A stretch of 45,599 bases of DNA. Origin: a virus (lineage: Duplodnaviria > Caudoviricetes). Below the pieces are notes generated by a model, which was given only the letters and a program-made list of their open reading frames with translations, was not told where the DNA came from and did not search any database. Location of the stretch: IMG/VR virus record IMGVR_UViG_3300044788_000027, positions 1 to 45,599 of that record, one strand, 5' to 3'. The position numbers were made by a program, and so were the translations under genes. This document shows, one piece after another, positions 1 to 45,599 of the stretch (the first letter of the stretch is position 1; each line of letters begins with the position of its first letter).

Positions 1-201
1 GATCCTCGGCGACCTTGAGGTCGGCACGGCGCTCGCGCGCCGGCACGGCGACGTTCCCGACGTCGGGACGGCGTGGTTCCCGCTCGAGCACGACAACGGC
101 ACGCTCGGCGAAGAGGCCGCGCTCGGCGCGCTCGGCCTGGTCGAGATCAAGCTGACCGACGCCGAAGAGGCGATCCTCGCGCAGCCCGTGCCCGTCACGG
201 C
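1..201. repeat. Terminal direct repeat, left copy (circular overlap)
   Basis: Matches 45399-45599 except T74 vs G45472. Confidence 0.95.
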
Positions 202-994
202 CGTGCTCATCAAACCGACCGGGCAGCCCTATCTCTCGCACCCGAGTTACACGCAGTGGTTCAACCGCGCGTTCGGCCGCCTGGGGTGGGCGATCGTCCC
301 GAAGGCGAAGCCCCGCATGGCCGACAAGACGATTAGCTGCCCCTACATCCTCTACATCCACGGCAAGCCCGCCGCGTTCGCGCTCGGTGAGCAGGAATAC
401 CACGAGAGCAACAAGGAGCAGACCTACGGCGACGCCTACGAGGCGACCGTCGCGAGCGCGCTGCGACGCTGCGCGAAACGCCTCGGCGTCGGGCTCGAGC
501 TCTGGGATCGCACCTGGCTGCAGACGTTCATCGATCAGCACTGCGTCAAGGTCTGGTGTGGCGACGACCCCAAACCGAAATGGCGGCGCCGGCAGGATCC
601 GCCGTTCTGGAACGAGAAGACGGCCGCGGGCCGAAAGGAGCAGAGCACTGTGCGACACGAAGCCAACGACGACGATCAGCGCCGCGAGCAGCGCCGGCCG
701 CCATCCGCCGGCCACGACGGCCGCGGCGACGAGCTCATCACACAAGCCCACGTAGACGCCGCCGGCGTGAAGAAACTCGGCCAGGTCGAGCGGCTCGGGA
801 TCATTCTGCGGAATAGCGGGCGCGACGTCATGCAGTTCAAGATGTGGCTGGTGCGCAACTACAACATCGACAGTCGGAAGCTGATCAAGCGCCGCGACTA
901 CGATGCCATCTGCGCGGCCATCGAGGCGCCGGGCGAGCTGCCGGAACGATCGGATCCGTTCCCCGCGGTGCGCGAGCCAGGGCAGGAGGGGTAA
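2..994 (+). CDS. Mgm101/Rad52(Sak)-family ssDNA annealing protein, 3' part (gene crosses the circular junction, start about 45235)
   Basis: EAILAQP..LIKPTGQPYLSHPSYTQWFNRAFGRLGW..GEQEY..ALRRCAKRLGVGLELWD matches the Mgm101p/Rad52 core as I recall it; frame stays open across the junction. Confidence 0.8.
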   Translation: MLGDLEVGTALARRHGDVPDVGTAWFPLEHDNGTLGEEAALGALGLVEIKLTDAEEAILAQPVPVTAVLIKPTGQPYLSHPSYTQWFNRAFGRLGWAIVPKAKPRMADKTISCPYILYIHGKPAAFALGEQEYHESNKEQTYGDAYEATVASALRRCAKRLGVGLELWDRTWLQTFIDQHCVKVWCGDDPKPKWRRRQDPPFWNEKTAAGRKEQSTVRHEANDDDQRREQRRPPSAGHDGRGDELITQAHVDAAGVKKLGQVERLGIILRNSGRDVMQFKMWLVRNYNIDSRKLIKRRDYDAICAAIEAPGELPERSDPFPAVREPGQEG

Positions 995-1210
995 ATGATC
1001 GAGCTCTGCAACGGCTACGGCAAGCGCGTCGTGCTCAACGCGGACGGCCGCGGAACGTGCCCGCTCTGCGGCGCGATCGCCAAGGTGTTCTCGGTTAAAG
1101 TGCCTGTCGATTTCAAGTTCAAGCGTGACCGCAAGTTCCACGCACCACACGGCCGGATCAACCGGCATCCGCCGCTCGAGAGGAAAGGCACTGATGGCCC
1201 TGCCGTTTAA
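995..1210 (+). CDS. Small Zn-ribbon protein
   Basis: CPLC motif; ATG directly follows the upstream stop; GGAGG upstream. Confidence 0.55.
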   Translation: MIELCNGYGKRVVLNADGRGTCPLCGAIAKVFSVKVPVDFKFKRDRKFHAPHGRINRHPPLERKGTDGPAV

Positions 1211-1586
1211 GCCTGAAGACTTCCGCCGCATGGCCGAGCTACAGGGCGCGCTGACGGAGGTGCTCGCGCGCGCCAACGATCAGAAGCTCGAGGCGGCCAT
1301 CGCCGCGTTCGCGCTGATCCGCTGCGCGCGCACGCTGCTCGACCACTACCAGCCCGAGACGCGCGCCTGGCTGGTCAACATGGTCGTCGTGCCGTTCCTC
1401 GGCGGCGAGCCATTCGACGCCGTTACATCCCCGCCACCAGACCTGAAGGCGATCCGAGTGGTCGAGGAAGTTGCCAACCGGGCCCTGGCGCCGAATGCCT
1501 GTCGGTGCGGTCATGAGCATCACGGGATCCGGTGTCCGCATTGCCTCAATTGTCAGGCTCACATTGTCGGAGGGTCGAAGTCATGA
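1194..1586 (+). CDS. Hypothetical protein with C-terminal Cys/His Zn finger
   Basis: AAAGG before ATG1194; CRCGHEHHGIRCPHCLNC. Confidence 0.6.
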   Translation: MALPFKPEDFRRMAELQGALTEVLARANDQKLEAAIAAFALIRCARTLLDHYQPETRAWLVNMVVVPFLGGEPFDAVTSPPPDLKAIRVVEEVANRALAPNACRCGHEHHGIRCPHCLNCQAHIVGGSKS

Positions 1587-1711
1587 GCAAGAAGAAACCG
1601 GAACCTCGAGTCAAGCGGGACCTGGGCGGCCTGACGCCGAAGCGATTCCAGGGAGCTGATAGCCACCCCTCGACCGCTCGATCGATCGACCGAACGGCCT
1701 TGAAACACTGA
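1583..1711 (+). CDS. Small basic hypothetical protein (42 aa)
   Basis: GGAGG SD, ATGA overlap with upstream stop; MSKKKPEPRVKR...; fills the gap. Confidence 0.45.
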   Translation: MSKKKPEPRVKRDLGGLTPKRFQGADSHPSTARSIDRTALKH

Positions 1712-1712
1712 G

Positions 1713-2300
1713 ATGCTCGAGCTGCTGCGGCCGTTCCGCTTCGATGCCGACCCGCACGTCTACATCGACCTCGAGACGGGCGCCGAGGTGCCGCACATCA
1801 CCGGCATGCTCGAGGCGACCGGCTGGATCGATCGCCAGTGGTTCACCGAGGACGCGAGCGACCGCGGCACGGCCGTGCACAAGCTGACGGCCGACTACGA
1901 CCTCGGCGCCCTAGACATCGATCGGCTCGTCTCGCGCTATCGGCCTTGGGTGCTTGGCTACATCTACGCGATGAACGTGCTGCGGCCGGAGATCCTCAGC
2001 GTCGAGGAACCGCTGATCATGCAGCGCGGACTGATCTGGGGCGGCCGGCCCGATCGCGCCGTGCGCGTCGCGGGTGAGACTGGCCCGCTCGAGGTGAAGA
2101 GCGGCGACCCGCACAAGAGCCATGAGGTGCAGACCGCGCTGCAGGCGATTCTGCTTGAGCAGCGGCTCGAGGTGCCCGCGGAGTATCAGGCCCGCTACTG
2201 CGTCTATGTGCGCGAGAACGGACGGGCTAAAGTAGAGCGCCATGAACGGCGCGCGGACATCCGCAACGCGAGAGAGGTGATCTCAAAATGCTGTCGATGA
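1713..2300 (+). CDS. PD-(D/E)XK exonuclease (RecB/Cas4-like phage type)
   Basis: RGTAVH..VEE..GRPDR..LEVKSG..Q motifs; near the annealing protein, as in recombination pairs. Confidence 0.75.
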   Translation: MLELLRPFRFDADPHVYIDLETGAEVPHITGMLEATGWIDRQWFTEDASDRGTAVHKLTADYDLGALDIDRLVSRYRPWVLGYIYAMNVLRPEILSVEEPLIMQRGLIWGGRPDRAVRVAGETGPLEVKSGDPHKSHEVQTALQAILLEQRLEVPAEYQARYCVYVRENGRAKVERHERRADIRNAREVISKCCR

Positions 2301-2409
2301 TGCTCTCGATCTGGCGCTGGTTGACGGACCCCTCACCGAATCCGCGGCAGGTGTCTGAGGCCTGGCGCCGCGAACACGGCTACGGCTGGCGACCGGAGCG
2401 GCGCGACTG

Positions 2410-2964
2410 ATGGCTGACAGCAAGATCGACTGGAACCAGCTGGCGCTGCCGAAGGTCAAGACCGGCAGCAAGCCGAAGACGAAGGAGCGCGCCGGCCGGG
2501 CGCGTAAGGCGAAGACGACCGAGCTCTCGAGCAAGCAGCAGGTGCGCCTGCTCGATCGCTACTGTCGGTTTCCGAAATGCGGCTGCCGACGCACCGGCCA
2601 CGCCACGGCCGTCGCGCACCTGAAGCACAAGGGCATGGGCGGCAACCCCAAGGGCGACCGCTCGAAACTCTACGGCCTGATCCTGCTCTGCGCGCCGCGA
2701 CATCGCGAGCACCCCGTGAGCCTCGACCGCGGCACGCTGAAGATCACGCCGACGTCGATGGCCGGCACGCGCGGCGCGTGCTTTTGGTATGTCCACTACC
2801 CGAGCCTGCAGCTGCCGCCGCAAATGATCGCGGCCTGGCGAGGCGGGCCGAACATGACGATCGAGTGGTTCCTACTCGCGCATGAAACCGCGCCGCACCA
2901 GTTCGCGCCGTTCACCGGCGAGCAGCTCGCCGTGCTCGCGCACCTCGCCGCAATGACCCGATAA
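2410..2964 (+). CDS. HNH-like (Zn-binding) nuclease
   Basis: CRFPKC..AHLKHKGMGG..LILLCAPRH. Confidence 0.6.
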   Translation: MADSKIDWNQLALPKVKTGSKPKTKERAGRARKAKTTELSSKQQVRLLDRYCRFPKCGCRRTGHATAVAHLKHKGMGGNPKGDRSKLYGLILLCAPRHREHPVSLDRGTLKITPTSMAGTRGACFWYVHYPSLQLPPQMIAAWRGGPNMTIEWFLLAHETAPHQFAPFTGEQLAVLAHLAAMTR

Positions 2965-2967
2965 CAA

Positions 2968-3002
2968 TCGGGTAAGAATGGCATTCTTTCCCGAGCTATA
3001 AT
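2968..3002 (+). promoter_or_regulatory. Palindromic operator-like site followed by TATAAT
   Basis: TCGGGTAAGAATG-G-CATTCTTTCCCGA (2968-2994); TATAAT 2997-3002; ATG 3010. Confidence 0.5.
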
Positions 3003-3009
3003 TCCGCGG

Positions 3010-3252
3010 ATGAACGACCCACACCACCGGCCCACGCTGAAGCTCGCCATCACGGACGACGGCAAGGCGTTCGAGTTCGAGGGCGAGGCGACGATCGTTG
3101 AGCTCCTGCCCGCGATCCGTGCCGTGTTCGGCACGCCAACGGAACCCGTCGATCAACAAATGGCCGTCACCGCGCTCGTCGCCCGCATCCGCCTGGCAAG
3201 CGATCGCCTGAAGGCGCGGATCGAGGCCAGCACACCGGAGGTTGATTGCTGA
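3010..3252 (+). CDS. Hypothetical protein
   Basis: ORF after TATAAT; TGATG coupling to next gene. Confidence 0.55.
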   Translation: MNDPHHRPTLKLAITDDGKAFEFEGEATIVELLPAIRAVFGTPTEPVDQQMAVTALVARIRLASDRLKARIEASTPEVDC

Positions 3253-3719
3253 TGAAATACTGCACGCTGATCGCGCTGCTCGCGTTCGCGGATCCGGCCG
3301 CGGCGCAAGCGCCTCTCGTCAATCCGTCGCGCGTCGCGTTCGAGAGCAGCGGCCATACGACCGTGCTCTCGGATCTGGTCACTCCGGAGATCACGACCTA
3401 CCAGGGCCTACTGTTCGACGTGAACGCGGACGCCGCAACCGCCACGCCGCTCGTTACGGGGCCGGCCGTGCCGAAAAGTCTGGTCGTCGTGCTCACGCCG
3501 ACCACCACGCCGCCGAGCTACACGTTGACGCTCGCGCAACTCGGCATCGTGCCGCCGCCGTGCACGCTGCCCCAGGCGAACTGCCCCGTGTATAAGGCCA
3601 CACTAATCGCCGCACGCCCTGGTGCGAGCTCAGCGCGTTCGACGGCTACCGGCCCTTTTTCGGCCGGCTCGACAGCAGTGCCCCCTGTCGCGCCGGCGAA
3701 CGTCAGGGCACTGCCATAG
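3252..3719 (+). CDS. Exported beta-sandwich (FN3/Ig-like) protein
   Basis: Signal peptide MKYCTLIALLAFADPAAAQ; C-terminal PPVAPANVR. Confidence 0.55.
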   Translation: MKYCTLIALLAFADPAAAQAPLVNPSRVAFESSGHTTVLSDLVTPEITTYQGLLFDVNADAATATPLVTGPAVPKSLVVVLTPTTTPPSYTLTLAQLGIVPPPCTLPQANCPVYKATLIAARPGASSARSTATGPFSAGSTAVPPVAPANVRALP

Positions 3720-3764
3720 TCCCCGGCCGCGACCTCGCGACGGGCAAAGTGATCACGATTCGGA

Positions 3765-3793
3765 TCGACGGCTGCATCCGACCCTAGTAGAAT
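3765..3793 (+). promoter_or_regulatory. Putative sigma70 promoter
   Basis: TCGACG-17 bp-TAGAAT upstream of ATG3834. Confidence 0.4.
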
Positions 3794-3833
3794 CGTGGCG
3801 CTGTTTCGTAAACTTTTTCTGGGAGAACCGCCG

Positions 3834-4037
3834 ATGCTGGACCTGACTGACCTCACTGCTGAAGTCGATCGCCTCGAGTCTGTGGACGCTTCTGCCGAAC
3901 TCCTGCTCAAGCAGCTGTTCGACGCGGTCGAAGCAAACATCAACGATCCCGCCGCGCTGCAGGCGCTCGTCGATCGGGCGCGCGCCGCGAGCGATAGCCT
4001 GGTCGCCGCGATTTCCGCGAACACGCCGGCCGCCTGA
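3834..4037 (+). CDS. Small helical/coiled-coil phage protein
   Basis: GGGAGA SD before ATG3834; amphipathic helices ending ANTPAA. Confidence 0.6.
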   Translation: MLDLTDLTAEVDRLESVDASAELLLKQLFDAVEANINDPAALQALVDRARAASDSLVAAISANTPAA

Positions 4038-4051
4038 TCGCCAGCCGCGCC

Positions 4052-4097
4052 AGCTGCCGGCGAGGGGTATCGCCTGGCCGGCAGCTTCTTCTGGTTT
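4052..4097 (+). terminator. Intrinsic terminator-like hairpin
   Basis: AGCTGCCGGC...GCCGGCAGCT then TCTTCTGGTTT. Confidence 0.6.
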
Positions 4098-4107
4098 ACA
4101 CTCCTGC

Positions 4108-4140
4108 ATTGTTGACAACAATCCGGGCATCTGTCATGCT
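4108..4140 (+). promoter_or_regulatory. Sigma70 promoter with palindromic operator over -35
   Basis: ATTGTTG-A-CAACAAT (4108-4122) contains TTGACA; 17 bp to CATGCT, preceded by TGn; GGAGG SD follows. Confidence 0.65.
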
Positions 4141-4158
4141 CGCGCCGGAGGTGTGGAC

Positions 4159-5169
4159 ATGGCAAAAGCAACACGGGCGGCAGCGAACCGCCCCGATCAG
4201 CTCGCGGTGATTGACATCGCGCAGCAGCAGGGACTCGACGAGCAGGGTCTTGTGCGGGAGGTCGGCGCCAACGTCATCGCGTTCGTCGGCAGCCTGGCGC
4301 TCTTCTTCAAGACGGCGACGGCGCTCGAGGCGAAGGCCAAGGGCACGCTCGCGATCGCGCAGCAGCTCAAGGCGCAGCCGCCGAAGAACGGCGCCGACGA
4401 CGAAGTGCTGCAGCGCTTCATCATCCGCGCCCGCGAGGAATACAAGGGCGTCACGGCCCACTGGGAAATCACCAGCAAGATCTCGAAGTTCCACAAGACG
4501 TTGACCGCGGCCCGCGCGCGCGCCACCGACGCGCTCGAGGAAGCCGGCAAGATCGCGACTGAGTTGCATAACGACTACACGCGCGCCGAGCAGCGCCGTG
4601 TCGAAGCAGAGAACCAGCGCCGCGAGGATCAGGCCCGGAGCGACCAGCAGGCGATCCGCGATCGCGAGCTCGCCGAGGCCGAGGCCGCGGCCATTGCCGA
4701 AGAGGCGAAAAGCGAGAAGCTCTCGCTGCGTGAGGGGATGTTCCTCGAGAAGTATCTGGCGACCGGGAACGCGATCCTCGCCGCGCGCCACGCCGGCTAT
4801 CGAGACGCCGCCGCGCAGGCGCCGAAGCTGATCGCCTCGGCGAAGATCATCGACGCGATTGCCGGCAAGCGTGAGGCCGACGAGCTCCGCAAGCAGGCCG
4901 CGGCGCTCGCGACAAAGCCGCTCGACCCGGTGCACATCGAAGAGGTCAAGGCCGACGTCGGCAAGGCGGGCAGCGACCGCACGACCTACTCGGCGAAGGT
5001 CACCGACGCGGCGCTGTTCATCAAGGCCGTCATCGCGCAGACCCACGGGATCCCCGTGTCGTGCCTGGCGATCGACCAGACGCAGCTGAACATCTGTGCG
5101 CGGGACTTCCGCGAGCTGATCAACCGCTGGCCCGGCGTCGAGCTGGTGAAAAAGACGGGGGTGATCTGA
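4159..5169 (+). CDS. Coiled-coil phage protein with an inserted TerS-like HTH
   Basis: Long Ala/Glu/Arg helices; internal LSLREGMFLEKYLATGNAILAARHAGY. Confidence 0.7.
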   Translation: MAKATRAAANRPDQLAVIDIAQQQGLDEQGLVREVGANVIAFVGSLALFFKTATALEAKAKGTLAIAQQLKAQPPKNGADDEVLQRFIIRAREEYKGVTAHWEITSKISKFHKTLTAARARATDALEEAGKIATELHNDYTRAEQRRVEAENQRREDQARSDQQAIRDRELAEAEAAAIAEEAKSEKLSLREGMFLEKYLATGNAILAARHAGYRDAAAQAPKLIASAKIIDAIAGKREADELRKQAAALATKPLDPVHIEEVKADVGKAGSDRTTYSAKVTDAALFIKAVIAQTHGIPVSCLAIDQTQLNICARDFRELINRWPGVELVKKTGVI

Positions 5170-5504
5170 TGGACACCGAAACCCGCCTGCCGGAAGACGT
5201 CTACTCGAAGATGCTCGCGCGCGTCATCGACCACCCGGAGGCGACCACGCTGGCCGCCTCGACGATCGACTTGGTGACGCTGCTCGGCCACACGCAGACC
5301 TGGATCGTCAAGGTCGTGCGCATCGCCGGCCGCGACACCGCGTTTCTGCAGCGCATCGACGCTGAGGGCGGCATGCGCCTGGTGCTGCCGCCGGAAGTGA
5401 CCGCGGCGTATCGGCACCAGGCCGACCGCCTCGACGCTATCGGCCGCCGGCGCGCCGCGCGCAAGGCTGCCGCCACTCGTCGCGAAAAGAAAGGGGTGAA
5501 GTGA
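5169..5504 (+). CDS. Hypothetical protein
   Basis: TGATG coupling; phage-like codon use. Confidence 0.65.
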   Translation: MDTETRLPEDVYSKMLARVIDHPEATTLAASTIDLVTLLGHTQTWIVKVVRIAGRDTAFLQRIDAEGGMRLVLPPEVTAAYRHQADRLDAIGRRRAARKAAATRREKKGVK

Positions 5505-5806
5505 TGGAGCGCCGCACCTGGCCGAAGGATCTCGAGCAGGGCCCGACCTACAGCCCGAACGGCGGCATGCCGGCATCGAACCCGCCCGAGCTGCAGCTGG
5601 CGCCGTTCGCCATCGACTGTATCGATCGCCGGATCGCGCCGACACTCGAGCAGGTGATCACGCTGCCCGTGCTGGTGAACGGGCACGACTCTGGGATCTC
5701 GGTCTATGTGGCCGTGTCCGCGTTCGCGCCGCGCGTCAGCGACGGCTCGCTCAAACTGCTCGCCACAGTGATCGCCGACCTCGTGAACAATCCGGGGGTG
5801 CGCTGA
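5504..5806 (+). CDS. Hypothetical protein
   Basis: TGATG coupling at both ends. Confidence 0.55.
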   Translation: MERRTWPKDLEQGPTYSPNGGMPASNPPELQLAPFAIDCIDRRIAPTLEQVITLPVLVNGHDSGISVYVAVSAFAPRVSDGSLKLLATVIADLVNNPGVR

Positions 5807-5988
5807 TGTTCCACGAAAACGACGTTGTGAAGCGACTCGATAATGGCCGTCCGGTTCGCATCGTTGAGGTGCTGCCGAACGGCCTGCGAGTGTTCTACCG
5901 AACCGTCGATCTTCAGGACGGACACACAGCCATCTTCAGCCAGGAGCAGCTTCGCGCGCGCGTTGTGCTCGAGCAGGAAATGGCATGA
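5806..5988 (+). CDS. Small beta-barrel-like hypothetical protein
   Basis: Coupled start; GGGGG SD. Confidence 0.5.
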   Translation: MFHENDVVKRLDNGRPVRIVEVLPNGLRVFYRTVDLQDGHTAIFSQEQLRARVVLEQEMA

Positions 5989-6067
5989 CCGGCCGTGCCT
6001 GGCTCGCCGCCTACGTGGCCGTGCTCGCCGCCGGCGTGTTCCTCGCCGGCGTGCTCTGGGGATTCCG

Positions 6068-6268
6068 ATGATCTGCACGCACGCCGAGCTCTCCGACTCG
6101 ACCCACACCTCGAGCACGTGCTACGGCACGTTCTACATCTGCGCCGCCTGCGTGGCTCAGGGGCACATGCCGCCGATTGTCGAGTATCGGCGGCACCCGC
6201 TCCACGACACGAAGGGCTGCGAGTGCGAGCACGTCGATCACGCCAAGCCGATCGAGATTGTCGTATGA
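6068..6268 (+). CDS. Small Cys/His-rich protein
   Basis: ICAAC, CECEH; ATGA overlaps. Confidence 0.45.
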   Translation: MICTHAELSDSTHTSSTCYGTFYICAACVAQGHMPPIVEYRRHPLHDTKGCECEHVDHAKPIEIVV

Positions 6269-6537
6269 GCGCCCGCGTGATCGTCACCCTCAGCCAGCTG
6301 CACGACGTCGCGCGCCAGGTGCGCGAGCAGCGGGCCCACCTGACCGCCCTGCAGCGCGTCACTGCCCTATGCGGGTTGCAGGCCGCGGCGTTCGAGCTCG
6401 CGAGCCAGGTGCAGCTGCTCGAGCGCGACAACGCCGGCGAGGTGCTCGCCGACCTGTCGGCCTGGCGACGGGAGGCCGAGGTGCTGGTCGAAGTGGAGCG
6501 CGCCCTACTGCGCCGCGACCTCGAGGGGCGACGCTGA
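6265..6537 (+). CDS. Hypothetical helical protein
   Basis: Overlapping start and stop codons. Confidence 0.5.
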   Translation: MSARVIVTLSQLHDVARQVREQRAHLTALQRVTALCGLQAAAFELASQVQLLERDNAGEVLADLSAWRREAEVLVEVERALLRRDLEGRR

Positions 6538-6773
6538 TGCCCTGGCTGATGCTCACTCCGCGCGAGGTCGAGGACGTGTTCAGGGACAGCCCGAACCTAC
6601 AAGGCAATTCCCCGGCGCTCAGGGCCGTGCAGGAGCGGCTCAACCGCCTGACGGGCGAGGTCACCCTGTCAGACGAGCAGCTCGACGCCTGCAGGGCCGG
6701 CAGGACCAACTGGCGGGGCGGCCACGAACGCGCGATGAACGCCATCGTGCGCGCGGCCGACCGCATGGCCTGA
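6537..6773 (+). CDS. Hypothetical protein
   Basis: GAGGGG SD, TGATG coupling; ends just before the origin. Confidence 0.55.
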   Translation: MPWLMLTPREVEDVFRDSPNLQGNSPALRAVQERLNRLTGEVTLSDEQLDACRAGRTNWRGGHERAMNAIVRAADRMA

Positions 6774-6774
6774 C

Positions 6775-6995
6775 TTTTCAACAGGTTTTCCACAGGTTAT
6801 CCGCAACCTGTGGAAAACTCCCGACCCGCTCTAAGGGGATTCCCTTACCCGCCGGCGATTTTCACAAACCATCAACAGCTGCCTGTGCACGGTAACCTGC
6901 TGAGCCAATTGAGTTCTGAGCGGTTTTCCACATTTGCACAGGCCCTTCTTCTTCTTCTTATCCATACAAACCTATAAGAATCTAGGAATTAAGAG
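6775..6995 (+). other. oriC-like DnaA-dependent replication origin
   Basis: DnaA-box-like 9-mers TTTTCAACA 6775, TTTTCCACA 6786, TTATCCGCA 6797, inverted TGTGGAAAA 6809; TTTTCCACA 6924 / ATTTGCACA 6932, then GGCC, (CTT)5 trios at 6945-6959, then an AT-rich tract; only long AT-rich intergenic region. Confidence 0.8.
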
Positions 6996-7006
6996 CGCCG
7001 AACCCG

Positions 7007-7036
7007 TTGACAACAACCGGGTTTTTGACAACAATC
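7007..7036 (+). promoter_or_regulatory. Tandem TTGACAACAA operator/promoter motif
   Basis: TTGACAACAACC at 7007 and TTGACAACAATC at 7025; same motif as 4112, 34573, 44862. Confidence 0.55.
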
Positions 7037-7049
7037 GGCCGTTCCTGCG

Positions 7050-7583
7050 ATGGCATCCAACGCCGGCCGCGGCGCCTACTACAAAGGCCGCACGAAGAAG
7101 TGGCTGATCGCCCAAGGTTGGCAGGTGGCCGACCTCGAGGTGACGCGCTGGATCCATCCGCCCGGCCGCAGCGCTCTGCCAATCAAACGCGACCAATTGG
7201 GATCCGACTTGCTCGCCGTGAGCGCCCACCGCATCGCGTTCGTGCAGGTGAAGAGCGGCGCGCAGGCCGCCGGCGACACGCAGTTTCCTGACGCGCAGCG
7301 CGAGTTCCACCGCTTCACCTTCCCGCCGTTCGTGCGCCTCTTGATCGCCGCCTGGACGCCGGGCGCGCGGTTTCCTCGCCTGATCGTCGTCAACCCGAAG
7401 GAGATCACTGATGCCCAGGAAGCGACAACCGAAACCGGCCGGCCACGAACGACAGCAGCCCACACGCCAGGGCAAGCAGGCCGCAAAAGCCGTGCGCGAG
7501 AAGGTGCGGCAACCGCAGCAGCGCGCGCTGATCGAAGACGCCCGTATCGGGGCGCTCGACAAGATCGGCTACCGCTACGCTGA
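7050..7583 (+). CDS. PD-(D/E)XK nuclease, Hjc-type Holliday-junction-resolvase-like
   Basis: GAYYK..KKWLIAQGWQV..GSDLLAV..IAFVQVKS. Confidence 0.65.
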   Translation: MASNAGRGAYYKGRTKKWLIAQGWQVADLEVTRWIHPPGRSALPIKRDQLGSDLLAVSAHRIAFVQVKSGAQAAGDTQFPDAQREFHRFTFPPFVRLLIAAWTPGARFPRLIVVNPKEITDAQEATTETGRPRTTAAHTPGQAGRKSRAREGAATAAARADRRRPYRGARQDRLPLR

Positions 7584-7857
7584 GATCCGTGACGCGCGCA
7601 TCGAGCTCAATCGGCAAGAGAAAAAACTGAAGGCGCGGGCGATCGTCCTGATGCACCAGCACGGCAAGACCACCTACAAACACGAAGCGATCGAGATCGA
7701 GCTCGAGCCGGGCGAAGAGGACATCAAGGTCAAGGTGAAATCAGGCACCGAGATCAAGTCACACGGCGAAGCGAATCCCGACGACGGCACCGAGCTCGAG
7801 CAGGTGGAGAACGTCGATCTGCGCGAGCTGGAAGATCCGGCGCATGGAACGCGGTAA
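7411..7857 (+). CDS. Hypothetical protein (basic N-terminus, acidic C-terminus)
   Basis: AAGGAG SD; overlaps the upstream gene tail by about 170 bp. Confidence 0.65.
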   Translation: MPRKRQPKPAGHERQQPTRQGKQAAKAVREKVRQPQQRALIEDARIGALDKIGYRYAEIRDARIELNRQEKKLKARAIVLMHQHGKTTYKHEAIEIELEPGEEDIKVKVKSGTEIKSHGEANPDDGTELEQVENVDLRELEDPAHGTR

Positions 7858-8884
7858 ACACCGGCCGCGCGCCGGCCTCACGCGCGTCGAAGCGGTTCGG
7901 CCGATCGTGATCGGGCACTACAAGCTGACCGCGACCGGCATGGATGTGGACGGCCGGCCCGACTTTGCCGAGCATGCTTCAGTCGGCGAGTTCATCCGCC
8001 GCGCGCAATTCGCGAGCGGATTTTGGCTCGCCGATTGGCTGCGCTACGGCGACAGTCGGCACGAATGGCAGGAGCGGCTCGAGCAGGCCATCGACGCCAC
8101 CGGCTACAGCGAGAAGACGCTCAAGAACGTGCGCGCGGTCGGTGCGATCGAGAAATCCCGACGTCGGGAAGGCATCGAGTTCGGCCTGCATGATGCCGTC
8201 GCCTCGCTCGAGCCGGAGGAACAAAGCGACTGGCTCGAACGCGCCGCGGAAAACGGTTGGGGGGTGCGCGAGCTGCGCCTCTCGATTCGCGCGGCGCGCC
8301 GGCGCCGCGTGCTCGAGGGCCAGGCCACGCTCACCGGCATGTATCGCGTGATCTACGCGGATCCGCCCTGGCTCTACGGCGACAGCGGGCCCACCGCGGA
8401 CGGCAGCCTGGGCAAATCGGAACGGCACTATCCGGGCATGACGATCGACGAGCTCTGCCGGCTGCCCGTCGCCGCGCACTGCACGCCGCACGCCGTGTTG
8501 TTCCTCTGGACGACGGCGCCCTTTCTGATGATGAACCCCGGCCCGCGCGAGGTGCTCGAGGCGTGGGGGTTTGACTACAAGACGGGCCTCGTGTGGGATA
8601 AGGTGTTCGGCAACTTCGGGCACTACGTGCACGTGGCCCATGAACACCTGCTGATCTGCACGCGCGGATCGTGCCTGCCTGACGAGCCGATCCCGTCGCC
8701 CTCGAGCGTCTACCACGAACGGCGCTCGAGCATCCACAGCGAGAAACCCGCCGGCGTGCGGAAACTAATCGAGCAGCTCTACACGACCGGGCCCTATCTC
8801 GAGCTCTTCGGACGCGAACCTGTGCCCGGCTGGTCCGTGTTCGGCAACGACGCCCGACTCTGGGCGGAAGAGGCCGCATCGTGA
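7844..8884 (+). CDS. MT-A70-family N6-adenine methyltransferase with N-terminal LmbU-like DNA-binding domain
   Basis: VIYADPPW, LFLWTT, WGFDYKT, HEHLLI, HSEKP, YLELFGR..GW..FGN; N-terminal FWLADWLRYG..TGYSEKTLKN..EQSDWL. Confidence 0.85.
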   Translation: MERGKHRPRAGLTRVEAVRPIVIGHYKLTATGMDVDGRPDFAEHASVGEFIRRAQFASGFWLADWLRYGDSRHEWQERLEQAIDATGYSEKTLKNVRAVGAIEKSRRREGIEFGLHDAVASLEPEEQSDWLERAAENGWGVRELRLSIRAARRRRVLEGQATLTGMYRVIYADPPWLYGDSGPTADGSLGKSERHYPGMTIDELCRLPVAAHCTPHAVLFLWTTAPFLMMNPGPREVLEAWGFDYKTGLVWDKVFGNFGHYVHVAHEHLLICTRGSCLPDEPIPSPSSVYHERRSSIHSEKPAGVRKLIEQLYTTGPYLELFGREPVPGWSVFGNDARLWAEEAAS

Positions 8885-9192
8885 ACACGACACATCCGAA
8901 ACCCGACATCGAGAAACTCAAGGCACCGAACCGAGTGCCGATCGACGACTCCGTGGTCGGTGCCGTGCAGAACGTGCTCGACGAGCTCGCGCGAGCTATC
9001 GAGACGCACGGGCGCACGTTCGCCAGCATGCACGAAGCCCACAGCGTGATCCTCGAAGAGCTCGAGGAATTCTGGGAAGAGGTTCGCAAAAAGAAAAGCG
9101 AGCGGAGTCAGCCGCGCATGCGGTTCGAGCTCTGCCAGATCGCGGCGATGGCAATCAAGGCCATGCTGCAGAACGAACGCGGAACCGTTTAG
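8881..9192 (+). CDS. MazG-like NTP pyrophosphohydrolase-fold protein
   Basis: HEAHSVILEELEEFWEEV..ELCQIAAMAIK. Confidence 0.55.
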   Translation: MNTTHPKPDIEKLKAPNRVPIDDSVVGAVQNVLDELARAIETHGRTFASMHEAHSVILEELEEFWEEVRKKKSERSQPRMRFELCQIAAMAIKAMLQNERGTV

Positions 9193-9203
9193 GAGGCACA
9201 ACA

Positions 9204-9458
9204 ATGGACAAACCAAGCGTCGGGCGCATCGTGCACTACGTGGCTTACGGCACACCGGGCGGCGAGTTCCCCGCCGGCGTCTGCCGGGCGGCCACGATCA
9301 CCGAAGTCGGCATCCCGCTCGCCGAGAACATCGAGCCGGATCCGCATGAGCGCGTCGGCATCATGGTAGCGAATCCGACCGGCCTGTTTTTCAACCGCGG
9401 CATCCCGCACGACGAGAACAAGGCGCCCGGCACGTGGCACTGGCCGGAGCGCGTCTGA
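9204..9458 (+). CDS. Conserved phage hypothetical protein
   Basis: AGGAGG SD; PSVGRIVHY..AA.IT..TWHWPERV is a recurrent phage pattern. Confidence 0.75.
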   Translation: MDKPSVGRIVHYVAYGTPGGEFPAGVCRAATITEVGIPLAENIEPDPHERVGIMVANPTGLFFNRGIPHDENKAPGTWHWPERV

Positions 9459-9721
9459 TGATCCTCGAGATCTACCTCGACAGCCACGGGCGCAAAGCGC
9501 ACTGTAAATCTTGCGGCGCGGCGATCGAGTGGGCCGAGCTCAAGAGCGGGAAGAAAATGCCGTTCGACTGGCCGATCGTGGTGACGCAGACCGAGGGCAG
9601 CCCGATCAAGGACGGCACGCGCGTCATCGAGCGCGTCGATAGCACGATCTCACAGTCGCATTTCGTCACCTGCCCCGACGCGCAGCAGTGGCGACGCGAA
9701 CACGGGAGGCGACGCCGATAA
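9458..9721 (+). CDS. Zn-ribbon protein
   Basis: CKSCGAAIEW..GKKMPFD..SHFVTCP. Confidence 0.7.
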   Translation: MILEIYLDSHGRKAHCKSCGAAIEWAELKSGKKMPFDWPIVVTQTEGSPIKDGTRVIERVDSTISQSHFVTCPDAQQWRREHGRRRR

Positions 9722-9763
9722 CCGGCGGCCCGTTGAACATCGAAGCATGAAGGGGGTAGAGAG

Positions 9764-10735
9764 ATGGCACAAGGCATCAAGCTCGTTCGGCCGTCGTCTG
9801 ATTCCGAGAAACGCACGCGCACCACCGTGGACACGATCGAGCTTACGCCGGCGCTGGTGAAAACCTGGCAGATCCCGCCGTTTCAGCGGGCGTTCCGCCT
9901 GAATCGAAAAGTGCAGGAGGTCGTGCAGCAGATCATCACGGACGGCGGCGTGCTGCCCGGCGTGATCACGCTCGGCGTGTTTGAAGGCAGTGTCTACATC
10001 GTGGACGGCCAGCACCGCGTCAAGGCCTTTGAGATGAGTCAGCTGCCGCTCGGCTACGCGGACGTGCGCCAGCACTATTTCACAACGCTCGCCGAGATGT
10101 CCGACGAGTTCGTGCAACTGAACAGCAGCCTGGTGCGCCTGCGGCCCGATGACATTCTGCGCGGCCTCGAGGCATCGACGCCCGTGCTGCAGCGCCTTCG
10201 GAAACGGTGCCCGTTCATCGGTTACGAGCACATTCGGCGTAGCGGTTCCGGCGCCGTGATGTCTATGTCCACGTTCATACGGGCCTGGGTGGGCGGGCGG
10301 AACGAGTCGCCGGCCATCACCGTGCCCGCGACGACGGCCGTGCAGTTGCTCGACGAGGAAGAAGCGAACGGCGCGATCGACTTCGCGACCCTGTGCTTTG
10401 GGGCCTGGCAGCGGGACAACGAATACGCGAAACTCTGGTCAGGCATCAACATGATGCTCTGTGCCTGGCTCTACCGGCGGCTGGTGATGGGCCAGGGCGT
10501 TTCAAGCACCTCGAGATGGACCCGCTACACGAAAGAGGATTTTCGGCGCGCACTGATGGCTCTCTCGAGTGAGGCGATGTATCTCGAGTTTCTTGTCGGG
10601 CGGAACGTCAGCGGGCGCGATCGCTCGCCGGCCTACAGCCGCATCAAGACCATCATCGGCCGGCGTTATCAGCAGGACCACAATAAGAAACCGCTGCACC
10701 CGCAACCCTCGTGGTCGCACTCGGGAGCGCGGTAA
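9764..10735 (+). CDS. ParB/Srx-like (DGQHR) domain protein
   Basis: PFQR..YIVDGQHR..EFVQLNS. Confidence 0.7.
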   Translation: MAQGIKLVRPSSDSEKRTRTTVDTIELTPALVKTWQIPPFQRAFRLNRKVQEVVQQIITDGGVLPGVITLGVFEGSVYIVDGQHRVKAFEMSQLPLGYADVRQHYFTTLAEMSDEFVQLNSSLVRLRPDDILRGLEASTPVLQRLRKRCPFIGYEHIRRSGSGAVMSMSTFIRAWVGGRNESPAITVPATTAVQLLDEEEANGAIDFATLCFGAWQRDNEYAKLWSGINMMLCAWLYRRLVMGQGVSSTSRWTRYTKEDFRRALMALSSEAMYLEFLVGRNVSGRDRSPAYSRIKTIIGRRYQQDHNKKPLHPQPSWSHSGAR

Positions 10736-11031
10736 TGCCTGCCGACGATCGCGCGCGTGACGACTTTTGGCAGGACATCGGCCGGCCGCCTGACGACCAG
10801 GAGCTCGATCCGCAAGCGGCCTGCGACGCGCTCGAACAGTTTTTCGCGCGCGGCCTCGCCGCGCAACGGGCCGTAGACCAGGAGGTGCAGCATGCCACTG
10901 AAAAAGGGGAGCAGCCGCAAGACGATCAGCCGCAACATCCGCGAGCTCGAGCACTCGACGACGAAGGCCGGCCGGCAACGAAGCCACAAGCAGAACGTCG
11001 CGATCGCCTTGGGGCTGGCCCGCAAGAGTAG
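10735..11031 (+). CDS. Acidic hypothetical protein
   Basis: TAATG coupling; 3' half overlaps the next gene. Confidence 0.4.
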   Translation: MPADDRARDDFWQDIGRPPDDQELDPQAACDALEQFFARGLAAQRAVDQEVQHATEKGEQPQDDQPQHPRARALDDEGRPATKPQAERRDRLGAGPQE

Positions 11032-11044
11032 GGGCAAGAAGTGA
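10892..11044 (+). CDS. Small basic phage protein (MPLKKG..AIAL type), 50 aa
   Basis: GGAGGT SD; MPLKKGSSRKTISRNIRE..QNVAIAL; not in the ORF track; TGATG coupled downstream. Confidence 0.7.
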   Translation: MPLKKGSSRKTISRNIRELEHSTTKAGRQRSHKQNVAIALGLARKSRGKK

Positions 11045-11286
11045 TGGGCGAATGGTGTCGGCACTGCGGACACCGCTACGCGCAGGACCGCACGCGGCTG
11101 TGCCGCACCTGCCTGAAGGCCGCCGGCGTGTTCTACGGCGTGCTCGAGCTCGAGCGGGTGCGCCTGGAACGCGCGCGAGAAAAAGACCGGGCCCGCCGGG
11201 TGCCGGCCGACGAGCTCCAGCGCCGGCCGCCGATCGAGCGTGTGATTGACGGCCGCGTCTACTGGATCACCTGGGACGGCGCGTAA
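11044..11286 (+). CDS. Zn-finger protein
   Basis: CRHC..CRTC. Confidence 0.55.
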   Translation: MGEWCRHCGHRYAQDRTRLCRTCLKAAGVFYGVLELERVRLERAREKDRARRVPADELQRRPPIERVIDGRVYWITWDGA

Positions 11287-11289
11287 GGC

Positions 11290-11490
11290 ATGGAACGCAT
11301 TGCCCCCGGCATCTATCTCGACGGCGACCACGATCTACATCTCGATCTGCCGGAGCTGCTCGCCGCACACGGTTACGAGCGCACCCCGGAAAACGAGCGC
11401 GCCGCGATCCGGGCGGCCGTGAACATCTTCGACGGCCACGTGCAAGTCATTACCTACGGGGCCGAGTTCGGCCCGACAAAGGAGTCGTAG
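11290..11490 (+). CDS. Hypothetical protein
   Basis: Fills the gap; typical codon use. Confidence 0.55.
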   Translation: MERIAPGIYLDGDHDLHLDLPELLAAHGYERTPENERAAIRAAVNIFDGHVQVITYGAEFGPTKES

Positions 11491-11493
11491 CCC

Positions 11494-11781
11494 ATGATCT
11501 CCCCGAGCACGGATCCCTGGCTGAATTTCCTGCACGCGCGCAAGCTCTGCATCGACGAGCTATTCAAGGTCGGCCGCACGCCCGACGAGATCGCCCGCCA
11601 GTTGTCGATGGACGCCGATCAGGCGCTTCTGATCGCCATGACGGCTGTGATGGTCAACCGCCACGGCAAGCTGTTCGTGCGCCGCGGCGGCCAGGTGGAC
11701 GAGTTGACCAAGGGACTAACAGCCGAACAGATCGAGCAGCTCCGTGAGCGGTTCAAGAATCCCCTTGGCAAAGCGACGTAA
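11494..11781 (+). CDS. Possible HTH protein
   Basis: AAGGAG SD; GRTPDEIARQLSM. Confidence 0.5.
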   Translation: MISPSTDPWLNFLHARKLCIDELFKVGRTPDEIARQLSMDADQALLIAMTAVMVNRHGKLFVRRGGQVDELTKGLTAEQIEQLRERFKNPLGKAT

Positions 11782-12322
11782 GGCGCCCAAGCGCCGGGAG
11801 CAGGTCGAGCTGAAACCGCCGCCCGGCCTCACGGCTGAGCAGCAGCGGTTCGTGCACGAATACGACGCCAACGGCGGCAACGGCACCCAGGCCTACCTGG
11901 CGGCCTATCCTGAGTGCAAGAGCGTCAACGCGGCAGCCGTGAACGCCTCGAAGCTGCTAAGGAATACTAAGATCCGCGAGCCGATCAACACGCTGGCGGC
12001 GGCGCGGTTCAAACGGCTGCAAATGAGTGGCGACGAGGCGCTTGCGCTCGAGGCGCTCTCGGCGCGCGCGGACATCCGCGAGCTCTACGACGAGCACGGC
12101 AAGCTGCTGCCAATCGCCGCCTGGCCGGACTCGATCGCGCGCTGCGTGAAGAGCATTCGGCCGGGCCCGTTCGGCGACACCATCGTGCTCGAGGACCGCC
12201 ACCAGGCGCGCCGCGTGGTGCTCGAGGCGACCGGCAAGCTCAAGAATCCGATTGCGGCCGGCGCCCTGAGCCTAGCTCGACTGCTGACGGGCGATTACAC
12301 AGAAGCGGACGCGGAGGGGTAG
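11744..12322 (+). CDS. terS: Terminase small subunit (start may be TTG11765)
   Basis: LTAEQQRFVHEY..NGTQAYLAAY..AAVNASKLLRNTKI..ADIRELYDEHGKLLP. Confidence 0.85.
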   Translation: MSGSRIPLAKRRKAPKRREQVELKPPPGLTAEQQRFVHEYDANGGNGTQAYLAAYPECKSVNAAAVNASKLLRNTKIREPINTLAAARFKRLQMSGDEALALEALSARADIRELYDEHGKLLPIAAWPDSIARCVKSIRPGPFGDTIVLEDRHQARRVVLEATGKLKNPIAAGALSLARLLTGDYTEADAEG

Positions 12323-12359
12323 GATGTGGGCGCCCGATTTGAGTCACCATCTGGGGAGA

Positions 12360-13550
12360 ATGGATATGGTCGTTGACCGTGGCGAGTTCTACAACATGCT
12401 GCTGCAGCTCGATGCGTTCTACCGAGCCCCGGACGGCCTGCAGCGACCGGAAGGCTTGGCGTTCGCGGATCCGATTCGCGCCGATCTCGAGGGCGTAACG
12501 GCCTGGGGCTTCGACGTCTACCTCAATCGGCGCGAAAACGGCGCGACGCCGGAACAGGCGTGGCACGAAGTCGAGCGCCAGATTCGACAGAGCGACGAGT
12601 GGAAGAGCAAGCATCCCGCGCCGGAGCCGGAGCCCGGCGACTGGCCGACCGTCCCGACGTTCACGCCGGCGCCGCGCGGCTACCGTGGCGATATGTGCGG
12701 CAGCGACCTCGACGGCCTGCCGCTGCTGCCGGGCACGCGTGACCCGCGCCTAGTGCTCAGCTGGTTCTACGACCGTTACCTCGACCCAAGCGATCGCCAG
12801 CGTGTGCGCGAGCACTGGCGCGGCAATCAATACACCGACACGTTCCGCAGCTGGCCTGACGCCCGCGAGTTCGGCCTGACGCCGCAGGAGTTCATCGGCA
12901 CCGTGTGCGAGCAGGTGCGCGAGGGCGACCAGGTGACCGTGGCTCTGCTCAGCGACGAGATCGATCCGCACCACGACGTGCCCGAGCTCATCGCGCGCGT
13001 GAACGTCATCGCGCCCGGCATCCTCGCGTCGCGCGCGGTTGGCCGCGTGGTGATCAGCTTCGAGATGGATGCCCTGGTGACGCCTGACGAGGCGGTCGAG
13101 ATCATTCGGGCCGTCGCGCCGCAGTTCGTTCACGCGGGCATCAAGGTCTACGTGCACTACAGCCCGCACGCCTTCAGCATGCTCGCCAATCCGCCGAGCG
13201 AATACACGCAGAACCAGGTGTTCTACAACAAGGTCGTTGGCCTGGTGACGGGCATCATGGCGCAGGCGGATGCCGGATGGACGCAGCCGCGGCTGCTCGA
13301 CTGGATCAACGACTGCCTCGAGCGCTGCGCCGGCCATGACAACATGCCGGCCGTGATGATCGACGATCCGATCGACGGCCCGCACGGCCTCGATTTCATC
13401 CTGCTCGAGAACGGCGCCAGCGAACGCTTCGACGGCACGCTCTCGGAATCCGACTGTCGGCTGCGGGGCCGATGGGCGATGGAAGCGCCGCACCGCACGG
13501 GCCCGGCCGGCGAGGCGCGCGTGATGGGTGTCGGCAACGGTTACCGCTAA
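12360..13550 (+). CDS. Putative glycoside-hydrolase/TIM-barrel-like protein; candidate non-canonical endolysin
   Basis: GGGGAGA upstream; N-terminal domain, PAPEPEP linker, alpha/beta catalytic-size domain; next to a lipoprotein gene. Function inferred. Confidence 0.45.
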   Translation: MDMVVDRGEFYNMLLQLDAFYRAPDGLQRPEGLAFADPIRADLEGVTAWGFDVYLNRRENGATPEQAWHEVERQIRQSDEWKSKHPAPEPEPGDWPTVPTFTPAPRGYRGDMCGSDLDGLPLLPGTRDPRLVLSWFYDRYLDPSDRQRVREHWRGNQYTDTFRSWPDAREFGLTPQEFIGTVCEQVREGDQVTVALLSDEIDPHHDVPELIARVNVIAPGILASRAVGRVVISFEMDALVTPDEAVEIIRAVAPQFVHAGIKVYVHYSPHAFSMLANPPSEYTQNQVFYNKVVGLVTGIMAQADAGWTQPRLLDWINDCLERCAGHDNMPAVMIDDPIDGPHGLDFILLENGASERFDGTLSESDCRLRGRWAMEAPHRTGPAGEARVMGVGNGYR

Positions 13551-13564
13551 CCAAGGAGCTCCAC

Positions 13565-13939
13565 ATGGTGCGCAGACTGCTCGTTGTGTTCCTTCTCAGC
13601 GCCAGCATCGGCTGTGCCACGCTGACGCCGCCGGCCTCGTTGACGGGCCCCGGCCGCACCGCGTTCTACGCGAACGAGGTCAGCATCGCGTTCGGCACGG
13701 TGCAGCATGCCGCGATCGAGCTGAACCGCGTGGCGCTCTTATCGGAGGCGAACACCCGCGGCGTCGTCGAGGTAACGACGGACGTGATCACCACACTGAA
13801 GCAGGCGCCGGAGGGCTGGCAGGCCGCAGCTGCCACCGGCTTAGAGCGCGTGACGCAGCGGCTCGACGCGGCCGGGAAAACCCAACTCGATCCCTATCTG
13901 CACGGCGCCGCCACCATCATCCGGGAGCTCAAGCCATGA
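13565..13939 (+). CDS. Putative lipoprotein
   Basis: AAGGAG SD; MVRRLLVVFLLSASIG-C lipobox-like signal. Confidence 0.65.
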   Translation: MVRRLLVVFLLSASIGCATLTPPASLTGPGRTAFYANEVSIAFGTVQHAAIELNRVALLSEANTRGVVEVTTDVITTLKQAPEGWQAAAATGLERVTQRLDAAGKTQLDPYLHGAATIIRELKP

Positions 13940-14121
13940 ACGCGATTTTTCTCGCGCTGCTCAACATCTTCGGGCCGATCGTCACGAAAATCATCACCGA
14001 CCACCAGGCCCGCACCGGGCGCCTGCCAACGAACGAGGAAATGCTCGCCGAGTTCGAAGCGAACAGCGACGCGATCCTCGCAGAAGGAGCGGCATGGCTG
14101 GCGACGCACCCGAAGCCCTAG
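13936..14121 (+). CDS. Small membrane-associated protein
   Basis: ATGA overlap; hydrophobic N-terminus MNAIFLALLNIFGPIV. Confidence 0.6.
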   Translation: MNAIFLALLNIFGPIVTKIITDHQARTGRLPTNEEMLAEFEANSDAILAEGAAWLATHPKP

Positions 14122-14123
14122 AG

Positions 14124-14297
14124 ATGCTCGGCCGGTCCCCGCTGGCCGTCTTGATCGATCGGCTGCAGCATGACGCCGGGTTCACGTATCAGGCGTCACG
14201 TCGGGGCCGGCGTCTGCCTCTGCGCGCCGCGCCGATCTGGCAGGCGCTCACCCGCACGTTGCTCGAGCGTGAACGTCGCGCCGGTCGCGCGCTGTGA
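14124..14297 (+). CDS. Small hypothetical protein
   Basis: GTGA overlap with the terL start. Confidence 0.35.
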   Translation: MLGRSPLAVLIDRLQHDAGFTYQASRRGRRLPLRAAPIWQALTRTLLERERRAGRAL

Positions 14298-15787
14298 CCG
14301 GCCTCGAGCGCCTCGATATGGCCCGCGCAAAGCTCTTACGCTGGCGCGAACGGCCGGTCGAGATGGTGCGCGAAGAGTTCAAGGTCGAACCTGACGCCTG
14401 GCAGCAGGAAGTGCTGCACGCCTTCGCCAACCCTGACGTCCAGCGCATCGCGATGAAGGCCTGCAAGGGCCCCGGTAAAACAGCCGTCGAGGTCTGGTGT
14501 GGGCTGAACTTCCTGGCGACCCGTCCCTACGCGAAGATCGGCGCGACGTCGATCACCGGCGACAACCTCGACGTCAACCTCTGGGCCGAGTTCAGCAAGT
14601 GGATGCAACGATCGCAGTTCTTCACCGAGAAGTTCAGCTGGTCGAAGACCCGCATCGAAAATAGGCTCGAGCCTGAGAATTGGTTCATCAGCAAACGCAC
14701 CTGGCCGAAGAGCGGCACGGCCGAGCAGCAGGCCGACGCCCTGGCCGGCCTGCACGCCGATTACGTGATGTGGATCGGGGACGAGAGCGGCGGCTACCCG
14801 CAGGGCCTCATGGTGACGATGGAGGCGATCCTGTCGAGCTGCGTCGATGGGAAGATCCTGCAGGGCGGCAACCCGACGCACACGACGGGCCCCCTCTATC
14901 GCGCCTGCACCACTGACCGCGCACTGTGGACCGTGATCACGATCACCGGCGACCCGGACGATCCGAAGCGGTCGCCGCGCATCGGCATCAAATGGGCCCG
15001 GCAGCAGATTGCGCAATACGGTCGAGAGAACCCTTGGGTGATGGTCAACGTGCTCGGCCAGTTCCCGCCCTCGAGCATCAACGCGCTGCTCGGCGTCGAG
15101 GACGTCGAGGCGGCCATGCGGCGATCGTTGAAGGTGCAGGATTACGATTGGGCGCAGAAGCGACTCGGCATCGACGTCGCGCGTTTCGGCGACGACCGCA
15201 CGGTGATCTTCCCGCGGCAGGGCCTCGCGAGCTTTCGGCCGATCATTATGCGCAACGCGCGCACCACCGACATCGCCGCGCGCGCGTTCAAGGCCGGCAC
15301 GAAGTGGGGCGCCGAGATGTATCTGGTGGACGACACCGGGCACTGGGGGCACGGCGTGATCGACAACCTCATCGTCGCCGGCGCGCCCGTCATCCCGATC
15401 GTCTACAGCGGCAAGGCCATCAGCCCGCGCTACCGCAACCGGCGCGCCGAGTTCTGGATGAAGGGCGCCGAAGCCATCAAGGCCGGCGCCGCGCTGCCGT
15501 TTCTGCCGGAGATGGTCGGCGAACTCACGGAACCGACCTATACGTTTCTCAACGGCGTGTTCGTGCTCGAGGAAAAGGACCAAATCAAAGAACGCCTGGG
15601 GTTCTCCCCGGACCTGGGCGACGCTTACATGCAAACCTACGCGCTCGAGGATATGCCGAGCGAGATGATGCAGACCCTTCGGGGCGTGAACCGCGCGCTG
15701 CGCGATGCCGATCCCTACGGCAGTCAAGACCCCTACGCCGATCGCCCCGCCGGCCGCGCGACACGTGACTTCGACCCGAATCAGTGA
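14294..15787 (+). CDS. terL: Terminase large subunit
   Basis: PDAWQ, ACKGPGKT (Walker A), WIGDESGG (Walker B), GGNPT, LGIDVARFGDD, SPDLGDA. Confidence 0.95.
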   Translation: MTGLERLDMARAKLLRWRERPVEMVREEFKVEPDAWQQEVLHAFANPDVQRIAMKACKGPGKTAVEVWCGLNFLATRPYAKIGATSITGDNLDVNLWAEFSKWMQRSQFFTEKFSWSKTRIENRLEPENWFISKRTWPKSGTAEQQADALAGLHADYVMWIGDESGGYPQGLMVTMEAILSSCVDGKILQGGNPTHTTGPLYRACTTDRALWTVITITGDPDDPKRSPRIGIKWARQQIAQYGRENPWVMVNVLGQFPPSSINALLGVEDVEAAMRRSLKVQDYDWAQKRLGIDVARFGDDRTVIFPRQGLASFRPIIMRNARTTDIAARAFKAGTKWGAEMYLVDDTGHWGHGVIDNLIVAGAPVIPIVYSGKAISPRYRNRRAEFWMKGAEAIKAGAALPFLPEMVGELTEPTYTFLNGVFVLEEKDQIKERLGFSPDLGDAYMQTYALEDMPSEMMQTLRGVNRALRDADPYGSQDPYADRPAGRATRDFDPNQ

Positions 15788-15842
15788 AAGCGCCGGCGCG
15801 CGACGGTGCTATCCTCGCGCACACACGAGGGAGCGATGGACG

Positions 15843-16148
15843 ATGAATACGCCGACCCACGACGACAACCCGACACCACGGGGCCCGCGCGCCCTGAAGC
15901 TCGAGAACCAGCTACCGGAACCGATCGAGAAGGCGCTGGATTGGCAGATGCGCCCCGGCAGCCTTGTGGTTGCGGAGGGGGACGGCCGACGCTACAGGAT
16001 CAGCAGCAACTTAGGGACGCTCGAGCGCGATACGAAAAAGCGCTGTGGCAAGGCGGCCCGGCGCGCGGACAAACGCGCGAGGCGCCTGGCCCGCGAACAG
16101 GCCGCGCGGGCCATCTGCTCGAGCACGCCGACCGCCTCGAACGATTGA
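15843..16148 (+). CDS. Basic hypothetical protein
   Basis: GAGGGAG SD; competes with overlapping frame 15836-16306. Confidence 0.45.
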   Translation: MNTPTHDDNPTPRGPRALKLENQLPEPIEKALDWQMRPGSLVVAEGDGRRYRISSNLGTLERDTKKRCGKAARRADKRARRLAREQAARAICSSTPTASND

Positions 16149-16302
16149 TCCTCGAGGGGGTGAGCCGGCAACAGAACACGCTGGTGCTACTCGAGACGGT
16201 CGCCGCGATGGTGGCCGGCTTGCCCACGGCCGCGGCGGTCTACACGCTCGAGTTCCGCATCCCTGTCCTTGGCACGTTTACCGTCCACCTTCGGAGGTCC
16301 GC

Positions 16303-16647
16303 ATGAGAATCGTCTCGATCGCGCTGCTCTGTTCGCTGCTCTTCCTCACATTCATTCGCGCGCAGGGCACGACGTTGGTGCAAGGCGCCAGTGCGATCGC
16401 GCCGGCCGGCGCGCAGGGCAGCCTGGTGCCGGTCATGGTCACCGTAACCTGGCCCGTCCAATTCGCGTCGAGCGCCGTGTCGGTCGTGTGCGGTGTTGAG
16501 GATCCCACCGGCGGAAACCTGGGCGGCAGCTTGTTCGTGCGAAACATCCGCGACGTCACGGCCTCGAGCGTCAAGGTGCCCGTCTGGACGTTGACCGGAT
16601 CCACGGCGCATGCCGGCATCGTGCACTGTCTCGGATCGCACCCGTGA
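16303..16647 (+). CDS. Exported small beta protein (lectin/gp53-like)
   Basis: GGAGG SD; signal peptide; VTVTWPVQFASSAVSVVCG. Confidence 0.55.
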   Translation: MRIVSIALLCSLLFLTFIRAQGTTLVQGASAIAPAGAQGSLVPVMVTVTWPVQFASSAVSVVCGVEDPTGGNLGGSLFVRNIRDVTASSVKVPVWTLTGSTAHAGIVHCLGSHP

Positions 16648-16661
16648 AGGAGGTGATCACC

Positions 16662-16715
16662 GTGGGCAAAACGCACAAAGGCAAGGGCGGCAGGAAGGGG
16701 AAGAAGGGCTACTGA
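16662..16715 (+). CDS. 17-aa Lys/Gly-rich peptide MGKTHKGKGGRKGKKGY
   Basis: Preceded by AAGGAGGTGATC (12-nt anti-SD complement); TGATG-coupled to the GNAT gene. Confidence 0.55.
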   Translation: MGKTHKGKGGRKGKKGY

Positions 16716-17176
16716 TGCACATCCGCCCGGCGACGGTCGCCGACCGTGCGGCCGTCGTCGGCCTCGGCCTACAGTTCGCCACGACGATGCCCGCCTTCCT
16801 CGAGATCCTCGAGGGCGTGAGCGCCGAGAGCCTCGGCAGCTTGTTCGACCAACTACTCGGCCCGCTCGCCGATCGCGCCGACATCTTGGTCGCCGAAGAC
16901 CGCGGCGGCGAGGTATTCGGGTGCCTGGCGCTCGTCGAGCTCCCGCATGTAATGACGGGCCTGCCCTTCGCAGAGGAAATCGCGTGGTGGGTGCAACCAG
17001 ACCGCCGCGGCCAGCTCGCCGGCGTGCGCCTCTTGACCGCGGCGATGGATTGGACTAGGGCGCGCGGCCTGAAACGCCTTAAGATGGGAGCGCCAGCCGG
17101 CACCCGCGTCGGCGAGTTCTACGAAAGCCAGGGTTTTTGCGCCGTGGAAACGGCTTACCTGAAGGTGCTCGCATGA
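16715..17176 (+). CDS. GNAT acetyltransferase
   Basis: IRPAT..WWVQPDRRGQLAGVRLL..FYESQGF. Confidence 0.85.
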   Translation: MHIRPATVADRAAVVGLGLQFATTMPAFLEILEGVSAESLGSLFDQLLGPLADRADILVAEDRGGEVFGCLALVELPHVMTGLPFAEEIAWWVQPDRRGQLAGVRLLTAAMDWTRARGLKRLKMGAPAGTRVGEFYESQGFCAVETAYLKVLA

Positions 17177-17565
17177 TCGCGTTCTCCCCTGTGCTCGAGA
17201 GCCCCGACACGCTGATCGGCAGTGACGGCCTGGCCTTCACCACGATGGCCCTCATTGCGCTTGGCGCCTACGCCGGCGCGAAGACGATCGAAAACCGCAA
17301 ACAGAAGCAGGCGCTCGAGGCACAGAACCAGCCCACGACGACGCCGGCGCCGACGACGCCCGCCGCGCCCGGCCCCGTCGCGCCGCCGGCGCCACCCCCG
17401 AGCGCCACGACGGCCGCGTCGAACGACACCGGCGCCGCGCGCCTGGCCGCCGACAAGATCAAGAAAAAGGCGACGGCCGGCGGCCTGCCCACGATGCCCC
17501 GCAACCTGGTCGGCATCAATCCCCCGAAGGGCGTCACGATGCCGAAGACGCTGCTCGGAGCCTAA
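17173..17565 (+). CDS. Small virion-associated protein upstream of portal
   Basis: Pro/Ala-rich, ends KTLLG; typical pre-portal position. Confidence 0.65.
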   Translation: MIAFSPVLESPDTLIGSDGLAFTTMALIALGAYAGAKTIENRKQKQALEAQNQPTTTPAPTTPAAPGPVAPPAPPPSATTAASNDTGAARLAADKIKKKATAGGLPTMPRNLVGINPPKGVTMPKTLLGA

Positions 17566-17567
17566 GC

Positions 17568-19319
17568 ATGCCGCCTTACCGCGAGTTCACCACGACCGAT
17601 CGCCGCACGCGCTACGAGCAGCTGCGCAGCGCGCTGATCACCGAACGAAAGAGCGGGTTCGATGCGCATTGGATCGACCTGGCCGACTTCCTCATGCCGC
17701 GGCGCGTGCGCTGGTGGACCGGCGACCGAAACCGCGGCGACAAGCGCAACCAGAACATCATCGACAGCACGGGCCGGTTCAGTGCGCGCACGCTGGCTAG
17801 CGGCCTGCACGCCGGCCTCACCTCGCCCGCCCGTCCCTGGCTGAAACTCACCACGCCCGACCAGTCGCTTGCGAAAGTCCCGGCCGTCAAGCGCTGGCTG
17901 CACGAGGTGACCGAGCGCTTGCTGACGGTGTTCGCGACGACGAACCTCTACAACGTGCTCCCCCTGGTCTATGGCGACCTCGGCATCTTCGGCACGGCGT
18001 GCATGAGCATTCTGCAGGACAGTAAAGATCTGTTCCGCGCCTACAGCTATCCGATCGGCAGCTTCGCGCTCGGCCAGGACCGTCGTGGCCTGGTGACGAC
18101 CTTCGTGCGGGAATACGAGCTCACGGTGCGGCAGATCGTTGAAGATTTTGGCGTGCAGATGGACGGCCGCACGATCGACTGGTCGAGCTTGAGCACGACG
18201 ATCAAAAACCTCTGGGACCGTGGCGACTACGAAACCGCCGTGCCGATCACGTGGCTGGTGCAGCCGAACGAGATGGCCGATCCGAATCGCTTGAGCGCGA
18301 AATATCTGCCCTGGGCGTCCTGTCACTGGGAGAACGGCAGCCAAGAGAAGAAGTTCCTACGAGAAAGCGGCTTCGAGACGTTCCCGATCATGGCGCCCCG
18401 ATGGGACATCACCGGCGAGGACACCTACGGCACCGACTGCCCCGGCATGACCGCGCTCGGCGACGTGCGCCAGCTGCAGATCGAGCAAAAGCGGAAGGGC
18501 CAGGCGATCGCGAAAATGGTGGACCCGGCCCTGGTCGGGCCCTCGGCGCTGCGCACGCAGAAGACCAGCCTGTTGCCGGGCGACATCACGTATGTCGATA
18601 CCCGCGAGGGCATGCAAGGGCTGCGCGCGATCCACGAGGTCGGCCTCAACCTCGAGCACCTCGGCCGAGACATCGGCGAAGTGCAATACCGGATTCAGCG
18701 CGCGTTCTACGAGGATCTGTTCCTCATGCTCGCGCGGTCGGATAACCAGCGCGGTAGCCAGCCCGTCACCGCCCGCGAGATTGACGAACGGCACGAAGAG
18801 AAACTGCTGGCCCTGGGCCCCGTGCTCGAGCGCACGAATGACGAGCTGCTCGACCCGATTGTCGATCGCGTGTATAAGCTGCTCGAGCTGAACCATCTCC
18901 TGCCGACCCCGCCCGACGTGCTCAACGGCGTGACGCTCAAGGTGGAATACATCAGCATCCTCAGCCAAGCACAGAAGCTCGTCGGCGTGGCCGGGCAAGA
19001 TCGGTTCCTGCAGAGCACCGGCGCGCTCGTCGAGCTCTACCCCGACATCCGCCACAAGATCGACATTTTCCAAGTCGTTGACAACTACGCCGACATGCTC
19101 GGCGTCGATCCGAAGATCCTGATCCCGAGCGAGCAGGCGCAGGCGGCCGTGAACGCGGAGCGGCAAGCGCAACAACAGCAAGCGCAGGCCGAGCAGGCCG
19201 TCAATATGACGAAGGCCGCGAAGCAGGCCAGCGAAACCCCCGTCACGGGCGATTCCATGCTCGCGCGCATCGTGAACGGCGCGCAGCAGGCGAATGCTGC
19301 GCAGCCGGTCGGAGGCTAA
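17568..19319 (+). CDS. Portal (head-to-tail connector; T7 gp8/BPP-1 Bbp21-like)
   Basis: IDSTG..LASGL..TSPARPW..FGTA..TAREIDERHEEKLLALGPVLER. Confidence 0.93.
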   Translation: MPPYREFTTTDRRTRYEQLRSALITERKSGFDAHWIDLADFLMPRRVRWWTGDRNRGDKRNQNIIDSTGRFSARTLASGLHAGLTSPARPWLKLTTPDQSLAKVPAVKRWLHEVTERLLTVFATTNLYNVLPLVYGDLGIFGTACMSILQDSKDLFRAYSYPIGSFALGQDRRGLVTTFVREYELTVRQIVEDFGVQMDGRTIDWSSLSTTIKNLWDRGDYETAVPITWLVQPNEMADPNRLSAKYLPWASCHWENGSQEKKFLRESGFETFPIMAPRWDITGEDTYGTDCPGMTALGDVRQLQIEQKRKGQAIAKMVDPALVGPSALRTQKTSLLPGDITYVDTREGMQGLRAIHEVGLNLEHLGRDIGEVQYRIQRAFYEDLFLMLARSDNQRGSQPVTAREIDERHEEKLLALGPVLERTNDELLDPIVDRVYKLLELNHLLPTPPDVLNGVTLKVEYISILSQAQKLVGVAGQDRFLQSTGALVELYPDIRHKIDIFQVVDNYADMLGVDPKILIPSEQAQAAVNAERQAQQQQAQAEQAVNMTKAAKQASETPVTGDSMLARIVNGAQQANAAQPVGG

Positions 19320-19322
19320 CCG

Positions 19323-19682
19323 ATGGACCGAGCGATCACCGGGAACGCCGGCGACCCGCGCGCGGTCAAAACGGCGAAACGCCTGCAGGCCCGCCGGGAA
19401 GCGTTCGCGCTAGACCAGCTCCAGGCCACCCTGAAAACGCCCGCCGGCCGCGCGGTCATTTGGGATCTGCTGACGCGCACGGGCGTCTTCGCGAGCATCT
19501 TTCGCCAGAGTTCCGAGATCTACTACTTGGCCGGCCGCCAGGACGTCGGGCATGAGCTGCTCGCGCTGTGCATGCAGGCCGGCAAGGATCTCTATCTCCT
19601 GATGGAAACCGAAGCGCGGAACCGTCAAGAGCGAGACGACCGAGAAATCGACGCGACGCAAACCGCGCGCGCCGACGAGTAG
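19323..19682 (+). CDS. Bbp19-like protein
   Basis: TPAGRAVIWDLL..GRQDVG; lies between portal and scaffold. Confidence 0.7.
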   Translation: MDRAITGNAGDPRAVKTAKRLQARREAFALDQLQATLKTPAGRAVIWDLLTRTGVFASIFRQSSEIYYLAGRQDVGHELLALCMQAGKDLYLLMETEARNRQERDDREIDATQTARADE

Positions 19683-19693
19683 GAGGGTGGACG

Positions 19694-20422
19694 ATGACAA
19701 CCGCAGCGACGCCCGCGGCACAGGCCACAACCACGGCCGCGGCGACCACGACGGAAGAGGGCAAGAGCAAGACTGCAACGACCGTGGCGGCGGCCAGTGA
19801 ATCCGCAGCCTCGGACGCAGCAGTAAAGGCAGCAGCGGACGAGGCAGCCGCAGAGAAAACGGCCGCCGATGCCACAGCCGCCGACGAGAAAGCCGCCGCA
19901 GCGAAGGCCGCGGAGTCTGCCGCCGGCAAGACCGGCACCACGCAGGCCCCCGACAAGTATGAGCTGCAGCTGCCAGAGGGATCCGAGGCATGGCTCGAGG
20001 CGGCCGATCTCAAAGAAATCGAAACGGTCGCCAAGGCAGAAGGCTGGACGAACGAGCAAGCGCAGGATCGTCTCGACCAACACGCGACCATGATGGTCGC
20101 TCGGTCGGCGGCGTTTCGCGTGGCGACGGAAGCGGATCCGATTTACGGCGGCGAGCACCTCGCCGAAACGGAACGGCACGCGACGCTCGCCCTCGATCGA
20201 CTCCGGCCCGCCGGCACACCCCAGGGCGACGCACTGCGCAAGCTCCTGGTGAAAACCGGATTCGGCAACAACATCGAGGTCGTCTCATTCCTGAGCGACA
20301 TCGGCAAACGCATGGCGGAAGACGTGCCAATCGGCGGCGGCGGCGGCGGGCGGGACAAGGGCGACACGACGAAGAAGCTCTACGACCATCCGACCTCTGT
20401 GGCGCTGTCGAAAGACGCGTAA
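19694..20422 (+). CDS. Capsid scaffolding protein
   Basis: AGGAGG SD; Ala/Thr-rich N-terminus, APDKYEL, GFGNN..IGKRMAED; precedes the capsid gene. Confidence 0.8.
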   Translation: MTTAATPAAQATTTAAATTTEEGKSKTATTVAAASESAASDAAVKAAADEAAAEKTAADATAADEKAAAAKAAESAAGKTGTTQAPDKYELQLPEGSEAWLEAADLKEIETVAKAEGWTNEQAQDRLDQHATMMVARSAAFRVATEADPIYGGEHLAETERHATLALDRLRPAGTPQGDALRKLLVKTGFGNNIEVVSFLSDIGKRMAEDVPIGGGGGGRDKGDTTKKLYDHPTSVALSKDA

Positions 20423-20442
20423 CCGCCGGGGAGAATTGAATC

Positions 20443-21441
20443 ATGGCAGCACTGGGCACTGGCAATCTGACGCTCGCCGACTGGGCGAAGCGGCTCGACC
20501 CCGATGGGAAAGTTCCCCAGGTCGTCGAGCTCCTGCAGCAGTCGAACGAGATCCTCGACGACATGACGTTCATCGAAGGCAACCTGCCGACCGGGCACCG
20601 CACGACGGTGCGGACGGGCCTGCCGGCTGTCGCGTGGCGCTTGCTCAACCAGGGCGTCGTGCCCTCGAAGAGCACGACCGCGCAGATCGACGAGCAGGCG
20701 GGCATGCTCGAGGCGTGGAGCGAGGTGGACAAAGATCTGGCGCTGCTCAACGGCAACGTCAACGCCTTCCGTCTGTCGGAAGCCACCGCGTTCATCGAAG
20801 CGATGAATCAGGAGATGGGCCGCGTGCTCTTCTACGGGAACGCCGGCGTCGCGCCGGAACAGTTCACGGGCATGAGCGTGCGCTACAGCAACAGCGCCGC
20901 GACCAACGCCGACAACGTGATCAAGGCTGGCGGCGTCGGCGCCGACAACACCTCGATCTGGTTGATCGCCTGGGGCCCCGAAACGATCACGGGCATCTTT
21001 CCCAAGGGCAGCAAGGCCGGGCTCATTCACGAAGACTTCGGCGAGGTGACCGTGGACATGACGGCTGGCCTGCCCGGCGCCAGGATGCGCGCGCTGCAGG
21101 AGCGGTTCCAGTGGAAGAACGGCATCGCGGTCAAGGACTGGCGCTATGCCTGCCGCATCTGCAACATCGACATCAGTGACCTGGGCGGCGCGCCGCCGAT
21201 CACGACCATCATCGACGCGATGGAGCGGGCCGTGGAAACCATCCCGAACGAGCTCGGGAAAAAGGTGTTCTACATGAACCGCACGATCCGGCGGTTCCTG
21301 CGGAAAGAAGTGCGGGAGGCGGTCGGCCGTGGCGGCGGGCTGACGTATGAGAACTACGCCGGCAAACGCACGCTCATGTTCGACGACATCCCGATCCGCC
21401 GCGTGGACCAGCTGATCAACGCGGAGGCGCTCGTGCCGTAG
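20443..21441 (+). CDS. Major capsid protein (BPP-1 Bbp17-like)
   Basis: TLADWAKR..ELLQQSNEIL..EGNLPTGHRTTVRTGLP..DWRY..RICNID. Confidence 0.92.
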   Translation: MAALGTGNLTLADWAKRLDPDGKVPQVVELLQQSNEILDDMTFIEGNLPTGHRTTVRTGLPAVAWRLLNQGVVPSKSTTAQIDEQAGMLEAWSEVDKDLALLNGNVNAFRLSEATAFIEAMNQEMGRVLFYGNAGVAPEQFTGMSVRYSNSAATNADNVIKAGGVGADNTSIWLIAWGPETITGIFPKGSKAGLIHEDFGEVTVDMTAGLPGARMRALQERFQWKNGIAVKDWRYACRICNIDISDLGGAPPITTIIDAMERAVETIPNELGKKVFYMNRTIRRFLRKEVREAVGRGGGLTYENYAGKRTLMFDDIPIRRVDQLINAEALVP

Positions 21442-21494
21442 CGTCCCGACGTCGGGATCTCCGGTTTTTGCGAAACTTTTCAGGAGGGTCAATC

Positions 21495-21923
21495 ATGTTT
21501 CTCGATGCACTTACCTTGGTCAGCGACGCGCAGGCCTTCGGGGCCGCGGCAGTCTCGACCAATTCGATCGACCTGGGCAACGTCACCCCGAAGCGCGAAA
21601 TCGGCACCGGCGAGCCGATGGGCTTCGGCTTTCAAATCGATGTGTCGGGCACCGTGGCGGCCTCGCTCGTCGAGATCATCAGCGCAACCGACGCGGCGCT
21701 CACCGCCGGCATCCTCGTCGAAGGCAGCTTGACGATCCCGCTCGCCGCGGCGCTCGCGGGATCGTTGTGGTTCGTGCCCTTGCCGATGGGCCGACCGACG
21801 CAGCGGTTCCTCGGCATCCGCGTCACCACGGCCGGCGGCACGATCACCGCGACCAGCTGGCTGACGGCGCATTCGATGTTCTCGATTCTGGCGAAGGTCT
21901 ACGCGAAGGCGTTCGTCGCGTAG
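21495..21923 (+). CDS. Capsid cement protein (Bbp16-like)
   Basis: MFLDA..SDAQA..STNSIDLG..GTGEP..RFLG. Confidence 0.75.
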   Translation: MFLDALTLVSDAQAFGAAAVSTNSIDLGNVTPKREIGTGEPMGFGFQIDVSGTVAASLVEIISATDAALTAGILVEGSLTIPLAAALAGSLWFVPLPMGRPTQRFLGIRVTTAGGTITATSWLTAHSMFSILAKVYAKAFVA

Positions 21924-21998
21924 TCGGATCGTGTTCCCGCGCGCGCCGGCTGTCCTCACGTTGAGGCGGCCGGCGTTCGCATTTCCCGCGAGGTTGAG

Positions 21999-22475
21999 AT
22001 GGCACCAATCAAGACACTCCCCCCGAAGAAAGGCGGGCCCGCGGCCCGATCGATCGAGAACGTCAACCGCGCCGCGCGTCCGCTGGCCCCGCGGCCCCCA
22101 CGCGATACGACCACGCCCGTGCGCGTGCGCGCGCTCAAAGTTGTCTACTACGACGACAAGCTGCGCCGGCCGGGTGACGTGTTCAGCATCAGCGGCCGGA
22201 CGAACAAGCACGGCGAGCTCGCCGAGTTCAGTCATGTCGCGATGGAGCGGTGCGATCCGCACGAGCCGGAGAAGATTACCGGCAGCCAGGAGGCGCTCGA
22301 TCGCGAACACGAAGACATTCGGGCCGGCCGCGCCGCCGCCCGTCAGCAGGACAACCCCGATCCCGAAGCGCGGATGATTCCCGGTGATCGTCGCCCGGCC
22401 GCAACCATTCCCGGCGCGAATCGCCCGTCAGCCGTGGCGACCGGCCACGGCGATCCGCTCGGCGCCGACGACTAA
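21999..22475 (+). CDS. Hypothetical virion-module protein
   Basis: VRALKVVYYDDKLRRPGDVF pattern typical of post-capsid genes. Confidence 0.65.
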   Translation: MAPIKTLPPKKGGPAARSIENVNRAARPLAPRPPRDTTTPVRVRALKVVYYDDKLRRPGDVFSISGRTNKHGELAEFSHVAMERCDPHEPEKITGSQEALDREHEDIRAGRAAARQQDNPDPEARMIPGDRRPAATIPGANRPSAVATGHGDPLGADD

Positions 22476-22551
22476 CCGCTCGCAAAGGTGCCGGCGCGCT
22501 GACAAGGCCGACCAGGCCGGCGCGCCGGCCCACGTGTAGGAGTAGCGATCG

Positions 22552-25500
22552 ATGGCCCACAAAGACGAATACCTGCCCTACACGATCTATCTCAACGATC
22601 TCGACTACTACAATTCACGGTTCATCACGCCCACGAATCCGGGCGCCGAGGTGACGCTCGACCCGCCGAACGACAAAGTAAACCGATCCCCGCAGGACGC
22701 GGCCACCGTCTACGGCGCCGACCTCACAACGCTCGGCAAGTGGACCGGCGGCGACCTGCCGATTCAGTTCGACCCGCGCGATCCCTTCAGCTCGCCGAGC
22801 GTGCGCTCGACCTGGTTCGGCTCGAGCGCGCCCTCGACCGAGGATCAATTCCCGCTCGATGTGCTGACCTTTGTGCGCAAGAGCGGCGGCTGGTTCGGCA
22901 TCAGCTGGTTGTTTGGGACCAAGACCACGTATCACTGGATCGGGCGCTTTGAGTATTCGCCCGGCCTGGGTGCCGGCGTCGCCGGCGACGTCGTCGCCTT
23001 GCCGATGCCGCGCCGCCGGTGGATTGACGGCGCCGAGCTCCCGCTGAACGGCGAAGGCGGTTCGAGCGCGACGGCCGACTCGGCGCGCCGCGCCTCGCGC
23101 AGCCCGCAAGGCTACGGCTATACGTTTGACAGCACCCTGGGCACCAAGGTGCACGACCATACGGAAAACGGCGCCGCGGTCGCCCCGAGCGCGTGGGAGC
23201 GGATCTACGTGCGGTTCGTGCGGTTTCCCGACGCGCCCACGCGGATCTGGCGCTGTAGCAACACCATCAGCGCCGGCGGCCCAATGATCACGATCACCGC
23301 AGGCGGCGCGCTGACCCTCAACGACTTCGACGGGGTGAGCACGGCGACGCCTATCGGGTCGATGGGCACGATGGTCATCGGCACCTGGTATAAGCTCGAC
23401 CTGGTTTACAGCTTTGGCGCGCTCGGCGCGACGCTGCCCTACTTCAAGGCCTACCTGAACGGCACGAAAGTGATCGACGTCGTGGGCGCATCCTTGCCCG
23501 CGATGCAGGGCGGCACGAAAAACTGCTCCCAGAGCATTATCGGCGGCGGCACGCCAGCCGGCGGCGCGAACAACGGCATCTGGCACGCCGACGACTGGAT
23601 CGGCGCGGACGTGCCCGCGGTCGGCTATGAGATCGGCACCCAGAACGATTTCATTGTCGGCTCGCGCGTCCTGGCGCTCGGCGCGAACGCCTTCGCCAGT
23701 GATCACGGCACCTGGGCCGGCGACTGGCGCCTGACGCGGCAACGGCCCGTCACCACCGGCGTCGCGCAACAAGTCACGTCGAGCACGAGCGGCGCGATCC
23801 TGGGCGTCGTGGCCGATGCCGCGATCGAGGTGGATGGCCAGGCGAACCAGCAGGGCATCGTGGCGCTGTGCGTCGGCCTCTTCAGTGATAAGGGGGGCGC
23901 CGGCGCGAACGGCACGCTCGGCTGGAAACTCCCCGGCGGCGCCAACGACCTCGCGGCGATCGTCCAGACCGGCGGATCATTCTCCTGGACGAGCCGCTTG
24001 TATCGGCCGGCTGGCCTGATCGTGCCGCTGACGCCGCTGTCGGGCCTCGAGCTGAAGCACCAGAAGGGCGCCAGCGTGGACCCGGCCAAGGTGCAGGCCC
24101 TTATGGCCGTCGCCGAAGTCATCGGCGTGTTCGGCGACGAGGACGTCTACCCGCAGGGCGCGCTCGGCAGCCCCATCGCGCAGCCCGTCGCCAGCGTGCA
24201 GAGGCATTTCGGGATCCATAACGCGCCCTACCCGCACACCCCGTGGTGCAAGGACATGAGCACGGCGCCCCAGGGCATCGTGGTCGTCAAGACCGGCCAG
24301 TATGTCGGCAACGGCACGTTCCAAGATTTGAAGTTCCGCGCGCCCGTGCACTTCCTGTGGATTCGGCCGGAGTCCGGCGGCACCGGCGGCGTGCAGTGGT
24401 TCTCGAGCATGAACGCGGCGCATCGACATGGCACCCGCGCCTACATGCCCGAGGCGCTGCTCGAGGTGCTCATCGATCCGACGTTCGTGCAGGGCGATGC
24501 CGTCGAGACGAACATGGATCTGCCGGCGGCGCCCGACAACCTCGAGGAAGCGATCGCGCTCTCGAATCAGCTGGCGTTCGGCTTTCACAAGAACGACAGC
24601 TCATACGTCGGATGGGCGCCCTACCTCGACGATCCGGTCTACTTCTTCGGCCGCATGCTTGGGAGCGGCAGCGAGGGCGGCCCCGATGAAGCGGTGGCCG
24701 GCTTGTATGCCGTGCCGCCGACGCCCTGGCTGTCTACACAGCAGCAACAGACGATCATCCGTCTCGCCGGCACCGATGCCGACGTGAACGCGGTCGGCGT
24801 CAACTACAACTACCTCGCGTGGTGCGATCCCGCGATGGCGCACAGCGAGGCGGGCGCGCTGGCGGCCTGGGCGTTCAACGGCGACATTCTGAGCGCCCTC
24901 GACAACGAAGCGTTTACGCCGGAAACCGTGCTGCTCATGCGCGAGCAGGATGGCGCGAGCTCCAACCAAGAGCTCTACATGAAAGGCCTTGGCAGCGCGG
25001 CGTCCGCGATCAGCCTGATCACCGGGGCCGAGGTGGCGAGCGGCCTCGCCGTGACGAATGGCGCGATGACCTACAAGGCGGGCCTGCTGCTCGCCGGCGC
25101 GAACCAGCACGCCTATATCGCGTTCCGCCGTCTCAACGCCGCGACCAGCGTGGCCGCCGCGACGGCGATCCAGATGGCGACCTACACCGGCGACGGCGGG
25201 GCGGCGAAGATTATCCCGCTGCCCGCCACGGGCAAGCGCCCGATGTGGGTGCTGATCGTCGGCCATAACGGCACCTCGTTCATCCGCGACCCCTATCACA
25301 CGGGCACGACGAGCACGCAGCTGCCGAACACCGCGAACGCCTCGACGGGGATCACGGCCGGCGCGGTTGACTCGCTCACGGTCGGCTCAGCCGCGAATAC
25401 CAACGGCATCATCTTCGACGTGTTGGTCTTCCTGGGGTGTGGCAGCGGCGTCGGGAATAACGGGTGGGGGCCAAATGGTGAGTGCATTCCCGAGGATCCC

Positions 25501-27198
25501 GAGGGGCCCGAGGATCCGCCGTGGGATCCGCCGCCGGAACCGCCAACGGGCCCGCCGACCGACCCGCCGTTTGACCCTGGGCCCGGCGGCAAAGACTTCG
25601 GCACGCAGTGCATCGGCCCGAGCACGGACCTGATCAATCAGGCGCTCTCACGCATCGGCGTGAGCAAGCAGATCGATGACGTGCTTAACGAGGCGACCAA
25701 GGAAGCGGTCGCCGCGCGCCTACACTACTCGCGCGACGTCAACGCCGTGCTGCGGGATTTCCCGTGGCCGTTCGCCACGCACTTCGCGACGCTCGATCTG
25801 GTCGCCGGCCCGACGCCCGTAGCGTCACCGGACTGGACCTATGCCTACCAGCAGCCGATCGATTGCGTGTTCGAGCGGCGCATCTGCCTACCGCGAGGCG
25901 ACGCGGTCGATCCGACGCCCCCGCCGTTTCAGTTGAGCACGAAGGCGGCCGTCACCAACAACCCGATTCCGATCCCCGTCACCAGCAATAGCATCGCGAA
26001 TCCGACCGTGCTCACGTTTGCCGCGGCGCACGGCCGCACCACCGGCGACATCTGCGTCGTCGCCGGGGTCACCGGCAGTATCCCCGACATCAACGGACTC
26101 TGGCAGGTGACCGTCATCGACCCGACGCACCTCTCGGTGCCGCGCAATGTCACCACGGGCGGCCTCGGCGGCACATTGACACCGCCGGAGATCGTCATCA
26201 CGCCGGCCATCAACCTGATCTACACAAATCAGGCCGGCGCCGTGCTCGAATACACCTGCCGGCCTGACTGCTCGGCCGGCCTGGGCGATCCGTTGTTCCG
26301 CGAGGCGCTCATCTGGAAACACGCGAGCAGCCTGGCGCCGGCGCTCTCGCGGATGACCGAGGCGGCCGTGAACGCGACCAAGATGTATCTGGCCGCCATC
26401 GACAACGCGACGAACGTGTTGCGACCGGGCAATCCCGGCCGGCCGAGCACGGCCACCGCCACGATCGACACCAGCGCCGCGGCGATCGCCGCCAACCTGG
26501 GCGTCGTGAACCGTGCGCTGATCCGCATCGGCGCGCAGACCATCACCAGCTTGACCGCCGACCAAGGCCGCGAGGCGACGGCCGCGCGCCTGGTGTTCGA
26601 GGACGAGCTGCTTTCCGTGCTGATGGATCATTCCTGGGCCTTCGCCACGGCCTACGCGGATCCGCTGGTGCTCGTTGGCGGCACGGCACTGGTGCCCGTC
26701 AACAAGGACTGGCAATACAGCTATCGAGCGCCGATCGATCTCGTGCGCGCTCGGCGCGTGGTCAACCAGGCCACCGGCCGGCGCTACGATCCAAACCCGC
26801 CGGCGTTCCGGCTCGGCCGGGACGCGACCGGCGAGCTTGTGTTCACCAACGAACAGGATCCCGTGGTGCTCGAATACACGACGCGCCTGGATGGCGCCGT
26901 GTATCGAAGTGACGCGCTGTTCCGCGATGCCTTCGCCTGGCGCCTGGCCGCGGCGCTCGCGCCGAGCCTCGCGAATCCTGACCCAGAGAAGATCGAGCAA
27001 CTGGGCCGGGGGACGGACGATCCGAGGGAACGGTTGACCCGCACGCCCAAAGCCACCAAGCAACAGCTGCGGCAGTTCGTCGCCCGCGAGGCGTTCAAGA
27101 TGTATTTGCACACGCTCGACATTGCGAAGGTGGCCGACTCGAACGAGCAGCAGCAGGAACCGGAAGGGCAAGCCGATTGGATTACGGGGCGGCAGTAG
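22552..27198 (+). CDS. Large beta-rich (lectin-like) protein fused to two tandem tail-adaptor (tubular protein A / T7 gp11-like) domains
   Basis: Two copies of N.AL.RIG..EA.AARL..VL.D..W.FAT..DW.Y.Y..PID; sits in the adaptor slot before the nozzle. Confidence 0.75.
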   Translation: MAHKDEYLPYTIYLNDLDYYNSRFITPTNPGAEVTLDPPNDKVNRSPQDAATVYGADLTTLGKWTGGDLPIQFDPRDPFSSPSVRSTWFGSSAPSTEDQFPLDVLTFVRKSGGWFGISWLFGTKTTYHWIGRFEYSPGLGAGVAGDVVALPMPRRRWIDGAELPLNGEGGSSATADSARRASRSPQGYGYTFDSTLGTKVHDHTENGAAVAPSAWERIYVRFVRFPDAPTRIWRCSNTISAGGPMITITAGGALTLNDFDGVSTATPIGSMGTMVIGTWYKLDLVYSFGALGATLPYFKAYLNGTKVIDVVGASLPAMQGGTKNCSQSIIGGGTPAGGANNGIWHADDWIGADVPAVGYEIGTQNDFIVGSRVLALGANAFASDHGTWAGDWRLTRQRPVTTGVAQQVTSSTSGAILGVVADAAIEVDGQANQQGIVALCVGLFSDKGGAGANGTLGWKLPGGANDLAAIVQTGGSFSWTSRLYRPAGLIVPLTPLSGLELKHQKGASVDPAKVQALMAVAEVIGVFGDEDVYPQGALGSPIAQPVASVQRHFGIHNAPYPHTPWCKDMSTAPQGIVVVKTGQYVGNGTFQDLKFRAPVHFLWIRPESGGTGGVQWFSSMNAAHRHGTRAYMPEALLEVLIDPTFVQGDAVETNMDLPAAPDNLEEAIALSNQLAFGFHKNDSSYVGWAPYLDDPVYFFGRMLGSGSEGGPDEAVAGLYAVPPTPWLSTQQQQTIIRLAGTDADVNAVGVNYNYLAWCDPAMAHSEAGALAAWAFNGDILSALDNEAFTPETVLLMREQDGASSNQELYMKGLGSAASAISLITGAEVASGLAVTNGAMTYKAGLLLAGANQHAYIAFRRLNAATSVAAATAIQMATYTGDGGAAKIIPLPATGKRPMWVLIVGHNGTSFIRDPYHTGTTSTQLPNTANASTGITAGAVDSLTVGSAANTNGIIFDVLVFLGCGSGVGNNGWGPNGECIPEDPEGPEDPPWDPPPEPPTGPPTDPPFDPGPGGKDFGTQCIGPSTDLINQALSRIGVSKQIDDVLNEATKEAVAARLHYSRDVNAVLRDFPWPFATHFATLDLVAGPTPVASPDWTYAYQQPIDCVFERRICLPRGDAVDPTPPPFQLSTKAAVTNNPIPIPVTSNSIANPTVLTFAAAHGRTTGDICVVAGVTGSIPDINGLWQVTVIDPTHLSVPRNVTTGGLGGTLTPPEIVITPAINLIYTNQAGAVLEYTCRPDCSAGLGDPLFREALIWKHASSLAPALSRMTEAAVNATKMYLAAIDNATNVLRPGNPGRPSTATATIDTSAAAIAANLGVVNRALIRIGAQTITSLTADQGREATAARLVFEDELLSVLMDHSWAFATAYADPLVLVGGTALVPVNKDWQYSYRAPIDLVRARRVVNQATGRRYDPNPPAFRLGRDATGELVFTNEQDPVVLEYTTRLDGAVYRSDALFRDAFAWRLAAALAPSLANPDPEKIEQLGRGTDDPRERLTRTPKATKQQLRQFVAREAFKMYLHTLDIAKVADSNEQQQEPEGQADWITGRQ

Positions 27199-29433
27199 AT
27201 GCCTCAGAGCACCTTTCAACGCGCGTTTGCCGGCGGCGAGCTCGCGCCGGCGCTGGCGGCTCGAGCGGACCAGGCGAAATACATCACCGGCCTGCGCACC
27301 TGCCGCAACTTCATCGTCCAGCGATCGGGCGGCGTCGCGAACCGGGCCGGCCTGCGCTACATCAACGAGTGTAAGGGCGGCGGCAGCACGGGCGTGTTCC
27401 TCATGCGCTACGTGTCGGAAATCGCCGGCGATTCGATCCTGATCGAAGTGGGCAACGGATTCCTGCGGTTCTACAAGAACGGCGGCCTCGTCACCCTCGC
27501 CGGCGTGGCGGCCTACGGCGGCGCGACGCCCTACGTCATCGGCGACATCGTGGTGAGTGGCGGCGTGAACTACTACTGCATCGCGCCCACGACCGGCAAC
27601 GCGCCGCCGAACGCGGCGTTCTGGTATGCGATGCCCTCGAACATTCTCGAGGTGCCGCACTTCTTCGGCGGCAATCCGTTCAAGTGGGTGCAGAGCGGGA
27701 ACGTCATCACGCTGACCTCGCCGGTGCAGAAACCTTACGAGCTCGTCTACAGCGCGCTCACCGTCTGGGCCATGCAAGCCGTGAACACGGCACCGCGCAT
27801 CGGCCCGCCGACCGGCCTGGCCGGCGTCGCCGGAGCGGCGGGCACGCAGAGCTACACCTACGTGGTCACCGCGGCAGCCGTTGACACGCTCGAGGAAAGC
27901 ACGCAGAGCGCGCCGTTCCAGATCAACACGATGGCCCCGCCCACGCCGGCCGCGCCGAATACGCTCAGCTGGACGGCACCCACCGGCGGGCCTGCGGCGG
28001 CCGAGTATTACGTCTATCTCGACCCGACCGGGAACGGCACGTTCGGGTTCATCGGCACGGCCACCGGCATCGTGACGTTCGCCGACGACGGCCTGACGCC
28101 GGATTTCACGCTGACGCCACCGCTGCCGCGCGTGCTCTTCAATGTCGCCGACGACTACCCCTCGAGCGCCGCCTACTATCAGCAGCGGCGGTTCTTCGCG
28201 AACACGAACAACAACCCGGATGCGATTTGGGGCAGCCGCACGGGCCTGCCGAGCAACTTCAATATCTCGAGCCCGATTCAAGAAGACGACGCGATCACGT
28301 TTCGCATCGCCGCCAACGAGCACAACCCCGTGCGGAACCTGGTCGGTCTGAAGACCTTGAACGTGCTCACCGACGCGGGCATCTGGACGGTCGGCCAGCC
28401 GAAAACCACGCTGTCGCCGGCGAACCTGCCCGCCGATCAGGAAACCTACGCGGGCACGTCGGACTTGCGGCCGGTCGTGGTCGGCAACGCGATCCTCTAC
28501 GTGCAGGCGCGCGGCTCGATCGTGCGTGATGTCCAGTTCGATCAGCAGGTGGAAGGCCTGGGCGGGCGCGACCTGACGATCTTCGCGCAGCACTTGTTCG
28601 ATGGGTTCACCCTCACGTCGATCGATTTCCAGCAGACGCCGAACAGCATCATCTGGGCCTGCCGCAGTGACGGCACGCTGCTTGGGCTCACCTACCTGCG
28701 CGAACAAGACATCTGGGGCTGGCATCGCCACAACACCGAGGCGCTTGGCTATTTTCAAAGCGTGTGCGTCGTGCCCGAGAGTGGCGAGGATGCCGTCTAC
28801 GTTATCGTGCGGCGGTTCATCGGCGGCGCCTTTCACCGCTACATCGAGCGCCTCGAGCGGCGCGTGATTCAAAACTTCAACGTCGATAGCTTTTTCGTCG
28901 ATGCCGGGCTGACCTACAACGGCGCGCCGGCGACGACGATCGCGGGCCTCGCCCACCTCAACGGCGAGGTCGTCGCCGTCGTCGCCGATGGCAAAGTGAT
29001 CTTCGATGGCAACCCTGCGGCGAGCAACGCGGCCGACTTTACCGTCGCCGCCGGCACCATCCCGCACGTGCTCGCCGTGCCGGCCAGCGTCATCCACGCC
29101 GGCCTCGCGATCCGCTACGCGGACCTCGAGCTGCTCGACCTCGATGTGCAGGGCGCCGATATTCGCGACAAGAAGAAGCGCGTCGGCAGCGTGACACTGT
29201 TGCTCGAGGGCAGCGTGCGCACGTTCTACGCCGGCCCGTCCGATGTAGACGAGCTCACCCGTGTCAAACTGAACCCCGAAGAGACGGGCCTCGAGGGCGT
29301 GCCGTTCACCGGCCAGGAAGAGATCAACGTGTCGGCCGACTGGAACGACTACGGCCGCGTGCTCATCCGCCATACCGATCCGCTGCCGTTCACCGTGCTC
29401 GGCGTGCTCCCGAACCTGACGATTGGAGGCTGA
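27199..29433 (+). CDS. Tail nozzle / tubular protein B (T7 gp12/P22 gp10-like)
   Basis: QRAFAGGELAP..CRNFIVQ.SGG..YYQQRRFFA..WGWHRH..GLAHLNG; CBM-like insert YVIGDIV..YYCI. Confidence 0.88.
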   Translation: MPQSTFQRAFAGGELAPALAARADQAKYITGLRTCRNFIVQRSGGVANRAGLRYINECKGGGSTGVFLMRYVSEIAGDSILIEVGNGFLRFYKNGGLVTLAGVAAYGGATPYVIGDIVVSGGVNYYCIAPTTGNAPPNAAFWYAMPSNILEVPHFFGGNPFKWVQSGNVITLTSPVQKPYELVYSALTVWAMQAVNTAPRIGPPTGLAGVAGAAGTQSYTYVVTAAAVDTLEESTQSAPFQINTMAPPTPAAPNTLSWTAPTGGPAAAEYYVYLDPTGNGTFGFIGTATGIVTFADDGLTPDFTLTPPLPRVLFNVADDYPSSAAYYQQRRFFANTNNNPDAIWGSRTGLPSNFNISSPIQEDDAITFRIAANEHNPVRNLVGLKTLNVLTDAGIWTVGQPKTTLSPANLPADQETYAGTSDLRPVVVGNAILYVQARGSIVRDVQFDQQVEGLGGRDLTIFAQHLFDGFTLTSIDFQQTPNSIIWACRSDGTLLGLTYLREQDIWGWHRHNTEALGYFQSVCVVPESGEDAVYVIVRRFIGGAFHRYIERLERRVIQNFNVDSFFVDAGLTYNGAPATTIAGLAHLNGEVVAVVADGKVIFDGNPAASNAADFTVAAGTIPHVLAVPASVIHAGLAIRYADLELLDLDVQGADIRDKKKRVGSVTLLLEGSVRTFYAGPSDVDELTRVKLNPEETGLEGVPFTGQEEINVSADWNDYGRVLIRHTDPLPFTVLGVLPNLTIGG

Positions 29434-29434
29434 T

Positions 29435-29764
29435 GTGTCGAAGCTGGTGAACATGAAGATGCCGAAGGTCGAGCTCGAGAAGCGGGCCGAACGCTCGACG
29501 ATCGCGACCGAGGGCCCGCGTTATCCCTGGGGCTTGAGTGTGAACCTCGAGTCGTGCTGTCTGAAGGCGCTCGGCCTCGAGGCGTCTGACTTCACGATCG
29601 GCGAATCGAAAACGCTCATCGCGCGCGTCGAGGTCACGAGCATCTCGAGCAACGAGAGCCAGAACAGCGAACCCAACCAGAGCGTCAGCCTGCAGATCAC
29701 CGACCTCTGCATCGAAGACGGCGACGAGGCGAGCAAGGCCGCCAAATCGCTCTACAAGGCGTAA
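29435..29764 (+). CDS. Small virion protein (capsid staple-like)
   Basis: LVNMK..YPWGL..L..LG..V.LQITD. Confidence 0.6.
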   Translation: MSKLVNMKMPKVELEKRAERSTIATEGPRYPWGLSVNLESCCLKALGLEASDFTIGESKTLIARVEVTSISSNESQNSEPNQSVSLQITDLCIEDGDEASKAAKSLYKA

Positions 29765-29767
29765 CGC

Positions 29768-30328
29768 ATGGCCGCGTTCACCGCTCTCGCCATCGCCTCA
29801 ACGATCGCCAGCATCGGCCTGCAGGCTTACGGGCAGCACAAAGCCGGCAAGGCGGCCGAGGCGGCCGGCGCCGCGGAAAAGAAAGCGAGCGACAGCCAGG
29901 CCGCGCTTGCCGACTACAACGCCAGCGTCGCCGAGCTGCAGGCCAAGGATGCCGTCGAACGCGGCGCCGAGGAAGAGGCACGGTTCCGCAGCCAGGTGCG
30001 CGGCGCGGTCGGATCGCAACGCGCAGGATTCGCCGCCAGCAACGTCGATGTCGGCTTCGGATCGGCCGTGGACGTGCAGGCGGATGCCGCGTATCTCGGC
30101 GAGCTCGACGCCCTCACCATCAAGAACAACGCGACGCGCGAGGCGTGGGGCTATCAAGTGGAATCCTACGATCTCAAGCAGCGCGCACGCATCGCCCGCG
30201 AAACGGGCGTGTATCAAGAGAAAACCGGCAAGGAAGGCGCGAAGGCCGGCAACCTGGCCGCGCTCGGCACGATCGCCACCGGCGCCGGCAGTCTGCTCGC
30301 CACCCGTTACGGATTCGGGAAACACTGA
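29768..30328 (+). CDS. Internal virion/ejection protein (T7 gp14-like)
   Basis: Hydrophobic N-terminus; GSQRAGFAASNVDVGFGSAVDV..NATREAWGY. Confidence 0.8.
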   Translation: MAAFTALAIASTIASIGLQAYGQHKAGKAAEAAGAAEKKASDSQAALADYNASVAELQAKDAVERGAEEEARFRSQVRGAVGSQRAGFAASNVDVGFGSAVDVQADAAYLGELDALTIKNNATREAWGYQVESYDLKQRARIARETGVYQEKTGKEGAKAGNLAALGTIATGAGSLLATRYGFGKH

Positions 30329-32061
30329 TGCCTACCGTGCAAACCTACGGCGCGCGCAAGGTCAGCACCGCGCGATTGCCCGGCGCGCGATTGACCGCGG
30401 CCGAGACGCCGGAGTCACAGGGCGCCGGCCTGGCCTCGGCTCAAGGCCGCACCGCCGGCGTCATCAACCAGATCGGCCGCCAGGTGGGCGCGCTCGGCGA
30501 GAGCCTCTACGGCCAGGCCCAAGAGGAACAGCGGCACGCCGACCAGGTGGCGCTGATGGAAGCCGAAAACAAACTGTCATCCTGGGAGAATCAGCGCCTC
30601 TACGACCCGGAGAACGGCGCGCTCGGCGTCAAGGGCAAGGCCGCGATGGGCCTGCCGGAAACCGTCAACGGCGACTACCAGAAGTTCGCCGGCGAGATCG
30701 AGCAGGGCCTCACAACCGATCGCCAGCGCGAAGCGTTCGCCGTCGTCGCCGGCCGGCGCGGGCAGAGCATCGATCTGACGCTGCAGCGGCACGTCTTCGG
30801 CGAGATCAAGCAATACGAAAGCGACGAGCTCACGAAGCTCATCGACAACAAGAAGCAGGAAGCGATTCAGAACGCGGCCGACCCGCGGCGCGTGGGCGTC
30901 GCGCTGAACGATGCGATCGCCGCGCTCGAGAGCTCGGCCCCGCGTTTGGGCACTGGCCCCGAAGAGCTCGCCGCACAGAAGCGCCTCATCACCAGCAACA
31001 CGCACGTCGGCGTGCTCGAGCAGCTGCTCGCGACCGGCCAGGGCAAGCAGGCGAAAGTTTATTTCGACGAAACGAAGGGCCTGATCTCCGGCGACCAGCT
31101 GCCGCGCATCGAGCGCGCGCTCGCGGAAGGCGACACCCGCGGCGAGTCGCAGAAGCAGGCCGATGCCATCCTGGCCGCCGGTGGCACGTTGTCCGAGCAG
31201 CTCGCGAAGGCGAAAACGATCGATGACCCGGCCGTGCGCGATATGACCGAGCAGCGCCTCGAGCACCAGAACAGCATCAACGAACGGATCCAGCGCGAGC
31301 AGAGCGAGGCGGCGCTCAAGGCGTCTTACGATCGCATCGACCAAACCGGCGACCCCTACAGCATCCCGCCGAGCACGTGGGCGAGCCTCAGCGGCGGCGA
31401 ACGGTCCTCGCTCCTGGCGTATGCCGAGCACCGCGCGAAGGGCACCGAGGTCGAAACCGATCTGCCGACCTACTACAACCTGATGCAGACGGCTTCGAAA
31501 GAGCCGGGGATCTTCGCGACCGCGAACCTGCTCAAATATCGCGACAAACTCGGCCGCACCGAGTTCAAGCAGCTCACCGAGCTGCAGCTCGCGATGCGGC
31601 GCGGCGACAAACCCGTCGCCGAGCAGGCCCTCGACGAGTTCCGCTCGAGCAACCAGATCGTCAGCGATACGCTCAACCAATACGGCATCGATCCGACACC
31701 GAAGGAAGGCAGCAAGCCAGCTGCGGCCATCGCGCAGCTGCGCCGCATGCTCGACTTGCGCGTCGCTGCCGCGCAGCCGATCGATCCCAAGACCGGCAAG
31801 CGGCCGAAGATCACCAACGTCGAGGTGCAGCGGGCGCTCGACGATCTGCTCGGCCAGAGCGCCAACGTCAAAGGTTCCTGGTGGAACATCTGGCCGGGCG
31901 GCGCGCCGTTCTACGACACCAGTAAAAAGCTGATCGACCTGACGATCGAAGATGTGCCCGCCGACGCGAAAGCGGACATCACGCAGAAGCTCAAACGCCG
32001 CGGCCTGCCGGCGACCGACCCGGCCGTGCTCAACGTGTATATCGAGTCACAGGTCAAGTGA
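30328..32061 (+). CDS. Internal virion/ejection protein (gp15-like)
   Basis: MPTVQTY start, helical, lies between the other two ejection genes. Confidence 0.75.
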   Translation: MPTVQTYGARKVSTARLPGARLTAAETPESQGAGLASAQGRTAGVINQIGRQVGALGESLYGQAQEEQRHADQVALMEAENKLSSWENQRLYDPENGALGVKGKAAMGLPETVNGDYQKFAGEIEQGLTTDRQREAFAVVAGRRGQSIDLTLQRHVFGEIKQYESDELTKLIDNKKQEAIQNAADPRRVGVALNDAIAALESSAPRLGTGPEELAAQKRLITSNTHVGVLEQLLATGQGKQAKVYFDETKGLISGDQLPRIERALAEGDTRGESQKQADAILAAGGTLSEQLAKAKTIDDPAVRDMTEQRLEHQNSINERIQREQSEAALKASYDRIDQTGDPYSIPPSTWASLSGGERSSLLAYAEHRAKGTEVETDLPTYYNLMQTASKEPGIFATANLLKYRDKLGRTEFKQLTELQLAMRRGDKPVAEQALDEFRSSNQIVSDTLNQYGIDPTPKEGSKPAAAIAQLRRMLDLRVAAAQPIDPKTGKRPKITNVEVQRALDDLLGQSANVKGSWWNIWPGGAPFYDTSKKLIDLTIEDVPADAKADITQKLKRRGLPATDPAVLNVYIESQVK

Positions 32062-35000
32062 GCGATTTCGATCAGACCATCGACGCGATGCAGGAACCCG
32101 CGCCCGGCACGCAGCCGGCGCCGCCGGATCCGTTCGATCAGGCCATCGACCGCATCAACGCCACCGGCCGCACGCAGCTCGAGACAGCGTTCCGCACAAC
32201 GGCCGACGTGGCCCCCGATCGCGCGGCCGAAGCGCGGCGCCTCGCGCTCAAGTTTGGCGCGCCGGCCCAAGTCATCGAGCGCAACCTCGAGGACTATCAG
32301 AAGCGCGCCGCCGGCGAGAAGCCGATCGACCAAATCACGCACGACAGCCCCGCGCTCGCGACGTGGGCGAAGGACACCAACAACGCGGCGATCGCGCAGG
32401 ACGACCTCGAGCCACTGGGAAATCTCGAGTGGATCCTCAAAGCCGTGCCGCGCGCGTTCCAGCAACAGGTTGATCAGGTCGCCTACAGCCAGCTCCGCTA
32501 CAAAAGTCTGTTCAGCACGCTGACGCAGGCCGAACACGACCTGATGGAGAGCACGAAGCGCGCGAGCACGCTCGGCGGCGAGCTCGGCGCCGGCAATAGC
32601 TGGTTCCGCAAAGCGATTACCGGCGCCTCGCAGCTACTCGCGCAAGGCGTCGAGCCGATCAAATACACCATCGCGGGACTTGGCGAGGGCGCCGTCGTCG
32701 GCGCCGTCGTGGCAGCCGTGGCCCCGCCGGCGGCCCCGATCACCGCGTTCGGCGGCGCGATGGCCGGCGCCGCGATGGGCGGCACCTACGGCGTCATCCG
32801 CACGACCGCGATGCAGGAGACGGTGCAGGCTTACGACGAGCTGCTCGAGATGCGCGACGAGCATGGCGTCGGCGTGGATCCGCAGATCGCGAAGATCGCC
32901 GCGCTCGGCGTCGGCGGCCTCAACGGCCTGATCGAGCTCGCCGGCGTCGAGAAGTTCCTCGAAACCATCCCCGGCCTCGACAAGCTGCGCGGCAAGCTCT
33001 CACGCAGCGCGATGAAGGAGGCACTGCGCTCGCCGACGATCCGCAGCGCGTTCCGCCAACTCGCGACCGAATACGGCGGCACGCTGACCGCCGAGACGGC
33101 GACCGAAGTGGCGCAGCGCGCCGTCGCGATCGCGGGCGAAGAGCTCTCGAAGAGCGCCAGCGCCACGAAGGGCGTCACGACGTTGACCGGCACCGCGGCG
33201 ATGCGCACGCCGAGCCAGGTGGGCACCGAGCTCATTGACGAAGCCGTGGGCGCCGTGCAGTCGTTCGCGCTCGGCATCGCGCCGGGCCCCGTCGCCACGT
33301 TCGTGCACGACGCGGCACGGGCCAAGCGCGCGAGCATCAATCAATCATTCTTCAAGGCGCTCAACGAGGGCGTGGCGCAGTCGAAGACGTTCGAGCGGCT
33401 GCCCGAGGCGGCGCAGCGCTTCGTGGAAGAGGCGACGAAGGACGGGCCCGTGGGCACCGTCTACGCGCCCATCGACAGCTGGCGGCAATACTGGCAATCA
33501 CAGAACCTCGACCCGGCGGCGATGGCCGAGCAGGTGACCGGCAACAAGACGGCTTACGACCAGGCGGTCGCCAGTGGCGGCGACCTACCGATCCCGACCG
33601 CCCGCTACGCGGTCACCCTGGCCGGCACCGAACATAACGGCTACTTTGCCGACGAGCTCCGGCTCGGCCCCGACGAGATGAACGGCCGGGAGCAGAAGCA
33701 GTTCGTCGAGCAGCTACAGGCCGCGCGCGAGCTCGTGACCCAGGCCGCCACCGCAGAGCCCAACGCGGCGCGCCAGGGGGTGCTCGAGCGCCTCACCGCG
33801 GCCGGCGTGCCCGCCGAGACGGCCCAACGCTACGCCGACATCTACGCCTCGGCCGGCGGCGAGTCGGGCATCTTCGCCGGCGGCGCCGTCACGCGCGCCG
33901 GCATGGATCCGGCCGAGTTCTACCGGCAATACGGCCTCACCATCAGCCGGGAGGGGCAGGCAATAAGTGTTCCACGTGGAACATCTGAGCAGACCCGTGC
34001 AGCCACCGCGGCAGCCACAGAGAAGGCGCCGGGCCCGCCACAGGACGACATCACGGCCGGCGTGCCCTCTGCTGAGGGCCAGGTGCCCGCCACGACGGTC
34101 GAACCCGCCCTGCCGGCCGGTGCAGGCCCGGCCGCGTTCGCGGGCCCTGAGCGGCGCCAGGCCATCGGCATCGGCCCTGCCGGCGTCGAGCGGCGCGCCA
34201 CGGCCGATCAGCCGATCGATACGACCGACGTGCACGCGGCCGTCGCGCAGATGGTCGCCGAGAATCCGAACATCAAGGCCGAGGCGGCAGCCCTGGGCGA
34301 GCGTGCGCGCGCGGCGAACCGGGAGAGCCGGGCCCGGATTGCCACGGCAAACCGGCGCGCAGACCCCCAGACGGAGCACTTCGCCGAGCAGTGGGCGGCA
34401 ACCGGCCAGGTGCGCACGGTCAGCCCCGCCGGCGTCGAGCACCTCGTCACCGAGAGCCAGGCCGAGCCGGGTAAGTTTGACGTGCAAACCCTCGAGGGCG
34501 GCGCGGTCACCGCAACGCAGACCGTTGAGAACCTGCCGGCCGCGGCCAAGCTGCTCGCGGACCATAAGGTTCTTGACAACAATCAGGCGACTGATCAGAC
34601 TGGAGCACCTCATGCCGGCCCCGAATCCCAACCGCGCGCGGCAGCTCGTAAGCGCGGGCTCGCCGCCGGGGACAGCATTGCGCCAAGCTCTCCGCGAGTC
34701 GTCGAAACCACAAGCGCCGCCGGCAACCGGAGCGTCCGGCAAGAATCGCCCGCCCAACGGGCTGAGCGCCGCGCGAAGCACTTCGCCGACGTCTTCAAGG
34801 TCGTCTACGCCAACGCGCGTCAACTAGACCCGACCGTCAACCGCAAAGCCCTGTTCGCCGAGTTCGAGCAGCGCCTCGCGCTCTACGACGAGCTGCAATC
34901 GCTCTATCGCGAGAGCGGCCACGACCCGAAGGATCTGCTGCGGGCGATCGCACAGCGCGGCGGCCTGGCCGAAAAGGCCGGCGGCTACACCGGCGAGATC

Positions 35001-38000
35001 GCCGACCTAAAGAGCGGCAACAAGTTCGGATCACTGCAAGGGGTCGGCGGCGTCTTCCGCAAGCGCGAGACGGACACGCGGGGCGTGCCAATCAAAGGGC
35101 TCGACGCGGACCTGATGACGACCTCGCTGCAGCAAGAGCAGCGGTTCAATTGGATCACCGACCCGAACGTGCTGCTCGACGCGCTCGACGAGATCAGCCG
35201 GAACCCGCCGAAAGAAGACACGTTCCCCGGCACGGCCGAGCTCTACGCCGACATGAACATCGACATGATGACAACGTGGTGGCGCGACAGCTGGCGCGAT
35301 CAGAATCTCACCGACGAGACGACGATCGATGACGGCAGCAGCGACATTCTCGAGCCGGCCGGCGCCGTCGATACCTCGTTCAACATCGACGAGTTCAGTC
35401 AATCGCTGTTCGACGAGCTCGAGCCGCCAACCGCGACGGAGACGCTCGCCGACACGCTCGACACCGGCGAGCAGCAGCCGCGGCTTCCCGACGTCGGGAC
35501 GGTGCGCGATCAGAACGTGCCGACGCCACAGCTCGAGGCGCCGTTCTCGCTCACCTCGGAGGTCGCCAAACCAGCGAAGGGCAAACAGACCACGCTGTTC
35601 CAGAGCGTCTATCACGGCACGCCCTACCGCTTCGAGAAGTTCGACCTGCAGGCGATCGGTAGCGGCGAGGGCGCGCAGGCCTACGGATGGGGGCTCTACT
35701 TTGCGGGCTCGCGCGAGGTCGCCGAGTATTACCGGGACAAGCTGACCGAGCAGCTCGGCGCGCCGGCGAATCAATTCACTGCGCTCGACACGTTCCAGAA
35801 CGACATTCTGCCCGACCAGGTGCGCCTCGACATCGCGAAGGGGCAGCAGGCGGGCGGCGCGTTCGAGGATTCGCGCGCGGCGATCGCCGCCTACAGGGCC
35901 GACTACACGGCGCGCCTCGAGCGGTCGGCGCTCTCGATTCAAGAGTTCAACGACCAGGCGGCCGGCGTGCATGCGCACACGCGCCAAGACATCGCGCTCA
36001 ACGAGGCGCGCGTGCGCGACATGGCGCGCAACCAGCAGATCCTCAGCGTGCTCGAGCAGCTCGAGGCGAGCGGCGACTTCACGACGGCCGCCGAAACGCG
36101 CGGCACGCTCTACACCGTGGAGATCCCCGAAGACGAGCACATGCTCGACCACGACAAGCTGGCAAGCCAGCAGCCGCCGGCTGTGCAGGCCGCGCTGCGC
36201 GAGCTCGGCCTGACCTGGCTGCCTACCCACATCCCGACGAACCAGGCCGAGGCGCTCAACGTGTTCGAGGCCGACTACGTGCGCGATATCTGGCTCGAGG
36301 ACGTCGGGATCCGCGAATCGCTGAAGGAAGGCCTGCACTACGCGCGGAACGACAACATGCCCGCGTTCCGCAGCTGGTTCCAACTGCACGCCGGGCTGTT
36401 CATGCCAGAAGGCAACACCGATCAGAACGGCCGACAGATCTACGACCAGCTGCAAAGCGAGTGGATGCAGACGAACCGCCACAGCTCGCTGAAGGAATCC
36501 GCGAAGGCCGCGAGTCTGCAGCTGCTCAGTAAGGGCGTGCTCGGCATTCGCTATCTCGATGGCGTCTCGAGGCGCAAAGGCGAGGGCAACGCGAACTATG
36601 TGCTGTTCGACGATCGGCACGCGCAGATCACCGAGTTCGGGCAGCCATTGCCCGCCGCACTGGACACGGCGACCGTCAACGCCTGGGCGCAGGACGTGCA
36701 GGAGCGCGCCGGCGCCGACCTGGTGCACTTCGACGTCCGACTACTCGCGAGCACCGGCGACCTCGAGCTCGAGACGATCGCCGTCAACCGCGGCGCGCAA
36801 CGGGCCGGCCTGGGCAGCCGCGTCATGCAGGAGCTCACGCGGTTCGCTGACCAGCACAACAAGCGCATCGTCGTGACGCCGGCGCCGCGCGGATTCGCGC
36901 CGGGCGGCGGGGCTGTGACCTCGAGCCGCTCGCGCCTGGTGAACTTCTACAAGCGATTCGGGTTTGTCGAGAACAAGGGCCGGCAGAAGGATTTCACCAC
37001 GCAGGCCGGCATGTATCGCGAGCCGACCGTGATCCCTGGTCGGGAGATGGCGCAACCGCTGTTCCACGGATCGCCGCATGACTTCGAGAAGTTCTCCCTC
37101 GAGCACGTCGGCACCGGGGAGGGCGCCGCATCTTACGGCTACGGGCTTTACTTCGCCGAGAACCCCGTCGTCGCCGCGGGCTATCACGATCGCCTGAGTG
37201 GCGAGCCGCAAGTGCGGCGCATGCAGATCGGTTCGCTGGTCGTCGGCCAGATGAACGATTTCGACTACTCGCGCAACGCGCACGTCAGCGACTACGAGAA
37301 CATCCGCGCGAGCTTGGCCGAGGATCTGCTGATCCATCCGCTCGATCTGCTCGCCGCCGGCGAGGCAGGTTTCCGCGAGCACGTGCTGAAGACGCTCGAC
37401 CAGAAGATCGCCGACTACGCGACCGAGTGGCCCGAGGGCGCGATCGCCGGTAAGGCGCTCCACGCGGCGCTCGCGAAACCGGGCGCGCTCAGTATCAAGT
37501 TCGATCCCAAGAGTGGCGGCGTCTACCAGGTTGACATTGCCGACAGGCACATCGAGAAAATGCTCGACTGGGACGCGCCTATTCAAGAGCAGCCGGAAGC
37601 CGTCAAAGATCTGGTGCGCAAGGCCCTGCAGGAGCAGGGCTATCTCGCTAAGGGCGAGAACGGCCCGCGTCAGCTCGTCAGCGCGTTCAAGGCGTTCACC
37701 CTTGAGCGTGGCGGCATGGCACAGGGGCCAACAGGCGAATTTGCTTACGACACGATCGTGCAGGCTGAAGTGCGCAAGCAGGGCGCCGCACTCCTGGCCG
37801 AGCAGCAGGCGCTCAACGTGAAATACCCCGGCCCTGGCATTGCGGCAATTCGATTCGGCGACACGCCAGCCGCGCAGATGGACCTGAAGCGGTTTCTCAC
37901 GATCGATGCCGAGCTCGGCAAGATTCGGGACACCGCGCCGAAGGCCGCAAGCGCGCGGCTCGCCGCGGCCGGGGTGCCTGGCTTGCGCTACCTCGACGCT

Positions 38001-41000
38001 GGATCGAGAGATACCGGCCAGGGGACGCGTAACGTCGTCGTGTTCGATGCGTCGATCGTCGAGCTCACGCACAAGGACGGCACGCCAATCACGGCCGCCG
38101 AACGGAAGGAATATCTGCAGGGGACGCCCGGCGGTGGCCCTGAAGGCCAGGCGACACCGCGCCGCGGCGCCATTCGGTTCGGCCCGAGCCGGCAGTTCGA
38201 CATCGCGCTACTCGAGCGCGCCGACCTCTCGACCTTCCTGCATGAGAGCGGGCATTTCTTCCTCGAGGTGTTCGGCGATCTGGTGGACAAGGTGACCGCG
38301 ATCGAGCCGGCCGCGCGCACCGCCTCGCAGACGCAGCTGCTCACCGACTGGGATACGCTGCTCGGCTCGTTTCGCGATCCGCTCACTGGCACGACCGGGA
38401 TCAGCTCGCGCGCCGCCATCACCGAAGCACAGCACGAACAATTCGCGCGCACGTTCGAGGCCTACCTCATGGAAGGGAAGGCGCCGAGCCTCGAGCTGCA
38501 GAGCACGTTCTCGCGATTCCGCGCCTGGCTGATCGGCATCTATCGATCGCTGAAGAACCTGGGCGTCGAGATGACCCCCGAGGTGCGCGGCGTGATGGAC
38601 CGCCTGCTGGCGAGCGACGCGGCGATCGCGCAGGCGGAAGCACAGCGTGGTATCGGCGCAATGTTCGTGACCGCCGAGATGGCCGGCATGAGCGCCGACG
38701 AGTTCGCGCTCTACAAGCAGACCGTCGCCGATGCCTCGAGGACCGCCCGCGAGCAGCTCGATCGCAAGCTGCTCAGTGAGGTGCAGCGCGAGCAGACAAA
38801 ACAGTGGAAGGCGATGCGCGAAGAGATCCGCGTCGAGGTCGAGCGCGCCGTGCATGGCGAGCCGGTCTACCGGGCGCTCAGCGCGATCCGCTCCGGCGAG
38901 AATCCAGACGGCACGCCGCTCGAGGAAGGCAAAGAGCTGACGCCGCTCACGCTCTCGAGTCAGGCGATCCGTAACCGCTACGGCGCCGCGCACCTCAAGC
39001 GCCTGCCTCGAGGGCTGACCACGACCGAGGGCGGGCTCGACCCCGACCTGGTGGCCGATCTGTTCGGGTTTGCCAGCGGCGACGCGATGCTCACCGCGCT
39101 CGAGAACGCGCCGCCGGCGAAGCGCGTCATCGACACGACGACGCAGCGCAAGATGCTCGAGGAACACGGCAGCATCCTGCTCGACGGCACGCTCATGGAT
39201 CACGCGCAGGCGAGCGTCTCGAACGAGGACCGCGAGATGGTCATCCGCAAGGAGATGCGCGCCCTGGGCCAGCTGCGCCGGCGCGTGGCGCCGTTTGTCG
39301 AGCAGGGCAAGCGCGCCGAGCGCGCCGCCGGCGCCGCGACACAGGCCGCCAGCGAGAAAGAACGCGCGTATGAACGGCGATGGTTCGAGGCCGAGGCGAA
39401 GCTGCGCGTCGCGATCGCGACAGGCGAGCAGCAAGTCATCATCGATCAGCTCACCGACGAAGTGAACAACCTACGGCAGAAAGCCCGCGGCGGCGCCGCC
39501 ATCATCCGCGCCGGCATCCCGCCGGCCAACGTGCTGCGCGACGCGGCGCGCGCGGCCATCGGCGACACGCTGATCCGCGACGTCAAGCCCGAACGGTTTT
39601 GGTCGGCGTCCCGCCGCGCCGGTCAGGACGCGATCGAGAAGGCCGCACGCCAAGACTTCAACGGGGCGATCGTTGCGAAGCAGCAGGAGCTCATCCACCT
39701 GCAGATGTATCGCGAGGCGCAGGCGGCGCTCGACGACATCGACGCCCGCGTGCAAGCCGCCAAGGATCTCGCCAAACCCTCGAGGCGCGCGGCCATCGGC
39801 CAGGCGGGCAGCGGCTACCTAGACCAGATCGACGGCCTGCTCGACCGCTATCAATTCGCCCACGTGAGCAACAAGGTGCTCGAGCGCCGGGCCGAGCTCC
39901 GCAACTGGGCCGAGGCCCTCGAGGCGCAGGGGATGCCCGTGGACTTGCCCGACGAGCTGCTCAACGAGGCGCGCCGGAAGAACTACCAGGAGATGACCTA
40001 CGCCGAGCTGGTCGGCGTCACGGACGGCATCAAGCAGATCGTCCACCTGGCGCAGCTGCAGGGCCGGCTGCTCAAGGCTGTCGATACGCGCGACTTCAAC
40101 GAGCTCCGCGACAACGTGATCGCGTCGATTCGGGCGAACCACAGCGCGCGGGCGCTGCCGCTCGAGTTCCGCGAGGCCGACGTGCGCACGCGCTCCGTGT
40201 CTAATTGGTTCGCGAGTCATCGGAAGATCAGCGACATCGCGCAGGCCTTTGACGGTTATGTAGACGGGGGCATCTTCTGGTCCGCGTTCATGCGGCCGAT
40301 CAACGAGGCCGGCGACGCCGAGCAGCTGCGCAAGGGCCAGGCCGGCGCCGCCTACCAGAAGATTCTCGAGCAGGCCTACCCCGGCCGAGAGCTCGCGACG
40401 CTGCGCACGATGCAGCACATTCCGGCCATCAACAGCAGCCTGTCGAAAGAGGCGCGACTGGCCGTCGCGCTCAACTGGGGCAACCAGGAAGGGCGCGATC
40501 GCCTGACGACCGACGCCACCCGCAAGTGGTCGCACGACCAAGTGGTCGCCATCCTCGACACGCTCGACGCGCGCGACTGGCAGTTCGTGCAACAGACCTG
40601 GGACTACCTCAACACGTTCTGGCCGGAGATCGCCGCGAAGATGGAACGGGTCACCGGCCTGCCGCCCGTCAAGGTTGAGGCGCTGCCCGTGCAGACGAAA
40701 TTCGGCGAGCTCAAGGGCGGCTATTACCCGCTGGCCTACGACAGCCGCCTGAACCCCCGCCAGGCGCAGCACGAAGAGGCGAACGCCGCGAAGCTGCAGA
40801 CCGCCGCGGCCTACATCCGCACGACGACGAAGCGCGGCCACGAGAAAACGCGGCAGGCGTTCGTGAAAAGCAGCGTGCGTCTCGAGATCGGCGTCGCGTT
40901 CGCGCATCTGGATCAGGTGATTCACGACTTGACGCACCACGAGACGCTCATCGACACGACGCGGCTGCTCCGTAATCCGCTGGTGACGAAGGCGATCCTC

Positions 41001-42176
41001 GAGACACACGGCGACATCGTGTTTCAACAGCTGACGCGCGGCTTGCAGGACATCGCGATGGGCTCGACGCCGAAGGCCAACACGGTGCTCGACAAGAGCC
41101 TCAACTACGTGCGCACCGGCACACAGATCGCCGGCCTGGGCTGGAACCTCTGGACCGGCCTGCAGCAGCCGCTCGGTCTGTTCAATGGCGCCTCACGTGT
41201 CGGCGCGCCCTGGGTGCTCCGCGGCCTGACGCGCTGGCTGCGCGACGCGGCCACGATGGAGCACACGACGAAGTGGATCGCCGAGGCGTCGCCGATGATG
41301 CGCGCGCGCACGCAGACGGCGACGCAGGATCTCGTTGATTTGCGCGCCGCGTTCCGACAACCGGGCGGCTGGTTCGACACGTTGGTGCGCACGGTCACCG
41401 CCGACCACGTGACGCAGCAGACGATCGTGGATTCGTTCCTGTGGCATATCGGTGTCGCGCAGCGCGTCGCCGACGTGCCGACCTGGCTCGGCCAGTATGA
41501 GAAATCGCGCGCCGCCGGCGAGAGCGAAGAACGCAGCGCTCGCATCGCGGACCAGGCCGTGCTCGACAGCCAGGGCGGCGGCCAGATCAAGGATCTCGCG
41601 CAGGTGCAACGCGGCGGGCCCGTCGCGCGCGTGTTCCTCACGTTCTACAGCTACGGCAATACGGTGTTCAACGCGACCGCGCGCGCGGCCGGCAAAACGA
41701 ACTTCCGATCGCCGACGCAGGTGGCGACGTTCCTCGGTCACCTGACGCTGCTCTACATCGCGCCGGCGTTCGCCACGACCATGCTCTCGCGGATGACCGG
41801 GCGCCGCGGCGGCGACGATGATACGCCCGACAAGTTCGTCGGCGACTGGCTGCAGGAGACGATCGTGACCGCGATGAACACGATGATTCTGTTGCGCGAG
41901 CTCGGCGGCCTGGCGCAAGACGGCGCCCGCGGCTACGCCGGCCCGGCCGGCACGCGGATCGGTTCGCTGCTTTATAACGCCTGGCGCCAGGTTGAGCAGG
42001 GCGAGCTCGACGAGTCACTGTTTAAAGCGATCAACGCGGCGGCCGGCATCTTGTTTCACTATCCGGCCACGCAGGTGCAACGCACGATCGACGGATGGGT
42101 GGCGCTCGAGGAAGGGCGCACGACGAACCCGGCCGTGCTGCTCACAGGCCCGCCGCCGAAGAATCAGGCCAAGTAA
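32058..42176 (+). CDS. Giant internal virion protein (gp16 position), polyvalent: two ART-like domains, GNAT-like domain, HExxH metallopeptidase-like domain
   Basis: YHGT/FHGS..GEGA..YG.GLYFA twice; [16 protein letters not shown]; [19 protein letters not shown]. Confidence 0.85.
33968..33983. promoter_or_regulatory. Chromosomal-type parS site
   Basis: TGTTCCACGTGGAACA, a perfect 16-bp palindrome matching the widely conserved parS consensus. Confidence 0.8.
34573..34614 (+). promoter_or_regulatory. Intragenic promoter/operator copy
   Basis: TTGACAACAATC; TTGACA-17 bp-CAGACT, then GGAG and an out-of-frame ATG at 34612. Confidence 0.4.
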
Positions 42177-43207
42177 TGCCGCGGCCGAAAGCCGGATCGA
42201 ACCGCACGCACATCCCGCTGATCCAGCAGGACAACAAGAGCGCCGCCTCGACGCTGAGCGTGATGGGCCCGCCTGGCCCGCCCGGCGCCCCGGGCGCTCC
42301 GGGGGCCCCCGGTGCTCCTGGCGCCCCGGGCGCGACAGGCGCCGCCGGCATTCCTGGCATGACCGTGGTAGGGCCAGAAGGCGACGAAGGCCCAGATGGG
42401 CAGCCCGGTCCACAAGGTCCGCCTGGGTCCACAGGAGCCGTCGGCAGCTTGGGGCCGATGGGTCCACCCGGATGGGAAGGCGAGGAAGGCCTCGAGGGCT
42501 GGCCGGGCCCGCCCGGCTTGACCGGCCCGCCAGGAAAAAGCGGCGGCGCCTACGCGCAGGTGCTCGCGCCAGCGTCGATCACGCCGACCGGACCAGGCAT
42601 CGAGCGCATGCTCGGGCTCTGCGCGGGCGTGAGTCTGATTTCCCCTCAGTCGAGCGGCGTGTTCTTCGTGATCGCCAATCTTCGGGCGCTCGGCGGGCCC
42701 AGTAGCACGGCGACCTTCACGCTGCGCTATGGCACCGGAGCCGGGCCCGCGTTCGACGCGGCGGCGACCGGCACGATCATCGGAAACACGTTTGGCACCT
42801 TGATCACGTCCTCAGCTCAAGGGGTCGCACTGCACGGGCTTGTGACCGGCCTGCCACTCGGCGAATCGTTCTGGATCGACATCGGCCTGCAGCCGCAATT
42901 CACGGCCGTCGCGGTCGAGGACATCACGCTCACCGTGTTCGAGTATGCGGGCGCCGGTATCGGCGTCTTCCCGGGCGGCATCCCCGGCCTCGACGCCGAA
43001 GGGGAACCGGGCCCGCCAGGACCGACAGGGCCAGCAGGGCCGGCCGGAGCCGCCGGCGGCGGCACGGACATGCCGCTCACGCGCCTCACCGTCGTCGCCG
43101 ACACGACGGTCACCGCCGGCTACTCGGCCGTCGTCGTGCGCAAGCTCACCGTCAACAGCGGCATCAAACTGATTATCGGCAATGGCAGCCGACTGAGGAT
43201 CCTATGA
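42176..43207 (+). CDS. Collagen-like fibre protein
   Basis: Two Gly-X-Y tracts including (GAP)5 around a beta domain; TAATG coupling. Confidence 0.8.
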
Positions 43208-43842
43208 GCGAGCTCGATCTCACCGCGATCGCCGGCAGTTCGATTGCCACGCCCGCCGCCGGCGTCGGCGCCGTCTACTTCGACTTGATCAGCAAAACGC
43301 TCGCGACCCGCGACGATGCCGGCTTCGTGCGCGGCTTCGGGCGCAGCAATGTTTCGGTTGCCGCGCAGACGCCGGCCGCGGCGACGCGCACCTACCTCAC
43401 CGGATCGCGGATTGACGTGCCCACCAGCAAGCTGCAGATCGGCACGATCCTGCGCTGGCGCTGGAACATGACGAAGACGGCGGCGGGCGTCGCGGCGTCC
43501 ACGATCGACATCTGTTTCGGCACAGCCGGCACAACAGCCGATACGGCGCGCGTCTCGTTCACGAAGCCTGCCGGCACCGCCGTCGCCGATGAAGCGTGGT
43601 GCGAGATCATGGCCACGGTGCGCGGGCCGCTCTCTGGGGCCGGCGTGGTGGCCGGGCTCTTCAGCCTCTCGCACAACTTGGCCGCTACCGGGCACGCCGT
43701 GATTCCCAACGTCGTCGTCAGCACCATCTCCGCGGGCTTCGATGTGACGGTGGCCAATCTGATCGTCGGCGTGTGTCTGACGTCGGGCGCCGCCGACGCG
43801 ATCACGATCCAGCAGATGCAAGCCGATGCAATTAACCTCTAG
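43204..43842 (+). CDS. Putative tail/fibre-associated protein
   Basis: ATPAAG..VYFD N-terminal motif; beta-rich. Confidence 0.6.
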
Positions 43843-43885
43843 CCTCGAGCGTCGAGGCGCGTAAACTCACAGAAGGAGCACCCGT

Positions 43886-44224
43886 ATGCCCCGCACATCC
43901 AAACGATTGTTCGGCCCCGCGCAGGTTGCCACCGGCCCCACGACGGTCTACACGGCGCCTGCCGGCCAGGCGAGCCTGCTCACGTTTCTCTGGATCAACA
44001 ATCCGAGCGCCGCGCCCGTCACCCTGACGCTCTCGGTCGGCGCCGACGCGGCCGGCACGCGGTTGTTTGAAACCTACAGCATTCCCGCGAAGGCGGCCGG
44101 CGTGACCGATTCCAACCGGCCGCTCTTCGTGAACATTCCGCTCGCCGCCGGCGAGATCGTCACCTTGTCGGCCGGCACGAACAACATCCTCGTCGCGATG
44201 GGCAGCGGTTTCGAGGGCGTCTGA
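43886..44224 (+). CDS. Small jelly-roll-like structural protein
   Basis: AAGGAG SD; TVYTAP..WINN..LAAGE..GFE. Confidence 0.65.
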   Translation: MPRTSKRLFGPAQVATGPTTVYTAPAGQASLLTFLWINNPSAAPVTLTLSVGADAAGTRLFETYSIPAKAAGVTDSNRPLFVNIPLAAGEIVTLSAGTNNILVAMGSGFEGV

Positions 44225-44299
44225 TCCTCACGCGCCCCAAGCGGGAACCGTGCAAATCCTGGACGATTCCGGGGCTACACTACAAGCGAGGCTGATGCC

Positions 44300-44479
44300 A
44301 TGAACCTCATCGTGCTCCTGCTGATTCTGCTCATCGTCTTCGGCGGCGGCGGCTACTACTGGGGCGGCGATGACCGCGGACGCTACTACGGCACTGGGGG
44401 CATCGGGCTGGTGCTGGTCGTGCTCTTGGTGCTTTACCTGCTCGGCATGATTGGCCGCGGCTCTGGCCTGCGTCTGTGA
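44300..44479 (+). CDS. Small two-TM protein, DUF3309-like
   Basis: MNLIVLLLILLIVFGGGGYYW..GGIGLVLVVLLVLYLLG; GTGA overlap. Confidence 0.7.
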   Translation: MNLIVLLLILLIVFGGGGYYWGGDDRGRYYGTGGIGLVLVVLLVLYLLGMIGRGSGLRL

Positions 44480-44853
44480 CGGAGGTGCTCTCGGTCGGCG
44501 TGATCGCGGCCATCGCGGCCGGCGGGGCGGTCGTCATTGCGGCGCTCGCGGCCGGCATCGTCTCGATCATCACGGCCTGGCGCGCGATCGCCACTAAAGT
44601 CAGCGCGATCGAAGGCCACGTGAACAGCGAGAAGACGGCCGCAGAGGGCCGGATCGACAACCTGCGGAACGAGAACGCGTTACTGCGCGAGATGATCGTG
44701 GATCGCAAACAGACGGCGAGCCTGCTCGCGCAATCCGTCGCCACAGCGGCGCGTCCCGCCCCACTCGATCCAACGAACGCCCTTCCCCCGACCGGCGCGC
44801 AGCTCGAGGCCATCGCCAAGAGCACCGACGCGATCGACCGCAACACCCGCTAG
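44476..44853 (+). CDS. Membrane protein with coiled coil (holin/antiholin candidate)
   Basis: N-terminal TM followed by a heptad region. Confidence 0.55.
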   Translation: MTEVLSVGVIAAIAAGGAVVIAALAAGIVSIITAWRAIATKVSAIEGHVNSEKTAAEGRIDNLRNENALLREMIVDRKQTASLLAQSVATAARPAPLDPTNALPPTGAQLEAIAKSTDAIDRNTR

Positions 44854-44857
44854 CCCG

Positions 44858-44901
44858 ATTGTTGACAATAACGGGGACGGCTCGTAAGCTGTCCCTGTTA
44901 T
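44858..44901 (+). promoter_or_regulatory. Sigma70 promoter/operator with overlapping hairpin
   Basis: ATTGTTGACAATAAC; TTGACA(44862)-17 bp-TAAGCT(44885); 15-bp stem at 44868-44901. Confidence 0.65.
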
Positions 44902-45139
44902 GACCAAACCCAAAGACAACGCCCGCCCCGGCCGCACGTCGATTTTTCGCGACAAGGCCGGCGGCGACCGCGTGCAGGGCAACATCACCGCCGCGGGATC
45001 CGTGCGGTTCGAGCAGGCGCGCCGGCGCCTCGCGAAGCTGGCGGGCTGCGAATACGAGGACGTGAGCGACGCCGACACGATCGAGTTTCTCGCGCGCGGC
45101 GAGGGCGAGACGATCAAGGCGCTACAACAGCCGGCGTAA
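44900..45139 (+). CDS. Small putative ribbon-helix-helix DNA-binding protein (repressor candidate)
   Basis: Beta-like RVQGNIT followed by two helices (..SDADTIEFLAR); own promoter and downstream hairpin. Confidence 0.5.
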   Translation: MTKPKDNARPGRTSIFRDKAGGDRVQGNITAAGSVRFEQARRRLAKLAGCEYEDVSDADTIEFLARGEGETIKALQQPA

Positions 45140-45146
45140 ACACGAA

Positions 45147-45186
45147 CGGCCGGCCTGCCTTTGCGAAGGGCAAGCCGGCCGCATTT
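45147..45186 (+). terminator. GC-rich hairpin after the regulator gene
   Basis: CGGCCGGCCTGCCTTT-GCG-AAGGGCAAGCCGGCCG, with only a short T run. Confidence 0.45.
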
Positions 45187-45234
45187 GGGTGGAGATGGCC
45201 GAAGCACCATCAGCCTACCCGGAAGGGATCCCCA

Positions 45235-45599
45235 GTGTCAAAAAGTAAACCCGTGCGCGGTCGCTATGTGGGCGACGGTCGGCGCACGCGCACCGTCCCG
45301 ATCGAAATGAATCGGCAGGCGCCGCGCGCCGCGCTAATTCGCCAGGTCGGCGTTCAAAGCAAGCAGCGGTTCGCGAAGCAAATAAAACGCGCGCGCCTGA
45401 TCCTCGGCGACCTTGAGGTCGGCACGGCGCTCGCGCGCCGGCACGGCGACGTTCCCGACGTCGGGACGGCGGGGTTCCCGCTCGAGCACGACAACGGCAC
45501 GCTCGGCGAAGAGGCCGCGCTCGGCGCGCTCGGCCTGGTCGAGATCAAGCTGACCGACGCCGAAGAGGCGATCCTCGCGCAGCCCGTGCCCGTCACGGC
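45235..45599 (+). CDS. 5' part of the Mgm101/Rad52-family gene (continues through the junction to 994)
   Basis: GGAAGGGA upstream of GTG45235; frame open into the repeat. Confidence 0.65.
   Translation, partial: MSKSKPVRGRYVGDGRRTRTVPIEMNRQAPRAALIRQVGVQSKQRFAKQIKRARLILGDLEVGTALARRHGDVPDVGTAGFPLEHDNGTLGEEAALGALGLVEIKLTDAEEAILAQPVPVT
45399..45599. repeat. Terminal direct repeat, right copy
   Basis: 200/201 identical to 1-201. Confidence 0.95.

Follow-up and report, generated by a model that had tools for sequence, protein, structure and literature searches.

A DnaA-type origin and a parS site in an uncultured tailed phage without recognisable replication genes

The window, by which we mean the whole stretch of 45,599 nt that was analysed, contains the genome of an uncultured phage from sediment. 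Its features are listed in Table 1, and all its genes lie on one strand. The virion gene set (portal PF12236, capsid PF20911, Bbp16, Bbp19 and internal virion proteins) is shared with the BPP-1/epsilon15-like podoviruses. Unlike them, this phage has a replication slot without any gene, and it has no close cultured relative: the best cultured terminase match is the Xanthomonas phage CP2 group, with 48%. The original prediction that the genome is complete is confirmed by the terminal overlap, by a CheckV completeness of 99% for the record and by a contig from a possible source run, which extends 3,844 nt beyond position 1 and has the letter of the 3' copy at position 74. A colinear relative, G003, has a record of 45,615 bp with terminal repeats. 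The segment 6712-7310 is found again, with zero differences, in an independent study. An RNA run gives thin coverage of 29 of the 30 window bins, too thin for any conclusion about expression or lifestyle.

Table 1. Features of the phage genome (positions refer to the window)
Feature	Position	Strand	Remarks
Mgm101/Rad52-type annealing protein	45235..45599 (5' part) + 1..994 (3' part)	+	crosses circle junction; PF06420, E 4.7e-27
Exonuclease	1713..2300	+	phrog_298, E 6.6e-11
Palindrome, same as at 7004..7035	4109..4121	+	before 336-aa gene
336-aa family-wide protein	4159..5169	+	long coiled coil, small-terminase-like helix-turn-helix; left edge of replication slot
78-aa ORF	6537..6773	+	adjoins origin; in 4/5 origin-type and 3/25 helicase-type sequences
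Upstream DnaA-box cluster	6775..6817	+	boxes 6775, 6786, 6797 on +, 6809 on -; aligns with left part of Acidobacteriota dnaA-dnaN origins
Middle DnaA box	6858..6866	+	1 mismatch
TAA-N4-TGA element	6893..6905	+	about 39 nt before proximal box
Tandem DnaA boxes of unwinding module	6924..6940	+	boxes 6924/6932
GGCC spacer and six DnaA-trios	6941..6962	+	trios adenine-centred on - strand
AT-rich tract after trios	6963..6993	+	6945-6993 about 31% GC (hand count), genome 67%
Two TTGACAACAA sites after origin	7004..7035	+	sigma70 -35 word in imperfect palindrome; candidate promoter/operator
Putative junction resolvase	7050..7583	+	right edge of replication slot; position-based
MT-A70 methyltransferase with LmbU-like N-terminus	7844..8884	+	family match
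DUF6551/GmrSD_N-like protein with ParB/Srx-type N-domain	9764..10735	+	
Giant polyvalent virion-type protein, 3372 aa	32058..42176	+	LPD22, ART-PolyVal, GNAT; parS in variable linker
Perfect parS palindrome	33968..33983		exact 16-bp TGTTNCACGTGNAACA, inside 3372-aa gene
Palindrome, same as at 7004..7035	44859..44871	+	before 79-aa gene
79-aa family-wide protein	44900..45139	+	candidate regulator of palindromes
Terminal overlap	45399..45599 with 1-201		201 nt, one mismatch; closes circle at 45,398 bp

Family matches uphold the exonuclease and annealing protein proposed originally. The resolvase label fares less well: it comes from position and from what we take to be a PD-(D/E)xK motif, and searches of Pfam, PHROGs, NCBIfam and PDB sequences give no match. 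Helicase-encoding relatives also have these three genes. The 3372-aa protein has no helicase or primase domain that we could find. PDB sequence searches with the small ORFs, the 336-aa protein and the putative resolvase returned a single weak match, to a small-terminase helix-turn-helix. Fold searches with the 336-aa and 79-aa proteins gave nothing at E 0.001 (best Z 3.5), nor did a structure-atlas search with a 111-aa ORF, results which do not exclude a family. The 79-aa protein is a candidate regulator of the palindromes.

The origin region, 6775-6993, contains eight DnaA boxes, six DnaA-trios and an AT-rich tract, as expected from the original prediction of an oriC. It fits a published origin rule (PMC8287927), in which a DnaA box may differ from TTATCCACA at no more than 2 positions and at least three NAN trios lie within 16 nt of it. 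Here box 6924-6932 has 1 mismatch and the spacer is 12; the tandem boxes are followed by GGCC and then by six NTN trios. Box and trios by themselves make a loose rule, which 7 of 60 simulations pass with at least 5 trios, so the significance is carried by the box cluster: 8 of the 18 relaxed DnaA boxes in the window fall within 200 bp, while 60 order-3 Markov simulations never give more than 2. The trio run is also unique: nowhere else does the genome have at least four pyrimidine-T-W triplets in succession. The TAA-N4-TGA element resembles an IHF site. Similar elements at a similar distance are seen by eye in most of 30 origins from the order Vicinamibacterales and in the related phages G003, G005 and G025. 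By the strict trio rule, G005 and G025 have four trios, and G003 and G029 fail at the expected site. GC skew, which had been proposed as a check, gives no usable signal, either over the whole window or at four-fold sites (z 2.0 here, 0.2 and 0.7 in G003 and G005, -2.5 to +2.0 in nine helicase-type controls).

oriC minichromosomes are laboratory constructs with DnaA boxes, and they depend on the host replisome. The phage resembles them, as well as P1 and other DnaA-assisted plasmid replicons, in its DnaA boxes and its proposed dependence on the host replisome. P1-type replicons use a phage initiator with DnaA as helper, and need their own Rep and iterons; we have found neither in the window. 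A close likeness is to the basal unwinding system (BUS) of bacterial oriC, as described in PMC8287927 (Pelliciari et al. 2021) and PMC10201434: a box, a spacer of up to 16 nt and at least three NAN trios, along with tandem boxes, a short GC spacer and an AT-rich tract. Unlike the BUS, the phage origin has no adjoining dnaA or dnaN, and its trios read 3'-GAA, the commonest in that account being 3'-GAT. The word "phage" is absent from the main text of PMC8287927. In a pattern search of IMG/VR, 27 of 81 matches prove to be origins with box cluster and trios whose records have no dnaA.

The array occupies the slot in which related phages have their replication genes. This slot contains an O-like initiator in G002, G004 and G010, an SF2 helicase and/or a loader and DnaB in 25 records, and a single unassigned 418-aa ORF with short repeats in G204. 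In five phages (G003, G005, G025, G029 and the one in the window, G000) there is a box array and no gene. A profile search made with bacterial origins only, over 1.43 Mb of phage DNA, picks out the box-array slots and finds no match in helicase-type slots. The slot of the window matches 30 Vicinamibacterales-order origins with E 0.006 and 16 other Acidobacteriota origins with 1e-9. No window ORF is common to all origin-type phages yet absent from helicase-type ones. A pattern scan for further origin-type members gave the three known ones and seven unrelated chance matches. The origin-type phages form two or three lineages and their monophyly is not rejected (p-AU 0.42); they provide only 2-3 independent contrasts. 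An Rfam scan of the window and of four loci from helicase-type relatives gave 0 matches.

No polymerase, primase, helicase, initiator, SSB, integrase or ParA was found in the closed circle. In agreement with the original prediction, neither Pfam and PHROGs (61 ORFs) nor NCBIfam (30 early ORFs) matches a replication, integration or ParA family. The terminase is the only plausible ATPase with a Walker A motif, and about 25 small ORFs have no family assignment. Phage-plasmids are recognised as complete genomes without integrase, which applies here, and by a plasmid-type Rep or partition genes of their own, which Pfam, PHROGs and NCBIfam searches do not find. For a repressor that would keep the lytic genes off, the candidates are the 79-aa protein, which has no fold match, and the palindromes. 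A lambdoid O/P-type module, with an initiator gene holding the origin and then a loader or helicase, is not present either: the slot is non-coding.

The predicted parS is also there: the window has one perfect palindrome, expected 1e-4 times. It lies within nine consecutive A/T-ending codons, the longest such run in the 18 genes counted (GC3 0.87). In G003 the site is found at the same place and in the same reading frame, with diverged flanking sequence. These features indicate that parS is under selection at the DNA level inside the gene. With at most one mismatch, parS is found in all five origin-type phages, at three unrelated positions. The 29 other classified records, of which 23 have a completeness of 90% or more, lack it. 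A Fisher test gives 4e-6, a value which overstates the case, since there are only 2-3 independent contrasts. Records with an uncovered or unclassified slot are left out of this count: G013 (1-mismatch parS), G015, G018, G019 (perfect parS, context like G005), G020, G021, G022 and G024. Ten metagenome loci were searched for parS in part only, and two-mismatch matches in non-origin phages, near the control rate, were not counted. One contig, L205, combines a loader, DnaB and a 1-mismatch parS. Outside the family, parS is missing from all 27 unrelated origin-bearing viral records, 10 of which have a completeness of 90% or more: the co-occurrence for which a survey had been suggested is not general among phages.

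On the circle, parS lies 18 kb upstream of the origin; the distance is 7-10 kb in three relatives. Unlike a replicon with a full ParABS system, the phage encodes no parA and no matching parB. The ParB-N-like protein at 9764-10735, which the original prediction did not mention, was considered as a reader of parS and rejected: it groups with DUF6551/GmrSD_N, and cannot be a general reader because it is absent from the four other origin-type phages, all of which have parS.

The host is probably a bacterium of the Acidobacteriota, perhaps of the Vicinamibacterales, as judged from its origin. This assignment is soft: other Acidobacteriota give the window origin a better score than Vicinamibacterales do, and a Firmicutes origin matches it as well. 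In 10 of 12 candidate-host genomes the same parS word is found near dnaA (candidate hosts have it 7-10 kb away), and ParB and SMC are present in all five candidate hosts tested. The terminase gives no host, since its GTDB matches reach at most 64% and come from mixed taxa, with no close prophage. A GTDB prophage search with the annealing protein confirmed none of 83 candidates.

We consider it likely that a copy of a host origin replaces the phage's own replication genes, the circle being copied as a minichromosome by host DnaA, with host ParB at parS. After injection the DNA would circularise; host DnaA would then bind the box array and open the trios, where the host helicase and replisome would be loaded. 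Host ParB would load at the single parS. A host-controlled origin should fire rarely and yield few circles, which would for this reason need the host partition system, placing them near the host origin and passing them on. Concatemers for packaging could arise through the annealing protein, the exonuclease and the putative resolvase. The original prediction had proposed replication by host DnaA and replisome together with host ParABS-SMC. Its DnaA part draws support from the replacement in the slot, from the likeness to real Acidobacteriota origins and from the fact that no ORF is specific to the origin type; its ParB part, from DNA-level selection on parS and from the tie to origin type within the family. 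Its further parts, possible persistence as an extrachromosomal prophage, a role for SMC and a later recombination-dependent phase, gain no support from the analysis.

Whether the circle persists for generations is a separate question, and here our answer is tentative and leans towards doubt. About as doubtful is the full picture of natural minichromosomes, host-timed circles with no replication or partition gene which would fire via DnaA, segregate via host ParABS-SMC and be silenced by one small repressor. A purely lytic use has nearly even chances: DnaA would start the first rounds only, and parS would position or protect incoming DNA, or let it be trapped in dormant cells, as happens with phi29; a stable prophage would not form. 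The origin mechanism is the same, only the lifestyle differs. The phage has its genes on one strand, no integrase and no divergent cI/cro pair, unlike G002, G004 and G010; its early layout is that of helicase-type relatives without parS; and a search allowing 3 mismatches to a dif consensus finds no dif-like site in the window. The negative GTDB prophage searches point the same way. On the other hand, the tie of parS to the DnaA origin within the family would not be expected from a generic lytic use, and the palindrome, which lies across the -35 word in three early promoters, could form part of a shut-off switch. As a whole, the window genome resembles integrase-less, helicase-encoding relatives.

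Phage phi29 itself encodes its own polymerase. According to PMC2731898 it is classed as lytic and has terminal proteins and five parS sites, read by host Spo0J for spore entrapment. As far as that account goes, both phages have host-type parS and no partition genes of their own, and the one studied here differs by its single parS, its host-type origin and its lack of replication genes. Cluster A mycobacteriophages have extrachromosomal prophages, a state shown experimentally, with their own parABS and a RepA or RNA-based origin (Wetzel et al. 2020, PMC7157519). By comparison with that description, our phage has no parA, carries a DnaA-type origin and is only a candidate for such a prophage state.

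An unlikely alternative is that the array serves as a DnaA sensor or sink, gating a promoter at 7007 or titrating DnaA and so stalling host replication, the phage DNA itself being copied through host restart primed by recombination or transcription. Promoter-like sites do lie 15-35 nt beyond the AT tract, annealing protein and exonuclease are present, and the trios are degenerate in G003 and G029. Nevertheless, boxes alone would do for a sink, and the array has preserved more than these: the spacer, the trios, the AT tract and the spacing found upstream in host origins. Moreover, the array takes the exact place of replication genes, and helicase-type relatives without boxes have the same promoter words.

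We give still less credit to the idea that one of the unassigned small ORFs encodes a cryptic phage initiator, which would act at the origin in P1-type fashion with DnaA as helper. Many ORFs have no family, fold tests of the 79-aa, 111-aa and 336-aa proteins gave no clear match, and the 78-aa ORF adjoins the origin in four of the five origin-type phages; but this ORF is absent from G003 and found in helicase-type phages, and the 20 largest direct-repeat families include no iteron-like family at the origin. The family libraries, which did recognise the initiators of three relatives, find none in the window. When 41 window ORFs were compared, profile against profile, with 9 marker families that included the relatives' initiators, the top probability was 2.6%, but the positive controls were weak and three of the four also failed. 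Finally, chance, host contamination or incomplete assembly as the source of origin and parS is highly improbable and we reject it: IMG/VR lists the record as linear and parS is located in coding sequence, but the ends overlap, completeness is 99%, the origin lacks an adjoining dnaA or dnaN, 6712-7310 recurs unchanged in an independent study, the chance estimates for box cluster and parS are low and four relatives carry both elements.

To our knowledge, the tailed-phage replicons described so far come with an initiator, a polymerase or an RNA primer of their own; the last type is described in cluster A mycobacteriophages (PMC7157519). In the literature searched, mainly open-access main texts, we have found the parS sites of phi29, but neither a DnaA-trio origin nor the pair of oriC and parS on any phage. 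If our preferred reading, copying from a host-type origin, is true, a phage with such a copy as its only replication function would add a class to the known replicons, and would account for some of the complete phage genomes that show no replication gene. The family is a natural experiment, with four interchangeable fillings of one slot and parS following the DnaA type only, the L205 contig aside. It offers a small testable origin fragment, and the origin layout may be a means to guess hosts. If persistence is real, this would be lysogeny without integrase or Rep, overlooked by surveys based on integrase or Rep and by phage-plasmid surveys, and reached by exchanging a helicase module for two cis-elements.

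The window (45,599 bases, 67% GC) is an IMG/VR virus record whose ends overlap by 201 nt. It therefore represents a circle of 45,398 bp, a complete genome as originally predicted. DNA nearly identical to it is present in sediment metagenomes from several studies, and two of these may be where the record comes from. All its well-scoring genes are on the + strand and its virion genes belong to the BPP-1/epsilon15 type; the closest terminase among cultured phages shows 48% identity. No polymerase, primase, helicase, loader, initiator, SSB, integrase or ParA is matched by the 61 ORFs in Pfam and PHROGs, nor by the 30 early ORFs in NCBIfam. The giant 3372-aa protein, scanned as seven pieces, has LPD22, ART-PolyVal and GNAT domains only. 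Four Walker A strings are found in six frames: one in the terminase, the others in the methyltransferase, the scaffold/protease and an off-frame ORF. The predicted lack of recognisable replication, integration and ParA genes is thus confirmed. About 25 small ORFs have no family, but the same libraries detect initiators, helicases and an integrase in relatives, so the blank is not merely a matter of distance.

The main evidence for a DnaA origin is the comparison of one slot, the stretch from the 336-aa gene to the putative resolvase and methyltransferase genes, among relatives collected via terminase, capsid, annealing protein and 79-aa protein. In three temperate relatives (G002, G004, G010) this stretch encodes an O-like initiator together with divergent repressors and an integrase. 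In 25 integrase-less records the slot contains an SF2 helicase and/or loader-like ORF and DnaB (helicase type), usually also with a conserved 400-bp non-coding element. These fillings identify the slot as the replication module. In the window and in G003, G005, G025 and G029 (origin type) it is only a gap of 200–400 bp containing DnaA boxes and pyrimidine-rich trios, so the window's module is filled by cis-sequence. The window has no ORF that all five origin-type phages share and the helicase type lacks, which speaks against a hidden, dedicated initiator. A fourth filling is found in G204: a 418-aa ORF without family match, followed by short GTCACG-type repeats; this record has no parS. The helicase-type element, hairpin-rich and without Rfam match, may serve as an origin, either RNA-primed or structure-based. 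A 160-aa ORF before DnaB in these phages, also without family match, shows a weak alignment (probability 61%) to the C-terminal region of the initiator of G004, a DnaD-like loader according to PHROGs.

Eight DnaA boxes are clustered within 200 bp of the window's slot, as against two at most in 60 simulated genomes. The right end of the array presents, in order, a tandem box, GGCC, six trios and an AT-rich tract, and satisfies the search rule for the basal unwinding system (BUS) of bacterial origins as described in PMC8287927. By itself the rule is permissive, being passed with five trios by 7 of 60 simulations; the weight therefore lies on the box cluster and its context. This region is found without change in the data of an independent study; GC skew gave no usable signal.

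Features of the window and its relatives
Feature	Genome or record	Position	Remark
336-aa gene	window	4159-5169	left limit of slot
DnaA-box array	window	6775-6993
Unchanged region	window	6712-7310	independent study
Putative resolvase	window	7050-7583
MT-A70 methyltransferase	window	7844-8884	fused LmbU-like DNA-binding domain, kept family-wide
408-aa ORF	window	12324-13550	between terminase subunits, in place of relatives' lysin-like genes; no family match
Giant polyvalent protein	window	32058-42176	two ADP-ribosyltransferase-like stretches and GNAT domain
parS	window	33968-33983	inside giant gene
parS	G003		inside giant gene
parS	G005, G025		after lysin-like gene
parS	G029		after terminase
parS-like word, two mismatches	G007	43231 (L106:3231-3246)	near same giant-gene linker; helicase type
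TTGTT-GAC-AACAA	window	4109-4121, 7004-7035, 34570-34582, 44859-44871
Hairpin-rich element	G009	25275-25824 (L113:5275-5824)	between SF2 helicase and loader/DnaB genes
Hairpin-rich element	G006-G008, G011, G012, G014, G016, G017, G023, L170, L205		same gap
160-aa ORF	G009 and homologues	L113:5824-6309
Fourth slot filling	G204	L436:14631-16226

Profiles made only from dnaA-dnaN gaps (30 genomes in the order Vicinamibacterales, 16 from other Acidobacteriota) were searched against 46 phage sequences (1.43 Mb). Besides the slots of the origin type they matched G001, an unrelated phage; the only further matches are two marginal ones, with E above 6, in unclassified distant relatives. Mean similarity is higher for Acidobacteriota than for 29 other genomes. 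Nevertheless, one Firmicutes origin also ranks high and oriC is located elsewhere in many Proteobacteria, so the host is probably, not certainly, an acidobacterium. An unpublished genome, G040, which pointed to Vicinamibacterales, was excluded from every count. In this order, parS is found 7–10 kb from dnaA in 10 of 12 genomes, and ParB and SMC in all five genomes checked for them. In its origins (L322-L351) the trios are of the CTT type and a conserved TATAAT/TATACT word comes after them, whereas most other sampled Acidobacteriota have CTA trios.

The window has a single, exact parS palindrome, expected 1e-4 times. With the box cluster in its BUS layout, it bears out the prediction that both a bacterial-type origin and parS are present. 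The site imposes nine consecutive A/T-ending codons, the longest such run found, in genes with a GC3 of 0.87. In G003 the word and its frame are retained while the surrounding linker has diverged; the peptide is missing from other relatives. The codon run and this conservation show that the DNA word itself is under selection; host ParB very likely reads it. With one mismatch at most, parS is found in 5/5 origin-type and 0/29 other classified records (23 of the latter at least 90% complete, eight more records left unclassified). The tree shows three state changes, does not reject a single origin-type clade (p-AU 0.42) and contains only 2–3 independent contrasts. A counter-case is contig L205, which combines loader, DnaB and a one-mismatch parS. 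The three separate positions of parS suggest, in a small sample, repeated gain or relocation. The parS-like word of G007 may be the remnant of a former site.

In IMG/VR, two pattern scans turned up 81 loci, of which 27 look like textbook origins, with at least four boxes ahead of trios. These 27 unrelated records, several of them near-duplicates and 17 less than 90% complete, range from tiny circles (4.6–5.6 kb: L462, L481, L489) to large genomes (95–162 kb: L495, L499, L519), with L508, L512 and others. None has a DnaA gene, and DnaB exceeds the cut-off in two. Host-type origins are thus no rarity on viral DNA. As to the proposed survey for origins paired with parS, none of the 27 records has parS, and the pairing is so far special to this phage family.

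The imperfect palindrome TTGTT-GAC-AACAA overlaps the sigma70 -35 word of three early promoters, and one copy adjoins the conserved 79-aa protein. Palindrome and protein could form a shut-off switch, but helicase-type relatives have the palindrome too and the protein has no fold match. Most integrase-less relatives carry 1–4 copies, the three temperate relatives none.

The original prediction also proposed replication and partition by the host. This is supported in part: a DnaA origin is likely, given the slot and the match to real origins, and the reading of parS by host ParB very likely. Persistence as an extrachromosomal prophage we consider possible, though less likely than not, and neither GC skew nor sequencing runs gave a usable signal on it. 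Phage phi29, described as lytic in PMC2731898, has five parS and uses host Spo0J in spore entrapment, so parS alone is no proof of lysogeny. Non-integrating mycobacteriophage prophages differ in carrying their own parABS, according to PMC7157519. Origin and parS are each known elements; serving as a tailed phage's entire equipment for replication and partition, they were not found in the literature searched, of limited coverage.

Layout, position, gene absence and selection on parS are the observed part of the model. Following the known BUS mechanism, host DnaA would bind the boxes, polymerise on the trios, open the AT tract and recruit the host helicase. Amplification for packaging would need a second mode, for which the annealing protein, the exonuclease and the putative resolvase are candidates. 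Bacterial oriC obeys once-per-cycle control. A phage origin under this control would give a low copy number, so host ParB at parS would be useful to place the circle and pass it on; the helicase-type relatives initiate forks by themselves and would have no need of parS.

Follow-up and report, generated by a model that had tools for sequence, protein, structure and literature searches.

A candidate miniature oriC in the replication slot of a podophage-type virus genome

Our analyses of sequence suggest that positions 6775-6995 of a tailed-phage genome are likely to be its replication origin, a miniature oriC that would be opened by host DnaA alone. Most relatives carry replication genes of their own where this phage has the origin-like module, and it is probably host DnaA that starts replication here. 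The window, by which we mean the whole stretch of DNA analyzed (45,599 bases), is an entire virus record (G000) of 99% completeness. Its first ~200 bases recur as its last ~200, and this terminal repeat marks the genome, at about 45.4 kb, as circularly complete. Every gene accepted as real lies on the plus strand; the late genes are of podophage type (terminase, portal PF12236, capsid PF20911, Bbp16, Bbp19, and internal virion proteins), and among the early ones are those for a Rad52/Mgm101-type annealing protein and an exonuclease, besides an MT-A70 methylase and a ParB-like protein. The last of these (9764-10735, ParB-like/GmrSD_N) was not found in the other phages with the module. Elsewhere, the window encodes a polyvalent protein of 3372 aa (32058-42176) with LPD22, ART-PolyVal, and GNAT domains and, at 44900-45139, has a 79-aa gene that falls into no known family; among the related records searched, 20 conserve this gene, and its product by eye looks like a ribbon-helix-helix regulator. 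The features of the module and its surroundings are as follows.

2..994, plus strand: Rad52/Mgm101-type single-strand annealing protein; the frame runs on across the terminal overlap
1713-2300: exonuclease, forming a recombination module with the annealing protein of 2..994
6537..6773, plus strand: gene for a 78-aa protein of unknown function, at the left edge of the slot for replication genes
6775..6805, plus strand: three DnaA-box-like 9-mers at an 11-bp pitch (TTTTCAACA, TTTTCCACA, TTATCCGCA; starts 6775, 6786, 6797)
6809..6817, minus strand: inverted DnaA box TTTTCCACA
6858..6891, no strand assigned: degenerate middle boxes (TTTTCACAA, CATCAACAG, TGTGCAC), weak and drawn from an alignment
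6924-6932 and 6932-6940, plus strand: tandem DnaA boxes TTTTCCACA and ATTTGCACA, overlapping by one base
6941..6944, plus strand: GGCC spacer, a G+C-rich gap
6945..6962, minus strand: six DnaA-trios, five 3'-GAA-5' and one 3'-TAG-5'
6945..6995, no strand assigned: A+T-rich unwinding element, predicted from composition and stability
7007..7035, plus strand: sigma70-type promoter (TTGACA, 17 nt, AACAAT), directed away from the origin
7050..7400, plus strand: right-edge gene of the slot, in the position that a RuvC-type resolvase holds in relatives

Layout of the origin-like module

The oriC-like module spans ~220 bp inside a 276-bp intergenic gap and runs, in order, through three boxes, an inverted box, an overlapping box pair, GGCC, six DnaA-trios, and A+T-rich DNA. 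The first box, at 6775, starts one base past the stop codon of the upstream gene, and the inverted box at 6809 makes up, together with 6785-6798, a perfect inverted repeat of 14 bp. By likeness to the distal boxes of Bacillus subtilis incC, the array at 6775..6805 may be a distal DnaA-loading array. The middle boxes align with TGCACA and TTTTCAACA boxes of relatives. A sequence-only reading had described overlapping boxes, GGCC, five CTT repeats, and AT-rich DNA at 6924-6995 as a basal unwinding system (BUS). The sequence reads as claimed, with CTT five times on the top strand at 6945-6959 and an ATC at 6960-6962 that supplies a sixth trio with a central T; that reading caught the core of the feature but missed its upstream half, with the boxes at 6775, 6786, 6797, and 6809. 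The A+T content of 6945-6995 is 69%, against a genome G+C content of ~66%, and a further box-like 9-mer, TTATCCATA, lies at 6958 inside this element.

The layout follows the rules given for the bacterial BUS in the available text of PMC8287927. These rules allow a DnaA box up to two mismatches to TTATCCACA, and the box at 6924-6932 has one; they allow the second tandem box up to four, with the better box upstream, and the box at 6932-6940 has three mismatches to TTATCCACA and two to TTTTCCACA. As in the rules, the better box of the pair is the one more distant from the trios. The spacer to the first trio is set at 0-16 bases with a peak at 10-13, followed by at least three 3'-NAN-5' trios; the module has 12 bases from the better box to the first trio, and then six trios. 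In the accessible text of PMC10721633, 3'-GA-5' is the preferred trio dinucleotide and the B. subtilis structure engages six trios; five of the six trios in the window begin with 3'-GA-5'. An unstable A+T-rich element lies beside the trios, starting at 6945, and distal upstream boxes are found at 6775, 6786, and 6797 on the plus strand and 6809 on the minus strand. The lowest-stability 50-bp window of the genome begins at 6945, i.e. at the first trio, where the nearest-neighbor energy is -1.14 compared with a genome mean of -1.63. The cumulative GC skew, on the other hand, makes no turn at the module and falls across the genome, with extremes at 2544 and 44992; because all genes are on one strand, this test is weak. 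No iterons were found in the origin besides the boxes, the other direct repeat being a 14-nt promoter repeat, and Rfam gave no match in the window and four loci.

The promoter at 7007..7035 starts 12 bp past the A+T tract, a proximity that would suit a role of DnaA in transcriptional control, with DnaA regulating this promoter and coupling phage expression to the growth state of the host. In three relatives (G214, G233, and G001), however, a gene intervenes between the module and this promoter, TTGACAA-type motifs are present across the clade without boxes, and regulation does not require trios, so that we regard such a role as very unlikely to account for the module. Within the window, the promoter-like TTGACAA motif recurs at 4112, 7007, and 44862 and is doubled, with 18-bp spacing, at 7007-7038.

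The layout of the module is far outside chance. The genome holds five sites with at most one mismatch to TTATCCACA, all within 6786-6966, and five boxes in 200 bp occurred in none of 200 dinucleotide-preserving shuffles of the genome (maximum two). A box followed by five trios arose in one of the 200 genome shuffles and a box with three CT-N trios in none; when the 276-bp gap itself was shuffled 5000 times, five boxes never appeared and a box plus five trios appeared twice. A short core pattern alone is not diagnostic and arises by chance in large collections: of 39 matches to a 19-letter core pattern in IMG/VR, three pass a profile of bacterial oriC (described below) and 36 fail. This behavior of short cores is one of two points that would favor an assembly chimera, captured inert host DNA, or mere coincidence as the source of the module, the other being that sequencing run X4 has no cover over 6510-7115, the module included. 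In run X3, a 599-base contig spans 6712-7310 with zero differences and reaches both flanking genes, and because it bridges both sides the module is not chimeric, which disposes of the host insert that the sequence-only reading had allowed for. Run X2 carries 5500-8500 in a single contig without differences, although this run may be the source of the record, and the RNA-library run X5 covers 6796-7091 without differences, which speaks for presence only. Together with the conservation of the module in the same slot of four diverged relatives and with the shuffles, which rarely or never reproduce it, the X3 contig effectively refutes an artifact, and we give such an origin of the module almost no weight.

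Replication genes and the replication slot within the clade

Family scans of chosen ORFs of the window (58 with Pfam, 57 with PHROG, and 28 with NCBIfam, from 255 listed at 60 aa or longer) gave no initiator, helicase, loader, primase, polymerase, integrase, or repressor. When DnaB_C, HTH_36, phrog_2447, and IstB were sought in all six frames, with a related phage serving as positive in each case, the window, G208, G233, and G214 likewise gave nothing, and an integrase search was negative in all five phages with the module. The clade's own initiator and loader types, used as queries, had no match in the window. The 78-aa gene at the left edge of the slot is present in module-type and loader/helicase-type relatives alike; it has no family in the ESM Atlas, and as a single-sequence locus query it returned one weak, unrelated match. 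The right-edge gene at 7050..7400 is without a family match of its own and is, from its position, a putative nuclease or resolvase.

Relatives were gathered via the methylase, the flanking 78-aa gene, and the terminase; most of 145 MT-A70 loci had only that gene in common and were dropped as non-syntenic before any counts. Forty records entered the genome search, of which 25, the window included, are at least 90% complete, and these 25 were compared over their full sequences, minus the last 1.4 kb of G235. Many relatives share a gene order of annealing protein, exonuclease, p4153, slot, resolvase, methylase, and terminase. The p4153 gene (4153-5169 in the window, 338 aa) has an internal stretch resembling the helix-turn-helix (HTH) of the small terminase and occurs in 19 of the 25 near-complete records; a homologue search with its alignment gave 17 proteins, without taxonomy.

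The module and phage replication genes are mutually exclusive within the clade. Three of the 25 near-complete records (the window, G208, and G233) have at least three boxes in 250 bp, and no replication gene was detected in them, whereas the other 22 have replication genes and lack the box cluster (Fisher p 0.0004, a value that ignores kinship). In 13 of these 22 the replication genes are a small gene and a DnaB helicase and in three the small gene alone; an initiator of the DUF1376 or phrog_2447 type is encoded by four, a primase-helicase by one, and an O-like HTH initiator by the remaining record, G226. In those relatives that share the gene order, the replication genes occupy the very slot that holds the module in the window. 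Two partial records, G214 and G001, have the module in the same slot, and the part covered is free of replication genes, so that the module, whose conservation in related contigs had been put forward as a check, is kept in four diverged relatives (G208, G233, G214, and G001). There are six in-frame trios in the window and 4, 4, 3, and 2 in the four relatives, and the published minimum of three is thus reached by four of the five modules. The exception, G208, is the closest relative (terminase 80% identical) and keeps the tandem boxes and the pyrimidine tract with only two in-frame trios; as the corresponding gaps of candidate hosts are also degenerate, G208 weakens strict trio conservation but does not refute it. 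In a FastTree phylogeny of 38 terminase sequences, from which G235 was left out for want of a terminase match, module-type phages stand in three places among the others, an arrangement that suggests more than one exchange of the slot content. The proposal of the sequence-only reading that host DnaA itself melts the phage origin is supported in silico by this conservation and mutual exclusion, and we consider it a likely one.

The same comparison bears on two other accounts of the boxes. The cluster might serve as a decoy that titrates host DnaA and blocks chromosome initiation while the phage replicates via R-loops or recombination only; plasmids with B. subtilis incC do inhibit chromosomal initiation, according to the accessible text of PMC6669920, a similar three-box array lies in intergenic DNA of cyanomyophages, and the window encodes annealing, exonuclease, and putative resolvase genes. 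For titration, however, boxes suffice, and a spacer, trios, and an unwinding element in the correct polarity would be superfluous; a decoy would equally serve the 22 relatives with replication genes, none of which has the cluster; and the module sits in the relatives' replication slot. A decoy thus seems improbable to us. We are similarly doubtful of a true initiator in the form of a small unannotated phage protein that DnaA merely assists, as in iteron plasmids and P1-type replicons. Many early ORFs of the window are without any family, which makes a new kind of phage initiator possible, and in G226 the O-like HTH initiator gene has boxes in its 3' part. Against such a protein stand the lack of iterons besides the boxes, the failure of the clade's initiator and loader types to give a match, and the finding that no gene of the window is common to all module-type phages yet absent from the rest; the gene adjoining the module, the 78-aa gene, has no homologue found in the closest relative, G208. 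An origin opened by host DnaA alone remains the reading that we favor.

The slot holds further elements elsewhere in the clade. A conserved non-coding element of ~250 nt precedes the small gene and DnaB in many relatives (L253:2340-2660, L261:3330-3647, L262:3470-3795, L111:4770-5084, and L123:4750-5064) and stands alone in L118 (2200-2500), where the slot, in the 13.5 kb covered of a 45.8-kb contig, holds this different non-coding element and neither the box cluster nor a loader/DnaB. Its stems covary, with two-sided changes in 19 of 69 predicted pairs; it has 12 matches in 34 records and no Rfam match in four loci scanned. As a possible RNA-primed origin, it would give the slot a third kind of content. 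In G226, the O-like HTH_36 initiator gene (L369:458-1003, minus strand) holds two or three DnaA boxes, and a G-rich 12-mer occurs twice inside it; this arrangement may stand midway between origins driven by an initiator and those that use DnaA only. The small gene before DnaB belongs to an unnamed family of ~160 aa (L013:2113-2622 and 17 homologues, alignment A8) with a C-terminal C-x-H-x-P-x-C motif and Phg_2220_C as its nearest Atlas family. The best match of its predicted fold (pLDDT 90.6) is the SPP1 helicase loader G39P (Z 6.0, rmsd 2.7, 65 residues), a match tied with unrelated proteins, which makes a G39P-like loader a lead only. The loader-helicase cassette G39P/G40P of SPP1 is the closest model of what the module replaces, and the window has neither gene.

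Comparison with bacterial and phage origins

The system most like the module is the BUS of B. subtilis incC, which, as described in the available text of PMC6669920, PMC8287927, and PMC10721633, shares with it the tandem boxes, the G+C gap, the trios, the A+T element, and the distal boxes. The boxes of the window differ in being TTTTCCACA, and the trios in being 3'-GAA-5' rather than mostly 3'-GAT-5'. On sequence grounds, the module resembles oriC in every test except GC skew, but it is not a chromosomal oriC: it is flanked by phage genes, in a virus record of 99% completeness, with no adjoining dnaA or dnaN. With the iteron replicons of P1, F, and RK2 and the O origins of lambda, it has in common an extrachromosomal origin, DnaA boxes, and an A+T-rich unwinding element; these replicons, however, need a replicon-encoded Rep on iterons, whereas the window has no recognized Rep or iteron and does have trios. 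In the accessible text of PMC10797057, DnaA is an assistant to Rep at plasmid origins, and its binding to the single-stranded plasmid unwinding element is not shown. DoriC 10 lists trios for bacterial chromosomes, in the text available from PMC6323995. The sequence-only reading knew of no DnaA-trios in tailed phages, a view that has to be given up, since the available text on phage G (PMC12484599) names DnaA boxes and a DnaA trio in an origin predicted by Ori-Finder. DnaA boxes are also described for an Ori-Finder origin of phage PseuGes_254, which encodes its own primase and polymerase (PMC11512268, accessible text). The origins of phage G and PseuGes_254, as these sources present them, are software output, and comparative support is on the side of the window. 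A literature search, which left subscription journals mostly uncovered and excluded supplements, turned up no description or test of a phage origin at which DnaA acts alone; the swap with replication genes within a clade is an addition of the present analysis.

None of 50,697 cultured-phage records covers 80% of the 276-bp gap, and the best matches to it are 35-42 bp of the distal array, in cyanomyophages. Many Synechococcus phage records have a three-box TTTTCCACA array like window 6781-6820, for example in intergenic DNA of OR003938.1 (80120-80161; L429:1501-1542). A strict tandem-box-trio pattern was found in eight IMG/VR contigs (L001-L008), three of them near-identical, with near-perfect tandem boxes, a G/C gap, and a CTA-trio core. 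Further boxes lie near most of these cores; L001, L002, and L008 each contain at least a dozen, and the core of L004 is at an HTH_36 gene. A Pfam scan of six of these loci gave dnaA in none, phage-type genes (integrase, HTH_36, and holin/endolysin) in three, and no matches in three.

The oriC profile was built solely from the post-dnaA gaps of 33 bacterial genomes, with no phage DNA; named Acidobacteriota records led to four of them, and the other 29 belong to the class of G003 (Vicinamibacteria, Acidobacteriota). Run against 34 phage records and loci, it placed the five module-type phages at ranks 1-5, each matched at the module, with E values of 2.5e-8 for the window and then 4.4e-5, 1.1e-4, 0.0026, and 0.073, the best other record reaching 0.48. 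Ten dnaA loci obtained via other named records were too few and varied to serve as a profile control. In the 33 bacterial loci, TTTTCCACA outnumbers TTATCCACA by 60 to 4, and 17 of the 33 gaps have at least three trios under the same scoring. The dnaA-dnaN gaps of this class and phylum resemble the module in their length (208-293 bp), in a first box right after the upstream stop codon, in their preference for TTTTCCACA over TTATCCACA, and in C/T-rich trios; that of G611, of the same phylum, has the window's first box, a 12-base spacer ending in GGCC, and five trios. The exact tandem pattern occurs in none of 201 bacterial genomes, so that the comparison with host origins, which the sequence-only reading had proposed, turned up no fresh copy of a sampled origin, and the phage module would be a diverged or convergent copy.

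These likenesses suggest as host an Acidobacteriota-like bacterium using TTTTCCACA boxes, although such boxes occur in other groups too. Neither spacers nor prophages gave a convincing host match in 401 genomes of the candidate phylum, the sole strong match there being terminase DNA in G003. A terminase scan of named genomes pointed to mixed phyla, the best two being Xanthobacteraceae and a Solibacteraceae MAG contig. In L011 and L170, of which one is a Solibacteraceae MAG contig, the clade's methylase and terminase genes are adjacent in bacterial-looking DNA, a pair that gives a weak hint of the host.

Proposed mechanism and implications for phage replication

We propose a sequence of events modeled on the chromosomal system. 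After injection, the phage genome would circularize, and host DnaA-ATP would load on the distal 11-bp array and then be handed to the tandem pair at 6924-6940; a like delivery by distal boxes has been proposed in B. subtilis incC (PMC6669920, available text). The DnaA filament would grow onto the bottom-strand trios, capturing their G-A bases and opening 6945-6995, upon which the host loader and DnaB would be recruited for theta replication by the host polymerase. The annealing protein, the exonuclease, and the putative resolvase would finally amplify and concatemerize the DNA for packaging. Firing by DnaA is normally limited per cell cycle, and since DnaA is rationed in this manner, burst amplification would need such a recombination step; the presence of the three genes suggests recombination-driven amplification. 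A plasmid-like carrier state of the phage is also possible.

To our knowledge, replication origins of double-stranded DNA phages depend on an initiator, helicase, or primase of the phage itself or else on an RNA primer. We lean toward the existence of a class of tailed phages without an initiator, loader, or helicase of their own, each using host DnaA alone at a ~220-bp mimic of oriC that is tuned to the box dialect of the host and that, as a freely exchangeable unit, has been swapped repeatedly within the present clade against loader-DnaB, O-like initiator, and primase-helicase cassettes. If true, firing with host DnaA alone would add a phage replication strategy, could account for some complete phage genomes that lack replication genes, and would tie phage growth to the DnaA-ATP level of the host. 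The box dialect may then provide a host-prediction signal for uncultured phages, and the modules may be of use as compact natural origins for tests of the BUS rules and for vector building in Acidobacteriota-like hosts. From an evolutionary point of view, the swap within a single clade makes what would otherwise be a resemblance of motifs a testable natural experiment.

Follow-up and report, generated by a model that had tools for sequence, protein, structure and literature searches.

A chromosome-type parS site paired with an oriC-like gap suggests that a phage may mimic its host's chromosome

In the phage family studied here, predicted host-type parS sites and predicted clusters of DnaA boxes occur together, and this pairing is the new part of what we report. 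Judging from sequence, the parS site of one member likely loads the host's ParB protein, and we favour the reading in which the site and an oriC-like gap jointly imitate the host chromosome, as two DNA elements without any protein component. Searches of the openly accessible literature listed no phage with both elements and no case of their exchange for a DnaB module. Our analysis covers a window of 45,599 nucleotides, the whole stretch of DNA that was analysed, which is the IMG/VR record of a virus of the Caudoviricetes. The features on which the argument draws are listed below.

45399..45599 (no strand): terminal repeat, a 201-bp copy of positions 1-201 with 1 mismatch
188-994: Mgm101/Rad52-type annealase (Pfam E 5e-27)
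6537..6773 (+): small gene at the left edge of the swapped module; the predicted origin comes next here, an orphan gene plus DnaB in relatives
6774..7049 (+): non-coding oriC-like gap of 276 bp with nine DnaA boxes
6924..6990 (+): basal-unwinding-system-like module, with tandem boxes, GGCC at 6941-6944, six trios at 6945-6962 and an AT-rich tract
7844-8884: MT-A70 methyltransferase with an LmbU-like N-terminal domain (LmbU 82 bits, cut-off 125)
9764..10735 (+): ParB/Srx-fold protein with a DGQHR motif, by fold match; 782 homologues
32058..42176 (+): giant polyvalent protein gene, 3372 aa, with LPD22, ART-PolyVal and GNAT domains
33966..34005 (+): parS cassette, comprising the site and a conserved flank on its 3' side; 26-nt identity with the relative G001, flank common to G009 and G041
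33968..33983 (no strand): chromosomal-type parS palindrome, single copy; the exact 16-mer also lies beside parA in the candidate host class
L393:461-1087 (in the relative G040): HTH_36 initiator-like gene containing two DnaA boxes and a short direct repeat

Because bases 45,399-45,599 repeat bases 1-201, we take the record to be a circularly closed genome of 45,398 bp; its completeness is rated at 99% in the IMG/VR record. The sequence is present in sediment metagenome runs, and a public assembly, which may be the source of the IMG/VR record, has 0 differences from the window. The recognised phage genes all lie on the same strand and include those for terminase, portal, capsid, tail proteins and the 3372-aa polyvalent protein. 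An annealase of the Mgm101 type, the true start of whose gene probably lies across the terminal repeat, is encoded together with an exonuclease, and many early ORFs have no assigned family. Out of 255 listed ORFs, overlapping sets of 56, 47, 30 and 50 proteins were scanned for families; none was recognised as a polymerase, primase, helicase, initiator, integrase, repressor, ParA, HTH-ParB or Rep. Searches of the phage genome by tblastn with host ParA, host ParB and the helicases of relatives gave no match, and Rfam gave none in the window or in three loci of relatives.

Two further observations can be added. The fusion of LmbU-like and MT-A70 domains is conserved in much of the phage family and is a candidate sequence-targeted methylase. 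A second palindrome, TCCCGACGTCGGGA, occurs four times in the phage (55-68, 8156-8169, 21444-21457 and 35486-35499), where about 1e-3 or less would be expected. The relative G041 has 3 copies in matching places (near the start of the Mgm101 gene, in the MT-A70 gene and just past the capsid stop codon), in G009 and G010 it occurs with an additional base at its centre, and G001 has none. This palindrome is probably an operator.

The parS palindrome itself, TGTTCCACGTGGAACA, is found as one perfect copy at 33968-33983. It has 0 mismatches to TGTTNCACGTGNAACA, which we take to be the consensus of the 16-bp chromosomal parS bound by ParB (Spo0J), and no other copy within 2 mismatches of that consensus exists elsewhere in the phage genome. 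The first-pass annotation had placed a perfect parS here, in a linker of the giant gene, and we confirm the exact 16-mer, which is read in frame as (AG)T GTT CCA CGT GGA ACA, or S-V-P-R-G-T, at codons 637-642 of ORF 32058-42176. It had also remarked that the local codons end in A or T within a gene that otherwise prefers G or C. The run proves to be nine codons long (33960-33986), one beyond those it listed; the next longest such run in the giant gene is 5, and the GC3 of the gene is 0.874. Under Markov models of orders 0-4, an exact match is expected 2e-6 to 2e-5 times per genome (about 1e-5), and the probability of the observed codons, given the peptide, is 2.6e-8.

That selection might act on the DNA rather than on the protein was likewise proposed from the sequence of this phage, and the comparison with its closest relative (G001, capsid 95% identical) supports it. 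There the site lies in the same linker of the giant gene, within a 26-nt identical block and with the rare codons unchanged, while the flanks have diverged. Persistence of the 16-mer in a homologous gene with diverging flanks had been suggested as a check, and it is seen in this relative; presence in close relatives, a further check, is seen in G001, and most relatives lack the site. These comparisons support DNA-level selection on the phage site; its identification as a host-type parS is supported by the bacterial gene context described below.

The giant protein is presumably of the ejection type, given the position of its gene. Homologous loci in relatives were collected with an alignment query, a single-protein query having given none. 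The site falls in a variable Ala/Pro-rich linker after the N-terminal domain, and starts six residues past R631, the last nearly invariant column of that domain in an alignment of 30 of the 91 homologues. We rejected VPRGT or VPRET as a peptide footprint: among the 91 giant homologues VPRGT is present in 3, no more than some permuted peptides, and the VPRET matches are a conserved helix motif. Two giant homologues other than the phage's own, P0002 and P0078, have VPRGT in the same linker. We propose that the linker is a tolerant place for the 16-mer and that the protein need not take part.

Scans of whole records for parS took in 50 relatives from 61 loci. Exact sites were found in four of the 50 (G001, G009, G010 and G041) and one-mismatch sites in G018 and G042; the backwards control gave 0 exact matches. 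The site is within the giant gene in the present phage (G000) and in G001, and is intergenic, just past a stop codon, in G009, G010 and G041. Between the in-gene site and the intergenic sites of G009 and G041, 20 of 30 bases of the downstream flank are shared, against a background of 7.7 ± 2.5 at unrelated loci (maximum 14, n = 250). A palindromic variant, CGTTCCACGTGGAACG, occupies the same giant-gene linker in G040, and a one-mismatch variant follows the terminase gene in G225; in all, parS recurs at four positions in the family. Since it occurs in-gene, between genes and after the terminase gene across relatives, the giant protein is incidental. By these sequence comparisons, parS moves between intergenic and in-gene places together with its flank.

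Looking across other viruses, we estimate from 3/64 parts of the collection that about 2,600 stored viral stretches carry the exact 16-mer; the backwards control occurs in 3 of the whole viral collection, which makes parS about 900-fold enriched. The loci examined (121, plus the phage's own) contain 125 sites, 44 of them in open frames of at least 200 codons and 28 of these in the VPRGT frame. The 121 loci (L002-L122) represent 113 distinct contexts, with sites in open frames of unrelated viral contigs in all three frames. Chromosomal contamination was rejected as their source, as 0 of 80 flanked loci have ParA, ParB or Gid (3 kb, E 1e-5). An unrelated 45-kb phage (G206), with an ORF that we presume to be initiator-like, has parS at G206:C1:40485-40500 in the VPRGT frame of its own 2377-aa giant gene, a convergent placement, and has no DnaA cluster. 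Of 41 parS-bearing viral records unrelated to the family, none shows the strict box-trio pattern. A general link between oriC and parS thus fails outside the phage family, and these two results suggest that, for the most part, parS is of use without a mimicked origin. Host-type parS in phages is common and has a precedent in phi29, as the accessible text of PMC2731898 describes, and is not new.

The identity of the 16-mer with the conserved chromosomal parS, asserted in the first-pass annotation, is supported by gene context in bacteria. In an Acidobacteriota metagenome-assembled genome (MAG; G051) the identical 16-mer stands in the order gidA-gidB-parS-parA-parB. Exact parS occurs in 42 of 151 genomes of the same class, at 1-3 copies each (backwards control, 0), and ParA adjoins the site in all ten host-class loci fetched. 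G051 also includes a contig on which a relative of the giant gene, at 52% identity, is linked to host genes (asparaginase, MobA-like, DUF218 and a PD-(D/E)XK nuclease). This single MAG contig is the strongest host evidence, and it points to an Acidobacteriota host for the phage; other relatives of the phage are binned with other phyla. A capsid search of 401 host-class genomes found a single contig, made up of a whole phage; it counts as evidence of binning only. Acidobacteriota are not known to sporulate.

The second element is the gap at 6774-7049. Scored against what we take to be the DnaA-box consensus, it contains all three perfect boxes of the phage genome (6786+, 6809- and 6924+) and six boxes with one mismatch (6775, 6797, 6858, 6932, 6958 and 7022). 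Shuffled versions of the gap have a mean of 0.02 perfect and 0.40 total boxes, and 0 of 2000 reach 3 or 9. Within the putative unwinding module, the upstream box of the tandem pair (6924, 0 mismatches) is closer to the consensus than its partner (6932, 1), and the spacer from the better box to the trios (CTT five times and ATC) is 12 bp. The trios lead into the most AT-rich tract of the phage genome, whose lowest-GC 27-mer starts at 6955. Search criteria given in the accessible text of PMC8287927 are tandem boxes, a spacer of at most 16 bp (peak 10-13) and at least 3 trios with a central A; all of these are found in the gap, with its tandem boxes, 12-bp spacer and six trios. There are four trios in G010 and in G041, and those of G001 are degenerate, so that the strict pattern fails there.

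An independent sequencing run covers the gap with no differences. An RNA run was rejected as evidence of transcription, because its coverage includes the non-coding gap too. GC3 skew has no switch at the predicted origin; the detrended whole-genome skew has its minimum at 7.5 kb, which we do not use as origin evidence. Judged by eye, the dnaA-dnaN gaps of five host-class genomes resemble the phage gap in having a box, a short spacer and a tract of pyrimidines, and the phage's exact box-trio pattern occurs in 0 of the 151 host-class genomes.

The association of the two elements was assessed in 42 genomes, namely the phage and 41 of the 50 relatives. Nine fragments were dropped, and the incomplete records G009, in which the early region is missing, and G010 were retained because they bear parS. 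A DnaA-box cluster score of at least 5 is found in G000, G001, G010 and G041, all of which have a perfect parS, and no score exceeds 3 among the 37 genomes that lack one. DnaB was matched in 17 of these 37 and in 0 of the 5 parS genomes. Where the position of DnaB was examined, in five genomes (G002, G004, G013, G027 and G036), the place of the gap is taken by an orphan gene of ~160 aa and DnaB, preceded by an SF2 helicase. The model of the orphan protein has a weak resemblance to phage replication proteins (TM 0.53-0.55), which is a lead only. As a separate observation, helicase-type relatives have a conserved, apparently non-coding stretch of 450-500 bp before the orphan gene and DnaB (L325:1430-2120 in G013; L279 in G002), with no Rfam match; it is possibly an origin or an RNA.

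The Fisher P for the association of cluster and parS in the family, 1e-5, overstates the case because the trait is present in only 2-3 lineages; for DnaB absence alone P is 0.07. Two trait changes are needed on each of the TerL, portal, MT-A70 and Mgm101 trees, and strong branches force two on the TerL and MT-A70 trees only; the portal and Mgm101 trees are compatible with a single origin. In other words, the independent sample is two or three lineages. The helicase-type sister genomes G002, G004, G013 and G015 have no parS. An out-of-sample search anchored on the methyltransferase found G225 (of which G224 is probably a near copy), with a cluster score of 7, the one-mismatch parS and no DnaB/helicase module; it also added six helicase-type records (34-100% complete), and none of them has parS. 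The locus L216 has a cluster score of 8, and the 24 kb examined of its 43.6 kb contain no parS at up to 2 mismatches; G018 and G042, each with a one-mismatch site, have no DnaA cluster. G040, in which a parS variant occurs alongside an HTH_36 gene of its own, may be an intermediate between replication types.

What might bind the phage site? The earlier statement that neither ParA nor a canonical HTH-ParB is encoded holds for the scanned ORFs, but it left unmentioned the ParB/Srx-fold protein with a DGQHR motif at 9764-10735. The model of this protein has a pLDDT of 90 and a weak structural match to ParB-N/Srx (best E 2.7e-4, TM about 0.3), and a sequence search of the PDB gave 0 matches. By tblastn it has no match in the other 41 genomes, including G001 with its identical site. 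It is rejected as the parS binder because parS-bearing relatives lack it, and its absence from the 41 relatives makes a recent insertion probable. No gene of the phage is specific to the parS group, and the binder is most likely the host's protein.

A phage protein binding the palindrome as its own operator is very improbable. Arguing for such a binder are the encoded ParB/Srx-fold protein and the N-terminus of the methyltransferase, which matches LmbU below the cut-off. Counter to this, the former is confined to this phage among the 42 genomes, the LmbU-MT-A70 gene is present in 16 of 16 DnaB-type genomes without parS, and no phage gene tracks the parS group. We give almost no credence to parS as a product of chance or a neutral remnant of captured host DNA. 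Most relatives do lack the site, and VPRGT is no commoner in giant homologues (3 of 91) than some permuted peptides, but the expectation of about 1e-5, the rare codons unchanged in G001 and the recurrence at four positions all speak against it.

Alternatively, the gap could be a titration or transcription-control site instead of an origin, with replication by recombination or an unrecognised initiator, and with parS and the boxes together disturbing the host cell cycle. Consistent with this are the annealase and exonuclease genes, the lack of a skew switch, the many early ORFs without a family and the degenerate trios of G001. We nevertheless regard it as improbable, since the gap conforms to the published box-spacer-trio pattern beside an AT-rich tract, its position is exactly that of DnaB in relatives, and recombination genes are also found in 15 of 16 DnaB-type genomes. 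It is also rather unlikely, in our view, that parS recruits host ParB independently of the origin, through phi29-like positioning, SMC loading or titration of ParB away from the chromosome, and that shared ancestry or host lineage accounts for the pairing. The roughly 900-fold viral enrichment, mostly without an origin pattern (0 of 41; G206), fits such a role, as does the small number of lineages that carry the pairing, and titration in particular would be favoured by the mere 1-3 exact sites of host-class chromosomes. However, the helicase-type sisters are without parS, and the pairing appears again in G225 with a different parS variant at a different position.

Returning to the preferred reading, in which parS and the gap together mimic a host chromosome, the exact parS within a virion gene and the chromosome-style origin sequence at the place of the relatives' helicase suggest that the phage is likely copied and sorted by host DnaA and ParB as a tiny extra chromosome. 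Injected phage DNA would be circularised, host DnaA would open the origin at the box-spacer-trio module, and the host machinery would then replicate the phage. Host ParB-CTP would load at the phage parS and spread, and host ParA would position and distribute the phage circles. ParB at parS loads SMC, and SMC may possibly be loaded at the phage site as well. Dependence on DnaA would put phage replication in step with the cell cycle of the host, and it is then that a partition site would pay off. The accessible text of PMC12704722 describes ParB-CTP clamps that load at parS and engage ParA, and that of PMC6399470 describes how ParB in B. subtilis switches ParA between activating and inhibiting DnaA; ParB and ParA might tune DnaA at the phage origin. 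No repressor was found in the scanned phage ORFs, so that a stable carrier state would be hypothetical. More tentatively, and as something we consider possible rather than probable, the family may have swapped its replication proteins more than once for a host-type oriC and centromere. The outcome would be a minichromosome that forms virions, relies on DnaA for initiation and on ParABS for segregation, and keeps pace with a slow-growing host; its parS would travel as a mobile ~40-bp cassette able to insert into a coding linker.

A phage would normally be expected to supply its own initiator and to avoid the cell-cycle control of its host. Here, one family offers a natural pair of replication types, an own helicase module versus a host-type oriC with parS. 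This pair makes testable both the role of a lone parS in a non-sporulating host and whether an origin dependent on DnaA only can drive a phage life cycle. Given that about 2,600 viral stretches carry exact parS, the answer bears on a common, little-studied feature. Speculatively, the 276-bp origin and the 16-bp site might seed vectors for Acidobacteriota.

Among known systems, P1 and N15 are plasmid prophages with their own Rep and ParABS, and mycobacterial plasmid prophages of the same kind have reportedly been found. Like the proposed phage circle, they are phage DNA outside the chromosome that has both origin and centromere. They differ in encoding an initiator or Par proteins of their own and in using a distinct parS sequence; none of these was recognised in this phage. 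Phage phi29, for its part, encodes its own polymerase. According to the accessible text of PMC2731898, it carries five host-type parS sites that are bound by host Spo0J for entrapment in spores. To the extent of that text, phi29 and the present phage are alike in lacking their own ParAB, in having host-type parS and in the proposed use of the host segregation machinery. They differ in the number of sites, five in phi29 versus one here within 2 mismatches, and in setting, spore entrapment in the one case and, in the other, a family linked to an Acidobacteriota MAG, with a probable non-sporulating host. Moreover, phi29 is described there as linear with terminal proteins, whereas this phage is circularly closed and has an oriC-like gap and no recognised replication genes.

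The predicted module resembles the bacterial oriC basal unwinding system, as set out in the accessible part of PMC8287927, in its tandem boxes, the upstream one the better, and in the 12 bp that lead to six bottom-strand trios with a central A. It differs from that system in not lying beside dnaA/dnaN and in its trios, 3'-GAA-5' here versus the commonest 3'-GAT-5'. Unlike chromosomal ParABS, the phage has no parA or parB genes, and 18.4 kb separate its parS from the predicted origin round the circle, whereas in two host-class genomes the distance from parS to dnaA is about 9 kb. A likeness to the chromosomal ParABS systems near oriC that are covered by the accessible texts of PMC6399470 and PMC12704722 is that the identical 16-mer shares its replicon with an oriC-like locus.
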